Shown piece after piece: positions 1 to 64,000 of a DNA stretch of 64,000 nucleotides. Numbering within the stretch: the first letter of the stretch is position 1; the number at the start of each line of letters is the position of its first letter. The translations under genes were made by a program, and so were the position numbers. Below the pieces are notes generated by a model, which saw only the letters and a list, made by a program, of their open reading frames with translations, was not told the origin of the DNA and searched no databases. This DNA is from Minisyncoccia bacterium (GTDB taxonomy: Bacteria; Patescibacteriota; Minisyncoccia; Phycocordibacterales; UBA918), in assembly GCA_047639355.1 (NCBI GenBank), contig JBLIOC010000001.1, positions 3,215 to 67,214 on the forward strand. The letters are read 5' to 3'.

Positions 1-16
1 GGAAGTTAAATCACTA

Positions 17-43
17 AGCCGGTAATCCATACCGGCTTTTTTT
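17..43 (+). terminator. Rho-independent terminator of the upstream gene, which lies outside the window
   Basis: Hairpin AGCCGGTA-atcca-TACCGGCT at 17-37, followed by TTTTTTT at 37-43. Confidence 0.6.
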
Positions 44-56
44 ATTATCCAGGGCG

Positions 57-2099
57 GTGTATAGTACATACGTGAAATTCGAAATCTCTACAGACAAAAC
101 TCCAGCCGGCGACCAACCAGCTGCAATAAAGGCGCTGGTTGATGGCATTAAGGCTGGCAATCAAGCCCAAACTCTCTTGGGTGTTACCGGATCTGGTAAG
201 ACCTTCACCGCCGCTAATGTTATTCAGCAAATACAAAAACCAACTCTTGTTATTGCTCACAATAAGACATTAGCTGCTCAGCTGGCACAGGAATATGCTG
301 ATTTTTTTCCAAATAATGCAGTGCACTATTTTGTTTCTTACTACGACTATTATCAACCTGAGGCGTATATGCCAACTTCTGATACGTATATTGAAAAAGA
401 ATCGCAAATAAACGAAGAAATTGACAGACTCCGACATGCATCAACACAAGCACTCTTGACTCGTGAGGACGTAATTATTGTCGCTTCAGTATCTTGTATT
501 TACGGGCTAGGTTCTCCAAAGGAATATGAAAAACGACATCTAAAGATTGAGGTTGGTTATGATGCAACCAGAACAGAAATGCTCCGAACATTAATTGGAA
601 TGTATTTTGAAAGAACAAATGCAGATTTGAAGCCAGCTCAATTTCGAGCGGTAGGGAACACGATTGAAGTAATGCCCACCAACGAACGAGTTATATATAG
701 GCTGAAATTTTCCGGAAGCAAAATCACTCACATAACAAAAATTGATGAAATAACCAGAGCCATAATTGATGAGCCAGATGTGTTTTTCTTGTTCCCGGCC
801 AAGCACTTTGTGACACCTGAAGAAGTACGTAAGGTAGCAGCAGCTGATATAAAGGCTGAGCTTGATTCACAGTTACGAAAATTTAAAAAGGAAGGAAAAT
901 TACTGGAAGCGGAGAGAATAAAGCGCCGTACAGACCACGACTTGGCTCTTATTAGAGAAATGGGTTTTTGCAATGGTATAGAAAACTACTCGAGACACTT
1001 TGATCGACGTGCTCCAGGGGAAGCTCCGTACACCCTGCTTTCATATTTTCCACATACACCAGAAGGAAAACCAGACTTTTTGACTATTATTGACGAATCA
1101 CACGTTACAATTCCACAACTTAATGGAATGTATGCCGGTGACCGCTCACGCAAGGTCACGTTGGTAGACTATGGATTTAGACTTCCAAGTACCGTAGACA
1201 ACCGTCCGTTACGATTTGAGGAGTTTCAAGAAAGGGTTGGTCAACAGATATATACCACCGCAACTCCAGGCAAGTTTGAGGCAACAGCAATGAAAGCCGA
1301 AAACTTGAAACCGATTGAACAAATCATTAGACCAACTGGCTTAATAGACCCAGAAATTGAGGTACGAGGTATTGTGGAAGATGGTGCATATCCGGGCCAA
1401 GTGAAAGATTTTATTGCAGAATCAGAGAAAGTAATTGAAGGTGGAGCCAGAGTGCTGGTGACTACTTTAACTAAACGTATGGCCGAAGACTTGGCAGAAT
1501 TTTTGTCTGAAAAGAATATTAAAACCAAGTATATTCACAGTGATGTGAAAACGATGGAACGAATTGAGATCCTGACAGACTTTAGAAAAGGAATATTTGA
1601 CTGTTTGGTAGGTGTGAACCTGCTACGAGAAGGACTCGATTTACCGGAAGTTGAACTTGTAGCTATTCTTGATGCAGATAAAGCTGGATTTTTGCGTAGT
1701 GAAACAGCTCTTATTCAAACAATCGGACGAGCCGCACGAAATGTAAACGGAAGAGTAGTATTATATGCAGATGAGATGACGGTAGCCCTTGAGTATGCAA
1801 TAGGTGAAACAAATCGGAGACGAGAAAGACAAGTTATATATAACAAGAAACATGGTATTACTCCTAAAACAATCGTTAAGGAAATAAAATCAATTGCCGA
1901 TCAAATGCGATCTGAGCACGATGAAACTGTGGAAACGCTTCTTAAAGTGGATATGGAGCTATATAAAAAAAATCCCAAGAAAACTCTTAAAGATAAAAAA
2001 AGACAAATGGAAGAAGCTGTTTCATTGCTTGATTTTGAAACAGCTGCAATAATTCGAGACGAATTAAAATACCTAGAAGAATCAGAAATTGAAAAATAG
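57..2099 (+). CDS. uvrB: Excinuclease ABC subunit B (UvrB)
   Basis: The 680-aa ORF has an N-terminus typical of UvrB (GDQPAAI, LLGVTGSGKTF). It carries the FVSYYDYYQPEAY helicase motif, and a UVR domain (ETAAIIRDEL) at the C-terminus. Confidence 0.95.
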   Translation: MYSTYVKFEISTDKTPAGDQPAAIKALVDGIKAGNQAQTLLGVTGSGKTFTAANVIQQIQKPTLVIAHNKTLAAQLAQEYADFFPNNAVHYFVSYYDYYQPEAYMPTSDTYIEKESQINEEIDRLRHASTQALLTREDVIIVASVSCIYGLGSPKEYEKRHLKIEVGYDATRTEMLRTLIGMYFERTNADLKPAQFRAVGNTIEVMPTNERVIYRLKFSGSKITHITKIDEITRAIIDEPDVFFLFPAKHFVTPEEVRKVAAADIKAELDSQLRKFKKEGKLLEAERIKRRTDHDLALIREMGFCNGIENYSRHFDRRAPGEAPYTLLSYFPHTPEGKPDFLTIIDESHVTIPQLNGMYAGDRSRKVTLVDYGFRLPSTVDNRPLRFEEFQERVGQQIYTTATPGKFEATAMKAENLKPIEQIIRPTGLIDPEIEVRGIVEDGAYPGQVKDFIAESEKVIEGGARVLVTTLTKRMAEDLAEFLSEKNIKTKYIHSDVKTMERIEILTDFRKGIFDCLVGVNLLREGLDLPEVELVAILDADKAGFLRSETALIQTIGRAARNVNGRVVLYADEMTVALEYAIGETNRRRERQVIYNKKHGITPKTIVKEIKSIADQMRSEHDETVETLLKVDMELYKKNPKKTLKDKKRQMEEAVSLLDFETAAIIRDELKYLEESEIEK

Positions 2100-2153
2100 A
2101 TATTCTGTGAGTTATTATCCAGTAAAATCTGGTTTAGATGATAGTATATAGAT

Positions 2154-2960
2154 ATGTCAGTTCTCGCAGGTAAACATTTTCTAATAGTTGGTAGTGAAAA
2201 TCTTCAAATTAGGAATTTGAAAGAAACTCTACAGTCACATGGCGTAATTGCTTATGAAATGTCTTGTGACGAATTATCTCCAGAAAAGGTTCATGAATTA
2301 AATATTGATTTCATTTTTCTTAATTATTTGGACGATAGTAGGAATTGTAAGAATCTGTTAAGCATACTTAGAATGACCGACTTCAGTAAGTTAATTCCAT
2401 CTTTTATACTTGTCGATAATGTAATTTCTAGAATTGAAGAAGTTATTTCATACGGAGCAACTGATTACTTAACACCAGAAGAGTCAACTGAGACTACTCT
2501 TCAAAAAATAAGAACAATTTTTACCGAGGATAATAAATTTACAGGCAGTTCCTCAATAGATATTACTCCCATGGAAACTTCGCCTACAGCAAAAGGAACC
2601 AGAGTATACGTAGTCGAAGATGATCCTCTACTCAGAGACTTGCTTTCAATGAAATTTGTTAAATCTTCTTTTCCGTTTGCCTTTAGTAAAGATGGAAAAC
2701 AGGCCATCGCACACATAAAGCAATTTCAGCCAGATGTAGTTATTTTAGATTTAATGCTCCCAGGAGTGGACGGTTTTGATTTACTTTTTGAAATAAAAAA
2801 TGATCCATTGGTAAAAGATATACCTGTCATAATTTTCTCAAATAGAGATGTTAGTACCGATAGACAAAAAGCACAAGAAATGGGAGCTGCTGCCTTTTAC
2901 GTTAAGGCAATGACGGACCTTTCTGAACTGGTAAAGAAGATAGAGTTGCTAAAAAAGTAA
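2154..2960 (+). CDS. Response regulator made only of receiver domains (degenerate N-terminal REC plus canonical C-terminal REC), with no output domain
   Basis: The C-terminal half reads VYVVEDDPLLRDLL ... VVILDLMLPGVDGFDLL ... VIIFSNRD, the CheY-like acidic pocket. The N-terminal half is REC-like but lacks the canonical Asp pair. No DNA-binding domain follows. Confidence 0.75.
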   Translation: MSVLAGKHFLIVGSENLQIRNLKETLQSHGVIAYEMSCDELSPEKVHELNIDFIFLNYLDDSRNCKNLLSILRMTDFSKLIPSFILVDNVISRIEEVISYGATDYLTPEESTETTLQKIRTIFTEDNKFTGSSSIDITPMETSPTAKGTRVYVVEDDPLLRDLLSMKFVKSSFPFAFSKDGKQAIAHIKQFQPDVVILDLMLPGVDGFDLLFEIKNDPLVKDIPVIIFSNRDVSTDRQKAQEMGAAAFYVKAMTDLSELVKKIELLKK

Positions 2961-2977
2961 TATTATAATTTAATTCC

Positions 2978-5467
2978 ATGGCTGCTGTAAAAAAAATATT
3001 TACGAAATCAAGTACAAAGCTTGTGAAAAAAACACCAGCCCAAAAACCTGTGGCTGTTAAAACCAGCGCAAGTAAAATTTCTAATAGATCGTCTCCAGGC
3101 GCAGCCTCAGAAAGAAAGCCAGTTACAAAAAAGACCACATTAAAGAAAAAGCCTCTAAATAAGAATAGAAAAATTTCCCGCATAAAAAAAGTCGACTCTG
3201 TTTCTTTGCCTAATAATATGAGCTTACGCGCTGTCGAAAAAACTTTTGTTTTCAAGCGTGAGTTCGATAAATTTTTAAGGCAACCAATGTATAGAATTGC
3301 TTATGTAGCAGGCCTTTCTTTCGTACTCGTTGGTTCTTTTTTTGCAGTTAGTCATATTGTCCCGTCTAACTTGCCTTACTTGATGTTGGGCCAGCTAGCA
3401 ACCAATGATTCAATTGACACTACTTCTGATTCTATTTTAAATAGTAGCACGGATCTAGTAACCACTGAGGTGGCAGTTCCTAATCCAACATTTAAGTTTA
3501 TTAGTAACATTCCCGATGAAATCAGTGATGATTTACGAATGACTTTTATTGTCACGAATGCTGAAATGGTTTCTTCCAGACTTGCACGAATTGGCCATCA
3601 TGATTTTTCTAGTTTAAAAACAACTATACTTTCTGATAATAAATATCGAGTTAACATTTCCGTAGCTAATCTCCCAGACGGCATTTATAATTTGAAAATT
3701 TACGTAAAACCATTAAATGGCAACAACGGTACTGTTTTTGAATCAAGAGAATTCAGTGTGGTTAACGATTCATTCGTCGATATAGCTGACGTTTCAATCA
3801 TCTCTGGTACAGAAGATGGACAGATAAACCTAGCTACTGGCACTGAATCTACAGAAACTGGAACCACCCAATTACTTTCAATTACTCCTGATTATGTCGT
3901 CGAAAATCAAGATGTTAGTCGTCCGCCAGACAATGGCCCAACGATAGCCACAACTAATGATACTGATGATGACAGTACTACTGAAAAAGTTGTACCTCCT
4001 TCTTCCAGTGAGCGGTCAGTTACTCCGTTTGCTCTCTTCGTACCCGATGATTCAGTTTTAAATGGTGTAAAAACTGTCAAAGTGTCTGCTCTTAAAGAAT
4101 ATCTGTGGATTGAACTTTACGCTCGACCAATCAGGTCTCTTGATACGATCTTTGTAGCCCGTGCTGTAAAACGAAGCGGGGAATGGTATTTTGTGATCGA
4201 CTCAACTAATCTTCCAAACGGAAAGTATGAGTTTACAGCTAAAACTGATTTTAACAACTCAATCATTAAAACCAGACCGATTCTAGTTTTGGTAGAAAAC
4301 AGCGTGAAACCTTACGTAAAAGAAACTGTTTTGCCAGATGTTTCTGTTGATACAGAGAAGAAAGAAATTTCTGTCCGTGAACTGCCTCCCAAACTGGAAG
4401 ATCAGAATTTTGTTCCTACTGTCAACTTGGACGATGATGTGAAAAGAGAAACTGATGATCTTTTGGTAAATAACGTAGATGATTTTAATACGCTTTTTAG
4501 ACATTACGCAACAGCTCAACAGTCTGGAGATGAGATGCTCATTCGAACAGCGAAAGAAGCACTGGAAGAAAAACGCAAAGCCCTTGTAACGATTACTCTT
4601 CATAACGAAAGGCTTAGATATATATCAGATAATATTGACGAGGAACTTACCTTAAGAGTCATTGAATTGGAAGAGAAAATAAACGTCTTTGAAAAAATCC
4701 GACGTGAAAAAAGTCAAGGCAAAACCGCCATAGATACAGACAAGGACGGAATATCCGATTTTGACGAGATTCACCTATATAATACGAACCCTGAAGCTGT
4801 TGATACAGATAATGATGGTATTACCGATGGAATTGAAATCATGCGTGGTTATAACCCTAATAACGCAGCACCTGAAGCTATTGTCGAGTTTGAGTCGCCA
4901 CGTGAGACTGTAGGACTACTGCGAGATGATGTGTTAACAATGAAAGAAGTCTTGCCTGTTATACAAATAAGTGACGCAAATGATGCACAGATTGTAAAAA
5001 CTGAAATTAGAGGTAAGGGCTTACCAAACAGTTTTGTTACTTTATACATTTATAGTACACCCACTGTAGTAACAATCAGAACTGACGCTGATGGTGAATT
5101 TGTTTACACTTTCGACAAAGAGTTAGAAGACGGGCAGCATGATATCTATATTGCTATGACTGATAATGCGGGAGAAATAATAGCGCAAAGTAGTCCTTTC
5201 TCTTTCTTTAAGCAAGCGCAAGCTTTTACTGTTGTTAATGATACTGGTGCAGGTTTAGTTACTTCAGATAGTGTGAAAGAGTCTGTAAAAAGTTCTTATA
5301 GCACAGTGGTGGGTATGGGAATTTTAGCACTTGGTCTTATTCTACTTATGTTAGGCATGACTCTTCGTCCCAAAAATGATGATTTAAACGAAGACTCAGA
5401 CTATGTGTCCAATCCTAACGCTGACAGAGTTACATTTGATGATAATAAGCATCTAGAATCATCATGA
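2978..5467 (+). CDS. Large membrane-anchored surface protein with thrombospondin type-3 (Ca-binding) repeats and Ig-like domains
   Basis: 829 aa. The N-terminal ~100 aa are Lys-rich and basic (KKTPAQKPVAVK ... KKKPLNKNRK). A TM helix follows (IAYVAGLSFVLVGSFFAV). The TSP3-type repeats read DTDKDGISDFDE ... DTDNDGITDGIE. A C-terminal TM helix is present (VVGMGILALGLILLMLGM). Confidence 0.7.
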   Translation: MAAVKKIFTKSSTKLVKKTPAQKPVAVKTSASKISNRSSPGAASERKPVTKKTTLKKKPLNKNRKISRIKKVDSVSLPNNMSLRAVEKTFVFKREFDKFLRQPMYRIAYVAGLSFVLVGSFFAVSHIVPSNLPYLMLGQLATNDSIDTTSDSILNSSTDLVTTEVAVPNPTFKFISNIPDEISDDLRMTFIVTNAEMVSSRLARIGHHDFSSLKTTILSDNKYRVNISVANLPDGIYNLKIYVKPLNGNNGTVFESREFSVVNDSFVDIADVSIISGTEDGQINLATGTESTETGTTQLLSITPDYVVENQDVSRPPDNGPTIATTNDTDDDSTTEKVVPPSSSERSVTPFALFVPDDSVLNGVKTVKVSALKEYLWIELYARPIRSLDTIFVARAVKRSGEWYFVIDSTNLPNGKYEFTAKTDFNNSIIKTRPILVLVENSVKPYVKETVLPDVSVDTEKKEISVRELPPKLEDQNFVPTVNLDDDVKRETDDLLVNNVDDFNTLFRHYATAQQSGDEMLIRTAKEALEEKRKALVTITLHNERLRYISDNIDEELTLRVIELEEKINVFEKIRREKSQGKTAIDTDKDGISDFDEIHLYNTNPEAVDTDNDGITDGIEIMRGYNPNNAAPEAIVEFESPRETVGLLRDDVLTMKEVLPVIQISDANDAQIVKTEIRGKGLPNSFVTLYIYSTPTVVTIRTDADGEFVYTFDKELEDGQHDIYIAMTDNAGEIIAQSSPFSFFKQAQAFTVVNDTGAGLVTSDSVKESVKSSYSTVVGMGILALGLILLMLGMTLRPKNDDLNEDSDYVSNPNADRVTFDDNKHLESS

Positions 5468-6816
5468 TCTCTCGAGTTCTCACGGCTCTTGAAAGAGGAC
5501 TTCTCGTGATGAGACTAAATTCTCACATGTTATTGGTAGGAGCTCTAGTGTTTGTCTTTCCATTACTATTTGTGTGGGTTACAAATTCGCTTTTTGAGTT
5601 TACAAGCAGCAGTATTGATACGGCTGATAGACATCGTATTGGTGTATTGCATGACTCCATCACAGCCCTGGTGCTCTCTAATGCTCCGACCGAGATAATC
5701 CAGTCTACTATTGAATCAGTTGCTAAGAGGGTCGAGCCCGAGGATCAAATAAAAGTATCGGATATTAAATTATTCAAGGAAGTTAATGGAGAACTTGTTG
5801 TTTTAAATGCTTTCGACCGCGAAACTATCGGAACAACTACAGATTCTGGTGTAAAAATACTCAGGAAGACGCCTTTTTCAGATGTCTTCGACTTCCATAG
5901 TTCAGACTATGATATAGGTAAGAGTATTATTCGCCAATCTTACCAGCGAATCGCAACGCCAGATGGATATTTCTACCTTATGTCCGAGCACGACCGAACA
6001 TCTTTCGAATCCCTTTTGATGTCAAGAAAGCAAACGTCCTATCTCATTCTTTCAGTAATATTTTCTTTTCTTATTGCTTTGGCATACTGGCTTAATAAGC
6101 AAGTTGATTGGAAAAAGAATCATAGTGAATTAGAGGAGCAGCTAAATGAACGGGATCTTTTTTCAAATATGATTGCCCATGAATTTCGTTCCCCATTAAC
6201 TGCCATTAAAGGTTATTCTAGTTTTTTGCAAGAATCTAATAGTTTAAGTAAAGACGAATTACGTTTTGCAGCCAATATCTACAATTCGGCTGAAAGGTTA
6301 GTGGTATTGGTAAACGATTTTCTTGAAGTCTCACGCTTACATTCTGGAAAAATAAAAGTTGAAATCAGTGAGGTAGATTTACGTGACATCCTTACTTCGG
6401 TTAGCGAAGACCTTAAAGGGTTAGCTGAAGGAAAGAACCTAAGACTTGTTTATCAAAAAAGTGCAAACCAAATTTTGTTTAAAACTGACCCTGCAAGAAT
6501 GACCCAAGTTTTAATTAATATAGTTAGCAATGCCGTTAAGTATACTGATAGTGGAACGGTAGAGCTTGAGTGTTCACAGATGCCAGGTGAGGTAACGATT
6601 ACCGTCAAGGACACTGGTACGGGTATTAGTGCTGAAGATCAACAGAAACTGTTTGCCCCATTTACTAGAGTTGGGGATGTAGATGAAGGTTCTACTACTG
6701 GAACTGGTTTAGGTATGTGGATTACTAAACAGCTAGTCGCATTATTGAATGGGACTATCGGCGTCGAATCTATTAAAGGTGTTGGCACACACATTGTTAT
6801 AAGGTTTAAACAATGA
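5464..6816 (+). CDS. Sensor histidine kinase (two TM helices, HisKA plus HATPase_c)
   Basis: H-box HEFRSPLTAIKGY. N, G1 and G2 boxes are present (NAVKYT, VKDTGTGIS, GTGLGM). The start overlaps the preceding stop by 4 nt (ATGA). Confidence 0.9.
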   Translation: MISRVLTALERGLLVMRLNSHMLLVGALVFVFPLLFVWVTNSLFEFTSSSIDTADRHRIGVLHDSITALVLSNAPTEIIQSTIESVAKRVEPEDQIKVSDIKLFKEVNGELVVLNAFDRETIGTTTDSGVKILRKTPFSDVFDFHSSDYDIGKSIIRQSYQRIATPDGYFYLMSEHDRTSFESLLMSRKQTSYLILSVIFSFLIALAYWLNKQVDWKKNHSELEEQLNERDLFSNMIAHEFRSPLTAIKGYSSFLQESNSLSKDELRFAANIYNSAERLVVLVNDFLEVSRLHSGKIKVEISEVDLRDILTSVSEDLKGLAEGKNLRLVYQKSANQILFKTDPARMTQVLINIVSNAVKYTDSGTVELECSQMPGEVTITVKDTGTGISAEDQQKLFAPFTRVGDVDEGSTTGTGLGMWITKQLVALLNGTIGVESIKGVGTHIVIRFKQ

Positions 6817-6900
6817 GATTCCATCAATACTAAGACCGCGTACTACTATAAATTGAATTCTACCTTTGTACACCGTAATTTATTCGGGTAGCTTCTATAA

Positions 6901-6928
6901 TTGCGAATAAGCAGTTTATCAGTATAAT
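6901..6928 (+). promoter_or_regulatory. Candidate sigma-70 promoter upstream of uvrA
   Basis: TTGCGA, a 16-nt spacer, then TATAAT. It lies 24 nt upstream of the GTG start at 6952. Confidence 0.35.
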
Positions 6929-6951
6929 GACCACTAAATCTTCATCACCAT

Positions 6952-9645
6952 GTGGAGAGGCAAAGTAGTGTGAAATCGCTACTAATTCAAACGAAAGAAC
7001 TTATGTCAACATCAAAAAAGAAACCAATAACTGCATGGGAAGAGCCGTCAGGTGCTGAGGCACCCAAGATTATTGTTCGTGGTGCCAGGACTCATAATCT
7101 CAAAAATATTGATGTTGAGATGCCTCGCGGAAAAATGATAGCTATTACCGGCCCGTCAGGCTCTGGAAAGTCATCACTTGCCTTCGATACTATTTTCGCT
7201 GAGGGTCAACGTCGATATGTTGAGTCTCTCTCACCCTATGCCAGACAATTTTTGAATAAAATGCAAAAACCTGATGTTGATGAAATTTCAGGTCTTTCGC
7301 CAGCAATATCAATTGATCAAAAGTCTGCTTCTCGAAACCCTCGTTCTACAGTCGCTACAATTACAGAAATTTACGACTACCTACGTATTGTTTATGCCAG
7401 GATCGGACAACCGTACTGTTTAGATGTTGATGTACCAATCCAAAAGCTATCCCAAGATGAAATCCTAGGTATAATTTTAAAATCAATTGAGGACAAAGAA
7501 GTAAAAAAGGCAAAAAAACAGCAGTCAGAAAGTGTGTTAGGAATAGAACTATCAAAGGGTAGGGTTTCAATATTTTCACCTGTCGTAGTTGGCCGGAAGG
7601 GTGAGTATTATCAGATGCTCTATGATTTGCTAAACAAGGGCTACGAGGCAGTAAAAATTGACGGTAATATAAAGCAATTAAGAGAGAAAATTGTTTTAAC
7701 AAAGACTAAACGGCATGATATAGATGTACTGGTTGATGAAATATACGTAAGTGAGTTTATTAACGACCCAAAAGGTTCACGTGAACGATTGTCGGAAGCT
7801 GTTGAATTGGCTTTGGCTGAATCAAAAGGCCTTGTAAAAATTGAAAGTCCTGATGGCGCAGAGAGAACTCTTTCCGCAAAATTTATTTGCCCAATTGACG
7901 GTTCATCTTTTCCTGAAGTTGAACCTAGATTGTTTTCCTTCAATTCACCGTACGGAGCCTGTCCTGAGTGTAACGGACTTGGAGTTATAGGTATTTTTCA
8001 AAGCGATGAATGTCCAAAATGTGAAGGAGCCAGACTACGTTCTGAGGCCCTTAGGGTATATCTAGGTGGAGATGATGAACATCTTGGCACGAACATTGTT
8101 GATTTTACTCGAATGACGGTTGGCCAAGCCGCTGATTTTGTTTCTGGACTAAAGCTTTCAAAAAAAGATCATGACATAGCTTGGCCAGCTTTGCGGGAAG
8201 TTATTGAGCGTCTTGATTTTATGAAAGATGTTGGAATTGAATACCTAACTCTTGATCGTCGAGCAAATACTTTATCTGGCGGGGAAGCGCAGCGAATTAG
8301 ACTAGCTTCACAGCTGGGTTCTGGTTTAGTGGGTGCGCTGTATGTTCTTGACGAACCAACCATTGGTCTTCATCAGCGAGACAATGACAAGTTAGTTAAA
8401 ACTCTATTAGAACTGCGAGATCTAGGAAATACTATCATCGTTGTAGAACACGATGAGGACACTATTCATGCTGCTGATTATCTAATTGATATCGGACCAG
8501 GAGCTGGTGTACGCGGAGGCGAGGTTATAGTGGCTGACTACATGCAAAAACTTTTGTCTGAGAAAACGAATACTTCTGGTTCTGTCACTCTTGATTATCT
8601 TCGTGGTGACAAAAAAATTGCAGTGCCTGAGCGTCGCACTAGTGAAAAAGGGAAGATTAAAATAACTGGAGGAAAGGCTTTTAACATTAAAAATCTTAAC
8701 GTTGATATTCCACTTGGTCGGCTGATTTGTGTGACGGGCGTGTCAGGCTCTGGCAAGTCTACCTTTATGTACGAAATCCTAGACAGAAACTTGAAAGCTA
8801 GATTGGAAAAACGTCATCGTACAGCTAAGACATATAATTGTAAATCTATTACGGGCACGGAGTATCTAGGTCGGTCGGTGCTGATTAATCAGTCACCGAT
8901 TGGTCGCACTCCACGAAGTAATCCAGCTACGTACACCGGTGCCTTTACACATATTCGTGATTTATTTGCGGCCACAAGTGAAGCTAAAGCGCGGGGTTGG
9001 AAGCCGGGAAGATTTAGTTTCAATGTTAAAGGTGGACGCTGTGAAGCCTGTCAAGGAAATGGAGTCATTGCGGTGGAGATGCATTTTTTACCAACCGTCT
9101 ATGTTACATGTGATATTTGTGACGGCAGTCGTTTTACAAATGAAACACTAGAGGTGACTTTTAGAAAAAAGAATATTTATGAAGTTCTTCATTTAACTAT
9201 AGAAGATGCTCACAAATTTTTTGTTGATATACCAGCTATTCAAGAAAGATTAAAAGCAATGCTTGATGTTGGTTTAGGTTATCTAGAGCTAGGTCAAAGC
9301 GCCACCACTCTATCGGGAGGTGAAGCGCAGCGTGTAAAAATTGCTTCTGAACTGTATCGACCGCACACCCAAAAAACAATTTACCTTCTTGATGAGCCAA
9401 CTATTGGCTTACACTATGAAGACGTAAAAAAGCTTATTGAAATTTTACAGAAACTTGTGAATGCGGGGAATACTGTCATGGTTATTGAACACAATCTGGA
9501 TTTAGTCAAAAGCGCAGATTATATTATTGATATTGGTCCCGAAGGAGGACAAAAGGGCGGTCAAGTTGTAGCAAAAGGTACTCCTGAAGAAGTTGCTGAT
9601 AATCCTAAGTCATATACTGGAGCTTACCTTAAAAAAGTTCTCTGA
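6952..9645 (+). CDS. uvrA: Excinuclease ABC subunit A (UvrA)
   Basis: Two ABC ATPase modules ([22 protein letters not shown], two LSGGEAQR signatures). Zn-finger cysteines are present ([16 protein letters not shown]). The frame opens at GTG 6952; an alternative ATG start is at 7003 (MSTSKKK). Confidence 0.93.
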
Positions 9646-9684
9646 TTGACCAGCTTTCTATAAAAAGAAGTTTAAAATACTTAA

Positions 9685-10920
9685 ATGAATAAGTCTGATC
9701 TAGCAAGAAAAAAATTGCCTGACAAACCAGGTGTCTACTTCTTTCTTGGTACAAGAAAGAAAATTCTTTACATCGGAAAAGCAACTTCACTTATGAATCG
9801 TGTGCGTAGCTATTTTACGAGTGATATTAAAGAGAAACGATCCTCCTTGATTGAAAAAATGGTGCTAGAGGCAAAGACCATTGAGTACACAAAAACTGAC
9901 AGTGTTTTGGAAGCCTTAATTCTTGAGACTAATCTCATACGTACACATAAGCCCTTTTATAATACGCGAAGTAAAGATGATAAAAGTTACAATCATTTAA
10001 TTATTACAAATGAGGGATTTCCTAGAGTATTAGTGGTGAGGGGTAAGGATTTGACTGAGCAGTTTGTGGAGTCAGCTATTAAATATCACTTTGGGCCGTT
10101 TCCAAGCGGTCAATTATTTCGTGAAGCTTTAAAAATAGTTCGTAAATTATTTCAATTTTATGACACTAAAGCCCCAATTGGTGAAGAGAAAAATAAGATG
10201 GCCAAAGGAAAGATTGATTTTAATCGGCAGATCGGCCTTTATCCAGAAAAACAATCAAAGCGTGAATACAACAAGACAATTCGACACTTGCGACTATTTT
10301 TTGAAGGGAAGAAGCACCAGCTTATTAAAGAGCTAGAAATGGAGATGGTCACTTTGGCCAACGTCGAAAAATTTGAAGCTGCTAATGTGATAAAGCAACG
10401 TATATTTGCTCTTAATCATATACAAGATATTGCCCTTATAAAAGATGAATCTCGAGTCTACCGTGATGAGAAACGTGTGCGGATTGAAGCCTATGATATT
10501 GCCCACCTTCAAGGTGAAGACATGGTTGGAGTAATGACTGTTCTTGAAAGTGGGGAACCTGTCAAAAGTGAGTATCGTAAATTTAAAATTGGAAACTTCA
10601 CTAAAGCCAATGATACAGGCGCTCTAAAGGAAGTTCTCAGTCGAAGACTGAAGCACGAAGAATGGCCAATGCCACAAATTATAGTTGTGGATGGTGGTGC
10701 GGCCCAAAAGAATGCAGCTCAGCTTATTTTGAGCCAAAAAAATATGGTGATTCCGGTTGTGGCTGTCGTCAAAGACGATCGTCATAAACCAGTCCGCCTA
10801 ATCGGTCAAAAAATAATTCTCGAATTGCATAAACATTCCATTTTGTTAGCTAACGCTGAGTCACACCGTTTTGCTGTTAACTATCATCGAACTAAGAGAA
10901 GTAAGCATTTACGTGCATAA
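9685..10920 (+). CDS. uvrC: Compact UvrC (GIY-YIG, UVR and RNase H-like endonuclease domains; no C-terminal HhH2)
   Basis: GIY-YIG N-terminus (GVYFFLGTRKKILYIGKA). UVR-type helix (VTLANVEKFEAANVIKQRIFAL). C-terminal nuclease domain (RIEAYDIAHLQGEDMVGV ... VVDGGAAQ). It is 411 aa against about 600 in canonical UvrC. Confidence 0.8.
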   Translation: MNKSDLARKKLPDKPGVYFFLGTRKKILYIGKATSLMNRVRSYFTSDIKEKRSSLIEKMVLEAKTIEYTKTDSVLEALILETNLIRTHKPFYNTRSKDDKSYNHLIITNEGFPRVLVVRGKDLTEQFVESAIKYHFGPFPSGQLFREALKIVRKLFQFYDTKAPIGEEKNKMAKGKIDFNRQIGLYPEKQSKREYNKTIRHLRLFFEGKKHQLIKELEMEMVTLANVEKFEAANVIKQRIFALNHIQDIALIKDESRVYRDEKRVRIEAYDIAHLQGEDMVGVMTVLESGEPVKSEYRKFKIGNFTKANDTGALKEVLSRRLKHEEWPMPQIIVVDGGAAQKNAAQLILSQKNMVIPVVAVVKDDRHKPVRLIGQKIILELHKHSILLANAESHRFAVNYHRTKRSKHLRA

Positions 10921-11211
10921 CCTTTTAATTCTAAACAACTGACACACTATTATTCAAACAATAATCATCTCTTGAGAAGTTCAAGCAAAATCTTGATTTG
11001 CTTAAGTGGTCTATTCGGCAAATAATAAGTCCGGGATTACATTAGTGGAATATGCACACCATACCCCAAACCTTACTTAATGAACGTGGTATCATTATTA
11101 ATGATAGTTTGCTTATTAACAGTAGTTATTTACTATCTTATAGATCCTACCGATATAATTCTGCTCTATATATTCTCGCCGTATTAAACTTTTATTAAAT
11201 CAGCTCCAGTC

Positions 11212-12480
11212 ATGTTCTTCATTGCCGTATTAAACAAATCTAAAATGCTTAAAATTCACACAAAATTTTGTTACCTAGCAATCATTTCAATACTAACGGT
11301 TTTATTCTTTGCAGCTAGTCTTTCATTCATCAACACAGCTAATGCTGGTTCTGCAGACAGTCTGACTGGCTACGCCTGGAGTGATAATATTGGCTGGATA
11401 AGCTTCAATGATACAAATAATTCTGGAACGGTCAATTACGGTGTTGATGTTGCTACCGGGTCGGGTTTATTCTCTGGCTACGCCTGGAGTGATAATATTG
11501 GCTGGATATCCTTTTGGCCTGGTGACGTAATTGGTTGCCCCTCTGGTCCCGGTACTTGTAACCCTACTCTTGACTGGAACACTGGTGTAATTACCGGCTG
11601 GGCTCGTGCTTGTGCTGGAACTGCAGACGCGGCCTGTGCACTTACCTCTTCCCGAACAGACGGCTGGGACGGCTGGATTAGTCTTTCTGGAGTAGCTACC
11701 GATTCTTCAGCTTCAACGTATGGAGTTCTTGTTAATGTTACCACTGGTGCTTTTTCTGGACAAGCTTGGGGTAGCACCAATGTTGGTTGGATTTCGTTTT
11801 CAGGTACAGAAGGTACAGGATGGGGTGTTGATGGTATTCTCCCCCCTGCATCTGCAACCCTTAGTTCAGATCCAGTACCCGGCTGCATCATTCCGAATGG
11901 TGATAGTACTTGCCCTGTAGATTTAACCTGGAGTATACTATTCTCAAGTGACACAAGTGTATACAATTTCTCGCTTGGTACCACAATCTCAACCGTTGCT
12001 GCTGGTACAGAACCTTCTTACCCACTAAACCCTGGAGTAAACGTTATTGAAGCTCGAGACGGTAGTAATATCCTCAGGACTATTACTCCTACTGCTGGCT
12101 GTTCCACACCACTCGATTTCTGGGACAGTGCTGAGTGTGGTACTATACCTACTCTAGATATTACTCCCAGTCTGTCTGCTGGCTCTCAGATAATTAGATC
12201 TGGTGAATCAGCTGATGTAGAAATTGTCATTATTTCAGATTACAATTTAACTTGTCAACTGAATGGAGCAGAAATAACTCCTGTCGATCTTACTTACGAT
12301 TCTGCAACTAGTGAAATCAGAAATAGTTCAAATAGCGCCATACCTGCTACTGGTTACCCTACAAGACAACTTTATTCTAAGCAAGCTATTTCCATTGTTT
12401 GTACAGTCGACGCAGACCCAACTATCTCACTTTCAGGTGAATACATTATTGAGGTGATTGGTACCGTACAGGAGATTTAG
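11212..12480 (+). CDS. Secreted tandem-repeat protein (four GxAWSxNxGWISF repeats plus an Ig-like C-terminal region)
   Basis: Signal peptide with probable cleavage at TANA/GS; the probable start is at the internal Met near 11245. Four repeats of (G)YAWSDNIGWISF / GQAWGSTNVGWISF. An exact 35-nt DNA repeat occurs at 11366-11400 and 11474-11508. Confidence 0.6.
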   Translation: MFFIAVLNKSKMLKIHTKFCYLAIISILTVLFFAASLSFINTANAGSADSLTGYAWSDNIGWISFNDTNNSGTVNYGVDVATGSGLFSGYAWSDNIGWISFWPGDVIGCPSGPGTCNPTLDWNTGVITGWARACAGTADAACALTSSRTDGWDGWISLSGVATDSSASTYGVLVNVTTGAFSGQAWGSTNVGWISFSGTEGTGWGVDGILPPASATLSSDPVPGCIIPNGDSTCPVDLTWSILFSSDTSVYNFSLGTTISTVAAGTEPSYPLNPGVNVIEARDGSNILRTITPTAGCSTPLDFWDSAECGTIPTLDITPSLSAGSQIIRSGESADVEIVIISDYNLTCQLNGAEITPVDLTYDSATSEIRNSSNSAIPATGYPTRQLYSKQAISIVCTVDADPTISLSGEYIIEVIGTVQEI

Positions 12481-12515
12481 AGAAGAGTGATGCACATCAT
12501 GTTAAAATTCTCAGT

Positions 12516-13478
12516 ATGAACAATAAAAGGGTAGCGGTTCTACGTGGTGGTCCAAGTGAAGAGTATTCCGTATCTCTCAAGTCAGGAACAGCTGTTTTGA
12601 ATGCTCTGAAAGAACTTGATTATCCACACAAAGATATAGTTATAACCAAAAAAGGAGAGTGGTTAGAAAATGGTGTGGTGCGAAAACCAGAAATAGCACT
12701 AGAGGCTGTCGACGTAGTTTTTGTTGCTCTACATGGACATTATGGAGAAGACGGGCAGGTTCAACGAATTTTAGAGCGTAAAAATATTCCTTTTACTGGT
12801 AGCCGATCTCTTTCTTCTGCTATCGCCTTTAACAAAGAGCTAACCAAACGTACTCTTATGTCTCATAACATAAGTATGCCACGCCATCGTCGTATGGACC
12901 GTGTGGAACTGGATAGATTAGATGAAGAAATTCCTAACATTTTCTCTGAGTTGGGAAGTGAGTTATTTGTAAAGCCGTTAGATAGCGGTTCGTCTGTAGG
13001 AGCAAGATATGCCCCTAACGAGGAGACTCTGCGAATGGTTCTTGCTGAATTGCTCGAAAACTATGACCAGGTTTTAATAGAGCAATTTATTCGAGGCCGC
13101 GAAGCAACAGTTGGAGTTTTGGATAACTTTAGAAACGAACCAACTTATATATTACCCGTTATAGAAATTATTCCACCTGGTGGAGAACCTTTATTTTCGT
13201 TTGAAAATAAATACAACGGAAAAACTGAAGAGATTGTACCAGGTCGGTTTTCTTATAGAGAAAAGGCTATGTTGTCAGAAGCGGCGGCCACAATTCATAA
13301 AGTCATTGATTGTAAAAGTTATTCACGTAGTGATTTTATTGTTCGTGATGGCGAGATTTACTTCCTTGAAGTGAACACTTTGCCTGGTCTGACTCCGGAA
13401 TCACTTTTTCCGAAAGCGGCTGCAGCGATAGGTCTACAGTTTCCACATCTGATTCAACACTTAGTAGAAAACGCGTAG
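12516..13478 (+). CDS. ddl: D-alanine--D-alanine ligase
   Basis: N-terminal VAVLRGGPSEEYSVSLKSG, plus LHGHYGEDGQVQ and the ATP-grasp C-terminal E..N motif (FLEVNTLPGLT). Confidence 0.9.
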   Translation: MNNKRVAVLRGGPSEEYSVSLKSGTAVLNALKELDYPHKDIVITKKGEWLENGVVRKPEIALEAVDVVFVALHGHYGEDGQVQRILERKNIPFTGSRSLSSAIAFNKELTKRTLMSHNISMPRHRRMDRVELDRLDEEIPNIFSELGSELFVKPLDSGSSVGARYAPNEETLRMVLAELLENYDQVLIEQFIRGREATVGVLDNFRNEPTYILPVIEIIPPGGEPLFSFENKYNGKTEEIVPGRFSYREKAMLSEAAATIHKVIDCKSYSRSDFIVRDGEIYFLEVNTLPGLTPESLFPKAAAAIGLQFPHLIQHLVENA

Positions 13479-13488
13479 TTAAAAAACC

Positions 13489-13517
13489 TTGACTTCAAGA
13501 CCTGTTCACCTTATTAT
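13489..13517 (+). promoter_or_regulatory. Candidate sigma-70 promoter (TTGACT-17-TATTAT) about 100 nt upstream of tRNA-Ala
   Basis: Near-consensus -35 and -10 elements with a 17-nt spacer. Confidence 0.35.
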
Positions 13518-13618
13518 AGTGCGCACTAAGGTACTTGCCTTAATAAATTCTGGCTTAGAATAACGTTTCTAACCAAACATACTTAAAGAATAAAAGTAAA
13601 CTTTTATTTCCGTCATTC

Positions 13619-13691
13619 GGGCTCGTAGCTCATCTGGTAGAGCGCCTCATTTGCACTGAGGAGGTAGCGGGTTCAAGTCCTGTCGAGTCCA
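13619..13691 (+). tRNA. tRNA-Ala (anticodon TGC)
   Basis: Cloverleaf by eye: acceptor stem GGGCTCG/CGAGTCC with a G3:U70 wobble (the Ala identity element). D-arm GCTC-ATCTGGTA-GAGC. Anticodon arm CCTCA-TTTGCAC-TGAGG, giving TGC. T-arm GCGGG-TTCAAGT-CCTGT. Discriminator A; no encoded CCA. Confidence 0.9.
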
Positions 13692-13696
13692 CAATA

Positions 13697-13721
13697 AAAC
13701 AGCCCTCAGGGGCTGTTTTTG
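13697..13721 (+). terminator. Rho-independent terminator after tRNA-Ala
   Basis: Hairpin CAGCCC-tcag-GGGCTG followed by TTTTTG. Confidence 0.7.
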
Positions 13722-13856
13722 TGTGTGGACTCGAAGAAGAGTGCCTGCGCACTCTTCGGCAGGACTTGAACGCCGGAGTGCTGTGAGTCTGCGAACAAGT
13801 GAGGTGTGTCCCGCGGCAACTGCTAGTTTGTGACTGTAGGGAAACGAAATAGCTTG

Positions 13857-13885
13857 GTGACCGTCAGGACAAGTCCTGTCGAGTC
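13857..13885. repeat. Direct repeat of the tRNA-Ala 3' end (copy 1), a putative att-like scar
   Basis: The 16 nt CAAGTCCTGTCGAGTC at 13870-13885 are identical to tRNA positions 13674-13689. Flanking gtgaccgtcaggac resembles copy 2. Confidence 0.6.
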
Positions 13886-13955
13886 TCAAATTGACAATAA
13901 TATTTAGAGGTGGTATTTTCTGTTTAGTTATAGCAATCACTGAGGAGGTGTAGAA

Positions 13956-14180
13956 ATGAAAGATATTAAAATTGTATGGGTGTTACAGGGGATACTTATA
14001 GGTTTTATGATAGGTATTATCTTAATTACTATCAAATCTTACGTGTTCCATTCTGGAATAAGCTCAATATTAACACCTCCATATGGAGAAAATGTGCTTT
14101 TACTTATATCTCAAATACTGATGGCGGCATATTATTATCCACGTGTGTGTCGATTTAAGAGTCGTATAGCAATGTATTAG
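13956..14180 (+). CDS. Small hypothetical membrane protein (74 aa)
   Basis: Single hydrophobic helix. Its first 15 nt (atgaaagatattaaa) are identical to the start of the thioredoxin-like gene at 14803. It is followed by a terminator. It could be a remnant. Confidence 0.35.
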   Translation: MKDIKIVWVLQGILIGFMIGIILITIKSYVFHSGISSILTPPYGENVLLLISQILMAAYYYPRVCRFKSRIAMY

Positions 14181-14197
14181 CTGTAACAGAGTACGCA

Positions 14198-14223
14198 GAA
14201 AAGCTCCCAAGGGAGCTTTTTTT
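14198..14223. terminator. Bidirectional intrinsic terminator
   Basis: AAAAGCTCCC-aa-GGGAGCTTTTTTTT, with an A-tract and a T-tract, between convergent small ORFs. Confidence 0.6.
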
Positions 14224-14411
14224 ATAAGTATCCTAACATCACTGAATAATACTTGCGATCAAGAATATAAAAATTAGTCAGATTAATGCACGTCTGGAAA
14301 GGTCGGTAACAAAAACAAAGACCCAGAAGAGAATCTCCTGGGTCAGTCAATTAAAATCTTGTCTCGCTTTTTTTGCAATAGTCACACAAGTAGTTATATT
14401 AAAGTTTTTTC

Positions 14412-14654
14412 TTAACTTTTTTTGAAAATCATCATAGCTTGGCTCTTTGTAGGTTGCGACAACTTCACCCAAGAGTTTAGTACTTCTGCTTTCTTTCCAG
14501 TGCTTCCACCACGACGTTCACCATGACTTCTCTTTGAAGCAGTTTTTCTATTATTGATCTTTCGGTAAGTCTTAATTATCTCTCCAAGTTCTTGCAACTT
14601 AGGAACTTTTTTGTACACGCACCTCTCCTTTGAGATATGGTTCAAATACTCCAT
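14412..14654 (-). CDS. Small basic hypothetical protein (80 aa)
   Basis: Lys/Arg-rich ORF. Its start abuts tRNA-like repeat copy 2. No recognisable domain. Confidence 0.35.
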   Translation of the reverse strand: MEYLNHISKERCVYKKVPKLQELGEIIKTYRKINNRKTASKRSHGERRGGSTGKKAEVLNSWVKLSQPTKSQAMMIFKKS

Positions 14655-14657
14655 TAG

Positions 14658-14686
14658 TGGCCGTCAAAACAATCCTGTCGAGATGA
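14658..14686. repeat. Direct repeat of the tRNA-Ala 3' end (copy 2, degenerate)
   Basis: gtggccgtcaaaacaatcctgtcgag shares TCCTGTCGAG with the tRNA and the ccgtca...acaa...tcctgtcgag frame with copy 1. Confidence 0.5.
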
Positions 14687-14802
14687 TTTGTAGTAACTCA
14701 TTAATGTTTGATTTAGCTTTGTTTCTACAATTGGGCACAATTCGCAAATACGGACTAGTCAACTGATATAATAAAGTTATATTATTAAACGTGTAGGTTT
14801 AT

Positions 14803-15069
14803 ATGAAAGATATTAAATTAGAAGAAGTATCATCTCCTGGCTGTTCTCACTGTGCAGCTTTCAAGGAGTATTGGGAAGGTGAAGCTATAAACTGGCCCAA
14901 CGTTACCTTTAGAGAGTTGAGTCTCGTGGATCCTGAGGGGCAAGAAATGGTCCAGAAACACCAGATATTTGCTTCTCCAGGCATTATTATTAATGGGGAA
15001 TTGTTTGCTACCGGAGGTGTAGACAAGATCGCCTTCAAGAAGAAACTTCAAGAACTTTCAGAAGAATAA
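14803..15069 (+). CDS. Small thioredoxin/glutaredoxin-fold protein with a CxxC motif
   Basis: 88 aa with SSPGCSHCAAF (CxxC) near the N-terminus. It lies immediately upstream of the CcdA-MCO fusion. Confidence 0.7.
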   Translation: MKDIKLEEVSSPGCSHCAAFKEYWEGEAINWPNVTFRELSLVDPEGQEMVQKHQIFASPGIIINGELFATGGVDKIAFKKKLQELSEE

Positions 15070-15072
15070 AAT

Positions 15073-18000
15073 ATGATTGATACAAAGTCCCCAGCTCCTT
15101 CTACAACTCCAACATCAAAGTCAGCTCGATCTTGGCTTATTATGGCAGCGGTGGGTGTTTTTGCAGCTATTGCTTTCGGTGTTTTATACCTATTCGTTCT
15201 AGCCCCATCCATTCCCGACGGAAATATTGGATGGTTTTTGTTTTCATTTGCGACAGGTCTTACGATGATCGTTATGCCGTGCACACTTCCACTGGCATTT
15301 GTAATCGTTCCTCTGTCTATGGGAAAGGGTCTTATTCGCGGTATCGGAATGTCTCTTGCATTCGGTCTTGGTATAGCTGTCACTCTTTCTCTTTATGGAG
15401 TAGCGGCAGCTCTTCTTGGAGGTGTAGCTATCGACGCTCTTGGTGCTGATCTTGATTCAATTAAAAACTGGGTCTATACAGTCGCTGGTGTCTTTGCTCT
15501 CGTTTTTGCATTGAGTGAAATTGGTTTGATGAATTTTCATATGCCCACATACAAGGGTGCAGCTCCGGCTTCGATACAGAAGCATGGAGAGTTGATAAAA
15601 GCTTTTATGTTGGGGCTTTTCCTTGGAAATGTTGGAGTAGGATGTCCTCATCCAGCTACTCCACTTATTTTGATAGAAATCGCTTCAAGTGGTGACGTGT
15701 TATACGGATGGCTTCTATTCCTGACTCATGCAATCGGCCGAATACTACCGTTGCTTCTATTAGCATTTATGGCAATCATTGGTGTAAATGGACTCAACTG
15801 GCTAATGTCCCGAAAGGATGCTGTTGAACGAACAACCGGCTGGGCAATGGTTTTCGTAGCAGGCTTTATTCTTACTCTAGGATTGTTCTCTCACGATTGG
15901 TGGGTCAATTCTGGAATTCACAGCGGACTTGAGACACTTACGCAAGAAGCTAGGTTCAACGCGCTTATAAACGAAACGCTTGATACCAATGTAGCTCACG
16001 CGCACGGATTAGAAGAAGGGGCTGGTCTATTTGGGTTACCTCTGGAGTGGGGTAATTGGTTCTTAGTGACGGTTTGGCTATTGCCAATGTGGTTATGGTA
16101 TAGAAAAAAGAAGAAGGACATTGAAGAAGGAGCTGACTTGTGTCAGGAAAAAGTCTTAAAGATAAAGAGAAATTTCCTTATTGTGATTGCTATATTTATC
16201 ATAATGATATTCACGCACTTTTTACCACAGAATTTTTACCTGAATTCTATTAGTGGTGGTGGTCACGGTGAAACGACTAGCCACGATGGTGCTGACGGCC
16301 ATCATGATGAAGGTGCATCAGCTAACCCTGACGGTATCCATGCAATGCCAGACGGCACAATCATGAATGCTAATGGAGACGTGCTAAAAGGTGGACATCT
16401 AATGCCGGACGGCACAATCATGCTTGCAGACGGAACGACGATAGGAGGTACTCCTTCGAACATACCTGCAGAAGCAACGCTGTATGGAGTTGATGTAGAA
16501 GATCTTCCGTTTGCTAACGTCCCTGAGACAGTAGAATTGGTAGATGGTGATAGTTATGATATCACTGCATTCTATGTACAGAAAGAGATAGGGAACAGAA
16601 CACTTCGTATGCTCGCATACAACGGCTCGGTTCCTGGACCCTTTATTAAGGCTCCGCAAGGAGCTGAGGTGACAATCAACTTTACGAACAACACAGACTT
16701 GGACCAAACCATCCACTCACACGGTCTACGATTAGACAACAACTTTGATGGAGTACCTGGTGTAACCCAGAATGTTGTTAAGCCTGGAAATTCACACTCT
16801 TATACTATTAAGTTTGAAGATGCCGGGGTTTATTGGTATCACCCACACACTCGTGATGATTACGGACAGGAAATGGGTCTGTACGGTAACTATATTGTAG
16901 AACCAATTGATGGTTACACATCACCAGTTAATCGACAAATTCCACTGGTTATTGATGACATTCTCATTGAGAACGACAAGATCTTTGACTTCTATAAAGA
17001 AATTACAAATTTTGCTTTACTTGGTCGATTCGGAAACGAATATTTGGTAAACGGTGAACAGGATTACTCACTCGAACTAGAGAAAGGTGAAGTTGTAAGG
17101 TTCTTGGTTACAAATGTTTCAAATGCAAGATCGTACAGTCTGTCGCTGCCAGGCGCGGAAATGAAAATGGTCGGTGCTGACATTGGACACTACGAGCGAG
17201 AGGAATTTGCAGAAGATTTCTTGATTTCGCCTTCTGAGAGAATGATTGTAGAAGCTTACTTCAAAGAATCGGGTACTTATTCTTTGACTCACACCACTCC
17301 GGACGGTGAGGTCGTACTTACTGAGTTTGTGGTTGGAGAAGAGTCAGTAGATGAATCATATGCTGAAGAATTCGACATTCTAAACGAAAACCAAGACGTA
17401 ATAGAAGAGTTCAGCACTTTCCGATCATATATTAGTAAAGACGCAGATAAGAAGCTATTACTTACTGTTGACCTAGAAGGACAGGTAGATCATAGTGCCC
17501 ACGGACATGCTACTGATGATGCTGCAGTGGATCCATATGCTGGTATTCATGCAATGCCTAACGGTGACGTTATGCTCGGATCTGGAGAAGTTATAACAGG
17601 TGCTACCGTAATGGATGACGGTACGATTGTCCTTGCTGACGGTACTGTTCCTGGCGCTCCACCTGTTCCAAAGACAAGACTTGAATCACTACAATGGAAT
17701 GACGAAACAATGTCCGACAAGGTAAACACTTCAGAGAATGTTACTTGGAAGATGATCGATGAAGAGACAGGAGCAAGCAGTATGATGATTCCAATAGCTG
17801 ACTGGACTTTCGTAGAGGGAGACATTGTCAAGATCCGATTAACTAATGATTCAACAGCCGATCATGTAATGCAACATCCAATCCACCTACACGGACAACA
17901 ATTTGTTGTTCTGACTGAAAATGGAGAGATTAATGACAATATGGCATGGAAGGACACTGTATTAGTATTCCCTGGTGAAGTCGTTGAAATATTAGTAGAC

Positions 18001-18834
18001 ATGAGCAACTTAGGGGAGTGGATGAGCCACTGTCATATTTCTGAGCACTTGCATGCCGGGATGATGATGCAATTTAGGGTAGAAGATGAATCTGGTTATG
18101 CAACAGGAGATGAATTCAGGTCTACTGTAACGGCTGGAATGGTTCACAAATCAAACGCTCCTACTATAAAGAAAAGCTCACGAGAATTTACCTTTGAGTC
18201 GGAAACTTCATCATTTGGCTACACAGTTTATGCTGAAAAAACCAGGTTCAAAGTAGGTGAAAAACAAGAGATCACACTGACTTTGTTTGATCCTGAGTTA
18301 AATGGTGTTGTGTTGTCTGAGAAGTATCCCGACCCACTTGGAATAACATTTGTGAAGAGTAATAATACTCAGAACTTTTACACTTACCCTGGGAACACAA
18401 CCTTCGATGCCGTCGATCATGGAGGATCAGCTCACGACAATAGTGATGGGCATCACAACGACACGATAGCTCCCTCATCAGAGCCGGTACATGACAACAG
18501 TGACGGGCATCATGGGTTTAATCTAATACCTACAGCTCACGCGCACGGCGGCACAGATGATGGTCACGCAGATGCTACTGGTCAAGTTTACACTTATACT
18601 GTGCCTGTAGCCTTCCCGGAAATTGGTGCGTACAAAGCCTTTGTTGAATTCGTGCCAGAAGGTGTAGATAAGCCGATTATTTTGAGTATGGATATAGAAG
18701 TGATCTCCTCGAACTTCTCAGTAGACAACTATGGTTGGAGCGTAAGTATGAAGTGGTGGATATTACTCATAGCCTCCCTGATCCTGACTGTACCTTTGGT
18801 GATCGGAGTTCGTAAGTACATTAACGTTAAATAA
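15073..18834 (+). CDS. Giant fusion of a CcdA/DsbD-like thiol-disulfide transporter TM domain with a multicopper oxidase, His/Met-rich Cu-binding repeats and a C-terminal TM anchor
   Basis: The N-terminal ~340 aa are polytopic with CcdA-type Cys motifs (IVMPCTLPLAF; GVGCPHPATPL). Multicopper oxidase motifs present: HSHGLR, WYHPHT, HPIHLHGQQF, HCHISEHLHAGMMM. Repeated GIHAMP(D/N)G..M and DNSDGHH segments. Final TM WWILLIASLILTVPLVIGV. Confidence 0.8.
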   Translation: MIDTKSPAPSTTPTSKSARSWLIMAAVGVFAAIAFGVLYLFVLAPSIPDGNIGWFLFSFATGLTMIVMPCTLPLAFVIVPLSMGKGLIRGIGMSLAFGLGIAVTLSLYGVAAALLGGVAIDALGADLDSIKNWVYTVAGVFALVFALSEIGLMNFHMPTYKGAAPASIQKHGELIKAFMLGLFLGNVGVGCPHPATPLILIEIASSGDVLYGWLLFLTHAIGRILPLLLLAFMAIIGVNGLNWLMSRKDAVERTTGWAMVFVAGFILTLGLFSHDWWVNSGIHSGLETLTQEARFNALINETLDTNVAHAHGLEEGAGLFGLPLEWGNWFLVTVWLLPMWLWYRKKKKDIEEGADLCQEKVLKIKRNFLIVIAIFIIMIFTHFLPQNFYLNSISGGGHGETTSHDGADGHHDEGASANPDGIHAMPDGTIMNANGDVLKGGHLMPDGTIMLADGTTIGGTPSNIPAEATLYGVDVEDLPFANVPETVELVDGDSYDITAFYVQKEIGNRTLRMLAYNGSVPGPFIKAPQGAEVTINFTNNTDLDQTIHSHGLRLDNNFDGVPGVTQNVVKPGNSHSYTIKFEDAGVYWYHPHTRDDYGQEMGLYGNYIVEPIDGYTSPVNRQIPLVIDDILIENDKIFDFYKEITNFALLGRFGNEYLVNGEQDYSLELEKGEVVRFLVTNVSNARSYSLSLPGAEMKMVGADIGHYEREEFAEDFLISPSERMIVEAYFKESGTYSLTHTTPDGEVVLTEFVVGEESVDESYAEEFDILNENQDVIEEFSTFRSYISKDADKKLLLTVDLEGQVDHSAHGHATDDAAVDPYAGIHAMPNGDVMLGSGEVITGATVMDDGTIVLADGTVPGAPPVPKTRLESLQWNDETMSDKVNTSENVTWKMIDEETGASSMMIPIADWTFVEGDIVKIRLTNDSTADHVMQHPIHLHGQQFVVLTENGEINDNMAWKDTVLVFPGEVVEILVDMSNLGEWMSHCHISEHLHAGMMMQFRVEDESGYATGDEFRSTVTAGMVHKSNAPTIKKSSREFTFESETSSFGYTVYAEKTRFKVGEKQEITLTLFDPELNGVVLSEKYPDPLGITFVKSNNTQNFYTYPGNTTFDAVDHGGSAHDNSDGHHNDTIAPSSEPVHDNSDGHHGFNLIPTAHAHGGTDDGHADATGQVYTYTVPVAFPEIGAYKAFVEFVPEGVDKPIILSMDIEVISSNFSVDNYGWSVSMKWWILLIASLILTVPLVIGVRKYINVK

Positions 18835-18835
18835 T

Positions 18836-19333
18836 ATGAATAAGTTTGCAGTTCTTGGGATCGTACTAGTACTCATCTTAGTTGGTGGGGTAGCTTACAA
18901 GCAGCTTGTCGGTAGTGCTGACGCGCCAGTTGAGACAGGGATAGTGAAAGAATACACAATTATTTCTAAGAAACTTGAGTGGAGATTTGAACCGGAATCT
19001 ATCGAGGTCGAGCAAGGAGACAGAATTATCGCAACAGTTATCAACGAAGATAATTTTGATCACGGTTTTGCTATTGACGCCTTCGGTATTAGTCAAAGAC
19101 TTCCGGCTAACGGGACGATTGTAGTGGAGTTCGTAGCGACTAAGTCTGGAGAGTTTCCTTTCTACTGTTCTGTTTCCTGTAGTAGTAGTGATAACCCCAC
19201 TTTTGATTTACTAAATGGCGAAGTGCAGACTGGTCCATACGCAGGCACATTTCAGGGTCACTTCGAACACGTAGGTAGGTTTGTTGTTAAAATGTTGCTA
19301 ACGGCAGGGATTCTGAACGAAGAAGAAAATTAG
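18836..19333 (+). CDS. Membrane-anchored cupredoxin-like (CuA-type?) protein
   Basis: N-terminal TM helix, beta-rich domain with HGFAIDAFG ... FYCSVSC ... H..M spacing reminiscent of CuA/cupredoxin ligands. Its position in the copper cluster supports the call. Confidence 0.45.
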   Translation: MNKFAVLGIVLVLILVGGVAYKQLVGSADAPVETGIVKEYTIISKKLEWRFEPESIEVEQGDRIIATVINEDNFDHGFAIDAFGISQRLPANGTIVVEFVATKSGEFPFYCSVSCSSSDNPTFDLLNGEVQTGPYAGTFQGHFEHVGRFVVKMLLTAGILNEEEN

Positions 19334-19368
19334 AACAAAGAAGCACATTAAAAATTTATCTATAAAAT

Positions 19369-21729
19369 ATGACAAAACTCGTACTTAAAGTAAAAGGGAT
19401 GCATTGCGCTTCTTGTTCGATACTTATAGACAAATTGCTTAAGAAACAAGAGGGTGTAATTAATTCTGCAACAAGTTACGGAGCTCAGAAAGTAGCTTTA
19501 GAATTTGATGAATCAATAATTACACTTGAAAAAATTGATGAGTTTGTAAACAAGCTTGGTTATGACGTCATCCGACCTGACGAGGACACTGGTTCATTAG
19601 AAGAAGCAGAAGCTGCTGAAGAAAAGGAACGTTTGGTTGCAAAGAAGAGAGTTATTGCTTCGTTTGCAATAGCGTCACCAATCATTGCCTACTACATGGG
19701 TGTTCACATGTTCAACTTACCTCACATTCACCAACTGTGGGGGATTGATCTTAACTACTTCTATTGGGCTCTTTCGACTCCTATTCAATTTGTAATAGGG
19801 TGGACATTCTACAGAAATGCTTGGGCGGCTGTGCGTATTGGCTCTGCTAATATGGACGTACTCGTAGTATTAGGAACTAGTGCTGCTTACTTCTACAGTA
19901 TGATCGGTTTCTTGTGGTTCAACATCGATCATCCTTTCTGGGAGAGTTCCGCCGCACTTATTTCATTTATTCTTCTTGGACGCTACGTGGAAGTAGTGGC
20001 TAAAGGCAAGGCTAGTAGTGCCATCAAGGAACTACTTAAACTTGAAGCAAAGGAAGCTAATGTCATTCGAGATGGCACTGAAGTCACTATCCCACTAAGC
20101 GACCTTGTCGAAGGTGATGTTATTGTAGTGAAGCCGGGAGGTAAGATTCCAGTTGATGGAATTATCGTTGATGGGGAAACTCATATTGATGAAAAGGTTG
20201 TTACAGGTGAATCGTTTCCAGTTAAAAGAGTTAAAGGAGATGAGGTTATTGGAGCAACCGTAAACTTAGAAGGAAGATTTAAATTTAGAGCAACAAAAGT
20301 TGGTAAAGACACACTGCTCAATCAGATCATAACCATGGTTGAGGAAGCTCAAGCTTCACGTGCTCCGGTTCAAGACTTGGTAGATAAGGTAAGTGAGTAC
20401 TTTGTACCCGCTGTAATTGTTATTTCTGTAATTACTTTTGTCGGCTGGGTATTCATTGCAGAACTACCAGTTAGAGCCGGAGTTCTAAGAATGATTGCCG
20501 TATTGGTTATCTCATGCCCGTGCGCCATGGGACTTGCTACACCAACCGCTTTAGTTGTAGGTATTGGACAAGCTGCAAAATATGGAATTATCCTCAAAGG
20601 AGGAGAGGCTTTGGAGAAAGCTTACAAGATTACAGCCATCTGCTTAGATAAAACAGGGACACTAACAATCGGAAAGCCAATCGTTACAGACTTCGTTCTT
20701 GTATCTAAAATGACAGAGTCTGATGCCTCCATTCTCGCAGCGTCAGCTGAAATGGGGTCTGAACACCCACTAGCTCGAGCCGTGATAGAGCATGCAAAGG
20801 ACTTTGGAAAGACTACGGAACCTAAAAACTTCGAAGCTGTTCAAGGTATGGGTCTAAAAGCAACGATAAAACTTAAAGGTAAGGATCATCAGGTTGCAAT
20901 TGGAAATCCTAAGTTTATGGAGAAACTTAAAAAAGACATAACTTCATATAAATCAGAATTAGATAGACTACAATCAGAGGCAAAAACAACTGTATTCCTA
21001 GTTGTAGATGGCAAGATAGTTGCTTTGATAGCAATGGCTGATGCATTAAAGCCTTTTGCAAAAGAAGCAATCACAGCTATGCGTAACATGAACAAGGAGG
21101 TTATCATGATTACTGGTGACAACCAAAAAACGGCTGACGCTATAGCTAAAGAAGTTGGTATTGAGAGGGTGCTTGCAGAAGTATTACCACAAGACAAAGC
21201 AGCAATGGTGAAAAAGTTGCAAAGTGAGGGAATGAATGTTGCGATGGTAGGGGATGGTATAAATGACTCACCAGCGCTAGCTCAGTCGAATCTAGGTATA
21301 GCAATTGGTTCAGGTACAGACGTAGCGATAGAGACTGGAGATGTTGTTCTTGTTAAAGATGACTTAAGAGACGTAGTTACTGCAATACAGCTTTCTAGTA
21401 AGACAATCAAGAAAATTTGGCAGAACTTGTTTTGGGCATTCTTCTACAACGTTGCAGCAATCCCTATTGCAGCTGGTGGTCATTTATTGTTTACTCAAGA
21501 ATCGTTTGGTATTGCAGCTGGGTGGGTGGTAGCTATACAAGATAAGTTTGGTTCAGCTGGACAGATTTTCTTCAACCTTTCACAAGCGACACTACGTCCA
21601 GAAATTGCCGGGTTTGCAATGGCGTTTAGCTCGGTATCAGTGGTTGTAAACTCGATGGTACTGCGGTTGTACACACCACCAATGGAAAAACTATCAAACG
21701 CTCAAGATAAAAAAAAGCAAGTCAAATAA
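19369..21729 (+). CDS. copA: Copper-translocating P1B-type ATPase
   Basis: N-terminal HMA domain (GMHCASCS), TM CPC motif (SCPCAMGLATP), DKTGTLT phosphorylation site, hinge GDGINDSPAL. Confidence 0.93.
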   Translation: MTKLVLKVKGMHCASCSILIDKLLKKQEGVINSATSYGAQKVALEFDESIITLEKIDEFVNKLGYDVIRPDEDTGSLEEAEAAEEKERLVAKKRVIASFAIASPIIAYYMGVHMFNLPHIHQLWGIDLNYFYWALSTPIQFVIGWTFYRNAWAAVRIGSANMDVLVVLGTSAAYFYSMIGFLWFNIDHPFWESSAALISFILLGRYVEVVAKGKASSAIKELLKLEAKEANVIRDGTEVTIPLSDLVEGDVIVVKPGGKIPVDGIIVDGETHIDEKVVTGESFPVKRVKGDEVIGATVNLEGRFKFRATKVGKDTLLNQIITMVEEAQASRAPVQDLVDKVSEYFVPAVIVISVITFVGWVFIAELPVRAGVLRMIAVLVISCPCAMGLATPTALVVGIGQAAKYGIILKGGEALEKAYKITAICLDKTGTLTIGKPIVTDFVLVSKMTESDASILAASAEMGSEHPLARAVIEHAKDFGKTTEPKNFEAVQGMGLKATIKLKGKDHQVAIGNPKFMEKLKKDITSYKSELDRLQSEAKTTVFLVVDGKIVALIAMADALKPFAKEAITAMRNMNKEVIMITGDNQKTADAIAKEVGIERVLAEVLPQDKAAMVKKLQSEGMNVAMVGDGINDSPALAQSNLGIAIGSGTDVAIETGDVVLVKDDLRDVVTAIQLSSKTIKKIWQNLFWAFFYNVAAIPIAAGGHLLFTQESFGIAAGWVVAIQDKFGSAGQIFFNLSQATLRPEIAGFAMAFSSVSVVVNSMVLRLYTPPMEKLSNAQDKKKQVK

Positions 21730-21820
21730 CCTAGCAGATAAGAAGAGTCGCGGACTTATTGTTCTCGGCTCTTTCTGTGTATTGCAATAAAAGACACGCA
21801 ACCAGTGATATACTTACAGT

Positions 21821-22036
21821 ATGCAAAAAATAGAATTAAATATAGAAGGGATGCACTGCGGTGGATGTTCCACAGGAATACAGATGGTTACAGAAATGCT
21901 AGACGGGGTAACTTCATCATTTGTTGATTTAGATGCCAAGAAGGGAACTTTCGAGCTTGATGGAACTGGTGCCAAAGTAGAAGATATTATTGGAGAAATC
22001 ACTAAACTAGGTTACACAGCAACAGTCATTGAGTAA
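21821..22036 (+). CDS. copZ: Copper chaperone, HMA domain
   Basis: 71 aa with the GMHCGGCS metal-binding motif. Confidence 0.85.
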   Translation: MQKIELNIEGMHCGGCSTGIQMVTEMLDGVTSSFVDLDAKKGTFELDGTGAKVEDIIGEITKLGYTATVIE

Positions 22037-22038
22037 TT

Positions 22039-22557
22039 ATGGATATTTTCACCTTACTTATTATTGGTCACCTGGTTGGGACTGTTTTAGGAGTCGGTGG
22101 AGCAACGATGATTGAGTTTCATCTAAATAAAGCTTTGAGTGACGGAAATATGTCTTTGGACGAACGTAGTATGCTCGGTCTAAACTTTGTAGTTTTGAGG
22201 ATAGGTTTAGTTTTAGCTTTAGTAACCGGCTTTGGTTTTCTTGTGTATTACGTCACACATGGTCAAGCGTTCCGTCTTCAAAACCCTGTGCTATGGGCAA
22301 AACTGTTTATGGTTGTGATTGTTGGTGTAAATGCTCTGTTACTTCAATCACATAAGATTGGGTTGTACTGGGGGAGCGCTCTATCATTTGTTACTTGGTG
22401 GGCGACCATGATTTTAGGAATATTCTTAACCAACAACGTCCGGTTTGATTTTATTACAATAATGATTGGTTACTTACTAGCAGTTGTGGCCGGAGCATTT
22501 ATACTCCACAAGATACGCGATTACGTTAAATTAAGATATAAAGCGAAAAATGCCTGA
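22039..22557 (+). CDS. Small polytopic membrane protein, paralog A
   Basis: 172 aa with 4-5 TM helices. Clear similarity to the ORF at 24339-24860: LGVGGATMIEF ... DERSMLGLNFVVLRIGLVLALVTG versus LGVGSSTLAIV ... ETERRMMGVVYVVLRVATLMILLTTG. Confidence 0.6.
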   Translation: MDIFTLLIIGHLVGTVLGVGGATMIEFHLNKALSDGNMSLDERSMLGLNFVVLRIGLVLALVTGFGFLVYYVTHGQAFRLQNPVLWAKLFMVVIVGVNALLLQSHKIGLYWGSALSFVTWWATMILGIFLTNNVRFDFITIMIGYLLAVVAGAFILHKIRDYVKLRYKAKNA

Positions 22558-22948
22558 TATTACTTTCCCAATACAAATATTTTCCTCAGTAACAGCTCTT
22601 ATTTCTTCTTATGCTTTCCTAATGGCTGTTCTCAACAGGGAACCAAAGACTGTATGGTTAAGAGGCGCGTCATCACTGATGCTCCTTTCTAGCGGTATCT
22701 CATTTGCTCTTTACTATAGTAATTTATTTAGTTCAGACGCATATCTAGCCTTTGGCTCGGCAGCCTTTCTTTTGCTGACAGTATTGATTAGCTTAGGCAT
22801 TGCTGTAGTACACTGGTACGAAATGAGAAGCGATACCCTTAACTATCCACAAAACCTCTTGCTAACCACAAAAGTAGTTGCCGTTACTAGCTTTACAACT
22901 ATTACAATTCACTTACTGCTACAAATCGCATCTCTTGGTTGGGGGTAG
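22550..22948 (+). CDS. Hypothetical membrane protein
   Basis: 132 aa, hydrophobic, overlaps the upstream gene by 8 nt (operonic). Confidence 0.5.
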   Translation: MPDITFPIQIFSSVTALISSYAFLMAVLNREPKTVWLRGASSLMLLSSGISFALYYSNLFSSDAYLAFGSAAFLLLTVLISLGIAVVHWYEMRSDTLNYPQNLLLTTKVVAVTSFTTITIHLLLQIASLGWG

Positions 22949-23552
22949 CGAAATTATTTTTTTCTCCTTACATTTTTCTAAACCATGAAGATCTTCACTC
23001 ATTTGTTAGTCACGGTGCATTGTTCGTAACATGGTGTTAAATTTTTATTACTGTACTTTCTATATAAAAGTTCTAACGCAGTATTAACCCAAAAAGGGGA
23101 TGCCTGGGAACGTATCAACAGGAATGTGTTTCTAACTGCACAACAGTCAAATAAAGTTAGCAACATGCTGAAATATATTTACTGCGTCGCAGCTGGACAA
23201 AATCAGATATTTTACATGTTGGAAAACTAGGAGAGGCTACAGAACTAATTCTTGTTGAGCTGTACAAAATAATCCTAATTAAAAGTGTTTTTATTACTCA
23301 GGATTCCTCTCGATCTATAACTCATGCAGAGGTTAGTGTTAATCTTCCGTAAACAATATTGGAGTAAACTGCAATCATGTTGATTGGTCGACTTCTCGCC
23401 TTTTTGAAAACGTAGACAAAAACTTTAGTTGCCCGTATACACCTTTAAGTCCATATATGAAATTCGTAACAACGGCTCTATATTGTCACAGTCTTGTTGG
23501 GTAGCTGTTCAGCGAGCATGGTGTTAGTTAAGTTAGAAACTTGAAACCTGTA

Positions 23553-24263
23553 TTAGAAAAGCAATTTTATAAGTTTTTTGTAGGTGTCGTTGTGGTCATC
23601 TACTGCTATCGTTTCGATTACACCAATTACCGCTTCGTCGTTGCCTCCAGGGTATAGAGCATCACCAAAGTAAACACATTCTTCTTTATTCCAACCTTTT
23701 AGGTCGATGAGTTTTTGTACGTTGGTCCCCTTATGTCTGTCTTTATGTATGTAATCAAGGCTGGTTGAACCACCTATTTTTACAACTAGTTCTTCAGAAT
23801 TAAAGGGAACCTTTTCCATAAGGTACTCACGCTTCTTTCTGTTAGGATCGTATTTTTTTTTGGCTTCTACTGGGGCTGTGTTACCGATTGGGCTAAAGGT
23901 AATTTGTGAACCTCTGTCCTCTACTGGATTCCAGTCGGGATTCGGCTCGTGGTCAATTATTTCAACTATGGCTTTAATGTGTGACAAAATTTCTTGCCTA
24001 TGATGATTGTCGAGAGGAATGTTCCATAGCTCCTCATTTTCAACATTTGTAGCATGATTACCGTTTTGTCCAAGTGTGTAGGCTGGCAAATTACTGATCT
24101 GCCACCCAATTTTTGAAACTTCCTGTCCAGACACGATTATAACGTCGTGGTCAAGGGAGTCTAGTAGGTCATACATTTCTCTCAAAATGGGCTGCCTAGA
24201 GGGAGCAACGGTCTGATCCATGTCAAAAAATAAGTGTTTGTATTCTTTCATGTTTAGTAGCAT
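23553..24263 (-). CDS. HAD-superfamily hydrolase (subfamily IIB-like)
   Basis: N-terminal FFDMDQT (DxD motif) and C-terminal GD..N acidic motif (YFGDALYPGGNDEAV). The start codon is ambiguous: Met at 24338, 24263 or 24251. Confidence 0.65.
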   Translation of the reverse strand: MLLNMKEYKHLFFDMDQTVAPSRQPILREMYDLLDSLDHDVIIVSGQEVSKIGWQISNLPAYTLGQNGNHATNVENEELWNIPLDNHHRQEILSHIKAIVEIIDHEPNPDWNPVEDRGSQITFSPIGNTAPVEAKKKYDPNRKKREYLMEKVPFNSEELVVKIGGSTSLDYIHKDRHKGTNVQKLIDLKGWNKEECVYFGDALYPGGNDEAVIGVIETIAVDDHNDTYKKLIKLLF

Positions 24264-24338
24264 AAACCTATTCGCTCTTCCTGTAAATCCACAACTCTGT
24301 AATTTTTTTTTGTAAATAATACTGCTATCATATACCAT

Positions 24339-24860
24339 ATGACACTTTTTATTACTCTAGTTGCAATCTTGCAGCCATTTTCAATTTCACTTGGGGTTGG
24401 TTCCTCTACCTTAGCTATTGTAAATTTTTTCGTGACTATTGCAGATGGAGCTATAGATGAAACAGAACGAAGGATGATGGGAGTTGTTTACGTCGTACTG
24501 CGCGTAGCAACGTTGATGATCCTCCTTACTACTGGTGCACTAGTCTCAATTGAGTTTACAAACGGAGGCATCGTTGGATTCTCTACTATTATTTACGCAC
24601 AACTACTAACTCTCATTATGCTGTTTGTAAATGCTTCACTTATGACTGCTCGAGTGATGCCCAGCACCTATGGTCCAGCATTGCAGGCAGGGAGCTGGTA
24701 TACACTAGGCACACTTTCAGCATTACAGATTGTTGGGATTGTAAACTTTAGTTTCTTAAACTTCTTGTTTGGATATATTACTTGGCTGATATTAGCAGTT
24801 GCAATAGTAAATGGGATCATGTCAGTTCTAGCTGCTAGAAGAAAAGGAAAGTTACATTAA
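24339..24860 (+). CDS. Small polytopic membrane protein, paralog B
   Basis: 173 aa, homologous to the ORF at 22039-22557 (see that entry). Confidence 0.6.
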   Translation: MTLFITLVAILQPFSISLGVGSSTLAIVNFFVTIADGAIDETERRMMGVVYVVLRVATLMILLTTGALVSIEFTNGGIVGFSTIIYAQLLTLIMLFVNASLMTARVMPSTYGPALQAGSWYTLGTLSALQIVGIVNFSFLNFLFGYITWLILAVAIVNGIMSVLAARRKGKLH

Positions 24861-24871
24861 AAGTAGATTCT

Positions 24872-24901
24872 AAAAAACACCTCAATATGAGGTGTTTTTT
24901 C
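24872..24901. terminator. Bidirectional intrinsic terminator between convergent genes
   Basis: AAAAAA-CACCTCA-ata-TGAGGTG-TTTTTT. Confidence 0.7.
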
Positions 24902-24908
24902 ATTGCTT

Positions 24909-27900
24909 TTATTTTTCCACTTCTCCTGGTCGTCGACTGTATGTGATTGGGATAAGTACTAGGGTAATTATTACTGAGAATACTAATCCAAACATCACTG
25001 AATACGCAAGGGGAGCCCATAGATCTCCTGCATAGGTAAGAGGTACCATGCCGAACACTGTAGTGATGGTTGTCAGCAGAATCGGTCGTAGGCGGTTTGC
25101 TGCTGCATCTAATACAACTTCTCTCACTGGCTTACTCGGATTTGCTTTTCGCATTTTGTTCATCATGTCTATCAAGAGGATAGAGTTATTTACTACAATT
25201 CCAGACAGAGCTATGAATCCCATCATTGAAGGGAAAGAAAGTGTGCTTTGTGTAATCGCAAGACCTGACAAAATACCAATCAATGAGTACGGCAAAATAG
25301 AAAGCACGTACCGCATGTGCAAGTAGGAGTTAAATTGTAAAGTAAGAATACAGACCATCAATGCGATGCCGACAATTAACGCCAAGCCCATTTCGATGAA
25401 CGCCCGGTTTGAATCTTCTGTTTCACCACCACCCGTACTGATTATTACATCAGCTGGTACATTAAGCTCTTCTTCAATTTGAACCAATGCTGCTGCTTGG
25501 ATTTCTCGAGCATTTCCCTGCGCGGAAGCATCAGCTGATATTGTCACCACCCGCTTGCTGTCCTCGTGATTAATGACCGAACTAGACTCTCTTAAAGCAA
25601 CTGTTGCTAATGTTGAAAGTGGTACCTGTCCAGACTGAGTAGGGATTATTATCGAACTCAACGCATTTATTGATGTAATTTTCGTACTTTCTGCTGTTGG
25701 ATTATCTACGTTGTCTACGTTTAATTTAACAATCACATCAATGTCTTCATCGAGAGTAGTGAGTGAAGTCGCTTCTGTCCCAAAGAGGGCAGTACGGGCG
25801 ATCTGTGAGACTACTAGAGGACTAACACCGAGTGCAGCTGCTTTATCTCTATTTAGTTCTAGTACGAACTCAGTACTGTTGTTATTAGTACTCGTTTCAA
25901 CATTAACGGTGTTTGAGATATTTTTGAAGATTTTTGCTACACCATTTGCTAAGGTAGTAAGTTCTGTAAGATCATCACCCAAGAACTTTACTATGATCGC
26001 TGCTCCGGTCGGAGGACCATCACTTGGCTGATTGACAGTGACTTTGATGTCATTTAAGACTAAAAACTTTCGTCTCAAGTCGTCAACAATTACTGTACTA
26101 GTACGTTCACGCTCAAGATCAAGGTTTACAAAGATATTGGCAAACTTTTCACCGGTACCCCCAGATCCAAACTGACTACCACTTCCAACTGTGACAGTAA
26201 ATGAGTCAATCTCTGATTCTGCATATAGAATTTCCTCTACACGCCTAACGGAAATATCGGTCACTTCTTTAGTCGTCCCCTCAGGCTCTTCAATTTCAAT
26301 GATAACGAAATCGATATTGCTTTGTTCGAAAAAGATAACCTTTACTAGACTAGTAGAAGGGAGAAGTATTCCTGCTACAAACACAGACAACATGATAGTA
26401 ATGATTGTGGTTGGAATCCAAGCAAGCTTTCTCTTAAAGTCTGACCACCCTCGTTTTTTCTTAATAGTATGTGATTTGAGTGATACAAAGTATACAAGTG
26501 GTGCTGCAATAAGACCTGCGAAGACATTGACTGGAAGGAAGATAGAGAACAGAAGTAGTGAAAAGATGGCGGAAAGGAATTTATTCTCCCTGTCTTGATT
26601 ACCAACAATTAATTCCATTTTGCCTCGGTACCAATCGGCGAACTTGTTTGCAAACACTGCTTGTTTTTCTTCAAGTACTGATTCGTTTCTCCGCTTTAAG
26701 AACGTAGAGGCAATCAAAGGCAAAATAGCAAGTGCCACAAAGAGTGATGCAAAGAGTAGGAAGATAAGTGTAAATGGAATACTGGCAATAAATTGTCCTG
26801 TTACTCCTGACACAATAAAAAGACCAACGAACATCGATACGGTAGTGAGTGTACCGGCAATAAGTGGTGCTTTGAATTCTCGAATGGTGGTAATAGCCGC
26901 TTCTCGTTTGTCTATAGTTGGTTCGTCTTTCATTTTCTTGTTGATACCTTCAATCATCACAATTGCCGAGTCCACAAGAATTCCAATACCGAGAATAAGT
27001 GAAAACAGACTCAGGAAGTTAATTGTATTGCCTGAAAAGTACAAACCAATAAACCCAAACAAAAATGAAAGGGGAATAGCCGCTCCAGCCAGTAACCCCT
27101 CTCTCCAGCCGATCGCGAGCATTAGAAGCAACACCACTAGGATGACTGTCTGCAAACCAGATGTGGATAGCTGTACAAGATCATTTCTTATGTCCTTTCC
27201 CGCATCTAATACTGTTACTGCAGTGACTCCATCAAGTAGCTCATCTTGAACACTTAGTGCAGTTACGCGCTTATTTACTGCTGCTGCAATAGTTGTGATG
27301 TCTCCACCAGATTGCTTATATACGTTTATAGTTACTGAGTTTAGAGAGGGTTCTCCATCAACACTTAGTCTTGAAAGTAATGTGGATACAGCTAAGCCAT
27401 CTTCTACTGTAGCTAAGTCTTTAATATAAATTGGTTGTCCTCCTCGATTTGTAATACCAATATTTTTGATTTGTGTTGAGTCCTCGATGTCTCCTTCAAA
27501 GGCGACGTTGTATGAAACTCCGTTGTTTACAATCTGTCCGATTGGAAAAGTAAGATTGGCACTTGAGATTGCATTAGTTATTTCAGATAGTGAAATGTTA
27601 AACCGTTGTAGTGACACCTGGTCTACGATCACTGTTACTTCTCGGTCACGAATACCACTAAGCTCAACACGTGATACTCCAGCAACAGATTCAAGCTCGC
27701 GCTGAACATCGTCGGACAACTGGGTGAACGCAAAGTCTGAGATGTCAGCTGAAAGCGCAATGGTAAGGATTGGTTGATTTACAAAATCAACTTCCAAGAC
27801 AACAGGCTCTGTTGCATCGGTTGGTAAATCTGTCTTTATCTTATCAACCTGGTCTTTGAGGTCTGCGATTGATTTGTCTAGATCTGCACTGGCATCAAAT

Positions 27901-28175
27901 TCAATCATTACACTTGACACACTCTCGCGCGAAGTTGAAGTAATCTTTTTTACGTTTTCTAGACTCGTTAATCCACGCTCTATCTCGTTAGTAATGAGAG
28001 ATTCTATATCTGCAGCCGGCGCACCGGGCAAAGAAATTGAGACTACTCCAATCGGCACTACCACTTCTGGTGCTGATTCTTTTGGAATAGAGATGAGACT
28101 GTAGCTACCGATGCCAATCAAGGCTATGAGGAATAAGTAGGCGAACTTACTGTTTTTTATGAAGAATTCCCACAT
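24909..28175 (-). CDS. RND-family efflux transporter (AcrB/CusA/CzcA-like inner-membrane pump)
   Basis: 1088 aa with 12 TM helices, two large extracytoplasmic loops and an AcrB-like N-terminus (MWEFFIKNSKFAYLFLIALIGIGSYSL). Confidence 0.9.
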   Translation of the reverse strand: MWEFFIKNSKFAYLFLIALIGIGSYSLISIPKESAPEVVVPIGVVSISLPGAPAADIESLITNEIERGLTSLENVKKITSTSRESVSSVMIEFDASADLDKSIADLKDQVDKIKTDLPTDATEPVVLEVDFVNQPILTIALSADISDFAFTQLSDDVQRELESVAGVSRVELSGIRDREVTVIVDQVSLQRFNISLSEITNAISSANLTFPIGQIVNNGVSYNVAFEGDIEDSTQIKNIGITNRGGQPIYIKDLATVEDGLAVSTLLSRLSVDGEPSLNSVTINVYKQSGGDITTIAAAVNKRVTALSVQDELLDGVTAVTVLDAGKDIRNDLVQLSTSGLQTVILVVLLLMLAIGWREGLLAGAAIPLSFLFGFIGLYFSGNTINFLSLFSLILGIGILVDSAIVMIEGINKKMKDEPTIDKREAAITTIREFKAPLIAGTLTTVSMFVGLFIVSGVTGQFIASIPFTLIFLLFASLFVALAILPLIASTFLKRRNESVLEEKQAVFANKFADWYRGKMELIVGNQDRENKFLSAIFSLLLFSIFLPVNVFAGLIAAPLVYFVSLKSHTIKKKRGWSDFKRKLAWIPTTIITIMLSVFVAGILLPSTSLVKVIFFEQSNIDFVIIEIEEPEGTTKEVTDISVRRVEEILYAESEIDSFTVTVGSGSQFGSGGTGEKFANIFVNLDLERERTSTVIVDDLRRKFLVLNDIKVTVNQPSDGPPTGAAIIVKFLGDDLTELTTLANGVAKIFKNISNTVNVETSTNNNSTEFVLELNRDKAAALGVSPLVVSQIARTALFGTEATSLTTLDEDIDVIVKLNVDNVDNPTAESTKITSINALSSIIIPTQSGQVPLSTLATVALRESSSVINHEDSKRVVTISADASAQGNAREIQAAALVQIEEELNVPADVIISTGGGETEDSNRAFIEMGLALIVGIALMVCILTLQFNSYLHMRYVLSILPYSLIGILSGLAITQSTLSFPSMMGFIALSGIVVNNSILLIDMMNKMRKANPSKPVREVVLDAAANRLRPILLTTITTVFGMVPLTYAGDLWAPLAYSVMFGLVFSVIITLVLIPITYSRRPGEVEK

Positions 28176-28179
28176 AAGA

Positions 28180-29733
28180 TTATTCGCTAACTTCTACTTC
28201 GTCTCCTTCGACTAAGCCCCGTGCATCAATAACGAAAGCATCATCTTTTGCAATACCTTTCATTACTTCAACAGAGCCTCCAAGAATATTACCCAGAGAA
28301 ACAGATTTACTTACTAATTTGCCATCTTCTACAATAAATACAGAGCCGTTACTTCGGTCAAACTTCACGGCAGTGAGTGGTACCTGGATGGTGTCAGTAG
28401 ATGTTATCTCAGCATCAAACTGCTTTGTTATCCGGACGGTGTCACCGTTTGTCAGATTTGCATCTTCTGTTGCAATTCTAACTTCAGTCTTCCTGGTAAC
28501 AGAATCCACCGCTGGTGCGATTTCTGTGACTGTTCCGACAATTGTTCCTTCCACTAATACTGAATCTCCTTTAGCTAAAAGATTTTTTTCCGAGTCACTA
28601 ATATAGGTGATTACTTCCAACGCATTGTTGTTGGCTACTATAGCTACTTCTGCAAAAGAATTAATGAAGTCACCGGTTCGGATAGGCAGAGCATTTACTG
28701 TTCCACTGATTGGTGTTCGTAAAATAGTTTTTGCTAGGTTAGCTTGTGCTGCCCCAAGGGCTCCAAGTGCTTGTTTTACTTGAGCATCAGCAACAGATAT
28801 GACTCCACCGACAGCCGCTAGTTCAGCACGACGTACTCCGTCAGCAGATGACGAAAGACCAGTTAATGAAGTATCAAGGCTAGATTGTGTTTCGATTAAA
28901 GTTGATCGTAAATTTGTAAAAGAATTACTAAAACCTTGCAATTCAGTATCAGTATATCGTTTTGAATTATCATGTTGATTAAAAATTTCCAGAAATGTAT
29001 CTATGAAATTAATTGTGCGCTCAACATTTTGCTTTGCATAACCTAACTCTGTTTCTAAGTTAGAGTTGCTAGATATTACGTTGACTTGATTTTGCCATGT
29101 TGGTAAAAGTGTTTGATAAGCAACTCGTTCATCATTTAATTCACTCGTAAAACCTCTCCCACTTATTCGTAAGCCAGGAATTCTACTATTAGGATTTGCA
29201 AAAAAGGAATCAATTGAATTTACTACTACCCCGTTAGTTGTGTTGTAGGCAGACTTAAATGCTGAAACAGCCGTGTCTTGTGTTCGTTTTAGTGAATTTT
29301 TTGCTTCGTCTAAACCAACTCCACTTTGGGCTGCTGCAGCGACCGCAGCGTCATATATTCCTTCTGCTTGAAGTACAGAAGCACGTTCAGAGGCATTTTC
29401 AAGTGTTGCAAGAATTGTGCCGGCAGGTATTTGCTGACCTAGATTGACGTTCACAGCAGTCAAGCTCCCAGCTCGTTCAGAAGTAACTTCAGCTTCGGAG
29501 AATGCGCGTACATTTCCAATCAAAGAAATTGACTGACCCCCAGAATATTTTATGGGTGTAGTTAGGGTCACTATTGGCTTTTGTTGGACAACCAAGTCAT
29601 TTTTTGCAATAGGGTCACCTTTTAAAATCACTATTAACACAACGATTCCCAAAAAAACCACAGCTCCGTGTATTGTTTTACGGTTAATAAATAATTTAAG
29701 TCGTTCTGTTATTTTCATAAGATTTTGTTTCAA
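28180..29733 (-). CDS. Efflux periplasmic adaptor (membrane fusion protein, HlyD/RND-MFP family)
   Basis: 517 aa: N-terminal TM anchor, long coiled-coil, and barrel-sandwich/beta-barrel C-terminus. The stop is 5 nt from the start of the RND gene. Confidence 0.85.
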   Translation of the reverse strand: MKQNLMKITERLKLFINRKTIHGAVVFLGIVVLIVILKGDPIAKNDLVVQQKPIVTLTTPIKYSGGQSISLIGNVRAFSEAEVTSERAGSLTAVNVNLGQQIPAGTILATLENASERASVLQAEGIYDAAVAAAAQSGVGLDEAKNSLKRTQDTAVSAFKSAYNTTNGVVVNSIDSFFANPNSRIPGLRISGRGFTSELNDERVAYQTLLPTWQNQVNVISSNSNLETELGYAKQNVERTINFIDTFLEIFNQHDNSKRYTDTELQGFSNSFTNLRSTLIETQSSLDTSLTGLSSSADGVRRAELAAVGGVISVADAQVKQALGALGAAQANLAKTILRTPISGTVNALPIRTGDFINSFAEVAIVANNNALEVITYISDSEKNLLAKGDSVLVEGTIVGTVTEIAPAVDSVTRKTEVRIATEDANLTNGDTVRITKQFDAEITSTDTIQVPLTAVKFDRSNGSVFIVEDGKLVSKSVSLGNILGGSVEVMKGIAKDDAFVIDARGLVEGDEVEVSE

Positions 29734-29826
29734 GCGGGTTATTTTCGATGGAAATTACCATAAAAAATTCTTTTTGTATATAACCCTCAGGGGTTTTAAC
29801 TCTAGTACGCACTGTATGGTACAATC

Positions 29827-30150
29827 TTGCACATGTTTGGAAAAATTAAAAACTTTGCGATGAAGAAGATTCTTCAGAAGCAAATGAAAAATGTACCAGA
29901 GGACCAGCAAAAGATGATAATGGAAATGTTGGAAAAAGATCCAGTTTTGTTCGAGAAGATTGCCAAAGAAATGCAAGTAGAACTCAAGGCTAATGGTAAT
30001 AATCAAATGGCTGCTGCTACCAAAGTTTTGCCAAAGCACCAAAAAGAAATTATGGCCGTTATGAGTCCTGAAATGAAGGAAAAGTTGATGAAAATGCAAG
30101 GTGGCGGAGGAGCTGGACAATTTAATCCCAATGGAAGCATTCGTAGGTAA
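29827..30150 (+). CDS. Small Met/Lys-rich hypothetical protein
   Basis: 107 aa with repeated MxxM-like spacing (MKEKLMKMQ, MIMEML), a GGGGAG tail and no signal peptide. Divergent from the RND operon. Confidence 0.4.
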   Translation: MHMFGKIKNFAMKKILQKQMKNVPEDQQKMIMEMLEKDPVLFEKIAKEMQVELKANGNNQMAAATKVLPKHQKEIMAVMSPEMKEKLMKMQGGGGAGQFNPNGSIRR

Positions 30151-30233
30151 GGTCCAAAATAGACAACTAAACTCGTCTAGTAATCAACAGGGTGCGGGCT
30201 TTGCTCGCGCCTTTCTGAGTTATAATATTTAAC

Positions 30234-30815
30234 ATGCAACCAAAAAAGATTGTGATTATTTGCGGTCATCCAGACGCGGATACTTTTACTGGCGGATTAT
30301 TAGACCACTACCAAGCTGCTGCTGAGGAGGCGGGTCACGAAGTAAAGCGTTTTAACTTAGGAGAACTACAATTCGACCCAATTCTTCATAAGGGTTATAA
30401 AGAAATTCAATACCTTGAACCGGACTTAATAACACTGCAAGATGCAATTCGTGAATGCGAACATCTAGTGATTGGTTACCCTAACTGGTGGTGCACAATG
30501 CCAGCTATTCTCAAAGGACTGTTTGACCGTTTCTGGTTACCAGGTTTTGCCTTCAACTGCAATAAGGAAACAAATAAAATTGATAAACATTTAAAAGACA
30601 AAACAGCACGTGTTTATAGTCTGTCTGGGTCTAACAGTCCCTTCTATACTTGGTGGCGTTTTGGTGATTATACTAACGAAATTCAGTACGGTATCCTTGA
30701 ATTCGCAGGCATTAAAACTACCGTCACAACTTACGGCCCTACAGAAAAAGTCACTGATAAACAACGTACGACTTGGTTAAAGCAAGTTGACTGTCACGGG
30801 AAGCGGGGTATCTAG
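30234..30815 (+). CDS. Flavodoxin-like fold NAD(P)H:quinone oxidoreductase-family protein
   Basis: N-terminal KIVIICGHPDADTFTGGL resembles the Flavodoxin_2/NQO family. Confidence 0.65.
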   Translation: MQPKKIVIICGHPDADTFTGGLLDHYQAAAEEAGHEVKRFNLGELQFDPILHKGYKEIQYLEPDLITLQDAIRECEHLVIGYPNWWCTMPAILKGLFDRFWLPGFAFNCNKETNKIDKHLKDKTARVYSLSGSNSPFYTWWRFGDYTNEIQYGILEFAGIKTTVTTYGPTEKVTDKQRTTWLKQVDCHGKRGI

Positions 30816-30912
30816 CTTGACATCAACTGTATTTAGTGTATATAAATCAAGGTAAAGTTCAGTATCTTGCTGAGCTTCTGTAATTTAACATACACAACCG
30901 TGGGAGGTTGCT

Positions 30913-31248
30913 ATGGGTACTAAAAAAACTTTAGGTTTAATTCTTTTGCTCGGATTACTGTTACAAATCGGATGCGCTGTTCTTCCGCTACATAGCACAA
31001 ACCAAACTGGTGTGCAGCAAAAACAACGTTCTAATGCTCACGCACAGGTCGCGGGTGAAGCGCATATCATAGCAGTCGGCGTTCTCGCACGAAAACTTCA
31101 GAGTGAGCAGCTCTGTATTGGTGGTCTTACTGAAAAGAGTAGTGATCCAAAAGTCAACATCAGTATGGGTATTACCGATGATGCTGGTAACGTTACCTGG
31201 CTTAGCAGCAGCAGTACTAGTCGTGAAACTACATGTTCATTTAAGTAA
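30913..31248 (+). CDS. Small lipoprotein
   Basis: Signal peptide with lipobox LQIGC; strong SD GGGAGG 8 nt upstream. Confidence 0.55.
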   Translation: MGTKKTLGLILLLGLLLQIGCAVLPLHSTNQTGVQQKQRSNAHAQVAGEAHIIAVGVLARKLQSEQLCIGGLTEKSSDPKVNISMGITDDAGNVTWLSSSSTSRETTCSFK

Positions 31249-31260
31249 TCGGGAGGATGC

Positions 31261-31510
31261 TATGAAGCTTGAAATGTTTCTGTTAGCAGTTCTACTCCTG
31301 ACAGGCTGTGCCAGTCAGGGGGCGTATTTCGAAAGCGATATTCCTGGACTAGCGACAGTAATGATGAATGGCTACAATGTTCCTTTAGCCAAATGTGGAC
31401 CTGGTGAAACCGCAACGTTATCTGGAGATGTTACTTCTAAAAAAACCCGGATTAATCTTAATAGAGAGAGATTGGAGTATCATATTATTTGCCGATCTAC
31501 AAGCAAATGA
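31261..31510 (+). CDS. Small lipoprotein
   Basis: MKLEMFLLAVLLLTGC lipobox; SD GGGAGG. The ORF track extends to 31103, but the SD-preceded Met at 31261 is the likely start. Confidence 0.55.
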
Positions 31511-31542
31511 GCGCTGTATACATAATATACAGCGTTCTTTTT
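31510..31542 (+). terminator. Rho-independent terminator
   Basis: GCGCTGTATA-cataa-TATACAGCGT followed by TCTTTTTT. Confidence 0.75.
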
Positions 31543-31591
31543 TATATCCAACTTTTTCCCGTTTGGTCTAGCGTGTTATTATCTTTAAATT

Positions 31592-32431
31592 ATGCAAAAA
31601 TCTTTTTTACGAGAAACAGCAGGTGTGATTATGCGCGCTGCAGTAGTAGTTCTAACAATCGTAGTTGTACTTCTTTCAATTTCTGCCCTCTATGAAGTTG
31701 AGCTTGGCATTAGTGATGGTAGCTGTAACATTGCCGTTTTACCGATAGAGGGAGCAATTCTCCCGTACCACGGTTTAGCTGGTTACGATTTGGTAATATC
31801 ACCAGAAGCGGTGGGATCATTCATGGCTACAGTAGAAGAAGACGGAAATATTCACGGAGTGATGATTGAAATTAATTCGCCCGGTGGTACCCCAGTTGCT
31901 TCAGAAAGGATTGCTGAACGTTTACGAAATAGTCCCCTCCCAGTTGTTGGACTTGTTGGAGACATTGCTGCTTCTGGTGGGTACATGGTGGCGGCCGCGA
32001 GCGACTATTTGATTGCATCACCAATGTCAGACATTGGAAGTATAGGTGTCACGATGTCATATATTGAAGAGTCTAAAAAGAATGAAGAGGAAGGACTTAC
32101 GTACGTCCAGTTAACAACTGGGGAGTATAAAGACATTGGAAGCCCAAACCGTCCAATTACAGATAGTGAACGAGAACTTTTGCAGACTGACTTAGAAACC
32201 ATACATGATGAATTTGTGAGTATAGTGGCTGAATATCGAGATATGGAAGTATCGGAGGTTGATGCACTTGCGGACGGATCTACTATGCTAGGGCAACGGG
32301 CGGTTGATGCAGGATTGATTGACTCACTTGGTAGTCGAGCAGAGGCGAAGTCTATTTTTGCTGAAATTCTGGAAACAGACATTGAGAATATTAGTTTCTG
32401 TGAGTATAAAAATTCATTTTTACCCTTTTAG
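31592..32431 (+). CDS. sppA: Signal peptide peptidase SppA (S49 family, 36K type)
   Basis: N-terminal TM helix and the S49 active-site region GDIAASGGYMVAAASDYLIASPMSDIGSIGV. Confidence 0.85.
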   Translation: MQKSFLRETAGVIMRAAVVVLTIVVVLLSISALYEVELGISDGSCNIAVLPIEGAILPYHGLAGYDLVISPEAVGSFMATVEEDGNIHGVMIEINSPGGTPVASERIAERLRNSPLPVVGLVGDIAASGGYMVAAASDYLIASPMSDIGSIGVTMSYIEESKKNEEEGLTYVQLTTGEYKDIGSPNRPITDSERELLQTDLETIHDEFVSIVAEYRDMEVSEVDALADGSTMLGQRAVDAGLIDSLGSRAEAKSIFAEILETDIENISFCEYKNSFLPF

Positions 32432-32622
32432 TGAACATAGTGTACAAACTCAGAAAAAATGGTATATTCATTGGGTGAGGGGTGACCAACACATGTGCAG
32501 ATTATCTTGTCTTAGCTCCCGCACCCACTAGGCTAATACATAACCTCTGGTAATATGCCCATACTGGCATCCCTCACACATGACCCGCTTTTTGTCGGGT
32601 CTTAATTTTAATAATTCATTAT

Positions 32623-33723
32623 ATGTCATTATCTGTCGGTATTGTAGGACTTCCTAATGTTGGTAAGTCAACGCTTTTTAATGCTCTTACCAAAAATTCA
32701 GTGCCGATGGAAAATTACCCGTTTTGTACAATTGACCCAACTGTTGGAGTAGTAGCGGTACCCGATGCCCGACTAGCCACTCTGTCAGCTATTTCTGCCT
32801 CAAAAGAAATTTTGCCAGCCATAGTAGAGTTTGTAGATATCGCAGGTCTTGTGAAAGGCGCGTCGACTGGAGAAGGTTTAGGTAATAAATTCCTCGCAAA
32901 TATTCGTGAAACCAACATGATTGCCGAAGTGGTGCGTATTTTTGAAGACGGAGATATTCACCACGTATCTGGCGGAGTTGATCCGATGGGAGACATTGAA
33001 GTAATTAACTTGGAGTTAATAATGGCTGATGGTGAGACTGTGTCCAAGCGCCTTAACAGTGTCGAGAAAGAAGTTAAGCGTGGCGATAAGACTGCATTAG
33101 ACGAAAAGGAGGCATTAGAAAAATTGCTAACACACTTAGAGGCGGGACAGCTTGCTAACAGTCTTGAGCTAACCGACGAAGAGAGTGTGTTGCTAAAAGG
33201 CCTTCATTTGCTTACGATAAAACCTTTTCTATATATCTGCAACAAAAAGCAAGACTCGTTTAATCTAGATGAACAGGACGATGAGCGTTGGCATAAACTG
33301 CTCGAATTCTTTGAAAAGAGCGGTTCCGAATATGTGATGGTTGATGCTGGCATGGAACACGAACTAAAAGATCTGCACGATGATGAGAAGAATGAATTTC
33401 GCCGCGAGTACGGAGCGCAAGGCAGTGGGGTAGAGTCGCTTATTCGAGCTTGTTATAACCGACTTGGTTTAATGAGTTATTTTACAACTGGAGAAGAAGA
33501 GACTCGTGCTTGGACCGTACCGATTGGTAGTACTGGCCCAGAAGCTGGTGCGGCAATTCATAGTGATTTCCAAACTAAATATATACGTGCCCAAGTTGTA
33601 ACTTTTGAGGACCTAGTAGCAGCTGGCTCAAGGTCTGTTGCTCGAGACCAGGGAAAATTGCGCACTGAAGGGAAGGGGTATACCGTTCAAGACGGAGACG
33701 TAATTGAATTTATGCATTCGTAA
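32623..33723 (+). CDS. ychF: Ribosome-binding ATPase YchF (Obg-family GTPase)
   Basis: GIVGLPNVGKSTLFNALT P-loop, and a TGS-like C-terminal domain. Confidence 0.92.
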   Translation: MSLSVGIVGLPNVGKSTLFNALTKNSVPMENYPFCTIDPTVGVVAVPDARLATLSAISASKEILPAIVEFVDIAGLVKGASTGEGLGNKFLANIRETNMIAEVVRIFEDGDIHHVSGGVDPMGDIEVINLELIMADGETVSKRLNSVEKEVKRGDKTALDEKEALEKLLTHLEAGQLANSLELTDEESVLLKGLHLLTIKPFLYICNKKQDSFNLDEQDDERWHKLLEFFEKSGSEYVMVDAGMEHELKDLHDDEKNEFRREYGAQGSGVESLIRACYNRLGLMSYFTTGEEETRAWTVPIGSTGPEAGAAIHSDFQTKYIRAQVVTFEDLVAAGSRSVARDQGKLRTEGKGYTVQDGDVIEFMHS

Positions 33724-33944
33724 CACCGGAGGTCACAAGTGGCTGCAAGGTTATCGAAAGTTTTAAGTAAACGCTTTTTTGATTGGCGTGACGGAATACT
33801 CATCCCTAAAGGGTGACCAGGTTGCTTATATGGCATTGGGTGCCTTGGCAACGATGGAATACGTAAGGATCAAGAAATTACTTTCATTCCGAAAGTGAAA
33901 AAGTAATTAAACCCTGATTTGCGCAAGCAAGTAAGGGTTTTTAG

Positions 33945-34244
33945 CTAACTCAATTCTCCTGGAGGGTTGACTCTCTGTACTGGGCTGACAATATTAGGAT
34001 CCCATTTAGCGTCAATTTCTCCGTGCTTAGTTTCAAATTCCTTAACTTGATGAGACAGGTACTGTTCCAAACGCTTTGCGTGTTGCGGAGTAAGGGTATA
34101 AATAGAGCCTTGGTTACCAGAAGTTAAACCAACAACAAAGTATTCAGGGGTAAAGGCAACGTTAATACTTTCACAGAACAGCTTTGGAGCTTTTTTCAAA
34201 TCTTCTTGTTTCATTAATGTAGTATACAACAAATCTATTTTCAA
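33945..34244 (-). CDS. DUF3467-like small protein
   Basis: 99 aa. The segment TPQHAKRLEQYLSHQVKEFETKHGEI matches the conserved core of DUF3467 as recalled from memory (no search was run). Confidence 0.5.
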   Translation of the reverse strand: MKIDLLYTTLMKQEDLKKAPKLFCESINVAFTPEYFVVGLTSGNQGSIYTLTPQHAKRLEQYLSHQVKEFETKHGEIDAKWDPNIVSPVQRVNPPGELS

Positions 34245-34320
34245 ACTAGATTACTGCACAGAAAGTTTACACATCCTGAAATCAATGGCAAAATAAGGTC
34301 TTATTCGTTGGTAAATTTAG

Positions 34321-37170
34321 ATGTTTATGCATAAGCGTTTTAAGCACAATGAAATAGAGGAGAAGTGGCAGACTAAGTGGAAAACTGACAAACTTTACCG
34401 AACCACAAACAACTCTGCCAAGCCAAAAGCTTATGTGCTTGACATGTTCCCGTACCCATCTGGTGAAGGTCTACATGTAGGACACCCTAAGGGATATATC
34501 GCCACCGACATCTATTCCCGGTTCAAGCGCATGACTGGCCACGAAGTTCTTCACCCAATGGGTTTTGATGCTTTCGGCTTACCGGCTGAAAACTATGCGA
34601 TTAAAAACAAAGTGCACCCACGAGAGGCAGTAGAAACAAATGTTGCTCGTTTTAAGGAACAGCTTGAGGTTCTAGGTTTTGATTATGATTGGGATAGAGA
34701 AGTAAACACCACTGACCCTGAATACTACAAGTGGACACAGTGGATTTTCATACAGCTTTTCAAAAAAGGATTGGCATACGAAAGTTATGAGCCAATCAAC
34801 TGGTGCCCCGGCTGTCAGACTGGCTTGGCAAACGAAGACTTGGAAGCAGACGGCACTTGTGAGCGTTGTGACTCAGTTGTAGAAAAACGACCGATGAGAC
34901 AATGGGTTTTAAAGATTCGCGAGTATGCTGACCGAATGCTTGAGGATTTAAACACGTTAGACTGGCCTGAACATATAAAAGAGGCCCAGCGCAACTGGAT
35001 AGGGCGCTCTGAAGGCGCAGAAATCGACTTTGAGCTGTCTGTAGGTGAAAAGCTATCAGTATTCACAACCAGACCAGATACTCTCTACGGAGCGACTTAC
35101 ATGGTAATTGCTCCAGAGCATAAGCTTGTTCAAAAATACAAAGAACAAATCACTAACTGGACGGAAGTCGATACCTACATCACAGAGGTGAAAGACAAGA
35201 AAGAGATGGACAGACTGGATGACACTAAGGAAAAGACAGGGGTAAAACTAGAAGGAATCACAGCAACAAACCCAGCTAGCGGAGAAGAGATTCCTGTATA
35301 CATCGCAGACTACGTACTAGCAAGCTACGGAACAGGAGCGATTATGGCTGTTCCTGCCCATGATGAGAGAGATAATGCTTTCGCTAAGAAGTTTGGGATT
35401 CATATCAAACAAGTCGTAACTACAATTTTTAACCATAATTCTGAACGTGATGAAAAGGTAAGACGTGGTGTATATGCACTACTTGAGAATGATGATGATG
35501 AGTATTTGATTCAACAAATTACCCTGCCTGCAAAGAATGGTGATGGTGCTTTCTATTGGCTACCTGGAGGAGGTGTAAACGAAGGTGAAAATGATACGGA
35601 TACTCTAAAAAGAGAAGTTTTGGAAGAAACAGGATATCTTGATTTTTGTGTCAAAGAAAAAATTACTAGGGTTCTATATGACTACTCCGATGGAGCACCA
35701 AGACAAGGTAGAAAGGTTGTTGACGTTTACCATGTAAAACTAAAAAGTGAGAAGAGGGAAGAAATTCAATTAGACGAAGACGAAATTAAATGGGGTCTCG
35801 AATCACAATGGGTTAAAAAAAGTGATCTGCAAAGCACTCTAAAAAATGGATCTCCCGAACGATCAAAATTGATACAGTTTGTTGTTGATGTACACAACGG
35901 TCTGGTTTCTACACAATCTGGAGAACTAATGAACTCAGAAAAATTTGATGAAATGACTTCTAAAGAAGCAGGCAAAGCCATTGTAGAAAAAGTTGGTGGA
36001 CGAATGACTACTACTTATAAGATTAAAGACTGGGTATTTTCTAGACAACGTTATTGGGGAGAACCGATTCCAATAATTCACTGTGAGAAGTGTGGACCTG
36101 TTGCTGTGCCAGAAAGTGAACTTCCTCTCGTCCTGCCTGAGGTTGAGAACTACGAGCCAGCTGGTGACGGACAATCTCCTCTCTCCAACATTGATGAGTG
36201 GGTAAACACTACTTGTCCGGCTTGTAACGAACCTGCAAAACGAGAAACCAACACCATGCCACAATGGGCGGGTTCTTCGTGGTACTACTTGCGATACATG
36301 GATCCTAACAATGATAAGGCGTTAGTTTCGAAGGAAAATGAAAAGTATTGGGCACCAGTTGATGTCTATGTAGGAGGTGATCACGCTGTTCGTCATCTTA
36401 TTTATGCTCGTTTCTGGCACAAATTTCTTTACGATATTAATGTCGTAAGTACTATCGAACCGTTTCAACGACTCGAATTTCTAGGTTTCATTCTCGCTGA
36501 AGACGGACGAAAAATGAGTAAGCGGTGGGGTAACGTAATCAACCCGGACGACATTGTAAAATTAGTTGGAGCTGATACGTTGCGCGTTTATGAAATGTTC
36601 ATGGGACCGTTCGAGAACGTTATCGCATGGAGTCAGGACGGTTTGGCTGGTTCTCGCCGCTTCTTAGAACGAGTGTATGGTTTGTCGCAACATATTCAGG
36701 ATGAAGAGCCAAAGGAAGTGACAACTCTACTGCACAAGACAATAAAGAAGGTTACAGATGATATTGAAGGTTTTAAGTTCAATACTGCAATTAGTGCGAT
36801 GATGATATTACTTAATCAGGCTGAAAAGACAGGTATTAGTAAGGAAGGGTACAGGTCATTTCTTAAATTTTTGGCCCCTTTCGCTCCGCATCTAACTGAG
36901 GAGTTGTGGGCGGAAAATGGAAATATGACCAGTGTTCATACAGACGACTGGCCAGTTTACATCTCTAGTTTGGCCCAAGATGATGTGGTAACTATTGGCG
37001 TCCAGATCAATGGCAAAATGCGTGGAGAAATTTCTATTTCCCCAAAAGCAACACAGGTAGAAGCAATGGAAGAAGTTGGTGGAAATCAGTCTCTTTTGGC
37101 AAAGTTTGATAGCGCTAAAATTAAAAAAATAATCTATGTTCAGGGTAGAATCATCAATCTCATAATTTAG
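34321..37170 (+). CDS. leuS: Leucyl-tRNA synthetase carrying an inserted NUDIX hydrolase domain
   Basis: HIGH motif (HVGHPKGY), CP1 editing motifs (TTRPDT; GTGAIMAVPAHDERD), KMSKS (RKMSKR). An inserted ~150-aa domain at about nt 35440-35905 carries a perfect Nudix box (GGVNEGENDTDTLKREVLEETGY). Confidence 0.93.
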   Translation: MFMHKRFKHNEIEEKWQTKWKTDKLYRTTNNSAKPKAYVLDMFPYPSGEGLHVGHPKGYIATDIYSRFKRMTGHEVLHPMGFDAFGLPAENYAIKNKVHPREAVETNVARFKEQLEVLGFDYDWDREVNTTDPEYYKWTQWIFIQLFKKGLAYESYEPINWCPGCQTGLANEDLEADGTCERCDSVVEKRPMRQWVLKIREYADRMLEDLNTLDWPEHIKEAQRNWIGRSEGAEIDFELSVGEKLSVFTTRPDTLYGATYMVIAPEHKLVQKYKEQITNWTEVDTYITEVKDKKEMDRLDDTKEKTGVKLEGITATNPASGEEIPVYIADYVLASYGTGAIMAVPAHDERDNAFAKKFGIHIKQVVTTIFNHNSERDEKVRRGVYALLENDDDEYLIQQITLPAKNGDGAFYWLPGGGVNEGENDTDTLKREVLEETGYLDFCVKEKITRVLYDYSDGAPRQGRKVVDVYHVKLKSEKREEIQLDEDEIKWGLESQWVKKSDLQSTLKNGSPERSKLIQFVVDVHNGLVSTQSGELMNSEKFDEMTSKEAGKAIVEKVGGRMTTTYKIKDWVFSRQRYWGEPIPIIHCEKCGPVAVPESELPLVLPEVENYEPAGDGQSPLSNIDEWVNTTCPACNEPAKRETNTMPQWAGSSWYYLRYMDPNNDKALVSKENEKYWAPVDVYVGGDHAVRHLIYARFWHKFLYDINVVSTIEPFQRLEFLGFILAEDGRKMSKRWGNVINPDDIVKLVGADTLRVYEMFMGPFENVIAWSQDGLAGSRRFLERVYGLSQHIQDEEPKEVTTLLHKTIKKVTDDIEGFKFNTAISAMMILLNQAEKTGISKEGYRSFLKFLAPFAPHLTEELWAENGNMTSVHTDDWPVYISSLAQDDVVTIGVQINGKMRGEISISPKATQVEAMEEVGGNQSLLAKFDSAKIKKIIYVQGRIINLII

Positions 37171-37241
37171 AAAAATGTGGTATACTCAAAACATTGACCG
37201 ATTTAGGCTGATATGTTATAAACTAGGCCACGCATTGAAGA

Positions 37242-38300
37242 TTGAGCAATCAAACCCAACCTTCTAATATTAATATGATTTCATTTAAGCCTAAACAAAT
37301 AAGTAAGACATTGCTTGAAGTTCTCCCTGAAAGAGCTTGTGACGTACTCGAAAAACGCTATGGTCTTGGTAAAGATGGTGAGACATTCACACTTGAAGCT
37401 ATTGGCCAGTCTTACGGGATTACACGTGAGCGTGTTCGTCAGATTGAGAATTACGGTATCCAGTCAATTCAAAAGTCTGAAGTTTATAAAAAGAGTTGTG
37501 ATCTTTTTTTAGAAATGCAAAAACTCATTGACCAACTTGGTGGAGGACTTATAGCCGAACACGTTTTGCTGGATGAACTTAGTGATGACCCAATTACACG
37601 TAACCACCTCTACTTTATTTTGATAGTAGGCGATCCTTTCTACAAAAGTAAGGAGAACCCTCATTATACTCATCGATGGTTTACAGAACGAAAGACAGCT
37701 GACTCTGTAGAAAAAGCACTCAAAAATGTTTATAAAAATCTTAATCGCGACGAGTTAGTCAGCGAGATCGATATTATAAGTCGCTTCAGAACAGAATTGG
37801 TCGAATTGTCAGATAGTCACGACGATCAAGTGTTAAGACGCTGGTTGCAAATCTCTAAACAGATCGGCTGTAACCCGTTAGGTGACTGGGGTCCTGCAGA
37901 AAGTCCAAATATTCGCGTTAAGGGAATTCGTGACTACGCTTATTTGTCAGTTAAACGTCATGGTTCTCCAATGCACTTCCGTGAAGTGGCAAATACTATC
38001 AACGACCTTTTTGATCATCAGGCTCATGTTGCAACGACTCATAATGAGCTAATTAAGGACTCACGTTTTGTATTGGTTGGACGAGGGCTATACGCTCTAA
38101 CTGAATGGGGATACACAGCTGGTGTAGTAAAAGATGTCCTTCACGGAGTTCTAGAACAAGAGGGTCCACTTTCCCGTGAAGAACTAATCGATAAAGTTCG
38201 TAAGGAGCGATACGTGAAGGACAATACTATTCTTGTTAACCTACAGGACACCAGTCTATTCAGAAAACTTGCAAACGGTACTTATACATTAGCTGAATAA
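37242..38300 (+). CDS. Hypothetical protein with an N-terminal sigma-70 region-4-like HTH and a C-terminal HARE-HTH-like winged helix
   Basis: N-terminal LEAIGQSYGITRERVRQIENYGIQSI (sigma r4 signature). C-terminal MHFREVANTIN ... SRFVLVGRGLYALTEWGY resembles the RNAP-delta/HARE-HTH motif (..F..VGRGLFGLREW). Confidence 0.55.
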   Translation: MSNQTQPSNINMISFKPKQISKTLLEVLPERACDVLEKRYGLGKDGETFTLEAIGQSYGITRERVRQIENYGIQSIQKSEVYKKSCDLFLEMQKLIDQLGGGLIAEHVLLDELSDDPITRNHLYFILIVGDPFYKSKENPHYTHRWFTERKTADSVEKALKNVYKNLNRDELVSEIDIISRFRTELVELSDSHDDQVLRRWLQISKQIGCNPLGDWGPAESPNIRVKGIRDYAYLSVKRHGSPMHFREVANTINDLFDHQAHVATTHNELIKDSRFVLVGRGLYALTEWGYTAGVVKDVLHGVLEQEGPLSREELIDKVRKERYVKDNTILVNLQDTSLFRKLANGTYTLAE

Positions 38301-38336
38301 GTTTCTTGTAGAGTAAGATCATAACTTCTGCTTGTT

Positions 38337-38375
38337 AAACGAGCGACTGGACATCTGTCTAGTCGCTCGTTTTTC
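38337..38375 (+). terminator. Rho-independent terminator
   Basis: 11-bp stem AACGAGCGACT / AGTCGCTCGTT, followed by TTTTT. Confidence 0.75.
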
Positions 38376-38395
38376 ATGGTGTACAATACTAATAT

Positions 38396-39715
38396 ATGAA
38401 GGATTCGTATAAATCTTTAATAGTAAATCTAGCAGCCCCATTTTTTCTACTGATTGCCTTTTGGGTAATGTATGAAGCCTTTACTTTACTGCAGGTTGAT
38501 TTAAAACCAATTCTAGCTATAGTTTTGACACTGTCGCCAGTCTGGCTACCTATATTGTTGTTTTATATTTTATTTGATATGTGGTCCTGGTTTATACACT
38601 TAAAGTTTCAAGTAGAAAATGGAAGAACAACACTTCGTATCAAACTTCCTCAGGAAGTTTTCAAATCACCAGAAGCCATGGAAAGTGTTTTTTCACAAAT
38701 TCACAACTCGGGTCGGGCTGATAACCTTATGCAAACATATCTAGACGGTAGGCATGCACTTATAAATAGCTTTGAACTTGTCTCGATCGGGGGAGATGTT
38801 CGTTTCTACGTTAATGTTCCCACCAAAAAAATAAAAAACACCGTAGAGGCACAGCTCTATGCTCAATATCCTGGCATTGAAGTGGTGGAAGAACCGGTAG
38901 ACTACACTTCCGAAGTTGTTTGGGATCCAAAAATATGGGATTTCATTTCTTTTCATTTGGTAAAGAAGGATGAAAGTTTGTTTCCAATCAAAACGTACGT
39001 TGACTTCGGTATGGATAAGCTTCCGAAGGAAGAGTTAAAATTCGAACCAATGGCGGCGTTAATAGAACATCTCGGTAAAGTAAAACCGCACGAGCGGATT
39101 TGGGTACAAATATTGATGACGGCGCACGACAAAGAATCGTTCACCACTGGAAGTTTAAAAACTGTTCCGACTTGGGAAGGAAAAGCGTACTCTAAAATTA
39201 ATGAGATTATGAAACGGGATCAGTCTCATTTGGGTGCTGAGGAAACAGAAAGCAGGCCAGTTCTTACAATGTCAGAGCGAGACACTATCGCTGCGATAGA
39301 GCGTAACGTATCGAAACATGCTTACAATGTATCAATTAGAGCGATGTACATAACCGAAACAGGAAAATTCGACGCTGATATGATTAGTCCGTTGCTGAGA
39401 TCATTTTCGCAGTACGATGTTATTGGTAGGTCCGGTATCGGTGTACGGTGGCGAACTGATTTTAACTATAATTTTATTTCTGATTACTCTGGACGAAGAA
39501 AATACTTTATGAAAAAAAATGAACTTGAATCATACAAAGCTCGATTTTACATACCTGGTGATAAGAAGAAAGGGGCAGATGCTATGAAAGTTATGTCCGT
39601 TGAAGAATTAGCTACTATTTACCATATTCCAGGTACTTCAGTTGTGACTCCTAATCTCTCTCGAGTTGAATCAAATCGAAAAGAAGCGCCACCTAACCTA
39701 CCTATTGAACAATAA
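38396..39715 (+). CDS. Hypothetical membrane protein (2 N-terminal TM helices plus a ~370-aa soluble domain)
   Basis: Hydrophobic N-terminus. No P-loop or other recognised motif. C-terminal SVEELATIYHIPG. Confidence 0.5.
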   Translation: MKDSYKSLIVNLAAPFFLLIAFWVMYEAFTLLQVDLKPILAIVLTLSPVWLPILLFYILFDMWSWFIHLKFQVENGRTTLRIKLPQEVFKSPEAMESVFSQIHNSGRADNLMQTYLDGRHALINSFELVSIGGDVRFYVNVPTKKIKNTVEAQLYAQYPGIEVVEEPVDYTSEVVWDPKIWDFISFHLVKKDESLFPIKTYVDFGMDKLPKEELKFEPMAALIEHLGKVKPHERIWVQILMTAHDKESFTTGSLKTVPTWEGKAYSKINEIMKRDQSHLGAEETESRPVLTMSERDTIAAIERNVSKHAYNVSIRAMYITETGKFDADMISPLLRSFSQYDVIGRSGIGVRWRTDFNYNFISDYSGRRKYFMKKNELESYKARFYIPGDKKKGADAMKVMSVEELATIYHIPGTSVVTPNLSRVESNRKEAPPNLPIEQ

Positions 39716-39727
39716 ACTTACTCTTGT

Positions 39728-40759
39728 ATGACTGACGAACCGTTTCAATTCACACCTGAGTGCCGTAATAAAAACAAACATAAGAAAAGTTCTTATGTTG
39801 GCAAAGTACTGAGCTTGACTGCTGCATTAATATTCGTTGCAATTATTTTATTAGGTGTATCATATTGGTACGCAAGTGTATTAAATGAACCTCCGGCAAA
39901 TTTTCCTGTCAATAAATCAATCATTATAGAAAAAGGGACTGATGTTATGGAAATCACTGAAATACTTGAACAGGAGGGTGTGGTCAGGTCTAGTGTATTA
40001 TTGTATTACACTTTAGTTTTATTTCATGATTCAACTGACGTTAAGGCCAGCTCCTATGTTTTTGAAAACCCACTCTCAGCTTTTGCTGTAGCAGAACGTC
40101 TGACTCAGGGAGATTTCGACACAGACTTAATACGCTTTACTCACTTTGAAGGAGAAAGGGTGACGATATTGGCCAAGAGAGCAGAACAAGCTCTGCCCAA
40201 CTTTGATGTAAAAGCATTCATAGCAAGTTCCACACCGCATGAAGGTAAGTTGTTTCCTGACACATACTTCATTCCAACTGAATATAATGACGCTGAGCTG
40301 CTGATTTTACTGTTAGATACTTTTGAACAAAAAATTGCAGGATTTGACGAGCAGATTCAAGTATCGGATTTAACTCTAGATGAAATACTAGTTCTAGCTT
40401 CCATTATCGAACGCGAGGCTAACACAGCTGAATCTAAAAAGGCAATTTCAGGAGTCTTCAAAAACCGAATGAACATCGGTATGGCGCTACAAGCTGATGC
40501 TTCAATTGAATATATTTTAGACAAGCCGTTATCAGAACTTACCCCTGACGACTTAGAAATTGATTCCCCTTATAATACTTACCTCTACCTCGATCTACCT
40601 CCGACCCCAATTGGAAATCCTGGCTTCGATGCAATTGACGCTGTTCTTAACCCTACAGAATCTGAATATTACTATTACATAACTGATAATGACGGAGTCT
40701 TTCATTACTCCAAAACATATTCCGAGCATCTACGTAATATTGAGTTGTATTTACGGTAA
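39728..40759 (+). CDS. mltG: Endolytic murein transglycosylase MltG (YceG family)
   Basis: N-terminal TM helix; YceG core (LASIIEREANTAESKKAISGVFKNRMNIGMALQADAS ... PPTPIGNPG). Confidence 0.85.
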   Translation: MTDEPFQFTPECRNKNKHKKSSYVGKVLSLTAALIFVAIILLGVSYWYASVLNEPPANFPVNKSIIIEKGTDVMEITEILEQEGVVRSSVLLYYTLVLFHDSTDVKASSYVFENPLSAFAVAERLTQGDFDTDLIRFTHFEGERVTILAKRAEQALPNFDVKAFIASSTPHEGKLFPDTYFIPTEYNDAELLILLLDTFEQKIAGFDEQIQVSDLTLDEILVLASIIEREANTAESKKAISGVFKNRMNIGMALQADASIEYILDKPLSELTPDDLEIDSPYNTYLYLDLPPTPIGNPGFDAIDAVLNPTESEYYYYITDNDGVFHYSKTYSEHLRNIELYLR

Positions 40760-40785
40760 GTAAAACACGTGATAGCGTAACCATT

Positions 40786-41847
40786 ATGAATCAAGAGCAG
40801 ACAGTTTTTGTCGGTCTATCGGGGGGAGTAGATTCTTCCGTAGCGGCCCTTCGTTTAAAAAAACAAGGCTTCAATGTCGTTGGTGTTTTTATTAAAGTCT
40901 GGCACCCAAATTTTATGCCATGTAACTGGGAAGGTGAGCGGCTAGATGCAATGCGTGTAGCTGCTCATCTTAACATACCCTTTTTGACGTGTGACGCGGA
41001 GAGAGAGTACCTTGATGACGTAGCAAAGTATTTTATTTCAGAATATAAAGCAGGACGTACACCAAACCCAGATGTCATGTGTAACCAACATGTTAAATTC
41101 GGCGCTTTTCTACGTTTTGCAAAATCCCGCGGAGCTGATTTTATTGCTACTGGCCACTATGCACAAAGAGTAGAAAGTGAGAAGGGTCTAGAACTTCATC
41201 GTGGTATAGACGACAATAAAGACCAGACGTATTTCCTGTGGACATTATCAAAGGAGCAGTTAGAAGCTACTTTATTTCCAATTGGCAATACATCGAAAGA
41301 CAAAATTCGTACTGAAGCTGATGTTGCAAGAATACCAACTGCGCAAAAAAAAGACAGCCAAGGAATTTGCTTCTTGGGACATGTAGACATTCCAGAATTT
41401 CTTTCACACTACATTGAACTAGTTCCAGGCCCAGTTCTCGATGATGAGAATAATGTTATTGGTCGACACGTAGGAACTTTGGTATATACAATAGGACAGC
41501 GCCATGGTTTCACTTTAGATACACAAAATACTGAACGCCAAGCCATGTATGTAGTACATAAAGACAGTATTAATAATACAATAACTGTTTCATCAAAAAA
41601 GCCGACACTCAATAGTTTAGAATTAATAACCTTAGAAAATTTTGTACTTAGACAACTAATTAAGCCGGGTGACACTTTTGAGGCCCAGGCTCGTTACCGG
41701 CAAACGGCATTTGAAGTTTGTGTTGTTAATATCGACAACAGCCAGCTATGTCTTGAGTCAAGAGAAAAAACCGAACAACCAGCTGTAGGGCAGTCATGTG
41801 TACTATATAGGGGAACGGAATGCATTGGAGGTGGTATAGTTGTATGA
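40786..41847 (+). CDS. mnmA: tRNA-specific 2-thiouridylase MnmA
   Basis: PP-loop VGLSGGVDSSVAA, catalytic Cys region (DSQGICFLG) and a C-terminal beta-barrel. Confidence 0.9.
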   Translation: MNQEQTVFVGLSGGVDSSVAALRLKKQGFNVVGVFIKVWHPNFMPCNWEGERLDAMRVAAHLNIPFLTCDAEREYLDDVAKYFISEYKAGRTPNPDVMCNQHVKFGAFLRFAKSRGADFIATGHYAQRVESEKGLELHRGIDDNKDQTYFLWTLSKEQLEATLFPIGNTSKDKIRTEADVARIPTAQKKDSQGICFLGHVDIPEFLSHYIELVPGPVLDDENNVIGRHVGTLVYTIGQRHGFTLDTQNTERQAMYVVHKDSINNTITVSSKKPTLNSLELITLENFVLRQLIKPGDTFEAQARYRQTAFEVCVVNIDNSQLCLESREKTEQPAVGQSCVLYRGTECIGGGIVV

Positions 41848-41921
41848 ACAAAGGAGTGTAAACAATTATTATGAAGTTTGTCAGTAATGTGCTCTTGTTG
41901 AAGCTAGAGTTATAACCATAT

Positions 41922-42800
41922 TTGTTAAAAAGCCTCTCTTGTAGAAACCCCATTTTCATACCCATGCCAATCAAAATTAAAAAAGCCGATGGAAAATTAG
42001 AGTTTTTTAAAGTAGAGAAACTCAGACGTTCTCTTCGTCGAGCCGGTGCAGGTCCAGATGAAATAAATGAAATTGTAAGTAATGTTGATAATACGCTTTA
42101 CGACGGTATTCAAACTCAAGAAATCTACAGAAATGCTTTCAATTTACTCACTCATAGCCGTTCGCCAGCAGCAGCTCGTTATTCACTGCGACGTGCTCTT
42201 TTTAACCTAGGTCCGACCGGATTTCCCTTTGAAAAATTTTTAGCCCGGCTTTTCCAGGAAGATGGCTATTCAACACGGACAGGAATCATGCTTCAAGGTA
42301 ATTGTGCACCTCATGAAATAGACGTTGCTGCCTACACTGAGAACCATAGTTTTATCGGTGAAGCTAAATTCCATTCTAGACCTGGTATTAAGTCTGATCT
42401 TCAAGTAGCAATGTACTCGTACGCTCGTTTTCTCGACCTTCGTGACCAAAAAATTTGCCATGAGGATATTTGTGGAATAAAGGAATTTTGGCTAATTACT
42501 AACACAAAGTTTACTAGTACTGCTCAAGACTATGGTAATTGTGTCGGCTTAAATATGCTAAGTTGGGATTACCCAAAACGAAATAATCTACACGATCGGA
42601 TACAGCGTAGTGGAATTTACCCCATTACAGTCCTTCAAAATATTTCTTCGTCCCAAGCTGAGACTTTAATTGCTAGAGACATTATTCTTTGCCGTGACAT
42701 TGTTGATCAAGAGCATGTACTGAGACACCTCCATCTGTCCAAACCAAAGCAAGAAGCTTTGATGCAAGAGGCTCGTGAAATATCCAAGTTCCGATCATAA
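41922..42800 (+). CDS. ATP-cone domain fused to an Mrr-type (PD-(D/E)XK) restriction endonuclease-like domain
   Basis: ATP-cone (IKIKKADGKLEFFKVEKLRRSLRRAG ... TQEIYRNAF). Mrr_cat-like core with D...EAK (HEIDVAAYTENHSFIGEAKFHS). The probable start is the internal Met near 41964. Confidence 0.65.
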   Translation: MLKSLSCRNPIFIPMPIKIKKADGKLEFFKVEKLRRSLRRAGAGPDEINEIVSNVDNTLYDGIQTQEIYRNAFNLLTHSRSPAAARYSLRRALFNLGPTGFPFEKFLARLFQEDGYSTRTGIMLQGNCAPHEIDVAAYTENHSFIGEAKFHSRPGIKSDLQVAMYSYARFLDLRDQKICHEDICGIKEFWLITNTKFTSTAQDYGNCVGLNMLSWDYPKRNNLHDRIQRSGIYPITVLQNISSSQAETLIARDIILCRDIVDQEHVLRHLHLSKPKQEALMQEAREISKFRS

Positions 42801-42893
42801 GCAGTTAAAACTACCATTCTGTCAATGTTTCCGCTGTTTTTTCCTGTGATATACTCTCAATATTACTTAATCAACAAATCATAATCTTTACGT

Positions 42894-43448
42894 ATGGTAG
42901 AAGAAACACAGGACGTGCAGAAGACACTAGTAGCATTTGCCGTCGGACTCCTTATTGGTGGAATGTTGGTATGGGCATTCTCTGGACCAACAGTCAATGC
43001 ACCAGAGGCAACCAATGAAGACGAAGCTGAAGATGTGAACGCTCAAGTAAGAGATACAGACTCACTTATCTCATCTGAAGCAATTGAGTCCGAAGACACA
43101 AAGGCGGAAGAAGTTCCAAAAACGGAACTTAAGGTTGGTAAGGGTAACGTAGTTGTACCAGACCAGAAAGCAAGCGCATCTGTCAAACTGGACAGTGCAA
43201 CTTTCCCTGTCAGTGAAGGTTGGATTGGGATTCGTGAATATGACAATGATCAGCTGGGATATATCCTGGGTGTAGTTCGTTTTAGTGAATCACAAGATCT
43301 GGTTCCTTCCACAATAACTCTCCAGAGGCCAACCTCAGTAGGTAGTCGTTATGCGGTCGTTGTCTTTACTGAAGACGGAGATTTTGCCTTCAATCTAGCC
43401 GGTGACGTACAAATTGACACAATTTTTGATACTTTTGTAGCAAAATAA
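42894..43448 (+). CDS. Membrane-anchored acidic extracytoplasmic protein
   Basis: N-terminal TM helix (LVAFAVGLLIGGMLVWAF), then a Glu/Asp-rich linker and a beta-rich domain. Confidence 0.5.
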   Translation: MVEETQDVQKTLVAFAVGLLIGGMLVWAFSGPTVNAPEATNEDEAEDVNAQVRDTDSLISSEAIESEDTKAEEVPKTELKVGKGNVVVPDQKASASVKLDSATFPVSEGWIGIREYDNDQLGYILGVVRFSESQDLVPSTITLQRPTSVGSRYAVVVFTEDGDFAFNLAGDVQIDTIFDTFVAK

Positions 43449-43530
43449 CTAGTGTTCGAACTTAAGGTTGAAAAGAGCTGGCTTTAGGTCAGCTTTTTCT
43501 TGTCTCCTGTCATAATGCTATACTACAAAC

Positions 43531-44316
43531 ATGGCAGAATATACATACAAATATAATCCAAACAGAAGTGCCGAATGGAACTATGGAGGTGCAAAGTGGA
43601 AGCTTTCGCGCTCCAAAATAGATTTTTTCTTTGAGTGTCCACGATGCTTCTATTTAGATAATGTACTAGGTACAAAACGTCCTGGATTCCCTTCCTTTAA
43701 TCTTAATATTGCTGTCGATGAGCTTTTCAAAAAGGAGTTTGATGTCCATCGTGAAGGACAAACAAAGCACCCGATAATGGATGAGTACGGTATAGACGCT
43801 GTACCATTTCAACATGAAATGATCGACACGTGGCGCGATCCATTTGTCGCGATAACTACAACTCACGAACCAACCGGCTTAACGGTTAGTGGAGGAGTCG
43901 ACGACATCTGGGTAACACCAGAAAAGAAGCTTATAATTATCGACTACAAAGCAACATCTAAAAACGGTAAAATTGATAAGCTCGGTGACAGTCCATGGGA
44001 ACTACAGTATGCAAGACAACTCGGTGTGTACAGATGGCTTTTAGAGCAAAACGGCTTTACAGTCGAAGATACTGGCTATCTTGTCTACGCTAATGCGAGC
44101 AAGGATGAACCAGGGTTTGATAACAAGCTTGTCTTTGAAACTACATTAGTGTCAGTTGAGACAGATGTTGACTGGATCGAACCAGCAATCTACGATATTA
44201 AAAACTGCCTAGATCAAAAAGATTTACCTAAAATTGGCGAAAAATGTGAATTCTGTCCCTACCGTGAAGCCTCAGGAAAGAAGCTCCAGGCTGTTCACTT
44301 TGCTAACAAAAAGTGA
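43531..44316 (+). CDS. Cas4-like Fe-S PD-(D/E)XK nuclease (DUF83/RecB-nuclease family), stand-alone
   Basis: N-terminal ECPRCFYL (compare Cas4 YCPRKFYL). Nuclease motifs GGVDDIW ... IIIDYK and QYARQLGVY. C-terminal CEFCPYRE. Four Cys bracket the nuclease core. Confidence 0.65.
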   Translation: MAEYTYKYNPNRSAEWNYGGAKWKLSRSKIDFFFECPRCFYLDNVLGTKRPGFPSFNLNIAVDELFKKEFDVHREGQTKHPIMDEYGIDAVPFQHEMIDTWRDPFVAITTTHEPTGLTVSGGVDDIWVTPEKKLIIIDYKATSKNGKIDKLGDSPWELQYARQLGVYRWLLEQNGFTVEDTGYLVYANASKDEPGFDNKLVFETTLVSVETDVDWIEPAIYDIKNCLDQKDLPKIGEKCEFCPYREASGKKLQAVHFANKK

Positions 44317-44366
44317 TAAATTAAAATCCTAACAGGAAAAATAAAATCAATATTACTTTTTAAATT

Positions 44367-45140
44367 TTACCTGCGAAAATTCCATCTATTGAAAGCTAGA
44401 AGCAAAAGCGATAACAGTAATCCAAAGAAAAATACACCTCCTCCATCACCCCATAGTCCAAAGCCATTTACGAATAACACAAACAGTACGATTGTGACCA
44501 GAAGCTGGACAGTTACATATTTTTGTCTGAATACAGTTTTTCTAGTTTTGGGTGCATACGCTAAAGCAGTCGGTAACAAGGTAAATAAGAATACAATTGA
44601 GAACATTGCAAAAACTGATTTTTTATAAGAAAAATGACTACTTACAGCAAGTATTTCTTGATCAGCTCTAATTTCTTGATACTTATTAATATCTCCGTCA
44701 GAAATATATTTTGCCATTGAAACAACCTTCTGCACATCCCCATCACATCCTTTAAAATAGTCAGAATCAAGTTCTGCTGAACATCGATTAGATGCTCCTT
44801 GGAGTGAAATGCGCCCACTGATTACGTAAATACCATCAATAGTAAAAACCGAGCTTGTTGCCTGAACCATAGAGACAAATTCTACGCTCAAAGTATTTTC
44901 TCTCATCTCATCATAAGAAGATCCGCAATTCTCGCCATTTGGTCTAGGAACAATCGAAAACGAATCAACACATACGCTGTCTTTACAATACACGTACGAC
45001 TCCTGATGCAGGTTGCCACACCTATACGCTTCAGTATTTGAGGGGTAAGAAAGTACAATTAAACAAGCAAAGGACAAACAAGCAAAAAGATTTTTCATAA
45101 ATAAATGGTACCATGACAGCATGAATGATTTTACACTCAC
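44367..45140 (-). CDS. Secreted Cys-rich protein with C-terminal TM helices
   Basis: Signal peptide (ACLIVLSYPSNTEA), 10 Cys in the ectodomain, two C-terminal hydrophobic helices. Confidence 0.5.
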   Translation of the reverse strand: MSVKSFMLSWYHLFMKNLFACLSFACLIVLSYPSNTEAYRCGNLHQESYVYCKDSVCVDSFSIVPRPNGENCGSSYDEMRENTLSVEFVSMVQATSSVFTIDGIYVISGRISLQGASNRCSAELDSDYFKGCDGDVQKVVSMAKYISDGDINKYQEIRADQEILAVSSHFSYKKSVFAMFSIVFLFTLLPTALAYAPKTRKTVFRQKYVTVQLLVTIVLFVLFVNGFGLWGDGGGVFFFGLLLSLLLLAFNRWNFRR

Positions 45141-45378
45141 GGTTCGCGAAGTGGTCCGTAAAATCCCTAGGGGGAAAGTTATGACCTATTCTGAGGTCGC
45201 CAAAGCAGCTCGAAATCCTAAGGCAGCGCGGGCAGTGGCTAATGTTATGGCTAAGAATTTTGACGAAGGTGTACCTTGTCATCGAGTTATTAGGAGTGAT
45301 GGTAAACTCGGAGGCTACAACAGAGGAGGGGAGGCTGTTAAAAGAAGTTTGTTACTAGCCGAGGGTGCTGTATTATGA
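45121..45378 (+). CDS. Mini O6-alkylguanine-DNA alkyltransferase-family protein (C-terminal DNA-binding/active-site domain only)
   Basis: 85 aa carrying VPCHRVIRSDGKLGGY (the PCHRV active-site motif of the MGMT/Ogt family). Confidence 0.7.
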   Translation: MNDFTLTVREVVRKIPRGKVMTYSEVAKAARNPKAARAVANVMAKNFDEGVPCHRVIRSDGKLGGYNRGGEAVKRSLLLAEGAVL

Positions 45379-45405
45379 TGTTATTAATTTCTTGAACTAA
45401 AATTA

Positions 45406-46008
45406 TTGCGTATGTATACATATAAATTAGAACAAGCTATTAAGGCGGCGGGAATCTTACATCAAGACCAGTTACGAAAAGGCTCTGTACCTTTGCCATA
45501 CATAACGCACCTGATGGCCGTTATGCTTATTTTACGTGATTACACTTCCGAGGAAGACACGCTAGTTGCCGCCCTCCTCCATGACACACTAGAAGACACT
45601 GACTACACAGCTGAAGAATTAAAGGTTGATTTTGGTGAAAATGTAGCTGTTCTAGTTCAAACTTTGACCGAACCGAAAGTTAGGAATGGAGTAGAGGTTC
45701 CCTGGTTGGAGAAAAAAAAGGAATATGCTAAACAACTTCGTAAGGGGAGAATAGAAGCAGTAATGATAGCTGCGGCAGACAAGGCTCATAATTTTCGCTC
45801 ATTAGTAGAGGAATACTACGAAGACCACAACAGATTTCTGCAAGATTTTGGACCACATTTAAGCGATAGGCTAGAAGCGTACCAGACCATATCTAATGCC
45901 ATTAACAGCCGCTTGCCAGATGGTATAGTACATGAGTTCAACAACACTTTTCAAGAATATAAAAATTTCATTTACGATGTCCAAAAATCCCTCACTAAAA
46001 CTGACTAA
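45406..46008 (+). CDS. HD-domain protein, Rel/Spo-type (p)ppGpp hydrolase-like (small alarmone hydrolase)
   Basis: HLMAVMLIL ... VAALLHDTLEDT matches the Rel/SpoT HD_4 signature; 200 aa. Confidence 0.7.
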   Translation: MRMYTYKLEQAIKAAGILHQDQLRKGSVPLPYITHLMAVMLILRDYTSEEDTLVAALLHDTLEDTDYTAEELKVDFGENVAVLVQTLTEPKVRNGVEVPWLEKKKEYAKQLRKGRIEAVMIAAADKAHNFRSLVEEYYEDHNRFLQDFGPHLSDRLEAYQTISNAINSRLPDGIVHEFNNTFQEYKNFIYDVQKSLTKTD

Positions 46009-47299
46009 AAAGAATTTGTTTCCAGGCTTTGTCTTCGTATCGAGCGCTGCTGGAGTTAAAGAATATCTGCTAAAATCAAACGGTCTAAGGGTTTTATACT
46101 TCCATCGGCCTGACACTGGAGTCATTACTACTAATATCACCTACTTGGTTGGAGCTAGAGACGAAGCTCGGGGCGAAACTGGGCTGGCTCATATGCTTGA
46201 GCATATGCTCTTTAAGCCAACGACTTTTGATGTGGCAAATGGTGTCGCGGCCGGTGGAGCGATGCAGTTTGAACGAGAAACTGGTTGTATCCTAAACGCC
46301 AACACTTGGACAGACCGCACTACTTACTTTTTTAATTATCCGGTAGAGTATTTAGCTAACGCTCTTCGAATTGAGTCAGAACGTATGGTTGGTACAATCT
46401 TAACTGACAAAGAACTTAAGCCCGAACAAGGAAATGTGCTGAGTGAATTTGATATGTACAATGGTGACCCTTATTTTGCTCTAGATGTGCAAATGATTAG
46501 TGCTGCTTTTCAGTCGCATCCTTATGGACACGAAACAATAGGCTTCCGTGAAGATATTGAGGATTATAATGCTGAAAAACTGGGTCGATTTTATCGAGAC
46601 TACTACCGACCCGACAACGCTATAATGATGGTCATCGGTGACGTTGATTTAGAGACAGCTCTTAAGTCTGTAAAAAAAGAGTTTAGCTCTATCAAAAAGC
46701 CCTCTTCACCAATTCCACGATTCTCTATTCGTGAGCCCAAACAGGAAGGTTTGCGCCGGGTTGAAATAGAGCGCAATTCAAGTACTAATGTTGTGTCGAT
46801 AGGCTTCAAAAGTGCCCCGTTCCCCTCAAAGGAGTGGTTTATAGCCGGCATAATGTCGGACGTTTTAACCATGGGTCCAGAAAGTATTCTTCATAAATTA
46901 CTAGTTGATACTGGTAAAGCGTCAAGTGTGACTAGCTCTGTAGGGCCTTGCTCTGAAGAATACTTAGTACAAATTATTATTACTTTGGCAACAGATCAGA
47001 ATCATAGAGAAATAGAAGAGTTAACTCTTAATGAAATTAAGACACTGACTTCTAAAACCCTCACTTCATTGGTAAAAAAAGTTAAAGCCAAGATGGTTAC
47101 CGATGAACTCTTTGGACGTTCCCGGTCACTCAGTATTGCTCAAGAACTTACAGAGTACGTAGCTTCGGGAAATTGGGAAATGTACGCCAAAACACCAGAA
47201 ATGCTGGCGAACATCACTGTCAAAGAGGTTGTAGACTGTGTAAAAATGAGTTTCACGAACACTCAGATGACTATTGGCTACTTTAAAGGAATATCTTAA
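45977..47299 (+). CDS. M16 (pitrilysin/insulinase) family zinc peptidase, active subunit
   Basis: Inverted zinc motif HMLEHMLF ... E. The start is chosen at MSKNPSL, giving a 32-nt overlap with the upstream gene. Confidence 0.8.
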   Translation: MSKNPSLKLTKKNLFPGFVFVSSAAGVKEYLLKSNGLRVLYFHRPDTGVITTNITYLVGARDEARGETGLAHMLEHMLFKPTTFDVANGVAAGGAMQFERETGCILNANTWTDRTTYFFNYPVEYLANALRIESERMVGTILTDKELKPEQGNVLSEFDMYNGDPYFALDVQMISAAFQSHPYGHETIGFREDIEDYNAEKLGRFYRDYYRPDNAIMMVIGDVDLETALKSVKKEFSSIKKPSSPIPRFSIREPKQEGLRRVEIERNSSTNVVSIGFKSAPFPSKEWFIAGIMSDVLTMGPESILHKLLVDTGKASSVTSSVGPCSEEYLVQIIITLATDQNHREIEELTLNEIKTLTSKTLTSLVKKVKAKMVTDELFGRSRSLSIAQELTEYVASGNWEMYAKTPEMLANITVKEVVDCVKMSFTNTQMTIGYFKGIS

Positions 47300-47301
47300 A
47301 T

Positions 47302-48588
47302 ATGAAATACCAAATTGACGACAAGGAATCATATTCCTTTGCTAGTATCACGCAAAATAAATCACCAATTGTAACCGCATACTTAACGGTAGATATACAT
47401 AAAGAAAGGACTGTCATCGAACAGGCTGTGCAACAGATGTACTCAGACGCTCTTTTATCGGGTGCTGGAAAGTACACTAGAGACGAATTCTTGAGTGCTG
47501 TTAACTTATTAGGTGCCGGGTTGAGTATATCTATTTCTGATAGCGTACTTACAATTAAGCTAATGTCGACTCTTGCAGAATTTAGTAAATTGCTAAAACT
47601 CACTGAGCTTATGCTTGCCCAACCTAGTTTTCCCAAAGCTCAACTAAATCGGATAAAGAGCACTACGGTTAATCAGCTACAAGAGTCAAAAGAAGACAGT
47701 AAGACGATTGCTATGCAAAAATTACGTAATAATATTTATGGTCAAAATGACCGAAAATACTCATCTGAAACTGATGTGGTTATTTCGACAATCGAGTCGG
47801 TAACAGTGGGTCATTTTAAAAGTTTACATAAGACCGTCTTAGCACAACCTTGGACCTGCTCAATTACTGGTGAGTCCGACGCTGTTAAAGCTTTTGAGCA
47901 AGTTGTCGCTAGACTTAAAAAAATTAAAGGGGGGAGTGTTCCTTTTGTTGGTGTCCACCAGCAAAAACCACCACGACATACCGTAGAAATTAAAAACATT
48001 CCCAGTCGCCACAATATTGATTTCGTTATCGGAGCACCACTACCAATCACACTTCACCATCCAGACCTCATTCCTCTAAGTTTTGCTATTGCGGTACTTG
48101 GAAAGTGGGGAGGTTTTACCGGTAGGCTAATGAGTACTGTGCGTGAACTTGAAGGCCTCACCTACGGTATCTACGGCCGCCCAGAGGGCTTCTCTGGTAC
48201 CGAGCAGGGGTACTGGCAAATTACTACTTTTTTTGCACCAGAGAAAGCTTTACAGGGACTCACTTCGACATTTCGCGAGATTACAAAACTTTACAAAAGC
48301 GGTATTACTGAAGAAGAGTTGGTTAAGTTTAAAACCATCTTGCTGACGCAGCAAACACTTTTAAATGATTCTGCCAGTAGCCTATTGTCTAATTTGCACA
48401 CCTACCATTGCCAAAAATTCACTTTGGAGGAAATGATTACCCATAAGGCGCGCATATCTACAGTTACTCTTGATGAGGTAAATGAAACAATTAAAACTTA
48501 TCTAGATCCAGCAACCCTCACCATCAGCGCAGCTGGTCCGGTTGGCACTGTTAAAAAAGACATCCAAAATTTTATTAATAGTGTGTAA
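47302..48588 (+). CDS. M16 family peptidase, second (probably non-catalytic) subunit
   Basis: Length and position fit an M16B pair; it lacks the HxxEH motif. It starts 3 nt after the partner's stop. Confidence 0.7.
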   Translation: MKYQIDDKESYSFASITQNKSPIVTAYLTVDIHKERTVIEQAVQQMYSDALLSGAGKYTRDEFLSAVNLLGAGLSISISDSVLTIKLMSTLAEFSKLLKLTELMLAQPSFPKAQLNRIKSTTVNQLQESKEDSKTIAMQKLRNNIYGQNDRKYSSETDVVISTIESVTVGHFKSLHKTVLAQPWTCSITGESDAVKAFEQVVARLKKIKGGSVPFVGVHQQKPPRHTVEIKNIPSRHNIDFVIGAPLPITLHHPDLIPLSFAIAVLGKWGGFTGRLMSTVRELEGLTYGIYGRPEGFSGTEQGYWQITTFFAPEKALQGLTSTFREITKLYKSGITEEELVKFKTILLTQQTLLNDSASSLLSNLHTYHCQKFTLEEMITHKARISTVTLDEVNETIKTYLDPATLTISAAGPVGTVKKDIQNFINSV

Positions 48589-48598
48589 TAATACTTAT

Positions 48599-48874
48599 AT
48601 GAATTTACTATTTTGGGGGTTGACTATAAGTATGCTGGGGAAAGTTATGCTCGCAGTTGGTGTATTAATTGCCCACACAGAGTTAGCTCATGAACGAAAA
48701 ATTGACCAACTCGTATTAAAAAGCTTTAGGATTGAGCACACACTAACTATTGCGGGTCTAGCTTTGATTGTGACCGGTTACGCAATGGAGGTTTATTTTT
48801 ATGATTTTGTGTCCATGCTTACTTGTTTTGGTGACGAGTGTGCACTAGCTGCTTCTGCAATTCTCTCACAGTAA
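48599..48874 (+). CDS. Small membrane protein
   Basis: Three hydrophobic helices. The ATG at 48599 is preferred over the overlapping upstream extension. Confidence 0.45.
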   Translation: MNLLFWGLTISMLGKVMLAVGVLIAHTELAHERKIDQLVLKSFRIEHTLTIAGLALIVTGYAMEVYFYDFVSMLTCFGDECALAASAILSQ

Positions 48875-48971
48875 TTACAGAATAAATGAAGAAGTGCTGT
48901 AAATTTCTACGGTTCCTCTAGACGTACTTGGTTAATTTGTATATATTCAAGTACTTAATTGGTAAAAATAC

Positions 48972-50912
48972 ATGACAGGCAACGACATTCGAAAAAAGTA
49001 TCTAGATTACATGGCCGAAAATGGTCATGCTGTTATACCGTCGGCAGCCCTTGTTCCAGACAATGATCCGACTACACTTTTTACTGGTAGCGGTATGCAG
49101 CCGCTTGTACCATATCTGATGGGCGAGACTCATCCTAAAGGGACTCGGCTAACTGATTCACAGAAGTGTTTCCGCGCTGAGGACATTGAAGAGGTGGGCG
49201 ATAATCGTCACACAACTTTCTTTGAGATGCTTGGTAACTGGTCACTTGGTGACTATTTTAAAGCTGAGCAAATACCCTGGTTCTATTCATTCCTAGTAGA
49301 CAAAGTTGGACTAGATCCGGAAAGAATCTACGTAACAGCCTTTATTGGAGACGAAACAGCCAATGTCCCAAAAGACAAAGAGGCGGTAGAAATTTGGCAA
49401 AGACTCTTTGCTGAAAAAAACGTTTCTAGTGAAGTGGTTGAAATAGGTACGGAAGAACAGGGAGGTGAAAGGGGAATGAAAGATGGTGAACGTATCTTTT
49501 ACTACGACGCTGCTAAAAACTGGTGGACCAGGGCCGGTAAAATTGAAAATATGCCCGTCGGTGAAATTGGTGGCCCGGACAGCGAGGTGTTTTACGATTT
49601 CGGTACCGAACACGATCCCAAGTTTGGTCAACATTGCCACCCTAATTGTGACTGTGGCAGATTTCTTGAGATCGGAAACTCAGTCTTCATGGAATACGTC
49701 AAAACTGAAGATGGTTTTGAAAAGATGCCAAAACAAAACGTCGACTTCGGCGGGGGACTAGAACGTATCTCTGCTGCCGCTAATAACAGCGGTGACATGT
49801 TCAAAATTGATTTACTCTGGAATGTTATTGAGCAAATTCAGACTATTTCGGGTAAAAAATACGAAGAAAACTTAGAGGCTTTTAGGGTCATTACCGATCA
49901 CATTCGTGGTGCTGTATTTATGATTGGTGACAATATTCACCCGGGTAACACAGAACAGGGTTATTTTGTACGCCGTCTATTACGCCGAGCTGTACGTTAC
50001 GCAGATATTTTGGAAATTCCAGCCGGTGAACTTAAAAACTTGGCTGAGAGTGTAATTTCCACCTATGAAGACCACTATGGTAACCTAGCTGAAAAGCGTG
50101 GAGAGATTAAAACTGCTATTACAACCGAGGAGGAACAGTTTCGTAGAACTCTTGAGAATGGCTTGAAACAATTTAATAAAATTTCTCTTCAGGTTCATGT
50201 CGAAACAATAGAAGTTGATGGTAAAAAAGTTATAGATAAAAACAAAGCACCGGTTACAAAAAAAGCCATTAGTGCGCAAAATGCATTTGACCTGTTCACT
50301 ACATACGGGTTTCCAATTGAGTTAACTGTAGAGATTGCCACTGAAAAGGGTTTATTGGTTGATCGACCAGGTTTTGAAAAATTAATGGTGGAACATCGCG
50401 AAAAATCTCGAGCCGGAGCTGAGCATAAATTTAAGGGTGGCTTGGCAGATCATTCAGATAAAGTTGTCGAGTACCATACCACTACACATCTTTTGCTAGC
50501 CGCTCTTCGTCATTTTGTTGGTGACCATGTTCACCAAGCTGGATCAAACATAACAGGGGAAAGATTACGGTTTGATTTTACACATACAGAAAAAGTTGAC
50601 CGTGATACGTTAAATAAAATTGAAGAATGGGTAAATACAGCGATTAAAGCAGGTGGTGATGTGAACTTCGACACAATGACTAAAGAAAACGCAGAGACAG
50701 ACTCAACTATAGAGGGTAGTTTTTGGGACAGATATCCAGATGAAGTGAAGGTCTATACAGTTAAAGGAAAAGACGGTACTGTATTTTCTCGAGAACTTTG
50801 TGGTGGACCACATGTAAGTAAAGTAGACAATATAGCCGGAGTCTTTAAGATTAAGAAAGAGGAGTCATCATCAGCTGGTGTCAGGCGTATTAAAGCAATC
50901 TTACAAGAATAG
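48972..50912 (+). CDS. alaS: Alanyl-tRNA synthetase, short form (646 aa, lacks the C-Ala domain)
   Basis: Class II AlaRS N-terminus (FTGSGMQPLVPY, FRAEDIEEVGDNRHTTFFEMLGNWSLGDYFK). The editing-domain HTTTHLL motif is present. Confidence 0.9.
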   Translation: MTGNDIRKKYLDYMAENGHAVIPSAALVPDNDPTTLFTGSGMQPLVPYLMGETHPKGTRLTDSQKCFRAEDIEEVGDNRHTTFFEMLGNWSLGDYFKAEQIPWFYSFLVDKVGLDPERIYVTAFIGDETANVPKDKEAVEIWQRLFAEKNVSSEVVEIGTEEQGGERGMKDGERIFYYDAAKNWWTRAGKIENMPVGEIGGPDSEVFYDFGTEHDPKFGQHCHPNCDCGRFLEIGNSVFMEYVKTEDGFEKMPKQNVDFGGGLERISAAANNSGDMFKIDLLWNVIEQIQTISGKKYEENLEAFRVITDHIRGAVFMIGDNIHPGNTEQGYFVRRLLRRAVRYADILEIPAGELKNLAESVISTYEDHYGNLAEKRGEIKTAITTEEEQFRRTLENGLKQFNKISLQVHVETIEVDGKKVIDKNKAPVTKKAISAQNAFDLFTTYGFPIELTVEIATEKGLLVDRPGFEKLMVEHREKSRAGAEHKFKGGLADHSDKVVEYHTTTHLLLAALRHFVGDHVHQAGSNITGERLRFDFTHTEKVDRDTLNKIEEWVNTAIKAGGDVNFDTMTKENAETDSTIEGSFWDRYPDEVKVYTVKGKDGTVFSRELCGGPHVSKVDNIAGVFKIKKEESSSAGVRRIKAILQE

Positions 50913-50973
50913 GTATCCACGATAAAATACATTTTGAATCTATCAGAGGGACTGACACTGCTATAATAAACAC

Positions 50974-52206
50974 ATGTCGCTATTTCAATTAGGGAAAACT
51001 ACCTGTCACTATGGTGTGGTAGTTGATATTGGTTCTGGCAGCGTTTTGGCTGCAATAGTAAAATCTGCACCTGAAGAAAAATACCCACACATTGTTTGGT
51101 CTTATCGTCAACATGCATCATTAAGCAACATAGATTCATTAGAGAAGAGCGCTAAGGCTGTTATGGCAGCCTTAGTGACAGTGCTGATGAAGCTTGATGC
51201 AGAAGGAAGGAAAGTGTTGTACGACCATGACAAGAAAGCAAAATTGACAGATATGCAATGCACTATTTCTGCACCTTGGTCATATACGGTAACTAAAACT
51301 ATTAGTTACAAGCAGGAGAGTGAGTTTATTGTTACAAAGGGTTTGATTGATGAACTAACAACTACAATACAAGAAAAAGTGCAGGCTGATCTAAAAGAAA
51401 ATGAGGTACTTCAGGAGCTGGGACTTAGTACTATAACTCGAGCGACTTTAGGAATGATGTCCAACGGTTATAGTGTTAAACACCCCGAAGGTCAAAAGGC
51501 TAGCAAATTAGCCATTTCACATACAACGGTCGTAACGCACAAATATTTAGTTGATGCCATAGATGAAATGCATGAAAAACTATTTGTTCAATCTGAATTG
51601 AAAAAAGTTTCTTTTATTCTTCTACTTTTCTGCATTACCCGTGAATTACTTTCAAAAAAACATGACGTTTGTCTAGTTGATATCACTTATGAAGCTACTG
51701 AAATTGGCGTGATCAGAGATGGTATTTTAAAGTATAGTACACACACACCGTTCGGTTCATTTTCTTTGGCTCGAGAAATTTCAAGTATTACTGGGGCACC
51801 ACTAATTGAAGCTTTTGGCTATCTGCATACTGAAAAACCGTACTCCTTTACAAAGACTCTAACTGAGTCAAAAAAGAAAGCTATCGACACTATTTTTGAA
51901 GCATATATTGACAGAGTGGCAAGTCTATTTCGTGAAACTGGAGATTCTCTATCTATACCAAGAAGAATATCTCTTCACGCAGACCTAAATAGTGAAATGC
52001 TATTTCTTGATTTAATTGAAAAAGCTGCAAAAAGAAGCACTAAAGTAGCACCGAATATTACACTTATTTCAAACGAACTTATTAATCAAACGCATGATTT
52101 GACAAAAAATAATACAAAAGATATCTCCTCAACAGACACTGCGTTGCTGCTCTCGGCACAGTTTTTCCACATACAATCAAAACATCAAACATTTGATTAC
52201 TTATAA
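50974..52206 (+). CDS. Actin-like (ASKHA) ATPase of the FtsA/PilM family
   Basis: Phosphate-1 VVVDIGSGSVLAAIV and phosphate-2/adenosine CLVDITYEATEIGVIRDG ... GSFSLAREIS align to FtsA/PilM motifs. Confidence 0.55.
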   Translation: MSLFQLGKTTCHYGVVVDIGSGSVLAAIVKSAPEEKYPHIVWSYRQHASLSNIDSLEKSAKAVMAALVTVLMKLDAEGRKVLYDHDKKAKLTDMQCTISAPWSYTVTKTISYKQESEFIVTKGLIDELTTTIQEKVQADLKENEVLQELGLSTITRATLGMMSNGYSVKHPEGQKASKLAISHTTVVTHKYLVDAIDEMHEKLFVQSELKKVSFILLLFCITRELLSKKHDVCLVDITYEATEIGVIRDGILKYSTHTPFGSFSLAREISSITGAPLIEAFGYLHTEKPYSFTKTLTESKKKAIDTIFEAYIDRVASLFRETGDSLSIPRRISLHADLNSEMLFLDLIEKAAKRSTKVAPNITLISNELINQTHDLTKNNTKDISSTDTALLLSAQFFHIQSKHQTFDYL

Positions 52207-52230
52207 AGAGCTATACTGTACAATATACAT

Positions 52231-53556
52231 ATGACACAAAAATGGAATCTTCAGGACATTAGACCTGCCACACCACGTAAACGGCGACCAATCCAACCCC
52301 AAGAGATGAACTATTCTCTTGAGCAGTCAAAAAATACTCTTATGCAGAGAGAAGAGATTCCTAATATTGTCATCGAAAATGGTTCCAAAAAAGGAACTAG
52401 TCGTTTGCTGATTTCGATTGTTTTGTTCGTTACTATTGTTGGAGGTGCTGTTGGACTTAGTGCACTGACAGGAAAAACAGAGCTTACAATTTATCCGGAC
52501 CACCGTGAACCAAACATTAGTGCTGAATTCACAGCCTATCCAGACAAAAGGGAGGACTCCCTAAGCTACGAAATAATGACACTGGAGTCGACCAATGAAA
52601 GTCAGGTTAAAGCCACTGGTCAAATTCAAGTCGAAGTACAGGCTATTGGAACAATTGAGATAATAAAGACTTCTCCCGGAGCAGAGAGACTAATTAAAAA
52701 TACTCGTTTCAGAACCCCTAGCGGCCTTGTCTATCGTATTCAGGAATCTGTAGTTGTGCCAGGATCAGTTAAAGATGGCGAGGGCACTCTTTTGGCAGGT
52801 ACTATACGAGCCGAAGTATTTGCGGACGAAACGGGGGATAAATATAACATTCCTGCTGGTACAGCTTTTGATATCCCCGGCTTTAAAGAAGGTGGCTTTA
52901 CAGACCTTTACGATGATATTACAGCACGCAATCCAGAGTCAATAAATGGAGGTTTTTCCGGGCCGCAGTTTGAGATTAACGAAGATGAACTCAGTACCGC
53001 CAAGCAAGCGCTTGAAGTCCAATTGAGAGAAACTCTTTTGGCCCGTATCGAGAATGAGAAACCAGCTGGTTTTGTTATATTTGAAGGAGCGGTTAGTATT
53101 GTTTACAACGAACTTCCAGCTATAGAGTATGGTCAAGATTTAGTAACAATTCGCGAACAAGCTGTTTTACAAATCCCCCTCTTTAAGGCAACTGAGCTCG
53201 GTTCATTTCTTGCCAAGGAGGCAATTGCAACTTACGACAGAGGTCCTGTTAGAATCGATGATCCAAGTGTTCTAACTTTTAGATACACCTCGGCAACAAC
53301 TAGTTTCAGCGTTATTGCAAACGAACCTTCCTTAAGCTTTAGTTTAAATGGTAAACCTTTACTTATCTGGGAATATGACATAGATAAACTTACAGCAGAC
53401 CTGGCAGGGTTGCCAAAAACAGCTATTAATAACGCTGTTTTAGCCTATCCAGGTATAGACGGAGCACGGGCTCACATAACTCCTTTCTGGAAAAGAAATT
53501 TTCCAGAAGATGAGAAAGATATTATCTTCATTGAAGAATTAAAAGAATTAGAATAA
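52231..53556 (+). CDS. Hypothetical single-pass membrane protein (441 aa)
   Basis: One TM helix (LLISIVLFVTIVGGAVGL) near residue 60 and a large extracytoplasmic domain. Operonic with the FtsA/PilM-like gene. Confidence 0.5.
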   Translation: MTQKWNLQDIRPATPRKRRPIQPQEMNYSLEQSKNTLMQREEIPNIVIENGSKKGTSRLLISIVLFVTIVGGAVGLSALTGKTELTIYPDHREPNISAEFTAYPDKREDSLSYEIMTLESTNESQVKATGQIQVEVQAIGTIEIIKTSPGAERLIKNTRFRTPSGLVYRIQESVVVPGSVKDGEGTLLAGTIRAEVFADETGDKYNIPAGTAFDIPGFKEGGFTDLYDDITARNPESINGGFSGPQFEINEDELSTAKQALEVQLRETLLARIENEKPAGFVIFEGAVSIVYNELPAIEYGQDLVTIREQAVLQIPLFKATELGSFLAKEAIATYDRGPVRIDDPSVLTFRYTSATTSFSVIANEPSLSFSLNGKPLLIWEYDIDKLTADLAGLPKTAINNAVLAYPGIDGARAHITPFWKRNFPEDEKDIIFIEELKELE

Positions 53557-53622
53557 TATGAACAGTCAGGATAGAGAATCAGTTGACTCTTTCATGTTAT
53601 TTGTTATACTCACCCTCGTTTA

Positions 53623-53850
53623 ATGGATCAAGAGACATCAGCGGTTAAAGACGAACTTGTATACGGCATAGTAGAGGAAGCTCTACCTAATGCTATGTTT
53701 CGTGTGACTCTAGAAGAGTCCGACGAAACGATACTAGCGTACCTAGCAGGCAGAATGCGACGTTTTCGTATTCGTGTTCTAGTAGGAGACAAAGTCGGGA
53801 TGGTTACTGACCCTTACGGAGGAAAAGCAAGAATCACAAAGCGTCTCTAA
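53623..53850 (+). CDS. infA: Translation initiation factor IF-1
   Basis: S1-like [35 protein letters not shown]. Confidence 0.93.
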
Positions 53851-53861
53851 AACAAGTATTT

Positions 53862-53978
53862 ATGAAAGTTCGATCATCAGTTAAAAAAATGAGTCCAGAT
53901 GACAAAATCGTCAAACGACGAGGTGTCGTATTTGTCATCAATAAAAAGAAGCCGCGACATAAACAAAGACAAGGTTAA
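53862..53978 (+). CDS. rpmJ: 50S ribosomal protein L36
   Basis: 38-aa [41 protein letters not shown], not in the supplied ORF track (it is under 60 aa). Conserved infA-rpmJ-rpsM order. Confidence 0.85.
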
Positions 53979-53983
53979 AACAT

Positions 53984-54361
53984 ATGAGAATCTCTGGTAT
54001 TACAATCCCCGACGAAAAACAACTCCCGTACGCACTTACCGCGGTGTACGGTATTGGTCTACCTCGTTCAAGGGAAATCCTCGATGAACTATCTATCGAG
54101 CACACTAAAAAAGCAGTCGACCTTTCGACAGATGAAGAAATCGCTATTCGAGAAAAAATAGAAGTTTTCACCACTGAAGGTGAGTTAAAGCGTCTTGTAG
54201 CAGGTAACATAAAACGTCTTAAAGACATTAGCTCATATCGCGGCTCACGTCACACCAAGCGACTCCCTGCACGCGGACAGCGTACTAAAACTAACTCACG
54301 TACACTCAAGGGTGCCAAGAAGACTATGGGTAGTGGGCGACGTAAGTTAGAAAAGACTTAA
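53984..54361 (+). CDS. rpsM: 30S ribosomal protein S13
   Basis: MRISGITIPDEKQLPYALTAVYGIG. Confidence 0.95.
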   Translation: MRISGITIPDEKQLPYALTAVYGIGLPRSREILDELSIEHTKKAVDLSTDEEIAIREKIEVFTTEGELKRLVAGNIKRLKDISSYRGSRHTKRLPARGQRTKTNSRTLKGAKKTMGSGRRKLEKT

Positions 54362-54393
54362 AATTTTATTAATCATTCATTATCGTACGACAT

Positions 54394-54825
54394 ATGGGTA
54401 AGAAACGTATCATGAAAAAAAGCGGAGGGTCAGATGTGGCTGGCACATCACGAGCTCTAAACCGCATTCCAAAACGAAAGCTTCTGTCAGGAAAACTGAA
54501 CATCTTGGCAACTTTCAATAACACTCTCGTCACTTTATGCGACAGTAAAGGTAATTCTGTAATGGCCGCATCTAGCGGGGCACTTGGTTTTAAAGGTTCT
54601 CGTAAGAGCACTCCTTTTGCTGCTGCGAAAGTAGGTGAAATCATTGGTGAAAAAGCTCAGCAGATGGGCATGAAAGAAGCTGAAGTAATCGTTCGTGGTG
54701 TTGGAGCTGGTCGAGAATCAGCCCTTAGAGCTTTTTCTGGAATGGGAATTAACGTGACCAAAATTTCTGATAAAACACCTATGCCGTTTAATGGACCGAA
54801 GCAACCTAAGCCTCGTCGAGTATAG
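54394..54825 (+). CDS. rpsK: 30S ribosomal protein S11
   Basis: ATFNNTLVTLCDSKGNSV ... SGALGFKGSRKSTPFAA. Confidence 0.95.
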   Translation: MGKKRIMKKSGGSDVAGTSRALNRIPKRKLLSGKLNILATFNNTLVTLCDSKGNSVMAASSGALGFKGSRKSTPFAAAKVGEIIGEKAQQMGMKEAEVIVRGVGAGRESALRAFSGMGINVTKISDKTPMPFNGPKQPKPRRV

Positions 54826-54835
54826 TTTTTAGTAT

Positions 54836-55447
54836 ATGAAAATAGGACCAAAATTTAAAATCGCAAAACGTCTTGGAGCACCAATCTTCGAGAAGACACA
54901 AACGGTGAAGTTTGAACAATCTGTTGCTCGTCGTGCCAACCAGCGAACAACGCGTCGCCCAGGGCAAATGAGTGACTATAAGCGTCAGTTGATAGAAAAG
55001 CAAAAGATGCGCTTTAGTTATGGCATTACTGAGAAGCAGCTCCGGCGTTACGTAGATGAAGCAGTAGAAAAAAGTAATCAGCCAGTTGCTCTACTTATGA
55101 ATCGTCTTGAGTCAAGACTAGATAACGTTATTTACCGAATGGGATTAGCAAAAACTCGACGTTTGGCTCGTCAAATCGCTTCACATGGACATATTTGTGT
55201 AAATGGAAAGAAAATGACAATCCCGTCACATAGAGTCAAAATTGGTGACATTTTATCTATCCGTGAGGGTAGTCGTCAGACAGGTCTCTTTATTACTTTG
55301 GGCGAGACTCATGAAGCAGCAGGTCTACCAGGTTGGGTAACCTACGATGTTAAGAAGATGGAAGGAGAAATGAAAGGGGATCCAATTTACAATCCAGCCG
55401 AAACCCTGTTCGATCCTGAACAAGTGATGGAATACTACAGTCGATAG
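54836..55447 (+). CDS. rpsD: 30S ribosomal protein S4
   Basis: N-terminal KIGPKFKIAKRLG and the S4 domain (LESRLDNVIYRMGLAKTRRLARQIASHGHICVNGK). Confidence 0.95.
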   Translation: MKIGPKFKIAKRLGAPIFEKTQTVKFEQSVARRANQRTTRRPGQMSDYKRQLIEKQKMRFSYGITEKQLRRYVDEAVEKSNQPVALLMNRLESRLDNVIYRMGLAKTRRLARQIASHGHICVNGKKMTIPSHRVKIGDILSIREGSRQTGLFITLGETHEAAGLPGWVTYDVKKMEGEMKGDPIYNPAETLFDPEQVMEYYSR

Positions 55448-55487
55448 AATTAGAGGTTTACGAAAAATAATAAGTTCAAAACAATTT

Positions 55488-56450
55488 ATGTTAGAAACAA
55501 ATGTAACTCTCCCGTCAAAGCCACGTGTTGTATCTGAAGAAGGTAACCGCGGAATCTTTGAAATAGATGGGCTCTATCCAGGCTATGGACACACACTTGG
55601 TAATTCATTACGACGTATCATCCTTTCCTCATTGCCAGGAGCTGCTATTACTCAAGTTAAAATTGATGGGGTTGAACACGAATTCTCAACCCTGGATGGA
55701 GTGCAAGAAGATGTAATCACTATCCTTCTCAATTTGCGCCGAGTTCGGTTACACATGTTTTCGGATGAGCCAATGACTATTTCTCTTAAGAAGAGTGGAG
55801 TCGGCCCTGTGACAGCTGCAGATATTGAAGCTCCGACTCAAGTTGAAATCTTAAATGGTGACCAGCATATTGCTGAAATAACTAACAAAACTGCTAAGTT
55901 GAACATTGAAATTACAGTTGAGCAAGGTCTTGGCTATATTCCGCGCGAAGTTCACCAGAAAGATAAAATGGAAATTGGAGCGATTGCCCTTGATGCAGTA
56001 TTTACACCAATAAGAAGAGCTAACTATGAGGTTGAAAACATGCGAGTAGGAGACCGCACAGACTATAACCGTCTTCGTGTTGTCATCGAAACTGACGGAA
56101 CCTATACGGCCCGGGAAGCTCTTGAGAAATCAATCGAAATAATGATTCATCAGTTAAAATCTATTATTGGTTTCCAGGAACAACACACAGAAGAAGTATC
56201 TGTAAAAACTACTGATGAAGTAAAAGAAGTGAATGATGAGCCTGACCAAGAAGTGCTGAAAACTAGAATTGAAACAGTTGATCTAACCAGTCGAACATTA
56301 CAATCACTTGAGGAAGCGAGTATTAGAACTATAGGAGGCCTTGTGCGAAAGAAAAAAGATGATATTCTAGCGCTCGATGGTATTGGGCCAAAAGGACTAG
56401 AAGAAATAGAGGCACTCCTTGCCAAAATTAGCCTCAAGCTAGAAGAATAA
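55488..56450 (+). CDS. rpoA: DNA-directed RNA polymerase subunit alpha
   Basis: N-terminal dimerisation domain (GYGHTLGNSLRRILLSS-like) and C-terminal alpha-CTD (DLTSRTLQSLEEASIRTIGGL). Confidence 0.95.
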   Translation: MLETNVTLPSKPRVVSEEGNRGIFEIDGLYPGYGHTLGNSLRRIILSSLPGAAITQVKIDGVEHEFSTLDGVQEDVITILLNLRRVRLHMFSDEPMTISLKKSGVGPVTAADIEAPTQVEILNGDQHIAEITNKTAKLNIEITVEQGLGYIPREVHQKDKMEIGAIALDAVFTPIRRANYEVENMRVGDRTDYNRLRVVIETDGTYTAREALEKSIEIMIHQLKSIIGFQEQHTEEVSVKTTDEVKEVNDEPDQEVLKTRIETVDLTSRTLQSLEEASIRTIGGLVRKKKDDILALDGIGPKGLEEIEALLAKISLKLEE

Positions 56451-56459
56451 GAATGAATT

Positions 56460-56816
56460 ATGAGACACGCAAATAACAAACGAACCCTAAGCAGAAGCCG
56501 TAGCCAACGAACCGCCTTGATACGTGGTTTGGCAGTGTCTCTTATTCGGGACGGGCACATTAAGACTACTCTAGCTAAAGCCAAGGAGCTTCAACCAAAC
56601 ATTGAACGTCTGATCACTCATGCAAAAATTGATTCAATTCAATCCCGCCGGCTAGTTGCATCTAGACTAGGTGAACCGAAGGACGTAACAATCCAAAAGC
56701 TTTTTTCAGATATTGCGCCAAAGTTTAAAGAACGAAACGGTGGCTACACTAGAGTTGTAAAACTCGGTCGAACATCACCTGGTCGCGATGAAGCTATAAT
56801 CGCTTTTGTTGAATAA
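56460..56816 (+). CDS. rplQ: 50S ribosomal protein L17
   Basis: MRHANNKRTLSRSRSQRTALIRGLAVSLI. Confidence 0.95.
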   Translation: MRHANNKRTLSRSRSQRTALIRGLAVSLIRDGHIKTTLAKAKELQPNIERLITHAKIDSIQSRRLVASRLGEPKDVTIQKLFSDIAPKFKERNGGYTRVVKLGRTSPGRDEAIIAFVE

Positions 56817-56821
56817 ATATT

Positions 56822-57184
56822 ATGACTACTGAAACTACAACAAGATCCTACACAATCGACGCAACAGGGAAGCGTCTTGGAAAGGTTGCGACTGAGGCTG
56901 CCTCTTTACTAATCGGAAAGAACGACCCAAATTTTGCTAAGCACATCATGGCAGATGTTAATGTAATAATTAACAACGTTAGCAAACTTGATGTTCCCGA
57001 CAAAAAGGAAGGTGAGATTTATCAAAGATACACTGGCTACCCCGGAGGCCGTCGAACTGAAACCCTAATTCACCTTGCTGAACGGCGGGGCTACGAGGAG
57101 GTGGTCCGTCGTACCATTGGAGGGATGCTTCCAAATAATAAGCACAAGAAGCCTCTGTTAGCCAAATTAACCATCACTGAATAA
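56822..57184 (+). CDS. rplM: 50S ribosomal protein L13
   Basis: YTIDATGKRLGKVATEAASLLIGKN, 120 aa. Confidence 0.9.
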   Translation: MTTETTTRSYTIDATGKRLGKVATEAASLLIGKNDPNFAKHIMADVNVIINNVSKLDVPDKKEGEIYQRYTGYPGGRRTETLIHLAERRGYEEVVRRTIGGMLPNNKHKKPLLAKLTITE

Positions 57185-57191
57185 TTCTCGT

Positions 57192-57602
57192 ATGTCTGCA
57201 ACTAAAAAAACAACCTACGTAGAAGGAATCGGACGACGAAAAACATCGTCTGCACGAGTTCGTCTTACTCCAGCAACAAAGACTGAAATTACTGTTAATG
57301 GTAAGCCATTACTAGAATATTTCACTAATCTTTCGCACCAGAAAGACGTTCAGTCTGTATTAGATACTAAAGAAGCTGGTATTGAGGACTACACAATTAC
57401 AGCTAAGGTAGTTGGTGGTGGTATCTCATCACAAGCTGAGGCTATTCGTCTTGGAATTGCTCGCGCTCTGGTAAAAGAGAAAGCTGACCGACGTAGCCCA
57501 CTTAAAGCTGAAGGATTCCTTAAACGTGATCCTCGTTCAGTCGAACGAAAGAAGTTTGGTCTTAGGAAGGCTCGAAAACGACCAGCCTGGTCTAAGCGTT
57601 AA
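57192..57602 (+). CDS. rpsI: 30S ribosomal protein S9
   Basis: GGGISSQAEAIRLGIARAL ... C-terminal KFGLRKARKRPAWSKR. Confidence 0.95.
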   Translation: MSATKKTTYVEGIGRRKTSSARVRLTPATKTEITVNGKPLLEYFTNLSHQKDVQSVLDTKEAGIEDYTITAKVVGGGISSQAEAIRLGIARALVKEKADRRSPLKAEGFLKRDPRSVERKKFGLRKARKRPAWSKR

Positions 57603-57610
57603 TTATAAAA

Positions 57611-57645
57611 TAACCCCATATAATATTGGGGTTATTTTATTTTGA
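57611..57645 (+). terminator. Rho-independent terminator after rpsI
   Basis: AACCCCA-tataatat-TGGGGTT followed by ATTTTATTTT. Confidence 0.7.
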
Positions 57646-57670
57646 CATTATCCGTTTATAGCTTTATAAT
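57642..57670 (+). promoter_or_regulatory. Consensus sigma-70 promoter for grpE-dnaK-dnaJ
   Basis: Perfect TTGACA, a 17-nt spacer, perfect TATAAT. The -10 ends 9 nt before the grpE start, so the transcript would be nearly leaderless. No CIRCE inverted repeat was seen. Confidence 0.55.
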
Positions 57671-57679
57671 ACGATCCCT

Positions 57680-58282
57680 ATGGTGAATATGAACAACGAT
57701 CAGGCTGACACAGAGTTAGATGTCACCAAACACGAAGATTTGGAAATAGATGAAACTGAAGTAGTGGACATCGAAGAGAACAGTGGTGCCAAGCTTAAAA
57801 AAATGCGTGAGAAGTTGGCTCGCTGTGAAGAAGAAAAGAAACAGATTCTGGACGAATCTCAGAGAACACGCGCTGACTTTTTAAATGCTCGTAAGAGACT
57901 TGAGGAGGAGAGGACTAGAGATAGAGCCAGGCACCAGCAGCAACACATAATGGAATTACTACCACTTTGTGATAGCTTCCAAATGGCTATGAACAATACT
58001 GAGGCTTGGGAGAAGGCTGACAAAGCCTGGCGAACTGGCGTGGAAGGAATCAGTACACAGCTATTAAACATTCTAGAATCATATGGTGTCAAAGCTGTAG
58101 ACCCTCAGGGGGAACACTTTAATCCACATCGTGATGAAGCCATAGGAACCGAAGATGTTGATGACAAAAAATTTGTTGATACCGTTGTCACGGTTATACA
58201 GCGAGGGTACGAGATGAAAACAACCGACTCTTCAGAAATTATCCGTCACGCACGTGTCACAACTGGAAAATTGAAAGAATAA
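57680..58282 (+). CDS. grpE: Nucleotide exchange factor GrpE
   Basis: Long coiled-coil N-terminus and a C-terminal beta-domain. It sits in a grpE-dnaK-dnaJ operon. Confidence 0.88.
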   Translation: MVNMNNDQADTELDVTKHEDLEIDETEVVDIEENSGAKLKKMREKLARCEEEKKQILDESQRTRADFLNARKRLEEERTRDRARHQQQHIMELLPLCDSFQMAMNNTEAWEKADKAWRTGVEGISTQLLNILESYGVKAVDPQGEHFNPHRDEAIGTEDVDDKKFVDTVVTVIQRGYEMKTTDSSEIIRHARVTTGKLKE

Positions 58283-58304
58283 ATTTGAAAATTAATAAAT
58301 CACT

Positions 58305-60215
58305 ATGGCAAAAATAATTGGAATTGACTTAGGAACAACTAACTGTGCCGTGGCCATCATCGAAGCTGGTGAACCTGTCATTATAGAAAATAGTGAAGGT
58401 ACGCGAACCACACCTTCAGTTGTAGCTATTTCAAAAACTAACGAAAGACTAGTCGGACAAATTGCAAAAAGACAAGCTGTTACCAACCCAACAAATACCA
58501 TTTATGGTATTAAGCGCTTCATGGGTCATAATTTTGAAGATGAAGTAGTACAAAAGGACAAAGATATTGTTCCGTATATAATCAAAAAGGGGACAGATGG
58601 TGGCGTTGTTGTAGTTTTAGATGATAAAGATTATCGCCCGGAAGAAATTTCTGCGATGATTTTGAGCAAGATTAAGACTGATGTTGAAGCGAAGCTTGGT
58701 GAAAGAATCACAGAGGCTGTTATTACTGTGCCAGCATACTTTGACGATTCCCAACGAAAAGCTACTCAGGACGCAGGAAAAATTGCTGGACTTGAGGTTA
58801 AGCGAATTATTAATGAACCCACGGCAGCAGCTTTAGCGTACGGTTTTAACAAAAAGAACGATGAGAAGATCGTAGTTTATGACTTTGGCGGAGGAACTTT
58901 TGACGTGACCGTACTTGAAGTTGGTGACGGTGTTGTGGAAGTTCAGTCAACTGATGGAAATGCGCACATGGGCGGGCGTGACATCGATCAGGGAATTGTT
59001 CGATTCTTGATTGAAGAATTCAAAAAATCATCTGGTGTCGATTTAGGTAAAGACAAGCTAGCTCTACAACGACTCGATGAGTCTGCCGAGAAGGCAAAGC
59101 TTGAACTATCGTCAACCCCAGAAACTAGCATCAACATTCCTTTTATTTCTCAAGGGTCAGATGGGCCACTACACATGGACGAAAAGCTTACACGTACTAA
59201 GCTTGAAGAAATTGCACACGAGTATGTTGATAAATCAATTGAAATAACCAAGCGTGCATTGGAAGCTTCTGGTTTTAAAAAAGAAGATATTGATGAAATT
59301 ATTCTAGTTGGTGGCCAGACAAGAATGCCAGCTATTCAAAACGCAGTAAAAGAACTGTTCGGCAAGGAACCAAACCGTACTATTAACCCAGATGAAGTTG
59401 TGGCTCTTGGTGCCGCTATCCAGGCTGGGATCTTTCAGGGAGACGTGCAAGACATAACTCTAGTAGATGTAATCCCACTCTCTTTAGGTATAGAGACAAT
59501 GGGAACCGTAAATACTAAAGTTATTGAAAAAAATACTCATATTCCAACTAAGAAACAACAGGTTTTCTCAACAGCAGCTGATAATCAAACTTCGACTGAA
59601 ATTCACATTGTCCAAGGAGAGCGGCCAATGGCAAACGACAATAAATCCCTTGGAAAATTTGTTCTCGACGGAATTCCCCCAGCTCCGCGTGGAGTCCCTC
59701 AGGTAGAAGTTACTTTTGATGTCGACAGTAACGGAGTACTAAACGTAACTGCTAAAGACAAATCTACTGGTAAAGAACAATCTATCCGAATAGAAGCTAA
59801 CTCTGGACTCACAGAAGAAGACATTGAACGTATGAAGAAAGAGGCGGAGGAGCACGCAGGGGAAGATGAAAAAAAGAAAGAACTTATTGAAGCTAAGAAC
59901 CAAGCTGAACAAATGGTTTACACAGCGGAAAAGTCTCTTAAGGATCATGAGAAGGAGGTCCCAGAAGACGTCAAGACTGAAATTAACGAGAAAATAAAAA
60001 ACGTTAATGAAGTTAAAGACAAAGACGACAGAGATGAAATTCAAAAAGTTGTGGAGGAGTTAACTACTTCACTACAAAAAATTGGTGAGATTATGCAAAA
60101 GGCAGCTGAGGAAGCTAAGAAAACAGGTGATGAAAATCCGGCTGAACAAAAAGAAGATGAGCCGGTCGTTCATGATGCTGAAGAATCCGAAAAAAAAGAC
60201 GTCGATAGCAAATAG
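58305..60215 (+). CDS. dnaK: Chaperone DnaK (Hsp70)
   Basis: [21 protein letters not shown] and [11 protein letters not shown] motifs. Confidence 0.97.
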
Positions 60216-60292
60216 CTAAAACATCTTGACCAAGTTCTATTCGTAGACTCCTTACGCACTTGAGAAAGACAGCTTAATTATCAAATTCACTT

Positions 60293-61348
60293 ATGAAAGA
60301 CTATTACGAAATACTAGGCTTAGAGAAAGGTGTTCCAAAAGACGAGGTGAAAAAGGCTTTCCGTAAATTGGCTGCAAAGTATCATCCTGACAAGAAGACC
60401 GGTGACGAAGATAAATATAAAGAAATCACTGAGGCCTATGCTGTTCTTGGTGATGAAAAGAAAAAGGCTGAGTATGACACCTACGGACACTCCTTTAGTG
60501 GCGGAGGGCAGGGAGGCGGCGGGTTTAATTGGCAAGATTTTCAAGGTCAAGGCGGTGGACAGAGTTTTGAATTTGACCTCAACGATATATTTCAAAACTT
60601 TGGCTTTGGCGGCGAACGTCAGCAACCAGCTCGTGGCCGTGATGTTTCAATCGACATTAATCTTAAGTTTGATGAGTCAATTTTCGGAGTCACTCGTAAA
60701 GTTCTTATTACCAAAAATAATACCTGTAAAGAGTGCACTGGGAGCGGTGCTAAAAAAGGTACTAGTCTTGATACTTGCAATACATGTAACGGTCAGGGAA
60801 AAATTCGAGAAAACCGTCAAAGTGTCATGGGTAGTTTTTCTACAGTACGCGAATGTTCTACTTGTCGCGGAACTGGAAAAATTCCAAAGAATCGCTGTTC
60901 CACTTGTGTGGGTGCCGGTGTAGCCAGAACAGAAGAAGAAATTTCTATCAATGTTCCAGCCGGGATTCAAAATGGAGAAGTAATCCGTATGACAGGACAA
61001 GGCGAAGCGACACCAGGAGGTCAACCTGGTGACATGTACATAAAAGTCCATGTAGAATCTCATCAGACAATTAAACGTGAAGGTTCAACACTTACCACCA
61101 AGCTACCAATCAAACTCACTGACGCTCTTCTGGGAGCTACCTACACGGTTGAAACTCTTGACGAGACAGTTAATATTAAAATCCCTGCAGGAATAACTCA
61201 CGGGGAGCTAATTCGTATTAAAGAAAAAGGGGTCCCGGTTGAACGCGGCAGGGGGGACTTCATGGTAAAAATCTCTATTGAGACTCCAAAAAAACTATCA
61301 AAAAAGGCGCAAAAATTAGTGGAGGACCTACAGGGAGAAGGAATTTAG
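60293..61348 (+). CDS. dnaJ: Chaperone DnaJ
   Basis: J-domain with HPD (KYHPDK), G/F-rich linker and four CxxCxGxG zinc-finger repeats. Confidence 0.95.
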   Translation: MKDYYEILGLEKGVPKDEVKKAFRKLAAKYHPDKKTGDEDKYKEITEAYAVLGDEKKKAEYDTYGHSFSGGGQGGGGFNWQDFQGQGGGQSFEFDLNDIFQNFGFGGERQQPARGRDVSIDINLKFDESIFGVTRKVLITKNNTCKECTGSGAKKGTSLDTCNTCNGQGKIRENRQSVMGSFSTVRECSTCRGTGKIPKNRCSTCVGAGVARTEEEISINVPAGIQNGEVIRMTGQGEATPGGQPGDMYIKVHVESHQTIKREGSTLTTKLPIKLTDALLGATYTVETLDETVNIKIPAGITHGELIRIKEKGVPVERGRGDFMVKISIETPKKLSKKAQKLVEDLQGEGI

Positions 61349-61370
61349 CACAACCTCTAGAACTTTTTAG

Positions 61371-61411
61371 AAATAGCTCATTAGTAATCTGTTACAAATG
61401 AGCTATTTTTG
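61371..61411 (+). terminator. Rho-independent terminator after dnaJ
   Basis: 11-bp stem AATAGCTCATT / AATGAGCTATT followed by TTTTT. Confidence 0.75.
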
Positions 61412-61488
61412 TGATTGCCGTTCATAGTTATGTCAATACTTAACTATTTATAAGTCTGCGCACTTTAAAAGTTTGATACTATGGAAGT

Positions 61489-61905
61489 ATGCCTCAACAA
61501 TCTACGCGATTTGATTTTGAAAATAAGAAGATTCCACTGAGTAGTTTTGCTTTGCACGAACAGATAATCGAAGATAGGGGCAGCCAGTACTCGGTGAGTT
61601 TTGGGTTAGTAAAAGGAAGGGAAGACATCAAACTATTCATAAAGCAGCTAAAGAAAAACAAGAAATATGCTAAAGCCACCCACAATAGTTGGGCAGCAAG
61701 AATTTCAAACGAAGGTGCGATTTACGAAACTAAATCAGACGATGGTGAGACAGGCTCAGGGATGGTTATCTTAAGGATAATGCAAAAAGAAGAAGTGAGT
61801 GACTGTGTGATTTGCGTTACACGATGGTTCGGAGGAGTTAAACTAATGGGAGACAGATTCAAGCATGTCCAAGACGCCACCAAATATGCAATTGCACAGA
61901 TGTAA
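61489..61905 (+). CDS. IMPACT/YigZ-family (UPF0029) protein, N-terminal domain only
   Basis: Conserved ATHNSWAAR motif; 138 aa. Confidence 0.7.
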   Translation: MPQQSTRFDFENKKIPLSSFALHEQIIEDRGSQYSVSFGLVKGREDIKLFIKQLKKNKKYAKATHNSWAARISNEGAIYETKSDDGETGSGMVILRIMQKEEVSDCVICVTRWFGGVKLMGDRFKHVQDATKYAIAQM

Positions 61906-61941
61906 ACAAATTGTTTAAAGTATTGATTTTTTAATCGAAAG

Positions 61942-62445
61942 ATGCACTATAATAGATATATGGACTGGGGATACATATTAAACTTCTTATATGAAATTGC
62001 ATATCTACTTGGAGTCTTTGGATTTTTTTTGTTTTTTTCAATATTTAAAGGTAGGCAGGCAATAATAAATGTTACTGTTGGTTTGTATTTAGCCCTATTG
62101 ATTTCAATAGAATTTCCAGGTTACGATGTGATTTTTAGAAGTATAGAAAGTACAGCATCATTAGCTGCAGCAAAATTAACTTTTTTTGCTCTCATAACAC
62201 TCCTCACTACAATTCTTTGTTACCGAATCATGCCTGATGAATTTAGAGAAGAAAATTTTGAAAGCCTGGGTAAAAAATTACTACTAGCGGCTGGTGCTTC
62301 TATTCTAGTGATGACTTTTAGTTTCAACGTCCTTCCAGTGACAGAATTCCTCACCCCTGGCACTCCACTCCAATTAATCTTTGCTCCCGAAACCTACTAC
62401 TTCTGGTGGCTCCTAGTACCACTAGTAATTTTGTATGTTGTATAA
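61942..62445 (+). CDS. Hypothetical membrane protein
   Basis: 167 aa with 4 hydrophobic helices. Confidence 0.45.
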   Translation: MHYNRYMDWGYILNFLYEIAYLLGVFGFFLFFSIFKGRQAIINVTVGLYLALLISIEFPGYDVIFRSIESTASLAAAKLTFFALITLLTTILCYRIMPDEFREENFESLGKKLLLAAGASILVMTFSFNVLPVTEFLTPGTPLQLIFAPETYYFWWLLVPLVILYVV

Positions 62446-62574
62446 TGGAAGTATACCTATTTACACTTAGTGAATATAAATTGTAATTAAATCAATAATA
62501 TATCTCGGTATTGTTCAAAAGTAAATTTGTTATCGATATAATATGTTATAATATTCTAAATAATTTTTTTATAT

Positions 62575-62970
62575 ATGAAAACAGTACAATTCGGCTTGCA
62601 TTATATGCTTGATGGATACGGAGCATCTCGCGAGCTTCTTAAAGACAAAGATGCATTACTTAATATTCTAAAGACTTTACCTACTGAAATGGGGATGCAT
62701 ACTATTTGTGAACCAGTGGTAGTTGAAGTTGGTCCAAAAAACGATAAAGACCCAGGAGGGTTAAGCGGCTTTGTTTTGATTGCCGAGAGTCACATAAGTT
62801 TTCACACATTTCCAAATCGTGGTTTTGTCACAATTGACGTTTATACATGTCAAAATGAACTTGATACTGATAAATTGACGAAGAAATTTACTGAAGCTTT
62901 TCAACTTACAGAAGTTGACGAATCAGTTATGGCAAGGGGAACAAAGTACCCTATAGATAACATTTACTAA
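62575..62970 (+). CDS. speH: S-adenosylmethionine decarboxylase proenzyme (class 1B, SpeH type)
   Basis: LIAESHISFHTFPNRGFVTIDVYTC, including the self-cleavage ES dipeptide context. Confidence 0.8.
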   Translation: MKTVQFGLHYMLDGYGASRELLKDKDALLNILKTLPTEMGMHTICEPVVVEVGPKNDKDPGGLSGFVLIAESHISFHTFPNRGFVTIDVYTCQNELDTDKLTKKFTEAFQLTEVDESVMARGTKYPIDNIY

Positions 62971-62985
62971 TATTTAGTCACACTT

Positions 62986-64000
62986 ATGAAATTAAATAAA
63001 AAACAAAAAACGCAGAAGGCAGATTTGCTTTCGAGAGCAGTTGGTCATTTTGATATAAAAAAACACGATACGCGAGATATTGTAAAAGCAATGGCAAAGA
63101 TGTCCTTTTCTGCCCGTGATCTATCGCGAGCATGTGAAATATACGATTTAATGCTTCGAGATAACAACTCTGCCGTTATTCTTTCCCTAGCTGGTAGCAC
63201 TAGTGCTGCGGGATGTCTTGATGTTTACACTGAAATGGTAGAAAGCAATATGGTAGACGCTATTGTGGCAACAGGAGCTTCCATAATTGACATGGACTTT
63301 TTCGAAGCACTCGGCTTTAAGCATTATCAAGGTAGTTCTAAAGAGGACGATGCAAAACTTAGAGAGTTGTATATAGACCGAATTTATGACACCTACATTG
63401 ACGAAGTTGAACTACAAGAAGTAGATTTAACAATAAAGGAAATTGCTGATAGTCTAGAAAAACGACCTTACTCCTCACAAGAATTTATTTGGGAGATGGG
63501 TAAGTGGATGTCAAAAAATCCAAAAAGGGTTAAAAAATCTGGATCACTTATTGAATTAGCTTACAAATACAATGTACCTATTTTCTGTCCAGCATTCTCT
63601 GATTGTAGTGCCGGGTTTGGTCTAGTGGCACATCAGGTAGAGAATCCAGACTCGTACTTATCAATTGACTCTGTAAAAGATTTTCACGATTTAACAAAAA
63701 TAAAGCTAGATTCAGGTAACACTGGGGTAGTGTACATTGGAGGAGGGGTACCCAAAAACTTTACTAACGATATAGTTATATGTGCTGAAATCTTGGGTAC
63801 AAACGTACCAATGCACAAGTACACTATCCAATTAACCGTTGCGGACGAACGAGATGGTGCGCTGTCAGGATCAACCCTAAAAGAAGCTCATTCCTGGGGT
63901 AAGGTTGGTCTAACTTACGAGCAGATGGTGTTCTCAGAAGCAACGATTTCGCTTCCAATCTTAGCCGGACACGCTTATCATTCTGGAGGATGGAAACGAC
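62986..64000 (+). CDS. Deoxyhypusine synthase-like protein (DHS/homospermidine synthase family), 3'-truncated by the window edge
   Basis: NAD-binding Rossmann-like SLAGSTSAAG ... ATGASIIDMD and overall DHS-like order. The ORF runs off the end of the window. Confidence 0.6.
   Translation, partial: MKLNKKQKTQKADLLSRAVGHFDIKKHDTRDIVKAMAKMSFSARDLSRACEIYDLMLRDNNSAVILSLAGSTSAAGCLDVYTEMVESNMVDAIVATGASIIDMDFFEALGFKHYQGSSKEDDAKLRELYIDRIYDTYIDEVELQEVDLTIKEIADSLEKRPYSSQEFIWEMGKWMSKNPKRVKKSGSLIELAYKYNVPIFCPAFSDCSAGFGLVAHQVENPDSYLSIDSVKDFHDLTKIKLDSGNTGVVYIGGGVPKNFTNDIVICAEILGTNVPMHKYTIQLTVADERDGALSGSTLKEAHSWGKVGLTYEQMVFSEATISLPILAGHAYHSGGWKR

Follow-up and report, generated by a model that had tools for sequence, protein, structure and literature searches.

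The region from 14803 to 30230 is best explained, at a probability of roughly 60%, as a composite in which a copper operon lies next to ordinary conserved chromosome. Within the window, a 64,000-nucleotide stretch of a contig from a Minisyncoccia bacterium, positions 14732-22948 hold a self-contained operon of seven genes for copper handling, typical of the tiny, uncultured CPR bacteria of the Paceibacteria/Parcubacteria, and positions 23553-30150 are conserved backbone chromosome whose link to copper is not demonstrable. The initial annotation had read all of 14803-30230 as a single copper, possibly Cu/Ag, resistance island beside a tRNA. Its open reading frames were found where it had placed them, and its coherent copper-handling gene set was borne out for 14803-22948 by Pfam/NCBIfam profiles, with which protein families were assigned; the single island separated into two distinct parts. 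In order, the cassette of ~8 kb encodes a small thioredoxin, a CcdA-multicopper-oxidase fusion, a CuA-like cupredoxin, CopA, CopZ and two small membrane proteins (Table 1). No published description of the fusion of CcdA with the multicopper oxidase (MCO), or of the cassette, was found in the literature.

Table 1 Features of the copper operon and its surroundings (window positions)
Position	Strand	Feature	Basis or remark
13619-13692	+	tRNA-Ala(TGC), backbone gene	ARAGORN and Rfam
13756-14682		Zone of tRNA-Ala 3'-end fragment copies	Sequence repeats
14659-23558		Segment absent from the closest relative, L019; comprises the cassette and the 604-nt gap	blastn and alignments
14732..14772	+	Predicted cassette promoter/operator	TGGGCACAAT-N22-TGATATAAT, conserved box plus extended -10
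14803-15069	+	Small cytoplasmic thioredoxin-like protein, 88 aa	Pfam Thioredoxin_3, motif CSHC
15073-18834	+	CcdA-MCO fusion, 1253 aa	DsbD_TM (CcdA) plus three Cu-oxidase domains
16394-18028	+	Recombination tract in the fusion gene, oxidase catalytic module only	Identity to L103
18836-19333	+	Membrane-anchored extracytoplasmic cupredoxin, CuA/nitrosocyanin group, 165 aa	Pfam Cupredoxin_1
19369-21729	+	CopA, Cu(I)-exporting P1B-1 ATPase, one N-terminal HMA domain	TIGR01511, 587 bits vs 397 cut-off
21821-22036	+	CopZ-type copper chaperone	Pfam HMA, GMHCGGC
22039-22557	+	Cassette membrane protein, 172 aa, 5-helix bundle	Weak DUF2214 similarity
22550-22948	+	Last cassette gene, membrane protein, 132 aa	Poorly conserved
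22949-23552		Junction DNA, 604 nt	No feature detectable
23553-24338	-	HAD-IIB/phosphomannomutase (PMM)-like hydrolase, backbone	Pfam/NCBIfam
24339-24860	+	Membrane protein, 173 aa, backbone	Distant paralog of 22039-22557
24909-28175	-	RND permease, 1088 aa	ACR_tran
28180-29733	-	Membrane-fusion adaptor	RND_mfp
29827-30150	+	Met/Lys-rich cytoplasmic protein, 87-107 aa, backbone	No family match; 13% Met

The copper operon recurs as a unit

The cassette recurs as a unit in at least ten Paceibacteria loci. The order thioredoxin, CcdA-MCO, cupredoxin, CopA, CopZ, ~170-aa protein and ~130-aa protein is kept in L002, L003, L004, L005, L006, L009, L011 and L103, which lie in several differing neighbourhoods, those of L002 and L004 being unrelated. 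A version of the operon without the MCO was found in L102 and one JGI contig; it retains the thioredoxin, the CcdA module, the cupredoxin and CopA, and adjoins flavodoxin-YchF, the window's own right-hand backbone. Upstream of the thioredoxin gene, the box TGGGYACAAY has identical placement in eight loci and an extended -10 aligns in 9/9 compared sequences, the full pattern of both occurring once in the window against 0.00 expected. Homology with the L103 and L003 cassettes starts at this promoter, at 14747/14758. With the gene order kept across neighbourhoods and the box and extended -10 travelling along, the sequence comparison indicates that the seven genes form a unit.

With its CopZ and its HMA-bearing P1B-1 ATPase, the cassette resembles the CopA-CopZ plus CueO systems (E. 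coli Cue, the Corynebacterium CopRS regulon, Rhodobacter cutFOG/CopA). Unlike these, it is one operon, adds a thioredoxin and a cupredoxin, and has no gene for a copper sensor or regulator (CueR, CsoR, CopY or CopRS) among its Pfam/NCBIfam assignments.

The CcdA-multicopper oxidase fusion and its thioredoxin

The N-terminal part of the fusion consists of a transmembrane (TM) helix and a CcdA/DsbD_TM module with both redox cysteines, followed by an extracytoplasmic histidine-bearing loop, two more TM helices and a His/Met-rich linker; the C-terminal part is a complete three-domain MCO, an Ig-like domain with a His-rich loop and a TM anchor. The CcdA module scored 42.5 bits with PF02683 against a cut-off of 27.1, and its cysteines, C70 in PCTLP and C191 in GCPHP, are invariant among 21 homologs, while the outward-facing loop beside the module carries invariant histidines. 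The oxidase matched PF07732, PF00394 and PF07731 and the ligand motifs HxH, HxH, HxxHxH and HCHxxxHxxxxM, which place its copper ligands at H548/H550, H590/H592, H935/H938/H940 and H986-C987-H988-H992-M997. Across the 21 homologs, 13 of the 14 positions formed by the 12 MCO ligands and the two CcdA cysteines are invariant, and H988 is present in at least 90%. Fusions to an oxidase make up ~90 of the at least 120 CcdA-module protein clusters listed, and the source names given for the listed oxidase fusions are all of Patescibacteria.

CueO is among the solved relatives of the oxidase (about 111 bits), and CueO-type oxidases are likewise three-domain MCOs with all ligands and His/Met-rich inserts. 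The cassette enzyme differs in that it is not a soluble protein exported by Tat or Sec, being fused to a CcdA module and carrying a C-terminal anchor. Its His/Met-rich inserts, with HAMPDGTIM repeats (residues ~423-454 and ~826-838), are suggestive of a CueO-like cuprous oxidase activity, for which Cu(I) oxidation and a Met-rich substrate-binding insert above the T1 site would be expected; they are not kept in all homologs.

The thioredoxin-like protein has no signal peptide, TM helix or hydrophobic segment, and its CxxC is invariant among orthologs. Among the 11 related loci that cover this part of the cassette, ten have its gene directly 5' of the fusion gene; the exception is L009, which has it 3.6 kb upstream. 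This protein would be the electron donor to the CcdA module. CcdA usually reduces an extracytoplasmic partner of thioredoxin fold, for which the cassette has no gene; a candidate donor is present and linked, and the only extracytoplasmic cysteine pair is C111 and C115 of the cupredoxin. The cassette shares with the CcdA/DsbD family a DsbD_TM domain above the Pfam cut-off and both membrane-embedded cysteines, with a dedicated small thioredoxin gene alongside, but it lacks the extracytoplasmic thioredoxin-fold partner and cytochrome c maturation genes, and its module adds an N-terminal helix, the His-bearing outer loop, two helices and the fusion to copper proteins. In the manner of the copper-linked Scs (ScsB/ScsC) and TlpA-CoxB/ScoI systems, the cassette is tied to copper and to a CuA-type cysteine pair.

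Cupredoxin, CopA, CopZ and the small membrane proteins

Against the PDB, the cupredoxin profile matched nitrosocyanin (7e-11) and the CuA domain of NosZ (3e-8), and also the CuA domain of CoxB. Residues H76, C111 and C115 are in register with the His/Cys/Cys of CuA and invariant in eight orthologs, and the fold family is that of nitrosocyanin and of the CuA domains in cytochrome oxidase subunit II and at the C terminus of NosZ. It differs from CuA domains in being a stand-alone, membrane-anchored protein. An assignment as true CuA was rejected in favour of CuA-like: the canonical H...C-x3-C-x3-H-x2-M is absent, the next conserved His comes only after an insertion of 11-26 residues behind C-x3-C (26 in the window protein, counted from the second Cys), with no conserved Met after it.

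P1B-1 ATPases were recognised by DKTGT, CPC in TM4, YN(x4)P in TM5, M(x2)SS in TM6 and an N-terminal HMA CxxC, which the CopA translation carries as CLDKTGT, SCPCAMG, FFYNVAAIP, MAFSS and GMHCASC; CopA is 71-91% identical among cassette loci. CopZ, for which an HMA fold of about 70 aa with MxCxxC was expected, matched PF00403 (E 4.5e-12), is conserved among cassette loci and has both cysteines invariant in seven orthologs.

The 172-aa cassette protein and the 173-aa backbone protein at 24339-24860 had been described as clear paralogs bracketing a gap. Homology holds, but it is distant (27% identity, E 1e-14), and the 604-nt gap lies between the last cassette gene and the HAD gene. For both proteins DUF2214 was considered and rejected, PF09980 scoring 24.2 bits, below the cut-off of 34.1; with weak matches to 15 of the 34 family members (best 1.2e-7), they appear to be related to that family at most distantly. 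The position of the last cassette gene is taken by an ORF of 121-152 aa in L002-L005 and L102, and similarity to the window's protein is detectable only in L002/L005. The junction DNA that follows has no ORF longer than 55 aa and no Rfam match, resembled neither any of the loci nor other parts of the window, and gave RNA folding z scores of +0.95 and +0.56.

Proposed function

Domain content suggests the following mechanism, in which each functional step is conditional. CopZ would pass cytoplasmic Cu(I) to CopA, which would pump it out, and the exported Cu(I) would be oxidised to Cu(II) by the anchored oxidase, with the His/Met-rich loops and the Ig-like, CrdA/CopC-like domain capturing the metal. 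Since these cells have no periplasm, we propose that the oxidase is tethered to the membrane at both of its own ends, by the N-terminal CcdA module and the C-terminal helix. The oxidase and the cupredoxin would probably be metallated by CopA. The cytoplasmic thioredoxin would reduce Cys70/Cys191 of CcdA, and reducing equivalents would cross the membrane; the most plausible acceptor, as a guess, would be Cys111/Cys115 of the cupredoxin, because that pair must stay reduced for copper binding. The action of TlpA on CoxB is an analogue for keeping such a pair reduced. The logic is like that of Corynebacterium, in which Cu(I) is exported and then oxidised outside (PMC3353115).

The same genes could instead serve primarily to build an extracytoplasmic copper oxidase and supply it with electrons, rather than to confer resistance. 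CopA and CopZ would then metallate the oxidase and the cupredoxin, thioredoxin and CcdA would feed electrons directly or via the cupredoxin, and the oxidase would reduce O2, either to scavenge oxygen or to give a cell that lacks a respiratory chain a minimal electron sink. The strict co-occurrence of thioredoxin, CcdA module, cupredoxin and CopA, the MCO-less form included, agrees with this, as do the place of the cupredoxin in the electron-transfer CuA group, the invariant histidines facing outward beside the CcdA module and the lack of a copper sensor or regulator gene in the operon. Oxidase maturation in Rhodobacter is also reported to depend on CopA (PMC8456105). We nevertheless regard this as unlikely: MCO-less cassettes retain all the other genes, so the oxidase is not an obligatory end point, and the His/Met-rich loops resemble the Cu(I)-capturing regions of cuprous oxidases such as CueO (PMC11494321). 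A further count against it is electron transfer from thiols to a cupredoxin via CcdA. To our knowledge, such transfer has no precedent. It is a highly speculative idea that thioredoxin, CcdA-oxidase and cupredoxin make up a new transmembrane electron route, in which the CcdA module would pass cytoplasmic thiol reducing power on to outer copper centres and finally O2, with CopA and CopZ mainly metallating and the oxidase a modular insert, swapped between lineages, in an older CcdA-Ig copper protein. If true, this would equip CPR bacteria without respiration with a thiol-fuelled oxidase, bound to the membrane, that reduces O2 or Cu(II).

The genes to the right are chromosomal backbone

The order ddl, tRNA-Ala, HAD, 173-aa protein, RND, membrane-fusion protein, Met-rich protein, flavodoxin, S49 and YchF was found in L019, L020/L021 and L029, from which the copper genes are absent. 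Synteny gave a split picture: gene order at 23553-30150 is conserved in relatives, whereas the presence of 14659-23558 is variable. The 173-aa protein is 88% identical in L019 and 61% identical in L020/L029 and always adjoins the RND gene, and the permease is 65-90% identical across at least 120 Paceibacteria protein clusters listed.

A CusA/CzcA (HME-RND) identity for the pump was rejected. The permease scored 433 bits with RND_permease_2 and 282 bits with TIGR00914 for CusA/CzcA (cut-off 701), a score that two of the three multidrug subfamily models exceed (433 and 309 bits); its best PDB matches were MexK/TriC, with CusA at 144 bits. By these scores and its conservation in genomes without copper genes, the permease with its adaptor is assigned as a core Paceibacteria efflux pair of multidrug type, and the suggested Cu/Ag specificity falls away. 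The Met-rich protein is 96% identical in L019 and 82% in L020, and has no signal peptide or TM helix; its true start is probably M3 or M20. In L056, L069 and L070 its gene lies near ychF, with no RND gene within those loci. Like CusCFBA/CzcCBA, the window pump has a membrane-fusion protein beside it and a small Met-rich ORF in its vicinity; unlike them, it has no outer-membrane factor, its Met-rich protein is cytoplasmic and the RND pair belongs to the core gene set, present in genomes without copper genes.

That all of 14803-30230 is one acquired Cu/Ag island, integrated at tRNA-Ala and including a CusA-like RND pump and a Met-rich metal-binding protein, is thus very improbable. The genes are contiguous, a tRNA followed by copies of its 3' end is adjacent, the Met-rich ORF adjoins the adaptor gene, and the adaptor weakly matches CzcB/NccB (68 bits). 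Against this, the HAD, 173-aa, RND, adaptor and Met-rich genes are all syntenic in relatives without copper genes, the RND scores favour multidrug models and lie far under the CusA/CzcA cut-off with CusA a weak PDB match, the Met-rich protein lacks an export signal and occurs without a nearby RND gene, the segment missing from L019 stops at 23558, composition is uniform and an integrase is absent.

Boundaries and origin of the cassette

The tRNA-Ala gene lies directly downstream of ddl in all relatives (L003, L019, L020, L022-L030, L056, L069, L103). Copies of its 3' end were found as a direct repeat at 13870-13885, a degenerate direct repeat at 14673-14682 and an inverted repeat at 13756-13771, and a 10-mer of this end occurs three times against 0.1 expected. 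The repeat scars reported beside the tRNA are thus real, but all lie left of the copper genes, with no copy at or right of 22949 when 3 mismatches in 15 were allowed. The zone also carries two small conserved ORFs (13956-14180, +; 14412-14654, -). Because 13824-14658 is 91% identical in the cassette-free L019, the greater part of this zone is either older than the cassette or unconnected with it; the third copy, at 14673-14682, coincides with the left breakpoint.

In L019 the place of 14659-23558 is taken by 724 nt that carry an unrelated 196-aa ORF, of which the window holds no remnant; the flanks are 91% and 81% identical in nucleotides and the breakpoints are clean. The cassette is missing from L020/L021 and L029 as well, with flanks otherwise collinear, and from L056, L069, L070 and L078, more distant relatives that share the backbone. 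The spot just past tRNA-Ala is thus variable. It was found in 0/80 ddl-anchored metagenome loci, many of whose contigs stop shortly past ddl. It follows tRNA-Ala in three lineages (the window, L103 and L003), and cargo at the spot varies, with the 196-aa ORF in L019, an ECF sigma/anti-sigma pair in L030 and a desaturase in L003.

GC content is flat at 0.38-0.43 throughout, and the cassette does not differ in codon fit (Mann-Whitney p = 0.09) or GC3 (p = 0.29); tetranucleotide deviation peaks over the oxidase gene alone (z about 3.2). No integrase, recombinase or phage gene was matched by Pfam or PHROG in 13478-30230, and no viral-contig relative or plasmid signal was found. Four-fold-site identity of the cassette is 0.36 to L003 (chance expectation 0.315) and, outside the recombination tract, 0.30-0.37 to L103. 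Within the tract, nucleotide identity to L103 rises to 0.85-0.95, from 0.65-0.83 on either side, and four-fold-site identity to 0.57-0.79, compared with 0.30-0.34 in the CcdA and C-terminal modules; nucleotide identity to L003 stays flat across it at about 0.73. The pattern indicates that this 1.6-kb oxidase-module tract was exchanged between lineages more recently.

Like tRNA-associated islands, the cassette lies downstream of a tRNA with 3'-end copies and is variable among close relatives with conserved flanks (L019, L020/L021, L029). Classification as a tRNA-integrated island was rejected, as there is no integrase, flanking direct repeat or atypical composition; the window's repeats, one of them inverted, do not lie on both sides of the cassette, and a viral or plasmid signal is lacking. 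Native GC and codon usage, the lack of an integrase and of a right-hand repeat, and a site shared with L103 and L003, whose cassettes are near synonymous saturation outside the recombination tract, do not support the horizontal acquisition proposed at the tRNA. That 14659-23558 was gained recently, after the split from L019, by insertion or recombination at a tRNA-Ala hot spot and from another Paceibacterium, is possible, if doubtful. The relative L019 is close (four-fold-site identity 0.64) yet lacks the cassette with clean breakpoints, the outgroups L020/L029 lack it too, cargo at the spot differs among L019, L030 and L003, one of the tRNA 3'-fragment copies sits at the left junction, the cassette occupies other neighbourhoods elsewhere, and the 1.6-kb tract is a recent inter-lineage exchange. 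However, composition is native, integrase and right-hand repeat are absent, the site is shared by three lineages, and no near-identical donor was found, the nearest cassette (L103) being at synonymous saturation outside the oxidase tract. Against a long residence stand the absence of the cassette from L019, L020/L021, L029, the deeper relatives and the 80 ddl-anchored loci, its unrelated neighbourhoods in L002 and L004, the tRNA-fragment copy at the left breakpoint, which would fit insertion, and the tetranucleotide peak over the oxidase gene; the MCO-less cassette beside flavodoxin-YchF speaks for it. Long residence with losses explains the data no less well than a recent gain: the cassette would most likely have stayed downstream of tRNA-Ala for a long time, been lost in some relatives and recombined with the cassettes of other lineages.

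The copper genes are a variable segment set in conserved chromosome

All genes listed in the initial annotation, which had read window positions 14803-30230 as one horizontally acquired copper island beside a tRNA gene, were present where it had placed them, and the rest of the window carries housekeeping genes (uvrB, uvrA, uvrC, ddl, leuS, alaS, dnaK, and others). The closest relative, the cassette-free locus L019, and further relatives of the surrounding backbone were found via relatives of the RND permease together with their neighbourhoods. In L019, whose RND, Ddl, and YchF proteins are 90, 92, and 97% identical to those of the window, the gene order is uvrC-(x)-ddl-tRNA-Ala, a short segment, then HAD-172aa-RND-adaptor, followed by a small Met-rich ORF, flavodoxin, S49, ychF, and leuS, and no copper genes were found between uvrC and leuS. 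The loci L020/L021 and L029, with RND permeases 74% identical to the window, likewise keep the backbone order without copper genes. DNA comparison of the window with L019 gave 91% identity over 13824-14658 and 81% over 23559-29535, while 14659-23558 had no counterpart, its place being taken in L019 by 724 unrelated bases with a 196-aa ORF of which no remnant was found in the window. The variable segment is the seven copper genes plus the 604-nt gap, and the HAD hydrolase, 173-aa protein, RND permease, adaptor, and Met-rich ORF are conserved chromosome, since they are collinear in L019, L020/L021, and L029 without copper genes. Of the single island, then, the seven-gene copper cassette stands and the right-hand genes fall away. 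A copper island next to a tRNA is an ordinary finding and was here partly mis-delimited, as adjacency gave a core multidrug-type RND pump and housekeeping genes the look of metal-island members.

Features of the copper cassette and its flanks (window positions; strand where reported)
Feature	Position	Strand
tRNA-Ala(TGC)	13619-13692	
Thioredoxin-like protein, 88 aa, CSHC	14803-15069	
DsbD_TM/CcdA domain plus three multicopper-oxidase domains, 1253 aa	15073-18834	
Cupredoxin_1 protein	18836-19333	
P1B-1 copper ATPase (CopA); HMA, CPC, DKTGT; YNVAAIP and MAFSS in last helices	19369-21729	
CopZ	21821-22036	
Two small membrane proteins	22039-22557 and 22550-22948	
ORF-free stretch, 604 nt	22949-23552	
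HAD-IIB/PMM-like hydrolase	23553-24338	-
173-aa membrane protein	24339-24860	
RND permease	24909-28175	-
Adaptor of RND permease	28180-29733	-
ORF, 13% Met	29827-30150	

The RND permease scored 433 bits against the multidrug RND_permease_2 family and 282 bits against CusA/CzcA, below the cut-off of 701, and its best solved relatives were MexK and TriC, with CusA a weak match at just 144 bits. Nearly all 120 protein clusters listed contain permeases of 1088 aa or within a few residues of it, at 65-90% identity, and the source names given are all Paceibacteria, Nomurabacteria, Kaiserbacteria, or Parcubacteria. By none of the available tests is this pump, which also occurs in copper-free loci, a copper or silver pump, and the possible Cu/Ag reading fails.

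The cassette is a conserved unit with its own upstream element

The order thioredoxin (Trx), CcdA-oxidase, cupredoxin, CopA, CopZ, ~ 170-aa protein, ~ 130-aa protein recurs in the related loci L002, L003, L004, L005, L006, L009, L011, and L103, with protein identities to the window of 44-91%. The neighbouring genes vary: in L002 the cassette lies by an adenine glycosylase and the F-type ATP synthase, in L004 by a V-type ATPase, UDG, and Fpg, and in L003, L103, and the window by ddl/tRNA-Ala. Upstream of trx lie the box TGGGYACAAY and, ~ 21-22 nt downstream of it, an extended -10 (TGnTAYAMT); the box matches in 8 loci (window, L002, L003, L005, L006, L007, L011, and L016) and the extended -10 aligns in 9/9 sequences compared. 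The combined element occurs once in the window (14732-14772), with none expected, and homology between the window cassette and the others begins exactly there. TACA(A) is present in both the box and the extended -10. Because the operon contains no regulator gene, the TGGGYACAAY element may be an operator for a copper-responsive regulator.

A form of the operon without the multicopper oxidase (MCO) was found in L102 (6729-14365) and in one JGI contig. Here the fusion is replaced by a ~ 800-aa protein with a CcdA module 52-58% identical, the same C-terminal Ig-like/anchor module, and only two cysteines, flanked by the same Trx, cupredoxin, CopA, CopZ, and 167-aa genes. A flavodoxin-like FMN reductase and ychF lie downstream, directly after CopZ in the JGI contig and after three more small ORFs in L102.

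L001 (ENA contig k141_473202) has two complete cassettes, perfect inverted duplicates on either side of two adenine-glycosylase genes; an assembly artefact is the most likely cause. Paceibacteria-type cassettes also occur in contigs labelled Azotimanducaceae (L005), Acidimicrobiales (L007), and Saccharibacteria (L008/L009), names of unrelated phyla that probably reflect binning contamination or mislabelling in public MAGs.

The CcdA-oxidase fusion and its exchanged oxidase module

A 'Candidatus Paceibacteria bacterium' MAG encodes a protein with 100% identity to the fusion; an exact look-up of the fusion gave no recorded entry. The named relatives of the fusion are all Patescibacteria, and none was found in viral contigs with single-sequence or alignment queries. 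Only a handful of representatives in a library clustered at 50% identity matched both the CcdA and oxidase parts. Across 21 homologs, the CcdA redox pair C70 (PCTLP) and C191 (GCPHP) is invariant, as are four histidines (H274, H283, H309, and H311) of the loop that follows CcdA helix 6. The oxidase ligands H548, H550, H590, H592, H935, H938, H940, H986, C987, H988, H992, and M997 are also kept, H988 being nearly invariant and the other 11/12 invariant. From hydropathy and the positive-inside rule, the N-terminus is predicted to lie inside, followed by one extra helix and six CcdA helices with the His-bearing loop outside, then two helices around a KKKK loop, ~ 840 residues outside, and an anchor helix. 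The outside part starts with a His/Gly/Met-rich linker bearing H(A/L)MPDGTIM repeats, and a second insert of this type lies between oxidase domains 2 and 3. The closest solved structures to the oxidase module are those of bacterial laccase-like oxidases and CueO.

Over 1.6 kb covering the oxidase catalytic module only (window 16394-18028, L103 2560-4190), nucleotide identity to L103 is 0.85-0.95, compared to 0.65-0.83 outside the tract (trx, CcdA module, C-terminal domain, and cupredoxin), while identity to L003 stays at ~ 0.73 throughout, tract included. At four-fold sites, identity to L103 is 0.57-0.79 inside the tract and 0.30-0.34 in the flanking modules, which are at synonymous saturation; the L103 ddl fragment gave 0.27 (Fisher p = 0.007 versus the oxidase gene as a whole). 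Since high identity to L103 is confined to the tract, this pattern indicates that the oxidase catalytic module, and only that module, has been exchanged recently between these lineages. The left edge of the tract coincides with a copy of the MPDGTIM-coding repeat (16396-16434). That the tract covers the oxidase only, and that MCO-less proteins exist, suggests that the oxidase was inserted as a module into a pre-existing CcdA-Ig copper protein.

A stand-alone MCO in a 2.18-Mb gammaproteobacterial contig (L012 10001-11578) is 54% identical to fusion residues 469-1017, closer than several Paceibacteria fusions, which hints at a possible origin of the oxidase module.

Literature searches found no published description of a CcdA-oxidase fusion or of a CPR copper operon, and both halves of the fusion are named in automatic annotations only. 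The individual parts of the cassette are well-known families; what is new is the fusion, its obligatory partners (the thioredoxin and the CuA-like protein), and the exchange of a single domain module.

The cupredoxin and a proposed mechanism

The cupredoxin carries an N-terminal membrane anchor and, alone in the cassette, has a pair of cysteines outside the cytoplasm (C111/C115). A profile built from eight orthologs matched nitrosocyanin (7e-11), nitrous-oxide reductase in its CuA domain (3e-8), and cytochrome oxidase CuA domains, with H76, C111, and C115 in register with the CuA His/Cys/Cys. In place of the canonical H-x2-M of CuA, however, there is an insertion of 11-26 residues followed by an invariant GHF, and we therefore describe the protein as CuA-like rather than CuA.

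We infer a mechanism in which CopZ would deliver Cu(I) to CopA for export and the membrane-tethered oxidase would convert Cu(I) to Cu(II), aided by the His/Met-rich loops and the Ig-like domain. CopA would likely also be the copper source of the oxidase and cupredoxin; oxidase maturation that depends on CopA is reported for Rhodobacter (PMC8456105). The trx gene lies directly upstream of the fusion in 10/11 related loci holding this stretch, and 3.6 kb upstream in L009, and no export signal was found in Trx. Trx would reduce C70/C191 of the CcdA module, which could in turn reduce an outside target, most plausibly cupredoxin C111/C115, enabling copper binding, a route that may be likened to TlpA/CoxB and the Scs system. 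Under rival readings, the thiols would pass electrons to the copper centres, from which these would reach oxygen, or the CcdA module would reduce Cu(II).

CPR/Patescibacteria genomes are ~ 1 Mb or less, so an 8-kb operon is a large investment, and this one is kept as a unit in Paceibacteria, Kaiserbacteria, and relatives. Its retention suggests that copper stress, or the use of copper enzymes, exerts real selection on these epibiotic cells. The fusion with its dedicated thioredoxin joins thiol-disulfide electron transport and copper oxidation, usually studied apart, and makes a compact and genetically defined system in which to ask how copper sites outside a periplasm-less cell are kept reduced and loaded.

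Recent gain or long residence at tRNA-Ala

In favour of horizontal acquisition at tRNA-Ala, as first proposed, the cassette is absent from the closest relative and two further collinear relatives. The cargo at the tRNA-Ala spot also differs among genomes, the cassette is found in other neighbourhoods elsewhere, and a degenerate copy of the tRNA 3′ end lies exactly at the left breakpoint, all of which would fit acquisition. Yet the cassette looks native in composition: GC was 0.35-0.43 across the window with no step at the region, codon usage (p = 0.09) and GC3 (p = 0.29) did not differ from the rest of the window, and the sole signal, a tetranucleotide z of ~ 3.2, was confined to the oxidase gene. 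The small junction ORFs include no integrase, mobility, or phage-like gene (Pfam, PHROGs), no relative was found in viral contigs, a right-hand att repeat was sought and not found, and most of the scarred zone (13824-14658) is common to cassette-free L019.

The cassette directly follows ddl-tRNA-Ala in three lineages (window, L103, and L003). Between the window and L003, four-fold-site identity was 0.36 for cassette genes and 0.30 for backbone genes, with a chance expectation of 0.315, values that reject a recent transfer between these two; against the L019 backbone, it was 0.64. The cassettes of the window, L103, and L003 diverged from one another long ago. The MCO-less cassette of more distant genomes adjoins flavodoxin-ychF, the right-hand backbone of the window. 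We tentatively favour long residence at the locus with repeated loss, at a probability of about 0.5, over a less likely recent gain.

Copies of the tRNA-Ala 3′ end lie downstream of the tRNA. Its last 16-23 nt recur within 13670-13885 and 14673-14682 in the window, within 5370-5931 in L003, and within 446-786 in L103, with direct and inverted copies alternating at ~ 150-200 nt spacing and a small hairpin interrupting the inverted ones; the L003 copies make up a ~ 360-nt tandem unit. The array exceeds a simple att scar in complexity and is conserved in several Paceibacteria.

Gap, small proteins, and other genes of the region

In the 604-nt gap, neither an ORF > 55 aa nor an Rfam match nor secondary structure in excess was seen, and neither ~ 100 loci nor the remainder of the window contained a homolog; junction DNA is the best reading of it. 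The 172-aa and 173-aa membrane proteins, taken initially as clear paralogs, are related but distant (27% identity, E 1e-14; 172 aa versus 173 aa). Their family is Patescibacteria-wide (940 hits), with weak DUF2214 similarity in 15/34 members, and a confident predicted five-helix model matches generic bundles only. Members of one subfamily accompany the copper cassette and those of the other adjoin the RND gene, and the closeness of the two genes is due to the cassette lying beside the backbone copy. Kinship with CopD was rejected, as 0/34 members matched at E up to 1, and a 171-aa ORF after fpg in L004, considered as the second paralog, had no similarity.

The Met-rich ORF is 96% identical to L019 8032-8349 and 82% identical to L020 8011-8274, and adjoins ychF without an RND gene nearby in L056, L069, and L070. 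A signal peptide and a membrane helix were looked for in its product and neither was found. This Met/Lys-rich cytoplasmic protein (87-107 aa), to which no family is assigned, is among the most conserved of the region. The leucyl-tRNA synthetase (34321-37170) carries an inserted NUDIX domain at residues 381-517, apparently absent from the L019/L020 orthologs, which have 793-806 aa compared to 949 aa in the window.

Follow-up and report, generated by a model that had tools for sequence, protein, structure and literature searches.

A polymorphic Nudix hydrolase cassette within the CP1 editing domain of a leucyl-tRNA synthetase from a Minisyncoccia bacterium

The leuS gene and its internal Nudix domain

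The window, a stretch of 64,000 nucleotides from contig JBLIOC010000001.1 of a Minisyncoccia bacterium, carries a gene for a bacterial-type leucyl-tRNA synthetase (LeuRS), leuS, at 34321–37170 on the plus strand, assigned from the open reading frame, the NCBIfam model TIGR00396 and the alignment to Thermus thermophilus LeuRS (PDB 1h3n). The product, 949 residues with the insert described below, is identical to the database entry P0001, 'MAG: leucyl-tRNA synthetase [Candidatus Paceibacteria bacterium]'. It scores 992 bits with TIGR00396 (leuS_bact), against a cut-off of 548 for membership of the family, and matches 1h3n with E = 4e-212; every LeuS motif quoted in an initial annotation, made from the sequence alone, is present in the reading frame. 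The neighborhood of leuS in the window consists exclusively of housekeeping genes, with no toxin or defense genes seen. No regulatory RNA was found upstream of leuS, the sole Rfam match within the 64 kb being a tRNA.

The synthetic and editing motifs are intact despite the insert. In the synthetic site, H52, V53, G54 and H55 of the HIGH motif (HVGH, aa 52–55; 34474–34485, plus strand) and K731, M732, S733 and K734 of the KMSKS motif (KMSKR, aa 731–735; 36511–36525, plus strand) are invariant among the 80 relatives considered below. The CP1 editing domain is recognized by PF13603 (202 bits). Its N-terminal part (aa 224–366; 34990–35418, plus strand), where profile positions 1–146 match aa 224–372, contains the T-rich motif TTRPDT (aa 249–254; 35065–35082, plus strand) and the conserved Asp348 (35362–35364, plus strand), and residues T249, T250, R251, T254, H347 and D348 are again invariant in the 80 relatives. 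The C-terminal part of CP1 (aa 532–570) and the re-entry into the catalytic core (YKIKDW...) lie at 35914–36030 on the plus strand and align to 1h3n from residue 379 onward.

Between the two parts of CP1 lies a Nudix domain of 165 residues (aa 367–531; 35419–35913, plus strand), which is recognized by Pfam, by an AlphaFold2 (AF2) model with a Foldseek search, by a break in synteny and by its GC3. The junctions read ...QVV|TTIF... and ...VSTQS|GELM..., and the 35440–35905 interval initially annotated falls inside these limits. In the alignment, about 17 residues of T. thermophilus LeuRS (1h3n 362–379) are replaced by about 166 (366–532 of our protein), so the earlier estimate of about 150 extra residues was right. 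The domain had been placed between CP1 and the catalytic core, a position that needs correction. The Pfam editing-domain model halts at profile position 146 of 185 ahead of the insert, and when aa 367–531 are removed in silico the match runs contiguously over positions 1–183 of 185; the insert therefore lies inside CP1. The insertion point is a hypervariable surface loop of that domain.

In the full protein, Pfam assigns NUDIX (PF00293) to aa 381–517 (49.5 bits against a cut-off of 21.1; E = 5.6e-13); the insert alone scores 53 bits. The Nudix box GGVNEGENDTDTLKREVLEETGY (aa 417–439; 35569–35637, plus strand) fits GX5EX7REUXEEXGU at every defined position, as had been read initially, and is the single occurrence of such a box in a six-frame translation of all 64 kb. 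The AF2 model of the domain has a pLDDT of 91.6 and bears the REx2EE residues on a helix at domain residues 60–72. A Foldseek comparison of this model with the PDB gave 571 matches at E ≤ 0.001, of which the best 50 are all Nudix hydrolases; structures of MutT, Ap4A hydrolase, NTP pyrophosphatase and RppH match with TM-scores of 0.55–0.74, at only 17–23% sequence identity to any solved structure. The insert is thus confidently predicted to fold as a MutT-type Nudix domain, an alpha/beta/alpha sandwich with the box on a loop-helix-loop, and the Pfam score and pLDDT together bear out the proposal of a genuine Nudix hydrolase domain in frame within a complete LeuRS. None of the cassette types described below reaches an NCBIfam equivalog cut-off (MutT, RppH, NudG, NudE, NudI, YtkD, NAD diphosphatase or ADP-ribose diphosphatase). 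The best subfamily score of the window insert is 30 bits with Nud_hyd_Dein (cut-off 200), and the RppH models give 24 bits (cut-off 116–118); the remaining types also score far too low.

Two other identities were considered for the insert. It is not an intein or other self-splicing element. Inteins have an N-terminal Cys or Ser and a C-terminal His-Asn followed by Cys, Ser or Thr; the insert has no such splice-junction residues, no Hint or intein family was found in the Pfam scan, and a folded enzyme domain with conserved catalytic residues also contradicts a self-splicing element. A phage origin is not supported: a single weak phage match was seen by tblastn (31.5% identity) and none in IMG/VR.

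Conservation and polymorphism of the cassette

We compared the 120 closest LeuRS sequences, picked by similarity to the query. A Nudix domain is present at the same CP1 loop in 80 of them, in independent assemblies from NCBI, JGI, ENA and Logan and on contigs of up to 688 kb. An assembly chimera, which the initial annotation had raised against its own proposal, is ruled out for the insert by the recurrence of this architecture in 80 independent proteins on long contigs from several sources.

The 80 inserts average 22% identity to the query insert. The catalytic glutamates of REx2EE, whose presence had also been left for confirmation, are there: all 80 inserts have G417, E432, E435 and E436, and R431 and E423 are kept in 64/80 and 62/80, respectively. 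Invariance of the box glycine and three glutamates amid such low overall identity suggests that the insert is under selection for catalysis, and from it we infer a divalent-cation-dependent hydrolase activity on a nucleoside-diphosphate-X substrate. A non-catalytic role, as a sensor that binds nucleotides or as a purely structural addition to CP1 by which LeuRS or tRNA binding is tuned, would suit the type 3 cassettes, in which two box residues are lost (E423 to Q in 15/80 and R431 to A in 13/80), and many accessory domains of aminoacyl-tRNA synthetases are indeed non-catalytic. However, the full conservation of the box glycine and the three metal-binding glutamates, despite about 20% identity between types, and the absence of the domain from some proteins without any change in the scaffold make this role highly unlikely.

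At least 18 cassette types occur among the 80 sequences, with about 20% identity between types; that of the window is type 2. Within a type, the best-conserved pairs have insert identities of 0.72–0.88 against 0.75–0.87 for the scaffold. Over all comparisons, scaffold and insert identities are nearly uncorrelated (r = 0.11), with a bimodal distribution. On a simple neighbor-joining tree of the scaffold, with 120 tips chosen by similarity to the query, the cassette state changes 62 times, compared with a minimum of 18 and with 73.5 ± 2.2 for shuffled labels; the types are spread almost randomly over this tree. One type is common to CPR-type and Bacilli-type LeuRS scaffolds. Base composition also sets the cassettes apart: the blocks are invariably more AT-rich than the host gene, and in the window GC3 is 0.224 in the cassette versus 0.404 in the remainder of leuS.

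The same picture is seen at close range. The window and its nearest relative (locus L092) are syntenic and 85–89% identical, and the block 35401–35943 has no counterpart in the DNA of the relative. Three pairs of alleles from different samples have flanking DNA that is 87–99.6% identical and zero similarity across the block; in two of these pairs the divergence rises slightly beside the cassette. On scaffolds 94–99% identical in protein sequence, the cassette may be present, absent or swapped for a Nudix domain of about 20% identity, and therefore there is no co-adapted interface with LeuRS. P0075, with the Nudix domain, and P0120, with a 45-residue loop in its place, share over 99% identity in the rest of their sequence, so that no change in the scaffold is required to accommodate a cassette. 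The insert is a polymorphic modular cassette with sharp breakpoints, even between nearly identical genes. No site-specific insertion signature was found around it, the repeats present being short and of the size expected by chance. A 25-residue loop in another relative (P0004), examined as a possible remnant of a deletion, resembles the type 2 cassette only weakly. In P0049 the loop has just 12 residues.

Could this polymorphism arise from assembly, or from differing paralogs within one genome? Several of the allele pairs are Logan contigs built at k = 31, for which mis-joins of the graph at conserved flanks are conceivable, and stretches of about 31 identical nucleotides do occur in the flanks between species, for example between the window and its nearest relative, where they could confuse assemblers of that word size. 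Yet the window (NCBI/JGI, 71-kb contig) and the relative (JGI, 83-kb contig) each have their own flank haplotype, cassettes of the same type co-diverge with their scaffolds, and the Nudix-bearing proteins come independently from four sources. In each pair the two loci stem from separate samples and share their neighbors on both sides; they are therefore alleles and not paralogs, and homogenization of same-genome paralogs by gene conversion is excluded with them. We consider an artefact, of the insert or of the polymorphism, hardly credible. A hypermutation target, such as that of a diversity-generating retroelement (DGR), in which substitutions in a short templated region distinguish variants that can otherwise be aligned, was likewise rejected: the alleles lack DNA similarity over about 500 bp, have unequal lengths and include presence/absence states, and the cassette types are discrete and individually conserved.

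Other Nudix insertions and possible functions

The CP1 loop is one of four sites at which Nudix domains are found in LeuRS, with up to three such domains per protein. Nudix inserts also occur in isoleucyl-tRNA synthetase (IleRS) and in RNase PH (P0204), and one protein (P0131) is a Ham1-Nudix-aminoacyl-tRNA synthetase fusion. The adjacent CP1 hairpin holds other enzymatic cargo, namely a PF06821 Ser-hydrolase and a domain with the DUF559 endonuclease fold. The CP1 loop itself houses weakly RppH-like, YtkD-like and MutT/NudG-like types. Three free-standing Nudix proteins of 161–162 residues (P0271, P0274 and P0275) share 47–54% identity with cassette type 9; such free-standing relatives adjoin genes of the uvrA, uvrB and murB type and show no linkage to leuS. 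A word-index search with the insert alone gave no match, and a scan of genome contigs, for which the peptide patterns used were poorly conserved, returned mostly distant LeuRS and four Nudix-bearing loci. Among the other proteins seen, P0187 is by Pfam a GNAT-Nudix-GNAT-M17 peptidase and not a LeuRS.

The explanation that we favor, with a probability of about 0.5, is that the cassette is an autonomous pyrophosphatase domain of the housecleaning type, carried by LeuRS and exchanged by recombination. The insert would be a complete, small Nudix pyrophosphohydrolase domain of MutT/RppH type, predicted to be catalytically competent and grafted onto the CP1 loop. It would act on a pyrophosphate of nucleotide type, for example an NTP, a dinucleoside polyphosphate or the 5' end of an RNA, and LeuRS would be the constitutively expressed protein that carries it, not its partner in proofreading. 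Many ancient cassette types exist, and lineages would swap, lose and regain them; the simplest route is homologous recombination across the highly conserved codons on either side (...FGIxIK | cassette | xNSxEFDGM...), which could produce the polymorphism in presence and type even within a species. That the cassette is independent of the chemistry of LeuRS and that it moves by recombination are both inferred. Besides the equivalog scores below the cut-offs, two considerations run counter to this explanation. Nudix insertions at four LeuRS sites, in IleRS and in RNase PH look non-random for a mere carrier, and the repeated insertion could reflect a genuine functional tie with the chemistry of tRNA or of aminoacyl-tRNA synthetases. 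Furthermore, deeply diverged alleles within a species are the usual outcome of balancing or conflict-driven selection and not of plain housekeeping, and the alleles seen here fit that kind of selection.

The first of these considerations leads to a narrower version of the initial suggestion, a domain coupled to LeuRS chemistry, which would hydrolyze by-products such as the Ap4A or Np4N made from Leu-AMP and ATP, as a local sink or as a controller of signaling, or, less plausibly, the adenylate itself. The repeated independent recruitment of Nudix domains to four sites, also as tandem copies, agrees with such coupling, as do the weak RppH-like profile matches of several cassette types and the structural comparison, where the Ap4A hydrolase 3i7u is the second-best match and DR1025 and RppH are among the matches listed. 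An aromatic residue 16 positions past the box, Y455 (Tyr in 46/80, Phe in 9/80 and Cys in 15/80), resembles what we take to be the Tyr signature found some 16–18 residues after the box in ApnA hydrolases. The insert may hydrolyze Ap4A or Np4N. Against coupling, identical scaffolds can do without the cassette or carry another instead, the same loop houses different Nudix lineages (MutT/NudG-like and RppH-like), the free-standing relatives are unlinked to leuS, and the host loop is part of the mobile CP1 domain and not of the synthetic site. Aminoacyl-adenylates are acyl-phosphate anhydrides, unlike the nucleoside-diphosphate-X compounds that are the typical substrates of Nudix enzymes. We regard coupling to LeuRS chemistry as doubtful; nothing found here supports the initial suggestion that the domain proofreads (mis)activated adenylates in addition to the editing site, since cassettes are swapped or absent on near-identical scaffolds and free-standing relatives occur in ordinary housekeeping contexts.

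The second consideration leads to a conflict or immunity module, in which cassettes would neutralize attackers of LeuRS or tRNA-Leu and alleles would be kept by frequency-dependent selection. The targets could be modifications linked through pyrophosphate to the CCA 3' end of the tRNA, which is bound by CP1, or else nucleotide-type toxins or phage factors. The presence/absence polymorphism and deep divergence at near-identical loci, together with the mildly raised divergence beside the cassette, are in keeping with this proposal; so are the hosts (CP1 of LeuRS, IleRS and RNase PH), all of which handle tRNA 3' ends, and the hydrolase and endonuclease-fold cargo of the neighboring hairpin. Several findings speak against it. 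Nudix models of defense systems (PADLOC PDC-S07, 18–42 bits) and of phage proteins ('nudix hydrolase' PHROGs, 20–42 bits) match only at the generic level of the superfamily; membership in either is not supported. No phage or viral relatives were seen by tblastn or in IMG/VR, beyond the one weak match, and the housekeeping neighborhood is free of toxin and defense genes. The papers found on Nudix and tRNA CCA-end pyrophosphorylation concern small alarmone hydrolases, not Nudix enzymes on tRNA ends. A conflict module is unlikely in our opinion. No likelier is the broader proposal that the CP1 loop is a 'domain socket' in CPR and some Bacilli-type LeuRS, where balancing selection of the conflict type would keep a library of Nudix domains, and now and then of other hydrolase or nuclease domains, whose immunity or repair role would lie in acting on the 3' end of tRNA-Leu or on toxins of nucleotide type or alarmones directed at LeuRS.

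Aminoacyl-tRNA synthetases are textbook cases of accessory-domain gain. An internal, apparently active Nudix hydrolase in the LeuRS editing domain was not described in the literature that we searched, and the larger surprise is the mode of evolution, in which an internal segment of an essential, conserved gene acts like an accessory-gene cassette. If this holds, the CP1 loop is a natural and repeatedly validated site of domain insertion, useful for protein engineering, and a tractable case for how new domains enter essential enzymes. A testable question is then whether bacteria with small genomes tie nucleotide housecleaning, or the control of tRNA or alarmones, to the translation machinery.

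Comparison with known systems

The predicted insert shares its fold with free-standing Nudix enzymes of the MutT, RppH and Ap4A-hydrolase types (PDB 2azw, 3i7u, 3hhj, 1sjy and 3ees; TM-scores within the range given above), and has in common with the small ones a complete box and a size of about 130–160 residues. It differs from them in being internal to an essential enzyme and in its low identity to the solved structures. The LeuRS of the window shares the HIGH, KMSKS, CP1, anticodon-binding and C-terminal elements of canonical bacterial LeuRS (1h3n; E. coli 3zgz and 4aq7), but has the 165-residue Nudix domain in place of a CP1 loop of about 17 residues, and it lacks the leucine-specific-domain segment (580–638) of the T. 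thermophilus enzyme. By family name, the NCBIfam entry NF040702 ('isoleucine--tRNA ligase, N-acetyltransferase domain-containing') also joins a class Ia synthetase to an unrelated enzyme domain that modifies small molecules, although there the domain is a GNAT and the synthetase a different one; we know of no cassette polymorphism in those proteins.

The association of rph with rdgB/Ham1 links a housecleaning NTPase to a tRNA-processing gene. A similar tie between nucleotide-sanitizing and tRNA-handling enzymes is seen in our RNase PH with a Nudix insert and in the Ham1-Nudix fusion, but the rph-rdgB/Ham1 systems are operon partners or end-to-end fusions, whereas the LeuRS cassette is a loop insert exchanged as alleles. 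In its pattern of variation, and by analogy only, the cassette resembles the central domain of flagellin and the target-recognition domains of HsdS, which likewise occur as discrete, diverged internal alleles shuffled through conserved flanks against the phylogeny. Those proteins vary in parts that are exposed at the surface or determine DNA specificity, under selection that is understood; in LeuRS, what is exchanged is an enzyme domain located in the cytoplasm, within an aminoacyl-tRNA synthetase.

LeuRS and its Nudix domain

The leuS gene (34321–37170, plus strand) encodes a protein of 949 residues which, judged by its sequence, is unambiguously a bacterial leucyl-tRNA synthetase (LeuRS). 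It scores 992 bits against the NCBIfam model TIGR00396 (cut-off 548) and matches T. thermophilus LeuRS (1h3n) with E = 4e-212. The HVGH (residues 52–55) and KMSKR (731–735) motifs, the TTRPDT editing motif (249–254) and the editing residue Asp348 are invariant among the relatives. The counterpart of T. thermophilus residues 580–638, which we take to be the leucine-specific domain, is missing at 36490–36530 (LeuS residues ~727–732), where the alignment skips from query residue 727 to 732.

The neighbours of leuS are ychF, a sigma70-r4/HARE-HTH gene, yceG and mnmA, and no mobile-element genes were found near it. In one relative of 1120 residues (P0102), LeuRS continues in frame into the sigma70-region-4/HARE-HTH protein that lies downstream; in the window that protein has a gene of its own (37242–38300). 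Stop-codon loss could explain the fusion, as could an error of sequencing or annotation. Ahead of leuS, between a small minus-strand ORF and leuS, relatives carry a DUF5671 gene that is missing from the window (33724–34320); the contig of the window's nearest relative (L092) has an additional ORF of 142 residues there. In the window, the ORF of 99 residues (33945–34244) is separated from leuS by only 75 bp. One tRNA gene (13619–13691) was the sole Rfam hit at the gathering threshold in the 64 kb.

The initial annotation had described a Nudix hydrolase domain within LeuS, and this is borne out by a Pfam NUDIX match above cut-off at residues 381–517 (49.5 bits, cut-off 21.1, E = 5.6e-13; 53 bits from the insert alone) and by an exact Nudix box, GGVNEGENDTDTLKREVLEETGY (residues 417–439, nucleotides 35569–35637, plus strand). 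The box matches every defined position of GX5EX7REUXEEXGU, and six-frame translation of the whole window gave no second one. The insert, residues 367–531, does not lie between the CP1 editing domain and the catalytic core, as was then proposed, and is instead found inside CP1. The Pfam editing-domain model is split by it, halting at profile position 146 of 185 ahead of the insert, and becomes contiguous from 1 to 183 when residues 367–531 are deleted in silico. When aligned to T. thermophilus LeuRS, query residues 366–532 correspond to 1h3n residues 362–379 (~17 residues). The site is a hypervariable loop, in which relatives lacking the Nudix domain have 12–83 unrelated residues.

An AlphaFold2 model of the full protein built with 80 homologues had a pLDDT of 85.2 and a pTM of 0.75, with the insert mostly at 88–95. 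Modeled alone, the insert reached a pLDDT of 91.6 and showed the strand and helix order of a classical Nudix domain. Foldseek matched it to small single-domain Nudix enzymes in the PDB (TM 0.55–0.74, identity merely 17–23%), among them E. faecalis MutT/nudix 2azw, Aquifex Ap4A hydrolase 3i7u, MutT, CTP pyrophosphohydrolase, DR1025 and RppH. None of the NCBIfam equivalog cut-offs was approached by the query domain. The insert is predicted to be a bona fide Nudix fold without assignable subfamily.

Conservation and exchange of the cassette

The relatives were the 120 best LeuRS sequences, picked by similarity to the query from NCBI, JGI, ENA and Logan assemblies with contigs of up to 688 kb. The loop holds 140–180 residues in 80 of them, is short in 38 and has ~80 residues in two. 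This distribution over varied assemblies, and an identical protein recorded from a 71.6-kb contig of a Candidatus Paceibacteria MAG, rule out an assembly chimera.

Residues G417, E432, E435 and E436 are unchanged in all 80 inserts; E423 is retained in 62 and replaced by Q in 15, and R431 is retained in 64. Mean identity to the query across the same proteins is 22% for the insert and 76% for the remainder, and metal-binding glutamates that stay invariant despite so much divergence speak for catalytic activity, which would be that of a pyrophosphohydrolase. The insert is a genuine Nudix domain that has been conserved and whose catalytic residues are under selection. One class of cassette (type 3, e.g. 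P0015, P0034 and P0109) has a modified box, GG(I/V)ExGQTPEEAAxAEIxEEAA, with the first Glu replaced by Q and the Arg by A and the three core glutamates retained; its chemistry may be altered.

Single-linkage clustering at 40% identity separated the 80 sequences into at least 18 cassette types, that of the window (type 2) having 14 members. Near-identical scaffolds, i.e. LeuRS minus the insert, carry different loops: a 155-residue Nudix domain or an unrelated 45-residue loop (P0075 and P0120, scaffold identity >99%), two Nudix domains 27% identical (P0005 and P0008, 99%), and two that are 23% identical (P0078 and P0109, 94%). Across all 3160 pairwise comparisons, insert identity follows scaffold identity only weakly (r = 0.11), with a bimodal distribution. 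Some same-type pairs have inserts conserved like their scaffolds (0.72–0.88 vs 0.75–0.87), and inserts of different type are ~0.2 identical regardless of scaffold identity; within-type mean identity (0.41–0.75) is below that of the scaffolds (0.74–0.80). In the scaffold tree, Nudix-bearing and Nudix-free proteins are intermingled and differing kinds of insert are mixed. Fitch parsimony on the 120 tips required 62 state changes (possible minimum 18; shuffled labels 73.5 ± 2.2), so that the cassette state appears almost unlinked to scaffold phylogeny, with the caveat that the tree is a simple NJ one and the protein very conserved.

The same pattern is seen in DNA. The contigs of the three near-identical protein pairs above come from separate samples and have common neighbours, which marks the loci of each pair as alleles; some of the allele pairs derive from k = 31 assemblies. 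In L001 and L002 the flanks are 99.65% and 99.27% identical, on through the downstream sortase gene, around blocks of 480 and 151 bp. Blocks of ~500 bp without DNA similarity lie between flanks of 96.0% and 97.95% identity (L003 and L004) and of 90.6% and 86.6% (L005 and L006). Breakpoints coincide with the margins of two conserved motifs, ...FGIxIK and xNSxEFDGM..., and in two pairs out of three divergence is modestly raised close to the block. The window is syntenic over >22 kb with L092, the 83-kb JGI contig carrying P0004 (DNA identity 85–89%); the sole break in the leuS region sets 35400–35944 against 115 bp (a 25-residue loop) in L092. Replaced blocks are invariably more AT-rich than the host gene. 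In the window, the insert has a GC3 of 0.224 and the rest of leuS one of 0.404, placing the insert among the lowest 2.3% of 165-codon windows across the 64 kb. No flanking repeats pointing to site-specific insertion were found around the cassette.

The insert therefore behaves as a discrete, exchangeable cassette within the CP1 domain of a LeuRS that is otherwise intact. Its exchange would use the conserved flanks for homologous recombination, and since neither swapping nor removing the cassette changes the scaffold, the insert is probably structurally autonomous. Elsewhere in the window, the central part (28791–29751) of an HlyD-like membrane-fusion gene (minus-strand ORF 28180–29733) has no DNA match in L092 and the lowest GC3 of the window (0.16–0.21); it appears to be another stretch that is hypervariable or has been replaced locally.

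Other sites, hosts and relatives

Nudix domains also occur after query residue 212 (P0153, and P0218 with two in tandem), at the CP1 beta-hairpin, residues 237–244 (P0127, P0129 and P0201), after residue 640 (P0129) and, in tandem, at the window's insertion loop (P0152). The hairpin (nucleotides ~35029–35052 in the window) is a second insertion hot spot with non-Nudix cargo as well: a 186-residue PF06821 Ser-hydrolase in P0064, and a 135-residue DUF559/REase-like endonuclease-fold domain in P0198, whose main loop still has Nudix. Two Lachnospiraceae LeuRS of 948 residues (L080 and L083) are ~140 residues longer than typical Firmicutes LeuRS, and their editing domain begins only at residue 274, suggesting that another, non-Nudix insertion precedes CP1.

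Among species-representative genomes, insert-bearing loci were found in one Paceibacterota, one Komeilibacteria and two with a Bacilli-type scaffold, the latter 68–70% identical to an insert-free Bacilli LeuRS and 52–58% to the CPR proteins. Both carry type 5, 48–52% (L009) and 41–45% (L008) identical to CPR type-5 cassettes. That cassette similarity nearly matches scaffold similarity indicates that the types are old and common to different phyla.

The association of Nudix domains with tRNA-handling enzymes seems to recur. An IleRS-like protein has one (P0245), RNase PH has one inserted between its two domains (P0204), and a class I aaRS carries a Ham1 (ITPase)-Nudix fusion at its N-terminus (P0131). 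The repeated choice of LeuRS and other enzymes handling the tRNA 3' end, together with the allele pattern, would fit a Nudix activity coupled to LeuRS by-products such as Ap4A, which we regard as unlikely. A conflict or repair role would draw on the same two observations and strikes us as quite improbable; defence-system and phage profile libraries gave nothing beyond generic Nudix matches to the cassettes, and phage and viral collections held no relatives except one weak tblastn match (31.5% identity). The second proofreading step first suggested for the domain, hydrolysis of misactivated adenylates, found no support in any analysis.

An exhaustive search with the window's insert returned only weak matches (best E = 2.7e-15). 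Besides P0131, P0204 and P0245, the hits include P0187, a GNAT-Nudix-GNAT-M17 leucyl aminopeptidase of 1318 residues, unrelated to LeuRS. A multi-type profile detected free-standing Nudix proteins of 161–164 residues. Three of 161–162 residues are 47–54% identical to type 9 over the full length, including the N-terminal lead-in, and sit among uvrA/uvrB/murB or rsmH-PBP-murE genes, away from leuS. Cassette types lean weakly to separate RppH-like, YtkD-like and MutT/NudG-like lineages. We favour, with a probability of about one half, a housecleaning-type enzyme hosted by LeuRS, because the free-standing relatives are ordinary housekeeping genes, several Nudix lineages are gathered on one protein, and one fusion includes a Ham1 partner.

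Relation to described architectures

Full-text searches of the literature on Nudix with LeuRS or aaRS, CPR, domain insertion, Ap4A or fusion, and on LeuRS in Patescibacteria, turned up no description of the LeuRS-Nudix architecture. Precomputed Pfam annotations show the domain combination, and the databases therefore already contain it implicitly.

Follow-up and report, generated by a model that had tools for sequence, protein, structure and literature searches.

The four nucleic-acid and stress genes pointed out earlier between positions 41922 and 46008 of the window, that is, of the whole stretch of 64,000 nucleotides analyzed here, could be confirmed, and their order is fixed in related genomes together with that of their housekeeping neighbors. 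We consider it reasonably probable that the locus represents a vertically inherited core block of a lineage of Paceibacteria (candidate phyla radiation, CPR), which includes a nuclease with an ATP-cone domain, hereafter ACN, that may be ATP-gated and act in nucleic-acid turnover or salvage. Our data support the interpretation of the earlier note in part. Its domain assignments are correct, and the genes do co-occur across relatives, in the same order in 80/80 related genomes where contigs reach, so that the refuting condition named in the note, a lack of co-occurrence, does not apply within the clade. What co-occurs is nevertheless the whole core block, including the genes for the sigma-like protein, DUF8128, YceG, MnmA, the M16 peptidases, and AlaRS, and the suggested small defense/repair neighborhood is not supported.

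Gene order in and around the locus

All six ORFs of the interval are present at the coordinates reported earlier. The upstream frame (37242..41847, plus strand, Pfam assignments) encodes a Sigma70_r4 and HARE-HTH protein, a 439-aa protein (DUF8128 in relatives), YceG/MltG, and MnmA, while the downstream frame (45932..50912, plus strand, Pfam) encodes two M16 peptidase-like proteins, a small TM protein, and alanyl-tRNA synthetase (AlaRS). MnmA is a tRNA 2-thiouridylase, and DUF8128 is recorded for the orthologue of the 439-aa protein in L087 and in the nearest relative, L171. The proposed block would run co-directionally from LeuRS through the sigma-r4/HARE-HTH protein, DUF8128, YceG, MnmA, ACN, the membrane protein TM184, and a Cas4-like nuclease, and would continue with a lineage-specific membrane gene, an MGMT gene, an HD-domain gene, the M16 peptidases, and AlaRS. 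In this reading, the four flagged genes are single-copy-looking housekeeping genes, and each of them keeps its active site intact.

The order sigma/HARE-HTH, DUF8128, YceG, MnmA, ACN, TM184, Cas4-like, (MGMT), HD … AlaRS is fixed in the 80 Paceibacteria genomes, one per species, that were compared. Among loci on contigs of sufficient reach, the genes of this run are present in 97–100% of the clade (upstream frame genes likewise 97–100%), MGMT in 86%, and AlaRS in 94%; the flanking housekeeping genes recur as often as the flagged ones. Median identities across the 80 genomes were 68% for ACN, 71% for the Cas4-like protein, 66% for MGMT, and 60% for the HD protein, compared to 63% for MnmA and 71% for AlaRS. 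Sequence identities are thus at the level of aminoacyl-tRNA synthetase and tRNA-modification genes, and ACN evolves at housekeeping rates.

We extended the comparison to distant loci, the ACNs of which are 35–46% identical to that of the window. Those that are frame-positive, a definition that requires at least one frame gene and thus somewhat inflates the frame-gene percentages, keep MnmA in 96%, DUF8128 in 90%, the sigma-like gene in 89%, and YceG in 87% of cases (87–96% over the upstream frame), and AlaRS was found in 69% of distant loci. The Cas4-like gene is kept in 46% of the frame-positive loci, MGMT in 39%, TM184 in 13%, and HD in 4%. Direct adjacency of ACN and the Cas4-like gene is frequent within the Paceibacteria, with gaps of 3–99 nt in eight distant loci and with MGMT next. 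Yonathbacteria-type loci keep MnmA-ACN...AlaRS and have unrelated genes at the Cas4-like and MGMT positions. In 26 loci that lack the sigma/DUF8128/YceG/MnmA frame, an HMM search recovered none of the Cas4-like, MGMT, TM184, and HD genes (0% for each), and the set was not seen outside this frame (0/25, 0/22, 0/21). The adjacency within the clade is not fortuitous and reflects synteny of the whole collinear core block. The links of the Cas4-like, MGMT, and HD genes erode faster than the housekeeping links, and a reading of the genes as a dedicated defense/repair set is not supported.

Domain architecture and family of ACN

ACN is a protein of 278 aa (41964..42800, plus strand) that combines an ATP-cone, an AF1548/Mrr-type PD-(D/E)XK nuclease, and an AF1548-like C-terminal domain. 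The earlier description of an ATP-cone::Mrr-type fusion at 41922-42800 holds for the domains, and the D/E-x-K residues are intact, but it does not hold for the start, which an alignment of 21 homologues places at the ATG at 41964 instead of the TTG at 41922, although an extension of the ORF to 41922 is possible; nor does the window protein reach the Pfam threshold for Mrr_cat (partial match, 18.2 bits versus 21). Archaeal family members do have this domain (PF04471). The ATP-cone (aa 3-77, 41970..42194, plus strand) was identified by both Pfam (PF03477, E=3e-8, 34.5 bits versus a cut-off of 25.8) and Foldseek, the latter matching it to the cones of RNR-alpha and NrdR. Its residues K7, G10, K19, and Y73 are kept in 94–99% of 159 diverse family representatives.

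The nuclease core (~aa 89-200, 42228..42563, plus strand) was assigned by its match to PDB 1Y88, the structure of AF1548 from Archaeoglobus fulgidus. The sequence search gave E=6e-36 over aa 92-273, and Foldseek gave E=1.9e-15 with a TM-score of 0.77; the next-best Foldseek matches of the core were the ligand-gated PD-(D/E)XK nucleases Cdn1 and Can2. The motifs E118-x-D120 (42315-42323, plus strand) and E133-x-K135 (42360-42368, plus strand) contain four residues that are invariant in 159/159 diverse family representatives, and the catalytic-motif residues align to D38/E51/K53 of AF1548, which were predicted to be catalytic (PMC1821046). The C-terminal helical domain (aa 219-273, 42618..42782, plus strand) corresponds to AF1548-like_C (PF22357, E=2.7e-9), and its helices are seen in the AF2 model, in which the linker between cone and nuclease (aa 66-88) is of low confidence. 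The earlier idea that the cone is a nucleotide sensor which would gate the nuclease is still the best reading of the fusion.

ACN belongs to the ancient and widespread AF1548 family, members of which are also found in Archaea. Database searches returned more than 3,500 homologues, and 494 clusters at 50% identity matched at E<=1e-30, with a length of 270-290 aa in nearly all of the 150 clusters listed. Identity to the window protein is 74–90% for the 120 best database matches and 57–80% across the 80 species-level genomes. AF1548 has its D...ExK residues and a helical C-terminal domain in common with ACN (Pfam families PF22357 and PF04471); its crystallized chain lacks the cone, apparently owing to an N-terminally truncated gene model, and natural archaeal proteins of the family, like ACN, carry an N-terminal ATP-cone. 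The ATP-cone-nuclease fusion is not a new architecture but the way in which AF1548-family proteins are naturally built. Archaeal members are ~35–40% identical to the window ACN over their full length, in unrelated genomic contexts, and the Yonathbacteria and Planctomycetota contexts differ from that of the window as well. Existing labels read 'ATP cone domain-containing protein' or 'restriction endonuclease', and AF1548 itself has only been predicted as a restriction-endonuclease-like enzyme (PMC1821046). In the literature, we found no experimental study of any family member.

Neighboring genes

The domain assignments of the earlier note are also correct for the remaining flagged genes. The Cas4-like protein (43531..44316, plus strand) is a RecB-family PD-(D/E)XK nuclease (PDDEXK_1, E=5.8e-13), although it scores below the cut-offs of all Cas4 models (PF01930, 21.1 versus 22.7; TIGR00372, 39.5 versus 65). 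It shares the motifs D...DxK...QxxxY and four conserved cysteines with Cas4 and AddB-type RecB-family nucleases, and the nuclease motifs and cysteines are kept in 75 sequences. The cysteines show a CxxC...CxxC arrangement; the canonical Cas4 pattern is one N-terminal and three C-terminal cysteines. Unlike Cas4, the gene has no cas genes or array nearby, and no CRISPR array was found in the window. PADLOC reported no defense system at the locus and matched only Cas4 models, to this same protein, for which a role in DNA end processing may be proposed.

The MGMT protein (45121..45378, plus strand) is a minimal MGMT/Ogt catalytic domain of 85 aa (PF01035, E=7.7e-29; TIGR00589, 78 bits versus a cut-off of 46) that matches the C-terminal domains of Ada and AGT. 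Its PCHRV motif, with the active-site cysteine Cys53 (45277-45279, plus strand), is invariant in 62 homologues and is the same as in the catalytic domain of Ogt/Ada-C/AGT alkyltransferases, whereas the usual N-terminal domain is missing (matched stand-alone Ogt/AGT chains have ~150–210 aa). The protein would act as a suicide alkyltransferase in O6-alkylguanine repair. The HD protein (200 aa, 45406..46008, plus strand; HD_4, E=3e-18), noted earlier as (p)ppGpp-hydrolase-like, stands alone and is of the type of the small alarmone hydrolases (Mesh1/SAH). Among solved structures, its best matches are alarmone hydrolases that likewise stand alone (PDB 7QOC, E=3e-22; Mesh1 and SAH also match), with which it has the HD_4 domain and the HD and ED motifs in common. 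The motifs HD...ED...DK..N are kept in 68 sequences, and synthetase or regulatory domains are absent. The protein probably functions as a small alarmone hydrolase.

The two interleaved secreted or membrane proteins do contain TM segments. TM184 (184 aa, 42894..43448, plus strand) is a single-pass membrane protein with an N-terminal TM segment (aa 8-26) and no Pfam family above cut-off. It lies beside ACN in 79/79 clade loci versus 4/31 distant loci and is fixed there only in the clade of the window. The 257-aa lineage-specific protein encoded between the Cas4-like and MGMT genes (44367..45140, minus strand) has one signal/TM segment and three C-terminal TM segments; its gene was found in 0/80 clade loci and only in L171 (93% identity). 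Promoter and terminator scans at the locus gave background levels only.

Candidate role of ACN and alternative explanations

We propose that the cone of ACN binds ATP or dATP and that this binding would switch the oligomeric state of the protein, as in NrdR and ribonucleotide reductases. In NrdR, loading of the ATP-cone with ATP/dATP controls oligomerization and, through it, access to DNA (PMC9110341). In ACN, the switch would determine whether the nuclease dimer can reach nucleic acid, so that cleavage would follow the adenine-nucleotide pool or the energy charge. Like NrdR, a Zn-ribbon and ATP-cone repressor of ribonucleotide reductase genes, ACN has a cone fused to a DNA-interacting module, and the cone folds match. 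However, the partner domain in ACN is a catalytically intact PD-(D/E)XK nuclease instead of a Zn-ribbon, the cone is N-terminal instead of C-terminal, and NrdR boxes or RNR genes were not found near ACN. The design of a nucleotide-ligand sensor joined to a PD-(D/E)XK nuclease is also that of Can2, Card1, and Cdn1 from type III CRISPR systems, which use CARF for cyclic oligoadenylate where ACN has an ATP-cone for a primary metabolite; ACN differs from these accessory defense genes in being a core housekeeping gene with no CRISPR context. With Mrr-type (type IV) restriction endonucleases, ACN shares the catalytic fold, and its relatives match Mrr_cat, but ACN itself stays under the threshold, lacks the N-terminal winged-helix domain of Mrr, and is not located in a variable island.

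Outside CPR, ACN heads a mobile operon with an MBL/β-CASP hydrolase, a member of the thymidine/AMP-phosphorylase (TP) family, and a PRPP-synthetase-like (PRS) protein. Plasmids of Pontibacter (Bacteroidota) and Criblamydia (Chlamydiota) carry ACN-MBL-TP-PRS as a run of genes whose boundaries overlap. The four genes are complete in 7 loci and partial in 8 more, from ~10 lineages at <=56% ACN identity, and a locus from Bathyarchaeia shows an overlap between the TP-family gene and the start of ACN. The operon ACNs of Pontibacter, Criblamydia, and ~10 metagenomic lineages are 35–43% identical to the window ACN, with the same length and motifs. The three-gene core, present as the TP-PRS-MBL operon bll3117-bll3115 of Bradyrhizobium diazoefficiens, is induced by microoxia, is a direct FixK2 target, and was reported without an ACN (PMC6515984, PMC9104804). 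Since the β-CASP, AMP/thymidine-phosphorylase, and PRPP-synthetase-like proteins are the only neighbors that move with the family as a unit, we favor controlled nucleic-acid turnover feeding nucleotide salvage as the role of ACN. CPR bacteria live on salvaged nucleotides, and in them ACN would have become a stand-alone core gene. MBL, TP, and PRS partners were not found within 64 kb of the window genome or within reach in the clade, and carrying the salvage role over to the window organism is an extrapolation across 35–45% identity.

We consider rather unlikely a co-transcribed DNA-repair or maintenance operon of the Paceibacteria that consists of ACN, the Cas4-like nuclease, and the minimal MGMT, with nuclease activities tuned to the (d)ATP pool and with HD and TM184 as later hitch-hikers. 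Each of the three proteins acts on DNA and has its catalytic motifs intact, ACN and the Cas4-like gene are adjacent in 100% of clade loci and in 46% of distant frame-positive loci, often at the short gaps mentioned (3–99 nt), and MGMT is directly next in 39% of the latter. However, the trio was absent wherever the inherited frame is lacking (0/25 and 0/22), erodes faster than the neighboring housekeeping links, and gives way to unrelated genes in Yonathbacteria-type loci, where MnmA-ACN...AlaRS remains; the partners of ACN are different in every other lineage. An NrdR-like, nucleotide-sensing regulator of nucleotide-metabolism genes, which would use the nuclease fold for DNA binding only, is improbable: the combination of ATP-cone and DNA-binding module follows NrdR logic, and the first position in ACN-MBL-TP-PRS is typical of an autoregulated repressor, but the invariance of E118, D120, E133, and K135 would be hard to explain without catalysis.

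We regard as very improbable that ACN is an Mrr-like (type IV) restriction or abortive-infection nuclease, triggered by a phage-induced change of the nucleotide pool and forming a small defense island with the solo Cas4. Family members matching Mrr_cat, the resemblance of the fold to the ligand-gated defense nucleases Cdn1 and Can2 as well as to MspJI and McrC, a weak PADLOC match to CARF_PDDEXK (E=0.02), and a Planctomycetota homologue that adjoins a 1,194-aa SNF2/NOV_C helicase point in this direction. Against it, the position of ACN is fixed in 80/80 genomes with evolution at housekeeping rate, searches of 50,697 phage records and of IMG/VR gave no match to ACN, 2 of 72,556 plasmids carry it, both as part of a metabolic operon, methyltransferase, CRISPR, or other defense genes were not found nearby, and insertions into the block are not recognizable as defense genes. 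Least likely of all is a structure-specific recombination nuclease, analogous to a Holliday-junction resolvase, in lineages lacking RuvC or RecU. ACN belongs to the core of reduced genomes, several members are labelled 'Holliday junction resolvase' by JGI, and two archaeal members also match Pfam Hjc, but the metabolic operon context is unlike that expected of a resolvase, and in Geoglobus a distinct Hjc is encoded 2 kb away from ACN.

Architecture and family of the ATP-cone nuclease

The protein referred to here as ACN had been described in the earlier note as a fusion of an ATP-cone to an Mrr-type endonuclease. Alignment with 20 homologues placed its start at the ATG at 41964 and showed that the upstream TTG is not used, giving a product of 278 aa (41964..42800, plus strand; residue numbers follow this form); with this correction, the ORFs listed in the note exist as described. 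The ATP-cone (PF03477) was recovered by Pfam at aa 17-91 of the 292-aa ORF (34.5 bits, cut-off 25.8, E=3e-8), as was AF1548-like_C (PF22357; 37.4 bits, cut-off 23.9, E=2.7e-9), and the ~140 residues between these two domains had no Pfam match above threshold. Mrr_cat (PF04471) aligned to ~20 residues of the nuclease core and missed its cut-off (18.2 versus 21 bits); this domain is carried by archaeal members of the family. The cone part of the fusion was thus borne out, together with a nuclease matching a solved structure (see below), but the Mrr label rests on relatives, and the relationship to Mrr is, as judged from sequence, one at the level of a superfamily or family relative.

The C-terminal two-thirds of ACN matched PDB 1Y88 (AF1548 from Archaeoglobus fulgidus; phmmer, E=6e-36), which was also the best Foldseek match of the AF2 model (E=1.9e-15, TMt 0.77) and was followed by the ligand-gated PD-(D/E)XK nucleases Cdn1 and Can2. 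AF1548 has been predicted in the GOS paper to be restriction-endonuclease-like with the catalytic residues D38, E51, and K53 (PMC1821046). D120, E133, and K135 of ACN align to these positions and, together with E118, are invariant in 159/159 diverse representatives. The catalytic D ... (D/E)-x-K residues, on which the note had made its nuclease call depend, are hence present in the Mrr-like domain.

In the AF2 model (pLDDT 80; linker at aa 66-88 of low confidence), the cone comprises strands E4-6 and E12-14 and helices 17-26, 31-42, and 51-65, and it adopts the four-helix fold with an N-terminal beta-hairpin seen in ribonucleotide reductases (RNRs) and NrdR. Foldseek comparison with RNR-alpha and NrdR returned probabilities of 0.98-1.0, yet weak E-values of 0.02-0.08. 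When the isolated cone was searched against the PDB with phmmer, designed helical-repeat proteins dominated and RNR matches appeared at E=0.16-0.44. The cone residues K7, G10, K19, and Y73 are 94-99% conserved among the 159 diverse representatives, and R26 is conserved as well; judging from these five residues, the cone may bind ATP or dATP.

ACN has more than 3,500 homologues in the databases. Its top 120 matches, from Paceibacteria, Nomurabacteria, and Kaiserbacteria, have identities of 74-90%. Clustering at 50% reduces the whole clade to a single representative, and ~490 further clusters fit the family profile at E<=1e-30; nearly all members among the 150 clusters listed are 270-290 aa long. 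With AF1548 as the query, natural archaeal proteins of ~265-280 aa with ATP-cone, Mrr_cat, and AF1548-like_C were retrieved from lineages including Archaeoglobi, Korarchaeota, Bathyarchaeia, Aenigmarchaeota, and Nanoarchaeota. Since these archaeal proteins carry the cone, it is the crystallised AF1548 chain that lacks it, and the fusion is ancient. One of them (P0121, 265 aa, 99% identical to AF1548) has an N-terminal ATP-cone that is missing from the 1Y88 chain; by this sequence comparison, the original AF1548 gene model was apparently truncated N-terminally by ~79 aa. The literature on AF1548 and ATP-cone nucleases yielded neither a description of an ATP-cone nuclease nor a characterised function. 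The architecture is already catalogued in databases, and the copy in the window adds a member to a family that is known but uncharacterised.

Neighbouring genes and inherited gene order

The calls for the genes grouped with ACN by the earlier note also held up. The Cas4-like protein (43531-44316, 261 aa) is a PDDEXK_1 nuclease (PF12705; 49.8 bits versus 22, E=5.8e-13), though every Cas4 model remained below its cut-off (TIGR00372, 39.5 versus 65; PF01930, 21.1 versus 22.7). No solved relative of this protein could be detected from its sequence, and neither a repeat array in the 64 kb nor cas genes among its neighbours were found. The 85-aa MGMT (45121-45378; PF01035, 99.8 bits, E=7.7e-29; TIGR00589, 78.3 bits) consists of the catalytic domain and is devoid of the N-terminal domain; its PCHRV motif, which holds the active-site cysteine, is invariant in 62 sequences, and its alkyl transfer is putative. 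The 200-aa HD protein (45406-46008), proposed as (p)ppGpp-hydrolase-like, matches HD_4 (PF13328; 66.4 bits versus 27.2) and has no synthetase domain; its best solved relatives are stand-alone alarmone hydrolases (7QOC, E=3e-22), and its HD and ED motifs are conserved in 68 sequences, as expected of a small alarmone hydrolase of the Mesh1 type. The catalytic motifs of all four flagged genes are kept across species. By hydropathy, the two proteins interleaved with these genes are, as the note had it, membrane or secreted. One is the single-pass membrane protein TM184 (42894..43448), and the other is a cysteine-rich protein of 257 aa encoded on the minus strand in the interval separating Cas4-like from MGMT (44367-45140). 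The latter is shared with L171, the closest relative, alone (93% identity), and it is the sole tested gene of the window without a homologue in the 80 clade loci analysed below. The 5' end of this gene and the start of MGMT have 20 nt in common. The 3' end of the HD gene shares 77 nt (45932-46008) with the longest ORF of the first M16 peptidase, whose translation probably begins at an ATG further inside.

We mapped the homologues of 14 proteins of the window in 80 clade loci, each from a different species-level genome and with an ACN that is 57-80% identical. The order is a sigma-r4/HARE-HTH protein, a 439-aa protein (DUF8128), YceG, MnmA, ACN, TM184, Cas4-like, MGMT (not always present), and HD, followed by an M16 pair or another insert in some loci, a small TM protein, and AlaRS. 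In essentially all clade loci, the genes of this block are collinear and point the same way. Counting only loci whose contigs reach far enough, each gene is present in 97-100%, with MGMT at 86% and AlaRS at 94%. The position of ACN is fixed in 80/80 genomes. The four flagged genes have median identities (60-71%) in the range of those of MnmA (63%) and AlaRS (71%), and the flanks are housekeeping genes (LeuRS, YchF, AlaRS, and M16 peptidases). Conservation belongs to the whole block and not to the four flagged genes. Nearly all genes of the 64-kb window lie on the plus strand, so that co-directionality carries no information; an interpretation of the block as an operon was rejected for this reason. 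Promoter and terminator scans of 40.7-46.2 kb gave counts at or below shuffle expectation.

Some features of the flanking genes were additionally observed. The sigma70 region-4/HARE-HTH protein (352 aa) is ~78% identical across the clade and is followed by the 439-aa protein, which carries DUF8128 in relatives; no other part of the frame persists as well in Paceibacteria as this pair (37242-39715) with YceG and MnmA. The LeuRS (34321-37170, 949 aa) contains a NUDIX domain directly past the editing domain (PF00293, E=5.6e-13, aa 381-517). The LeuRS of the nearest relative is 806 aa long, with no NUDIX match on record, and divergent matches to the insert (29-40% identity) occur in a few other loci.

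Beyond the clade, no Cas4-like, MGMT, or HD gene was found near ACN in four archaea, a Yonathbacteria genome, and a Planctomycetota contig. Yonathbacteria keeps sigma, DUF8128, YceG ... MnmA, ACN ... AlaRS, with unrelated genes between them. A second sample of 80 metagenomic loci, seeded with the Yonathbacteria-type protein (ACN 35-46% identical to that of the window), retained the Paceibacteria frame in 34 loci, and the frame was absent from 26 with adequate flanks. In the frame-positive loci, MnmA was present in 96%, DUF8128 in 90%, the sigma-like gene in 89%, YceG in 87%, and AlaRS in 69%, percentages that are favoured by the definition of frame-positive as at least one frame gene. The same loci had Cas4-like in 46%, MGMT in 39%, TM184 in 13%, and HD in 4%. 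In the frame-negative loci, a profile-HMM search found all four genes to be absent (0/25, 0/22, 0/25, and 0/21); ACN with Cas4-like, MGMT, and HD thus did not occur as a module in genomic backgrounds outside the Paceibacteria frame (0/25, 0/22, and 0/21). The pattern is one of nested erosion of an ancestral gene order, in which the four genes never move together.

These data bear on the suggestion of the earlier note that the region is a small defence/repair neighbourhood. Since the genes co-occur across the clade, with the block collinear in its 80 loci, their adjacency is not fortuitous there. The observation itself is therefore confirmed, but the co-occurrence is inherited core synteny with no match to a defence system, and the interpretation is only partly supported. 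A defence role for ACN or its neighbourhood, to which a weak CARF_PDDEXK match of ACN in PADLOC (E=0.02) might point, is very improbable: PADLOC detected no system in the region and returned Cas4 models only, all on the Cas4-like protein, and a CRISPR and repeat search of the whole window gave nothing relevant. The patchy distribution, mobility, and rapid evolution typical of defence islands were not observed (80/80 fixed position, 57-80% identity). ACN matched none of 50,697 phage genomes, nothing in IMG/VR, and 2 of 72,556 plasmids, and none of the insertions into the block in relatives was recognisable as a defence gene. A local repair operon of ACN, Cas4-like, and MGMT would agree with their co-occurrence and preserved catalytic motifs; we regard it as unlikely, albeit less so than defence. 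As a defence neighbourhood the region would be ordinary. It represents core-genome synteny of a streamlined lineage of the candidate phyla radiation (CPR), and recognising this prevents a false defence-island call.

Insertions of 3.8 kb between TM184 and Cas4-like in two relatives (L027 and L035) were considered as defence cargo and rejected, as they encode a ~1,050-aa cytoplasmic protein without a Pfam domain. The helix-rich proteins (L027 11501-14665, L035 11156-14374; ~1,050-1,070 aa) lie immediately upstream of Cas4-like and are mutually 45% identical; they could be a nuclease partner or unrelated cargo.

A mobile ACN operon and a possible role in nucleotide salvage

De novo clustering of the neighbours of ACN in the frame-negative loci revealed as recurrent a β-CASP/RMMBL MBL hydrolase (MBL), a Glycos_transf_3/PYNP_C protein of the thymidine/AMP-phosphorylase family (TP), a PRPP-synthetase-like protein (PRS), Usp, and MgtC/DUF4010. 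Both plasmid matches carry, by annotation, a tight operon of ACN, MBL hydrolase, thymidine phosphorylase family protein, and ribose-phosphate pyrophosphokinase, one on the Pontibacter (Bacteroidota) plasmid NZ_CP021236 (L169 1972-6597) and one on the Criblamydia (Chlamydiota) plasmid NZ_LK031773 (L170 8001-12608). It also occurs at L103, L112, L146, L150, and L153. The set is complete in 7 loci and partial in 8 more, covering ~10 lineages with ACN identities of at most 56%. Unlike the flagged four-gene set, it recurs on plasmids of two phyla and in ~10 metagenomic lineages. In a Bathyarchaeia locus, a phosphorylase-family gene overlaps the ACN start. None of the three partners is encoded in the window. 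The operon looks like a so far undescribed module for the catabolism of nucleic acids or nucleotides.

On the Criblamydia plasmid, genes for phosphoketolase, glycogen phosphorylase, and acetate kinase surround the operon. The three-gene core of the set is found in Bradyrhizobium diazoefficiens as the TP-PRS-MBL operon bll3117-bll3115, a microoxia-induced direct FixK2 target, and the same holds for a phosphoketolase-acetate kinase operon of this species (PMC6515984, PMC9104804).

For NrdR, loading of the cone with ATP or dATP switches the oligomeric state and thereby controls access to DNA (PMC9110341). This precedent, the conserved catalytic and cone residues, and the AF2/Foldseek matches lead us to infer that ACN is an active, nucleotide-gated nuclease, in which adenine nucleotides would gate oligomerisation or substrate access. 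Its mobile operon partners suggest that the family may act in nucleic-acid turnover feeding nucleotide salvage. ACN is a core gene in CPR and DPANN-type genomes and is elsewhere operon-linked to genes for NMP phosphorolysis and PRPP, which suggests a nucleic-acid recycling route of nucleotide-auxotrophic or energy-limited cells. As a tentative proposal, which we consider possible rather than probable, the ACN family might supply the entry enzyme, gated by energy charge or (d)ATP, of a catabolic and salvage route from nucleic acids to nucleotides that is common to Archaea, CPR bacteria, and hypoxia-responsive operons in other bacteria. Along this route, ACN and the β-CASP nuclease would produce NMPs, which would pass to the AMP/thymidine-phosphorylase-family enzyme and then to the PRPP-synthetase-like enzyme. 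Such a salvage role would suit CPR bacteria, which to our knowledge are without de novo nucleotide synthesis; in Paceibacteria, likewise taken to be unable to make nucleotides de novo, ACN may have turned into an indispensable stand-alone core gene.

So far, experiments are known to have established ATP-cones solely as regulators of ribonucleotide reduction, within RNRs and NrdR. If the proposal is true, ACN would provide the first demonstrated case of nuclease control by an ATP-cone, which would broaden this paradigm and extend the reach of the domain beyond ribonucleotide reduction. The lasting value of the family lies in its size, its occurrence in both domains of life, its strictly invariant catalytic residues, and a solved structure that has been available in truncated form since 2004.

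Among the Planctomycetota homologues (P0301, P0397, and P0398), some cluster members are 462-522 aa long with an N-terminal extension. At one Planctomycetota locus (L088 8001-12978), the ACN homologue lies upstream of a 1,194-aa SNF2/NOV_C helicase, the only defence-like context among those seen.
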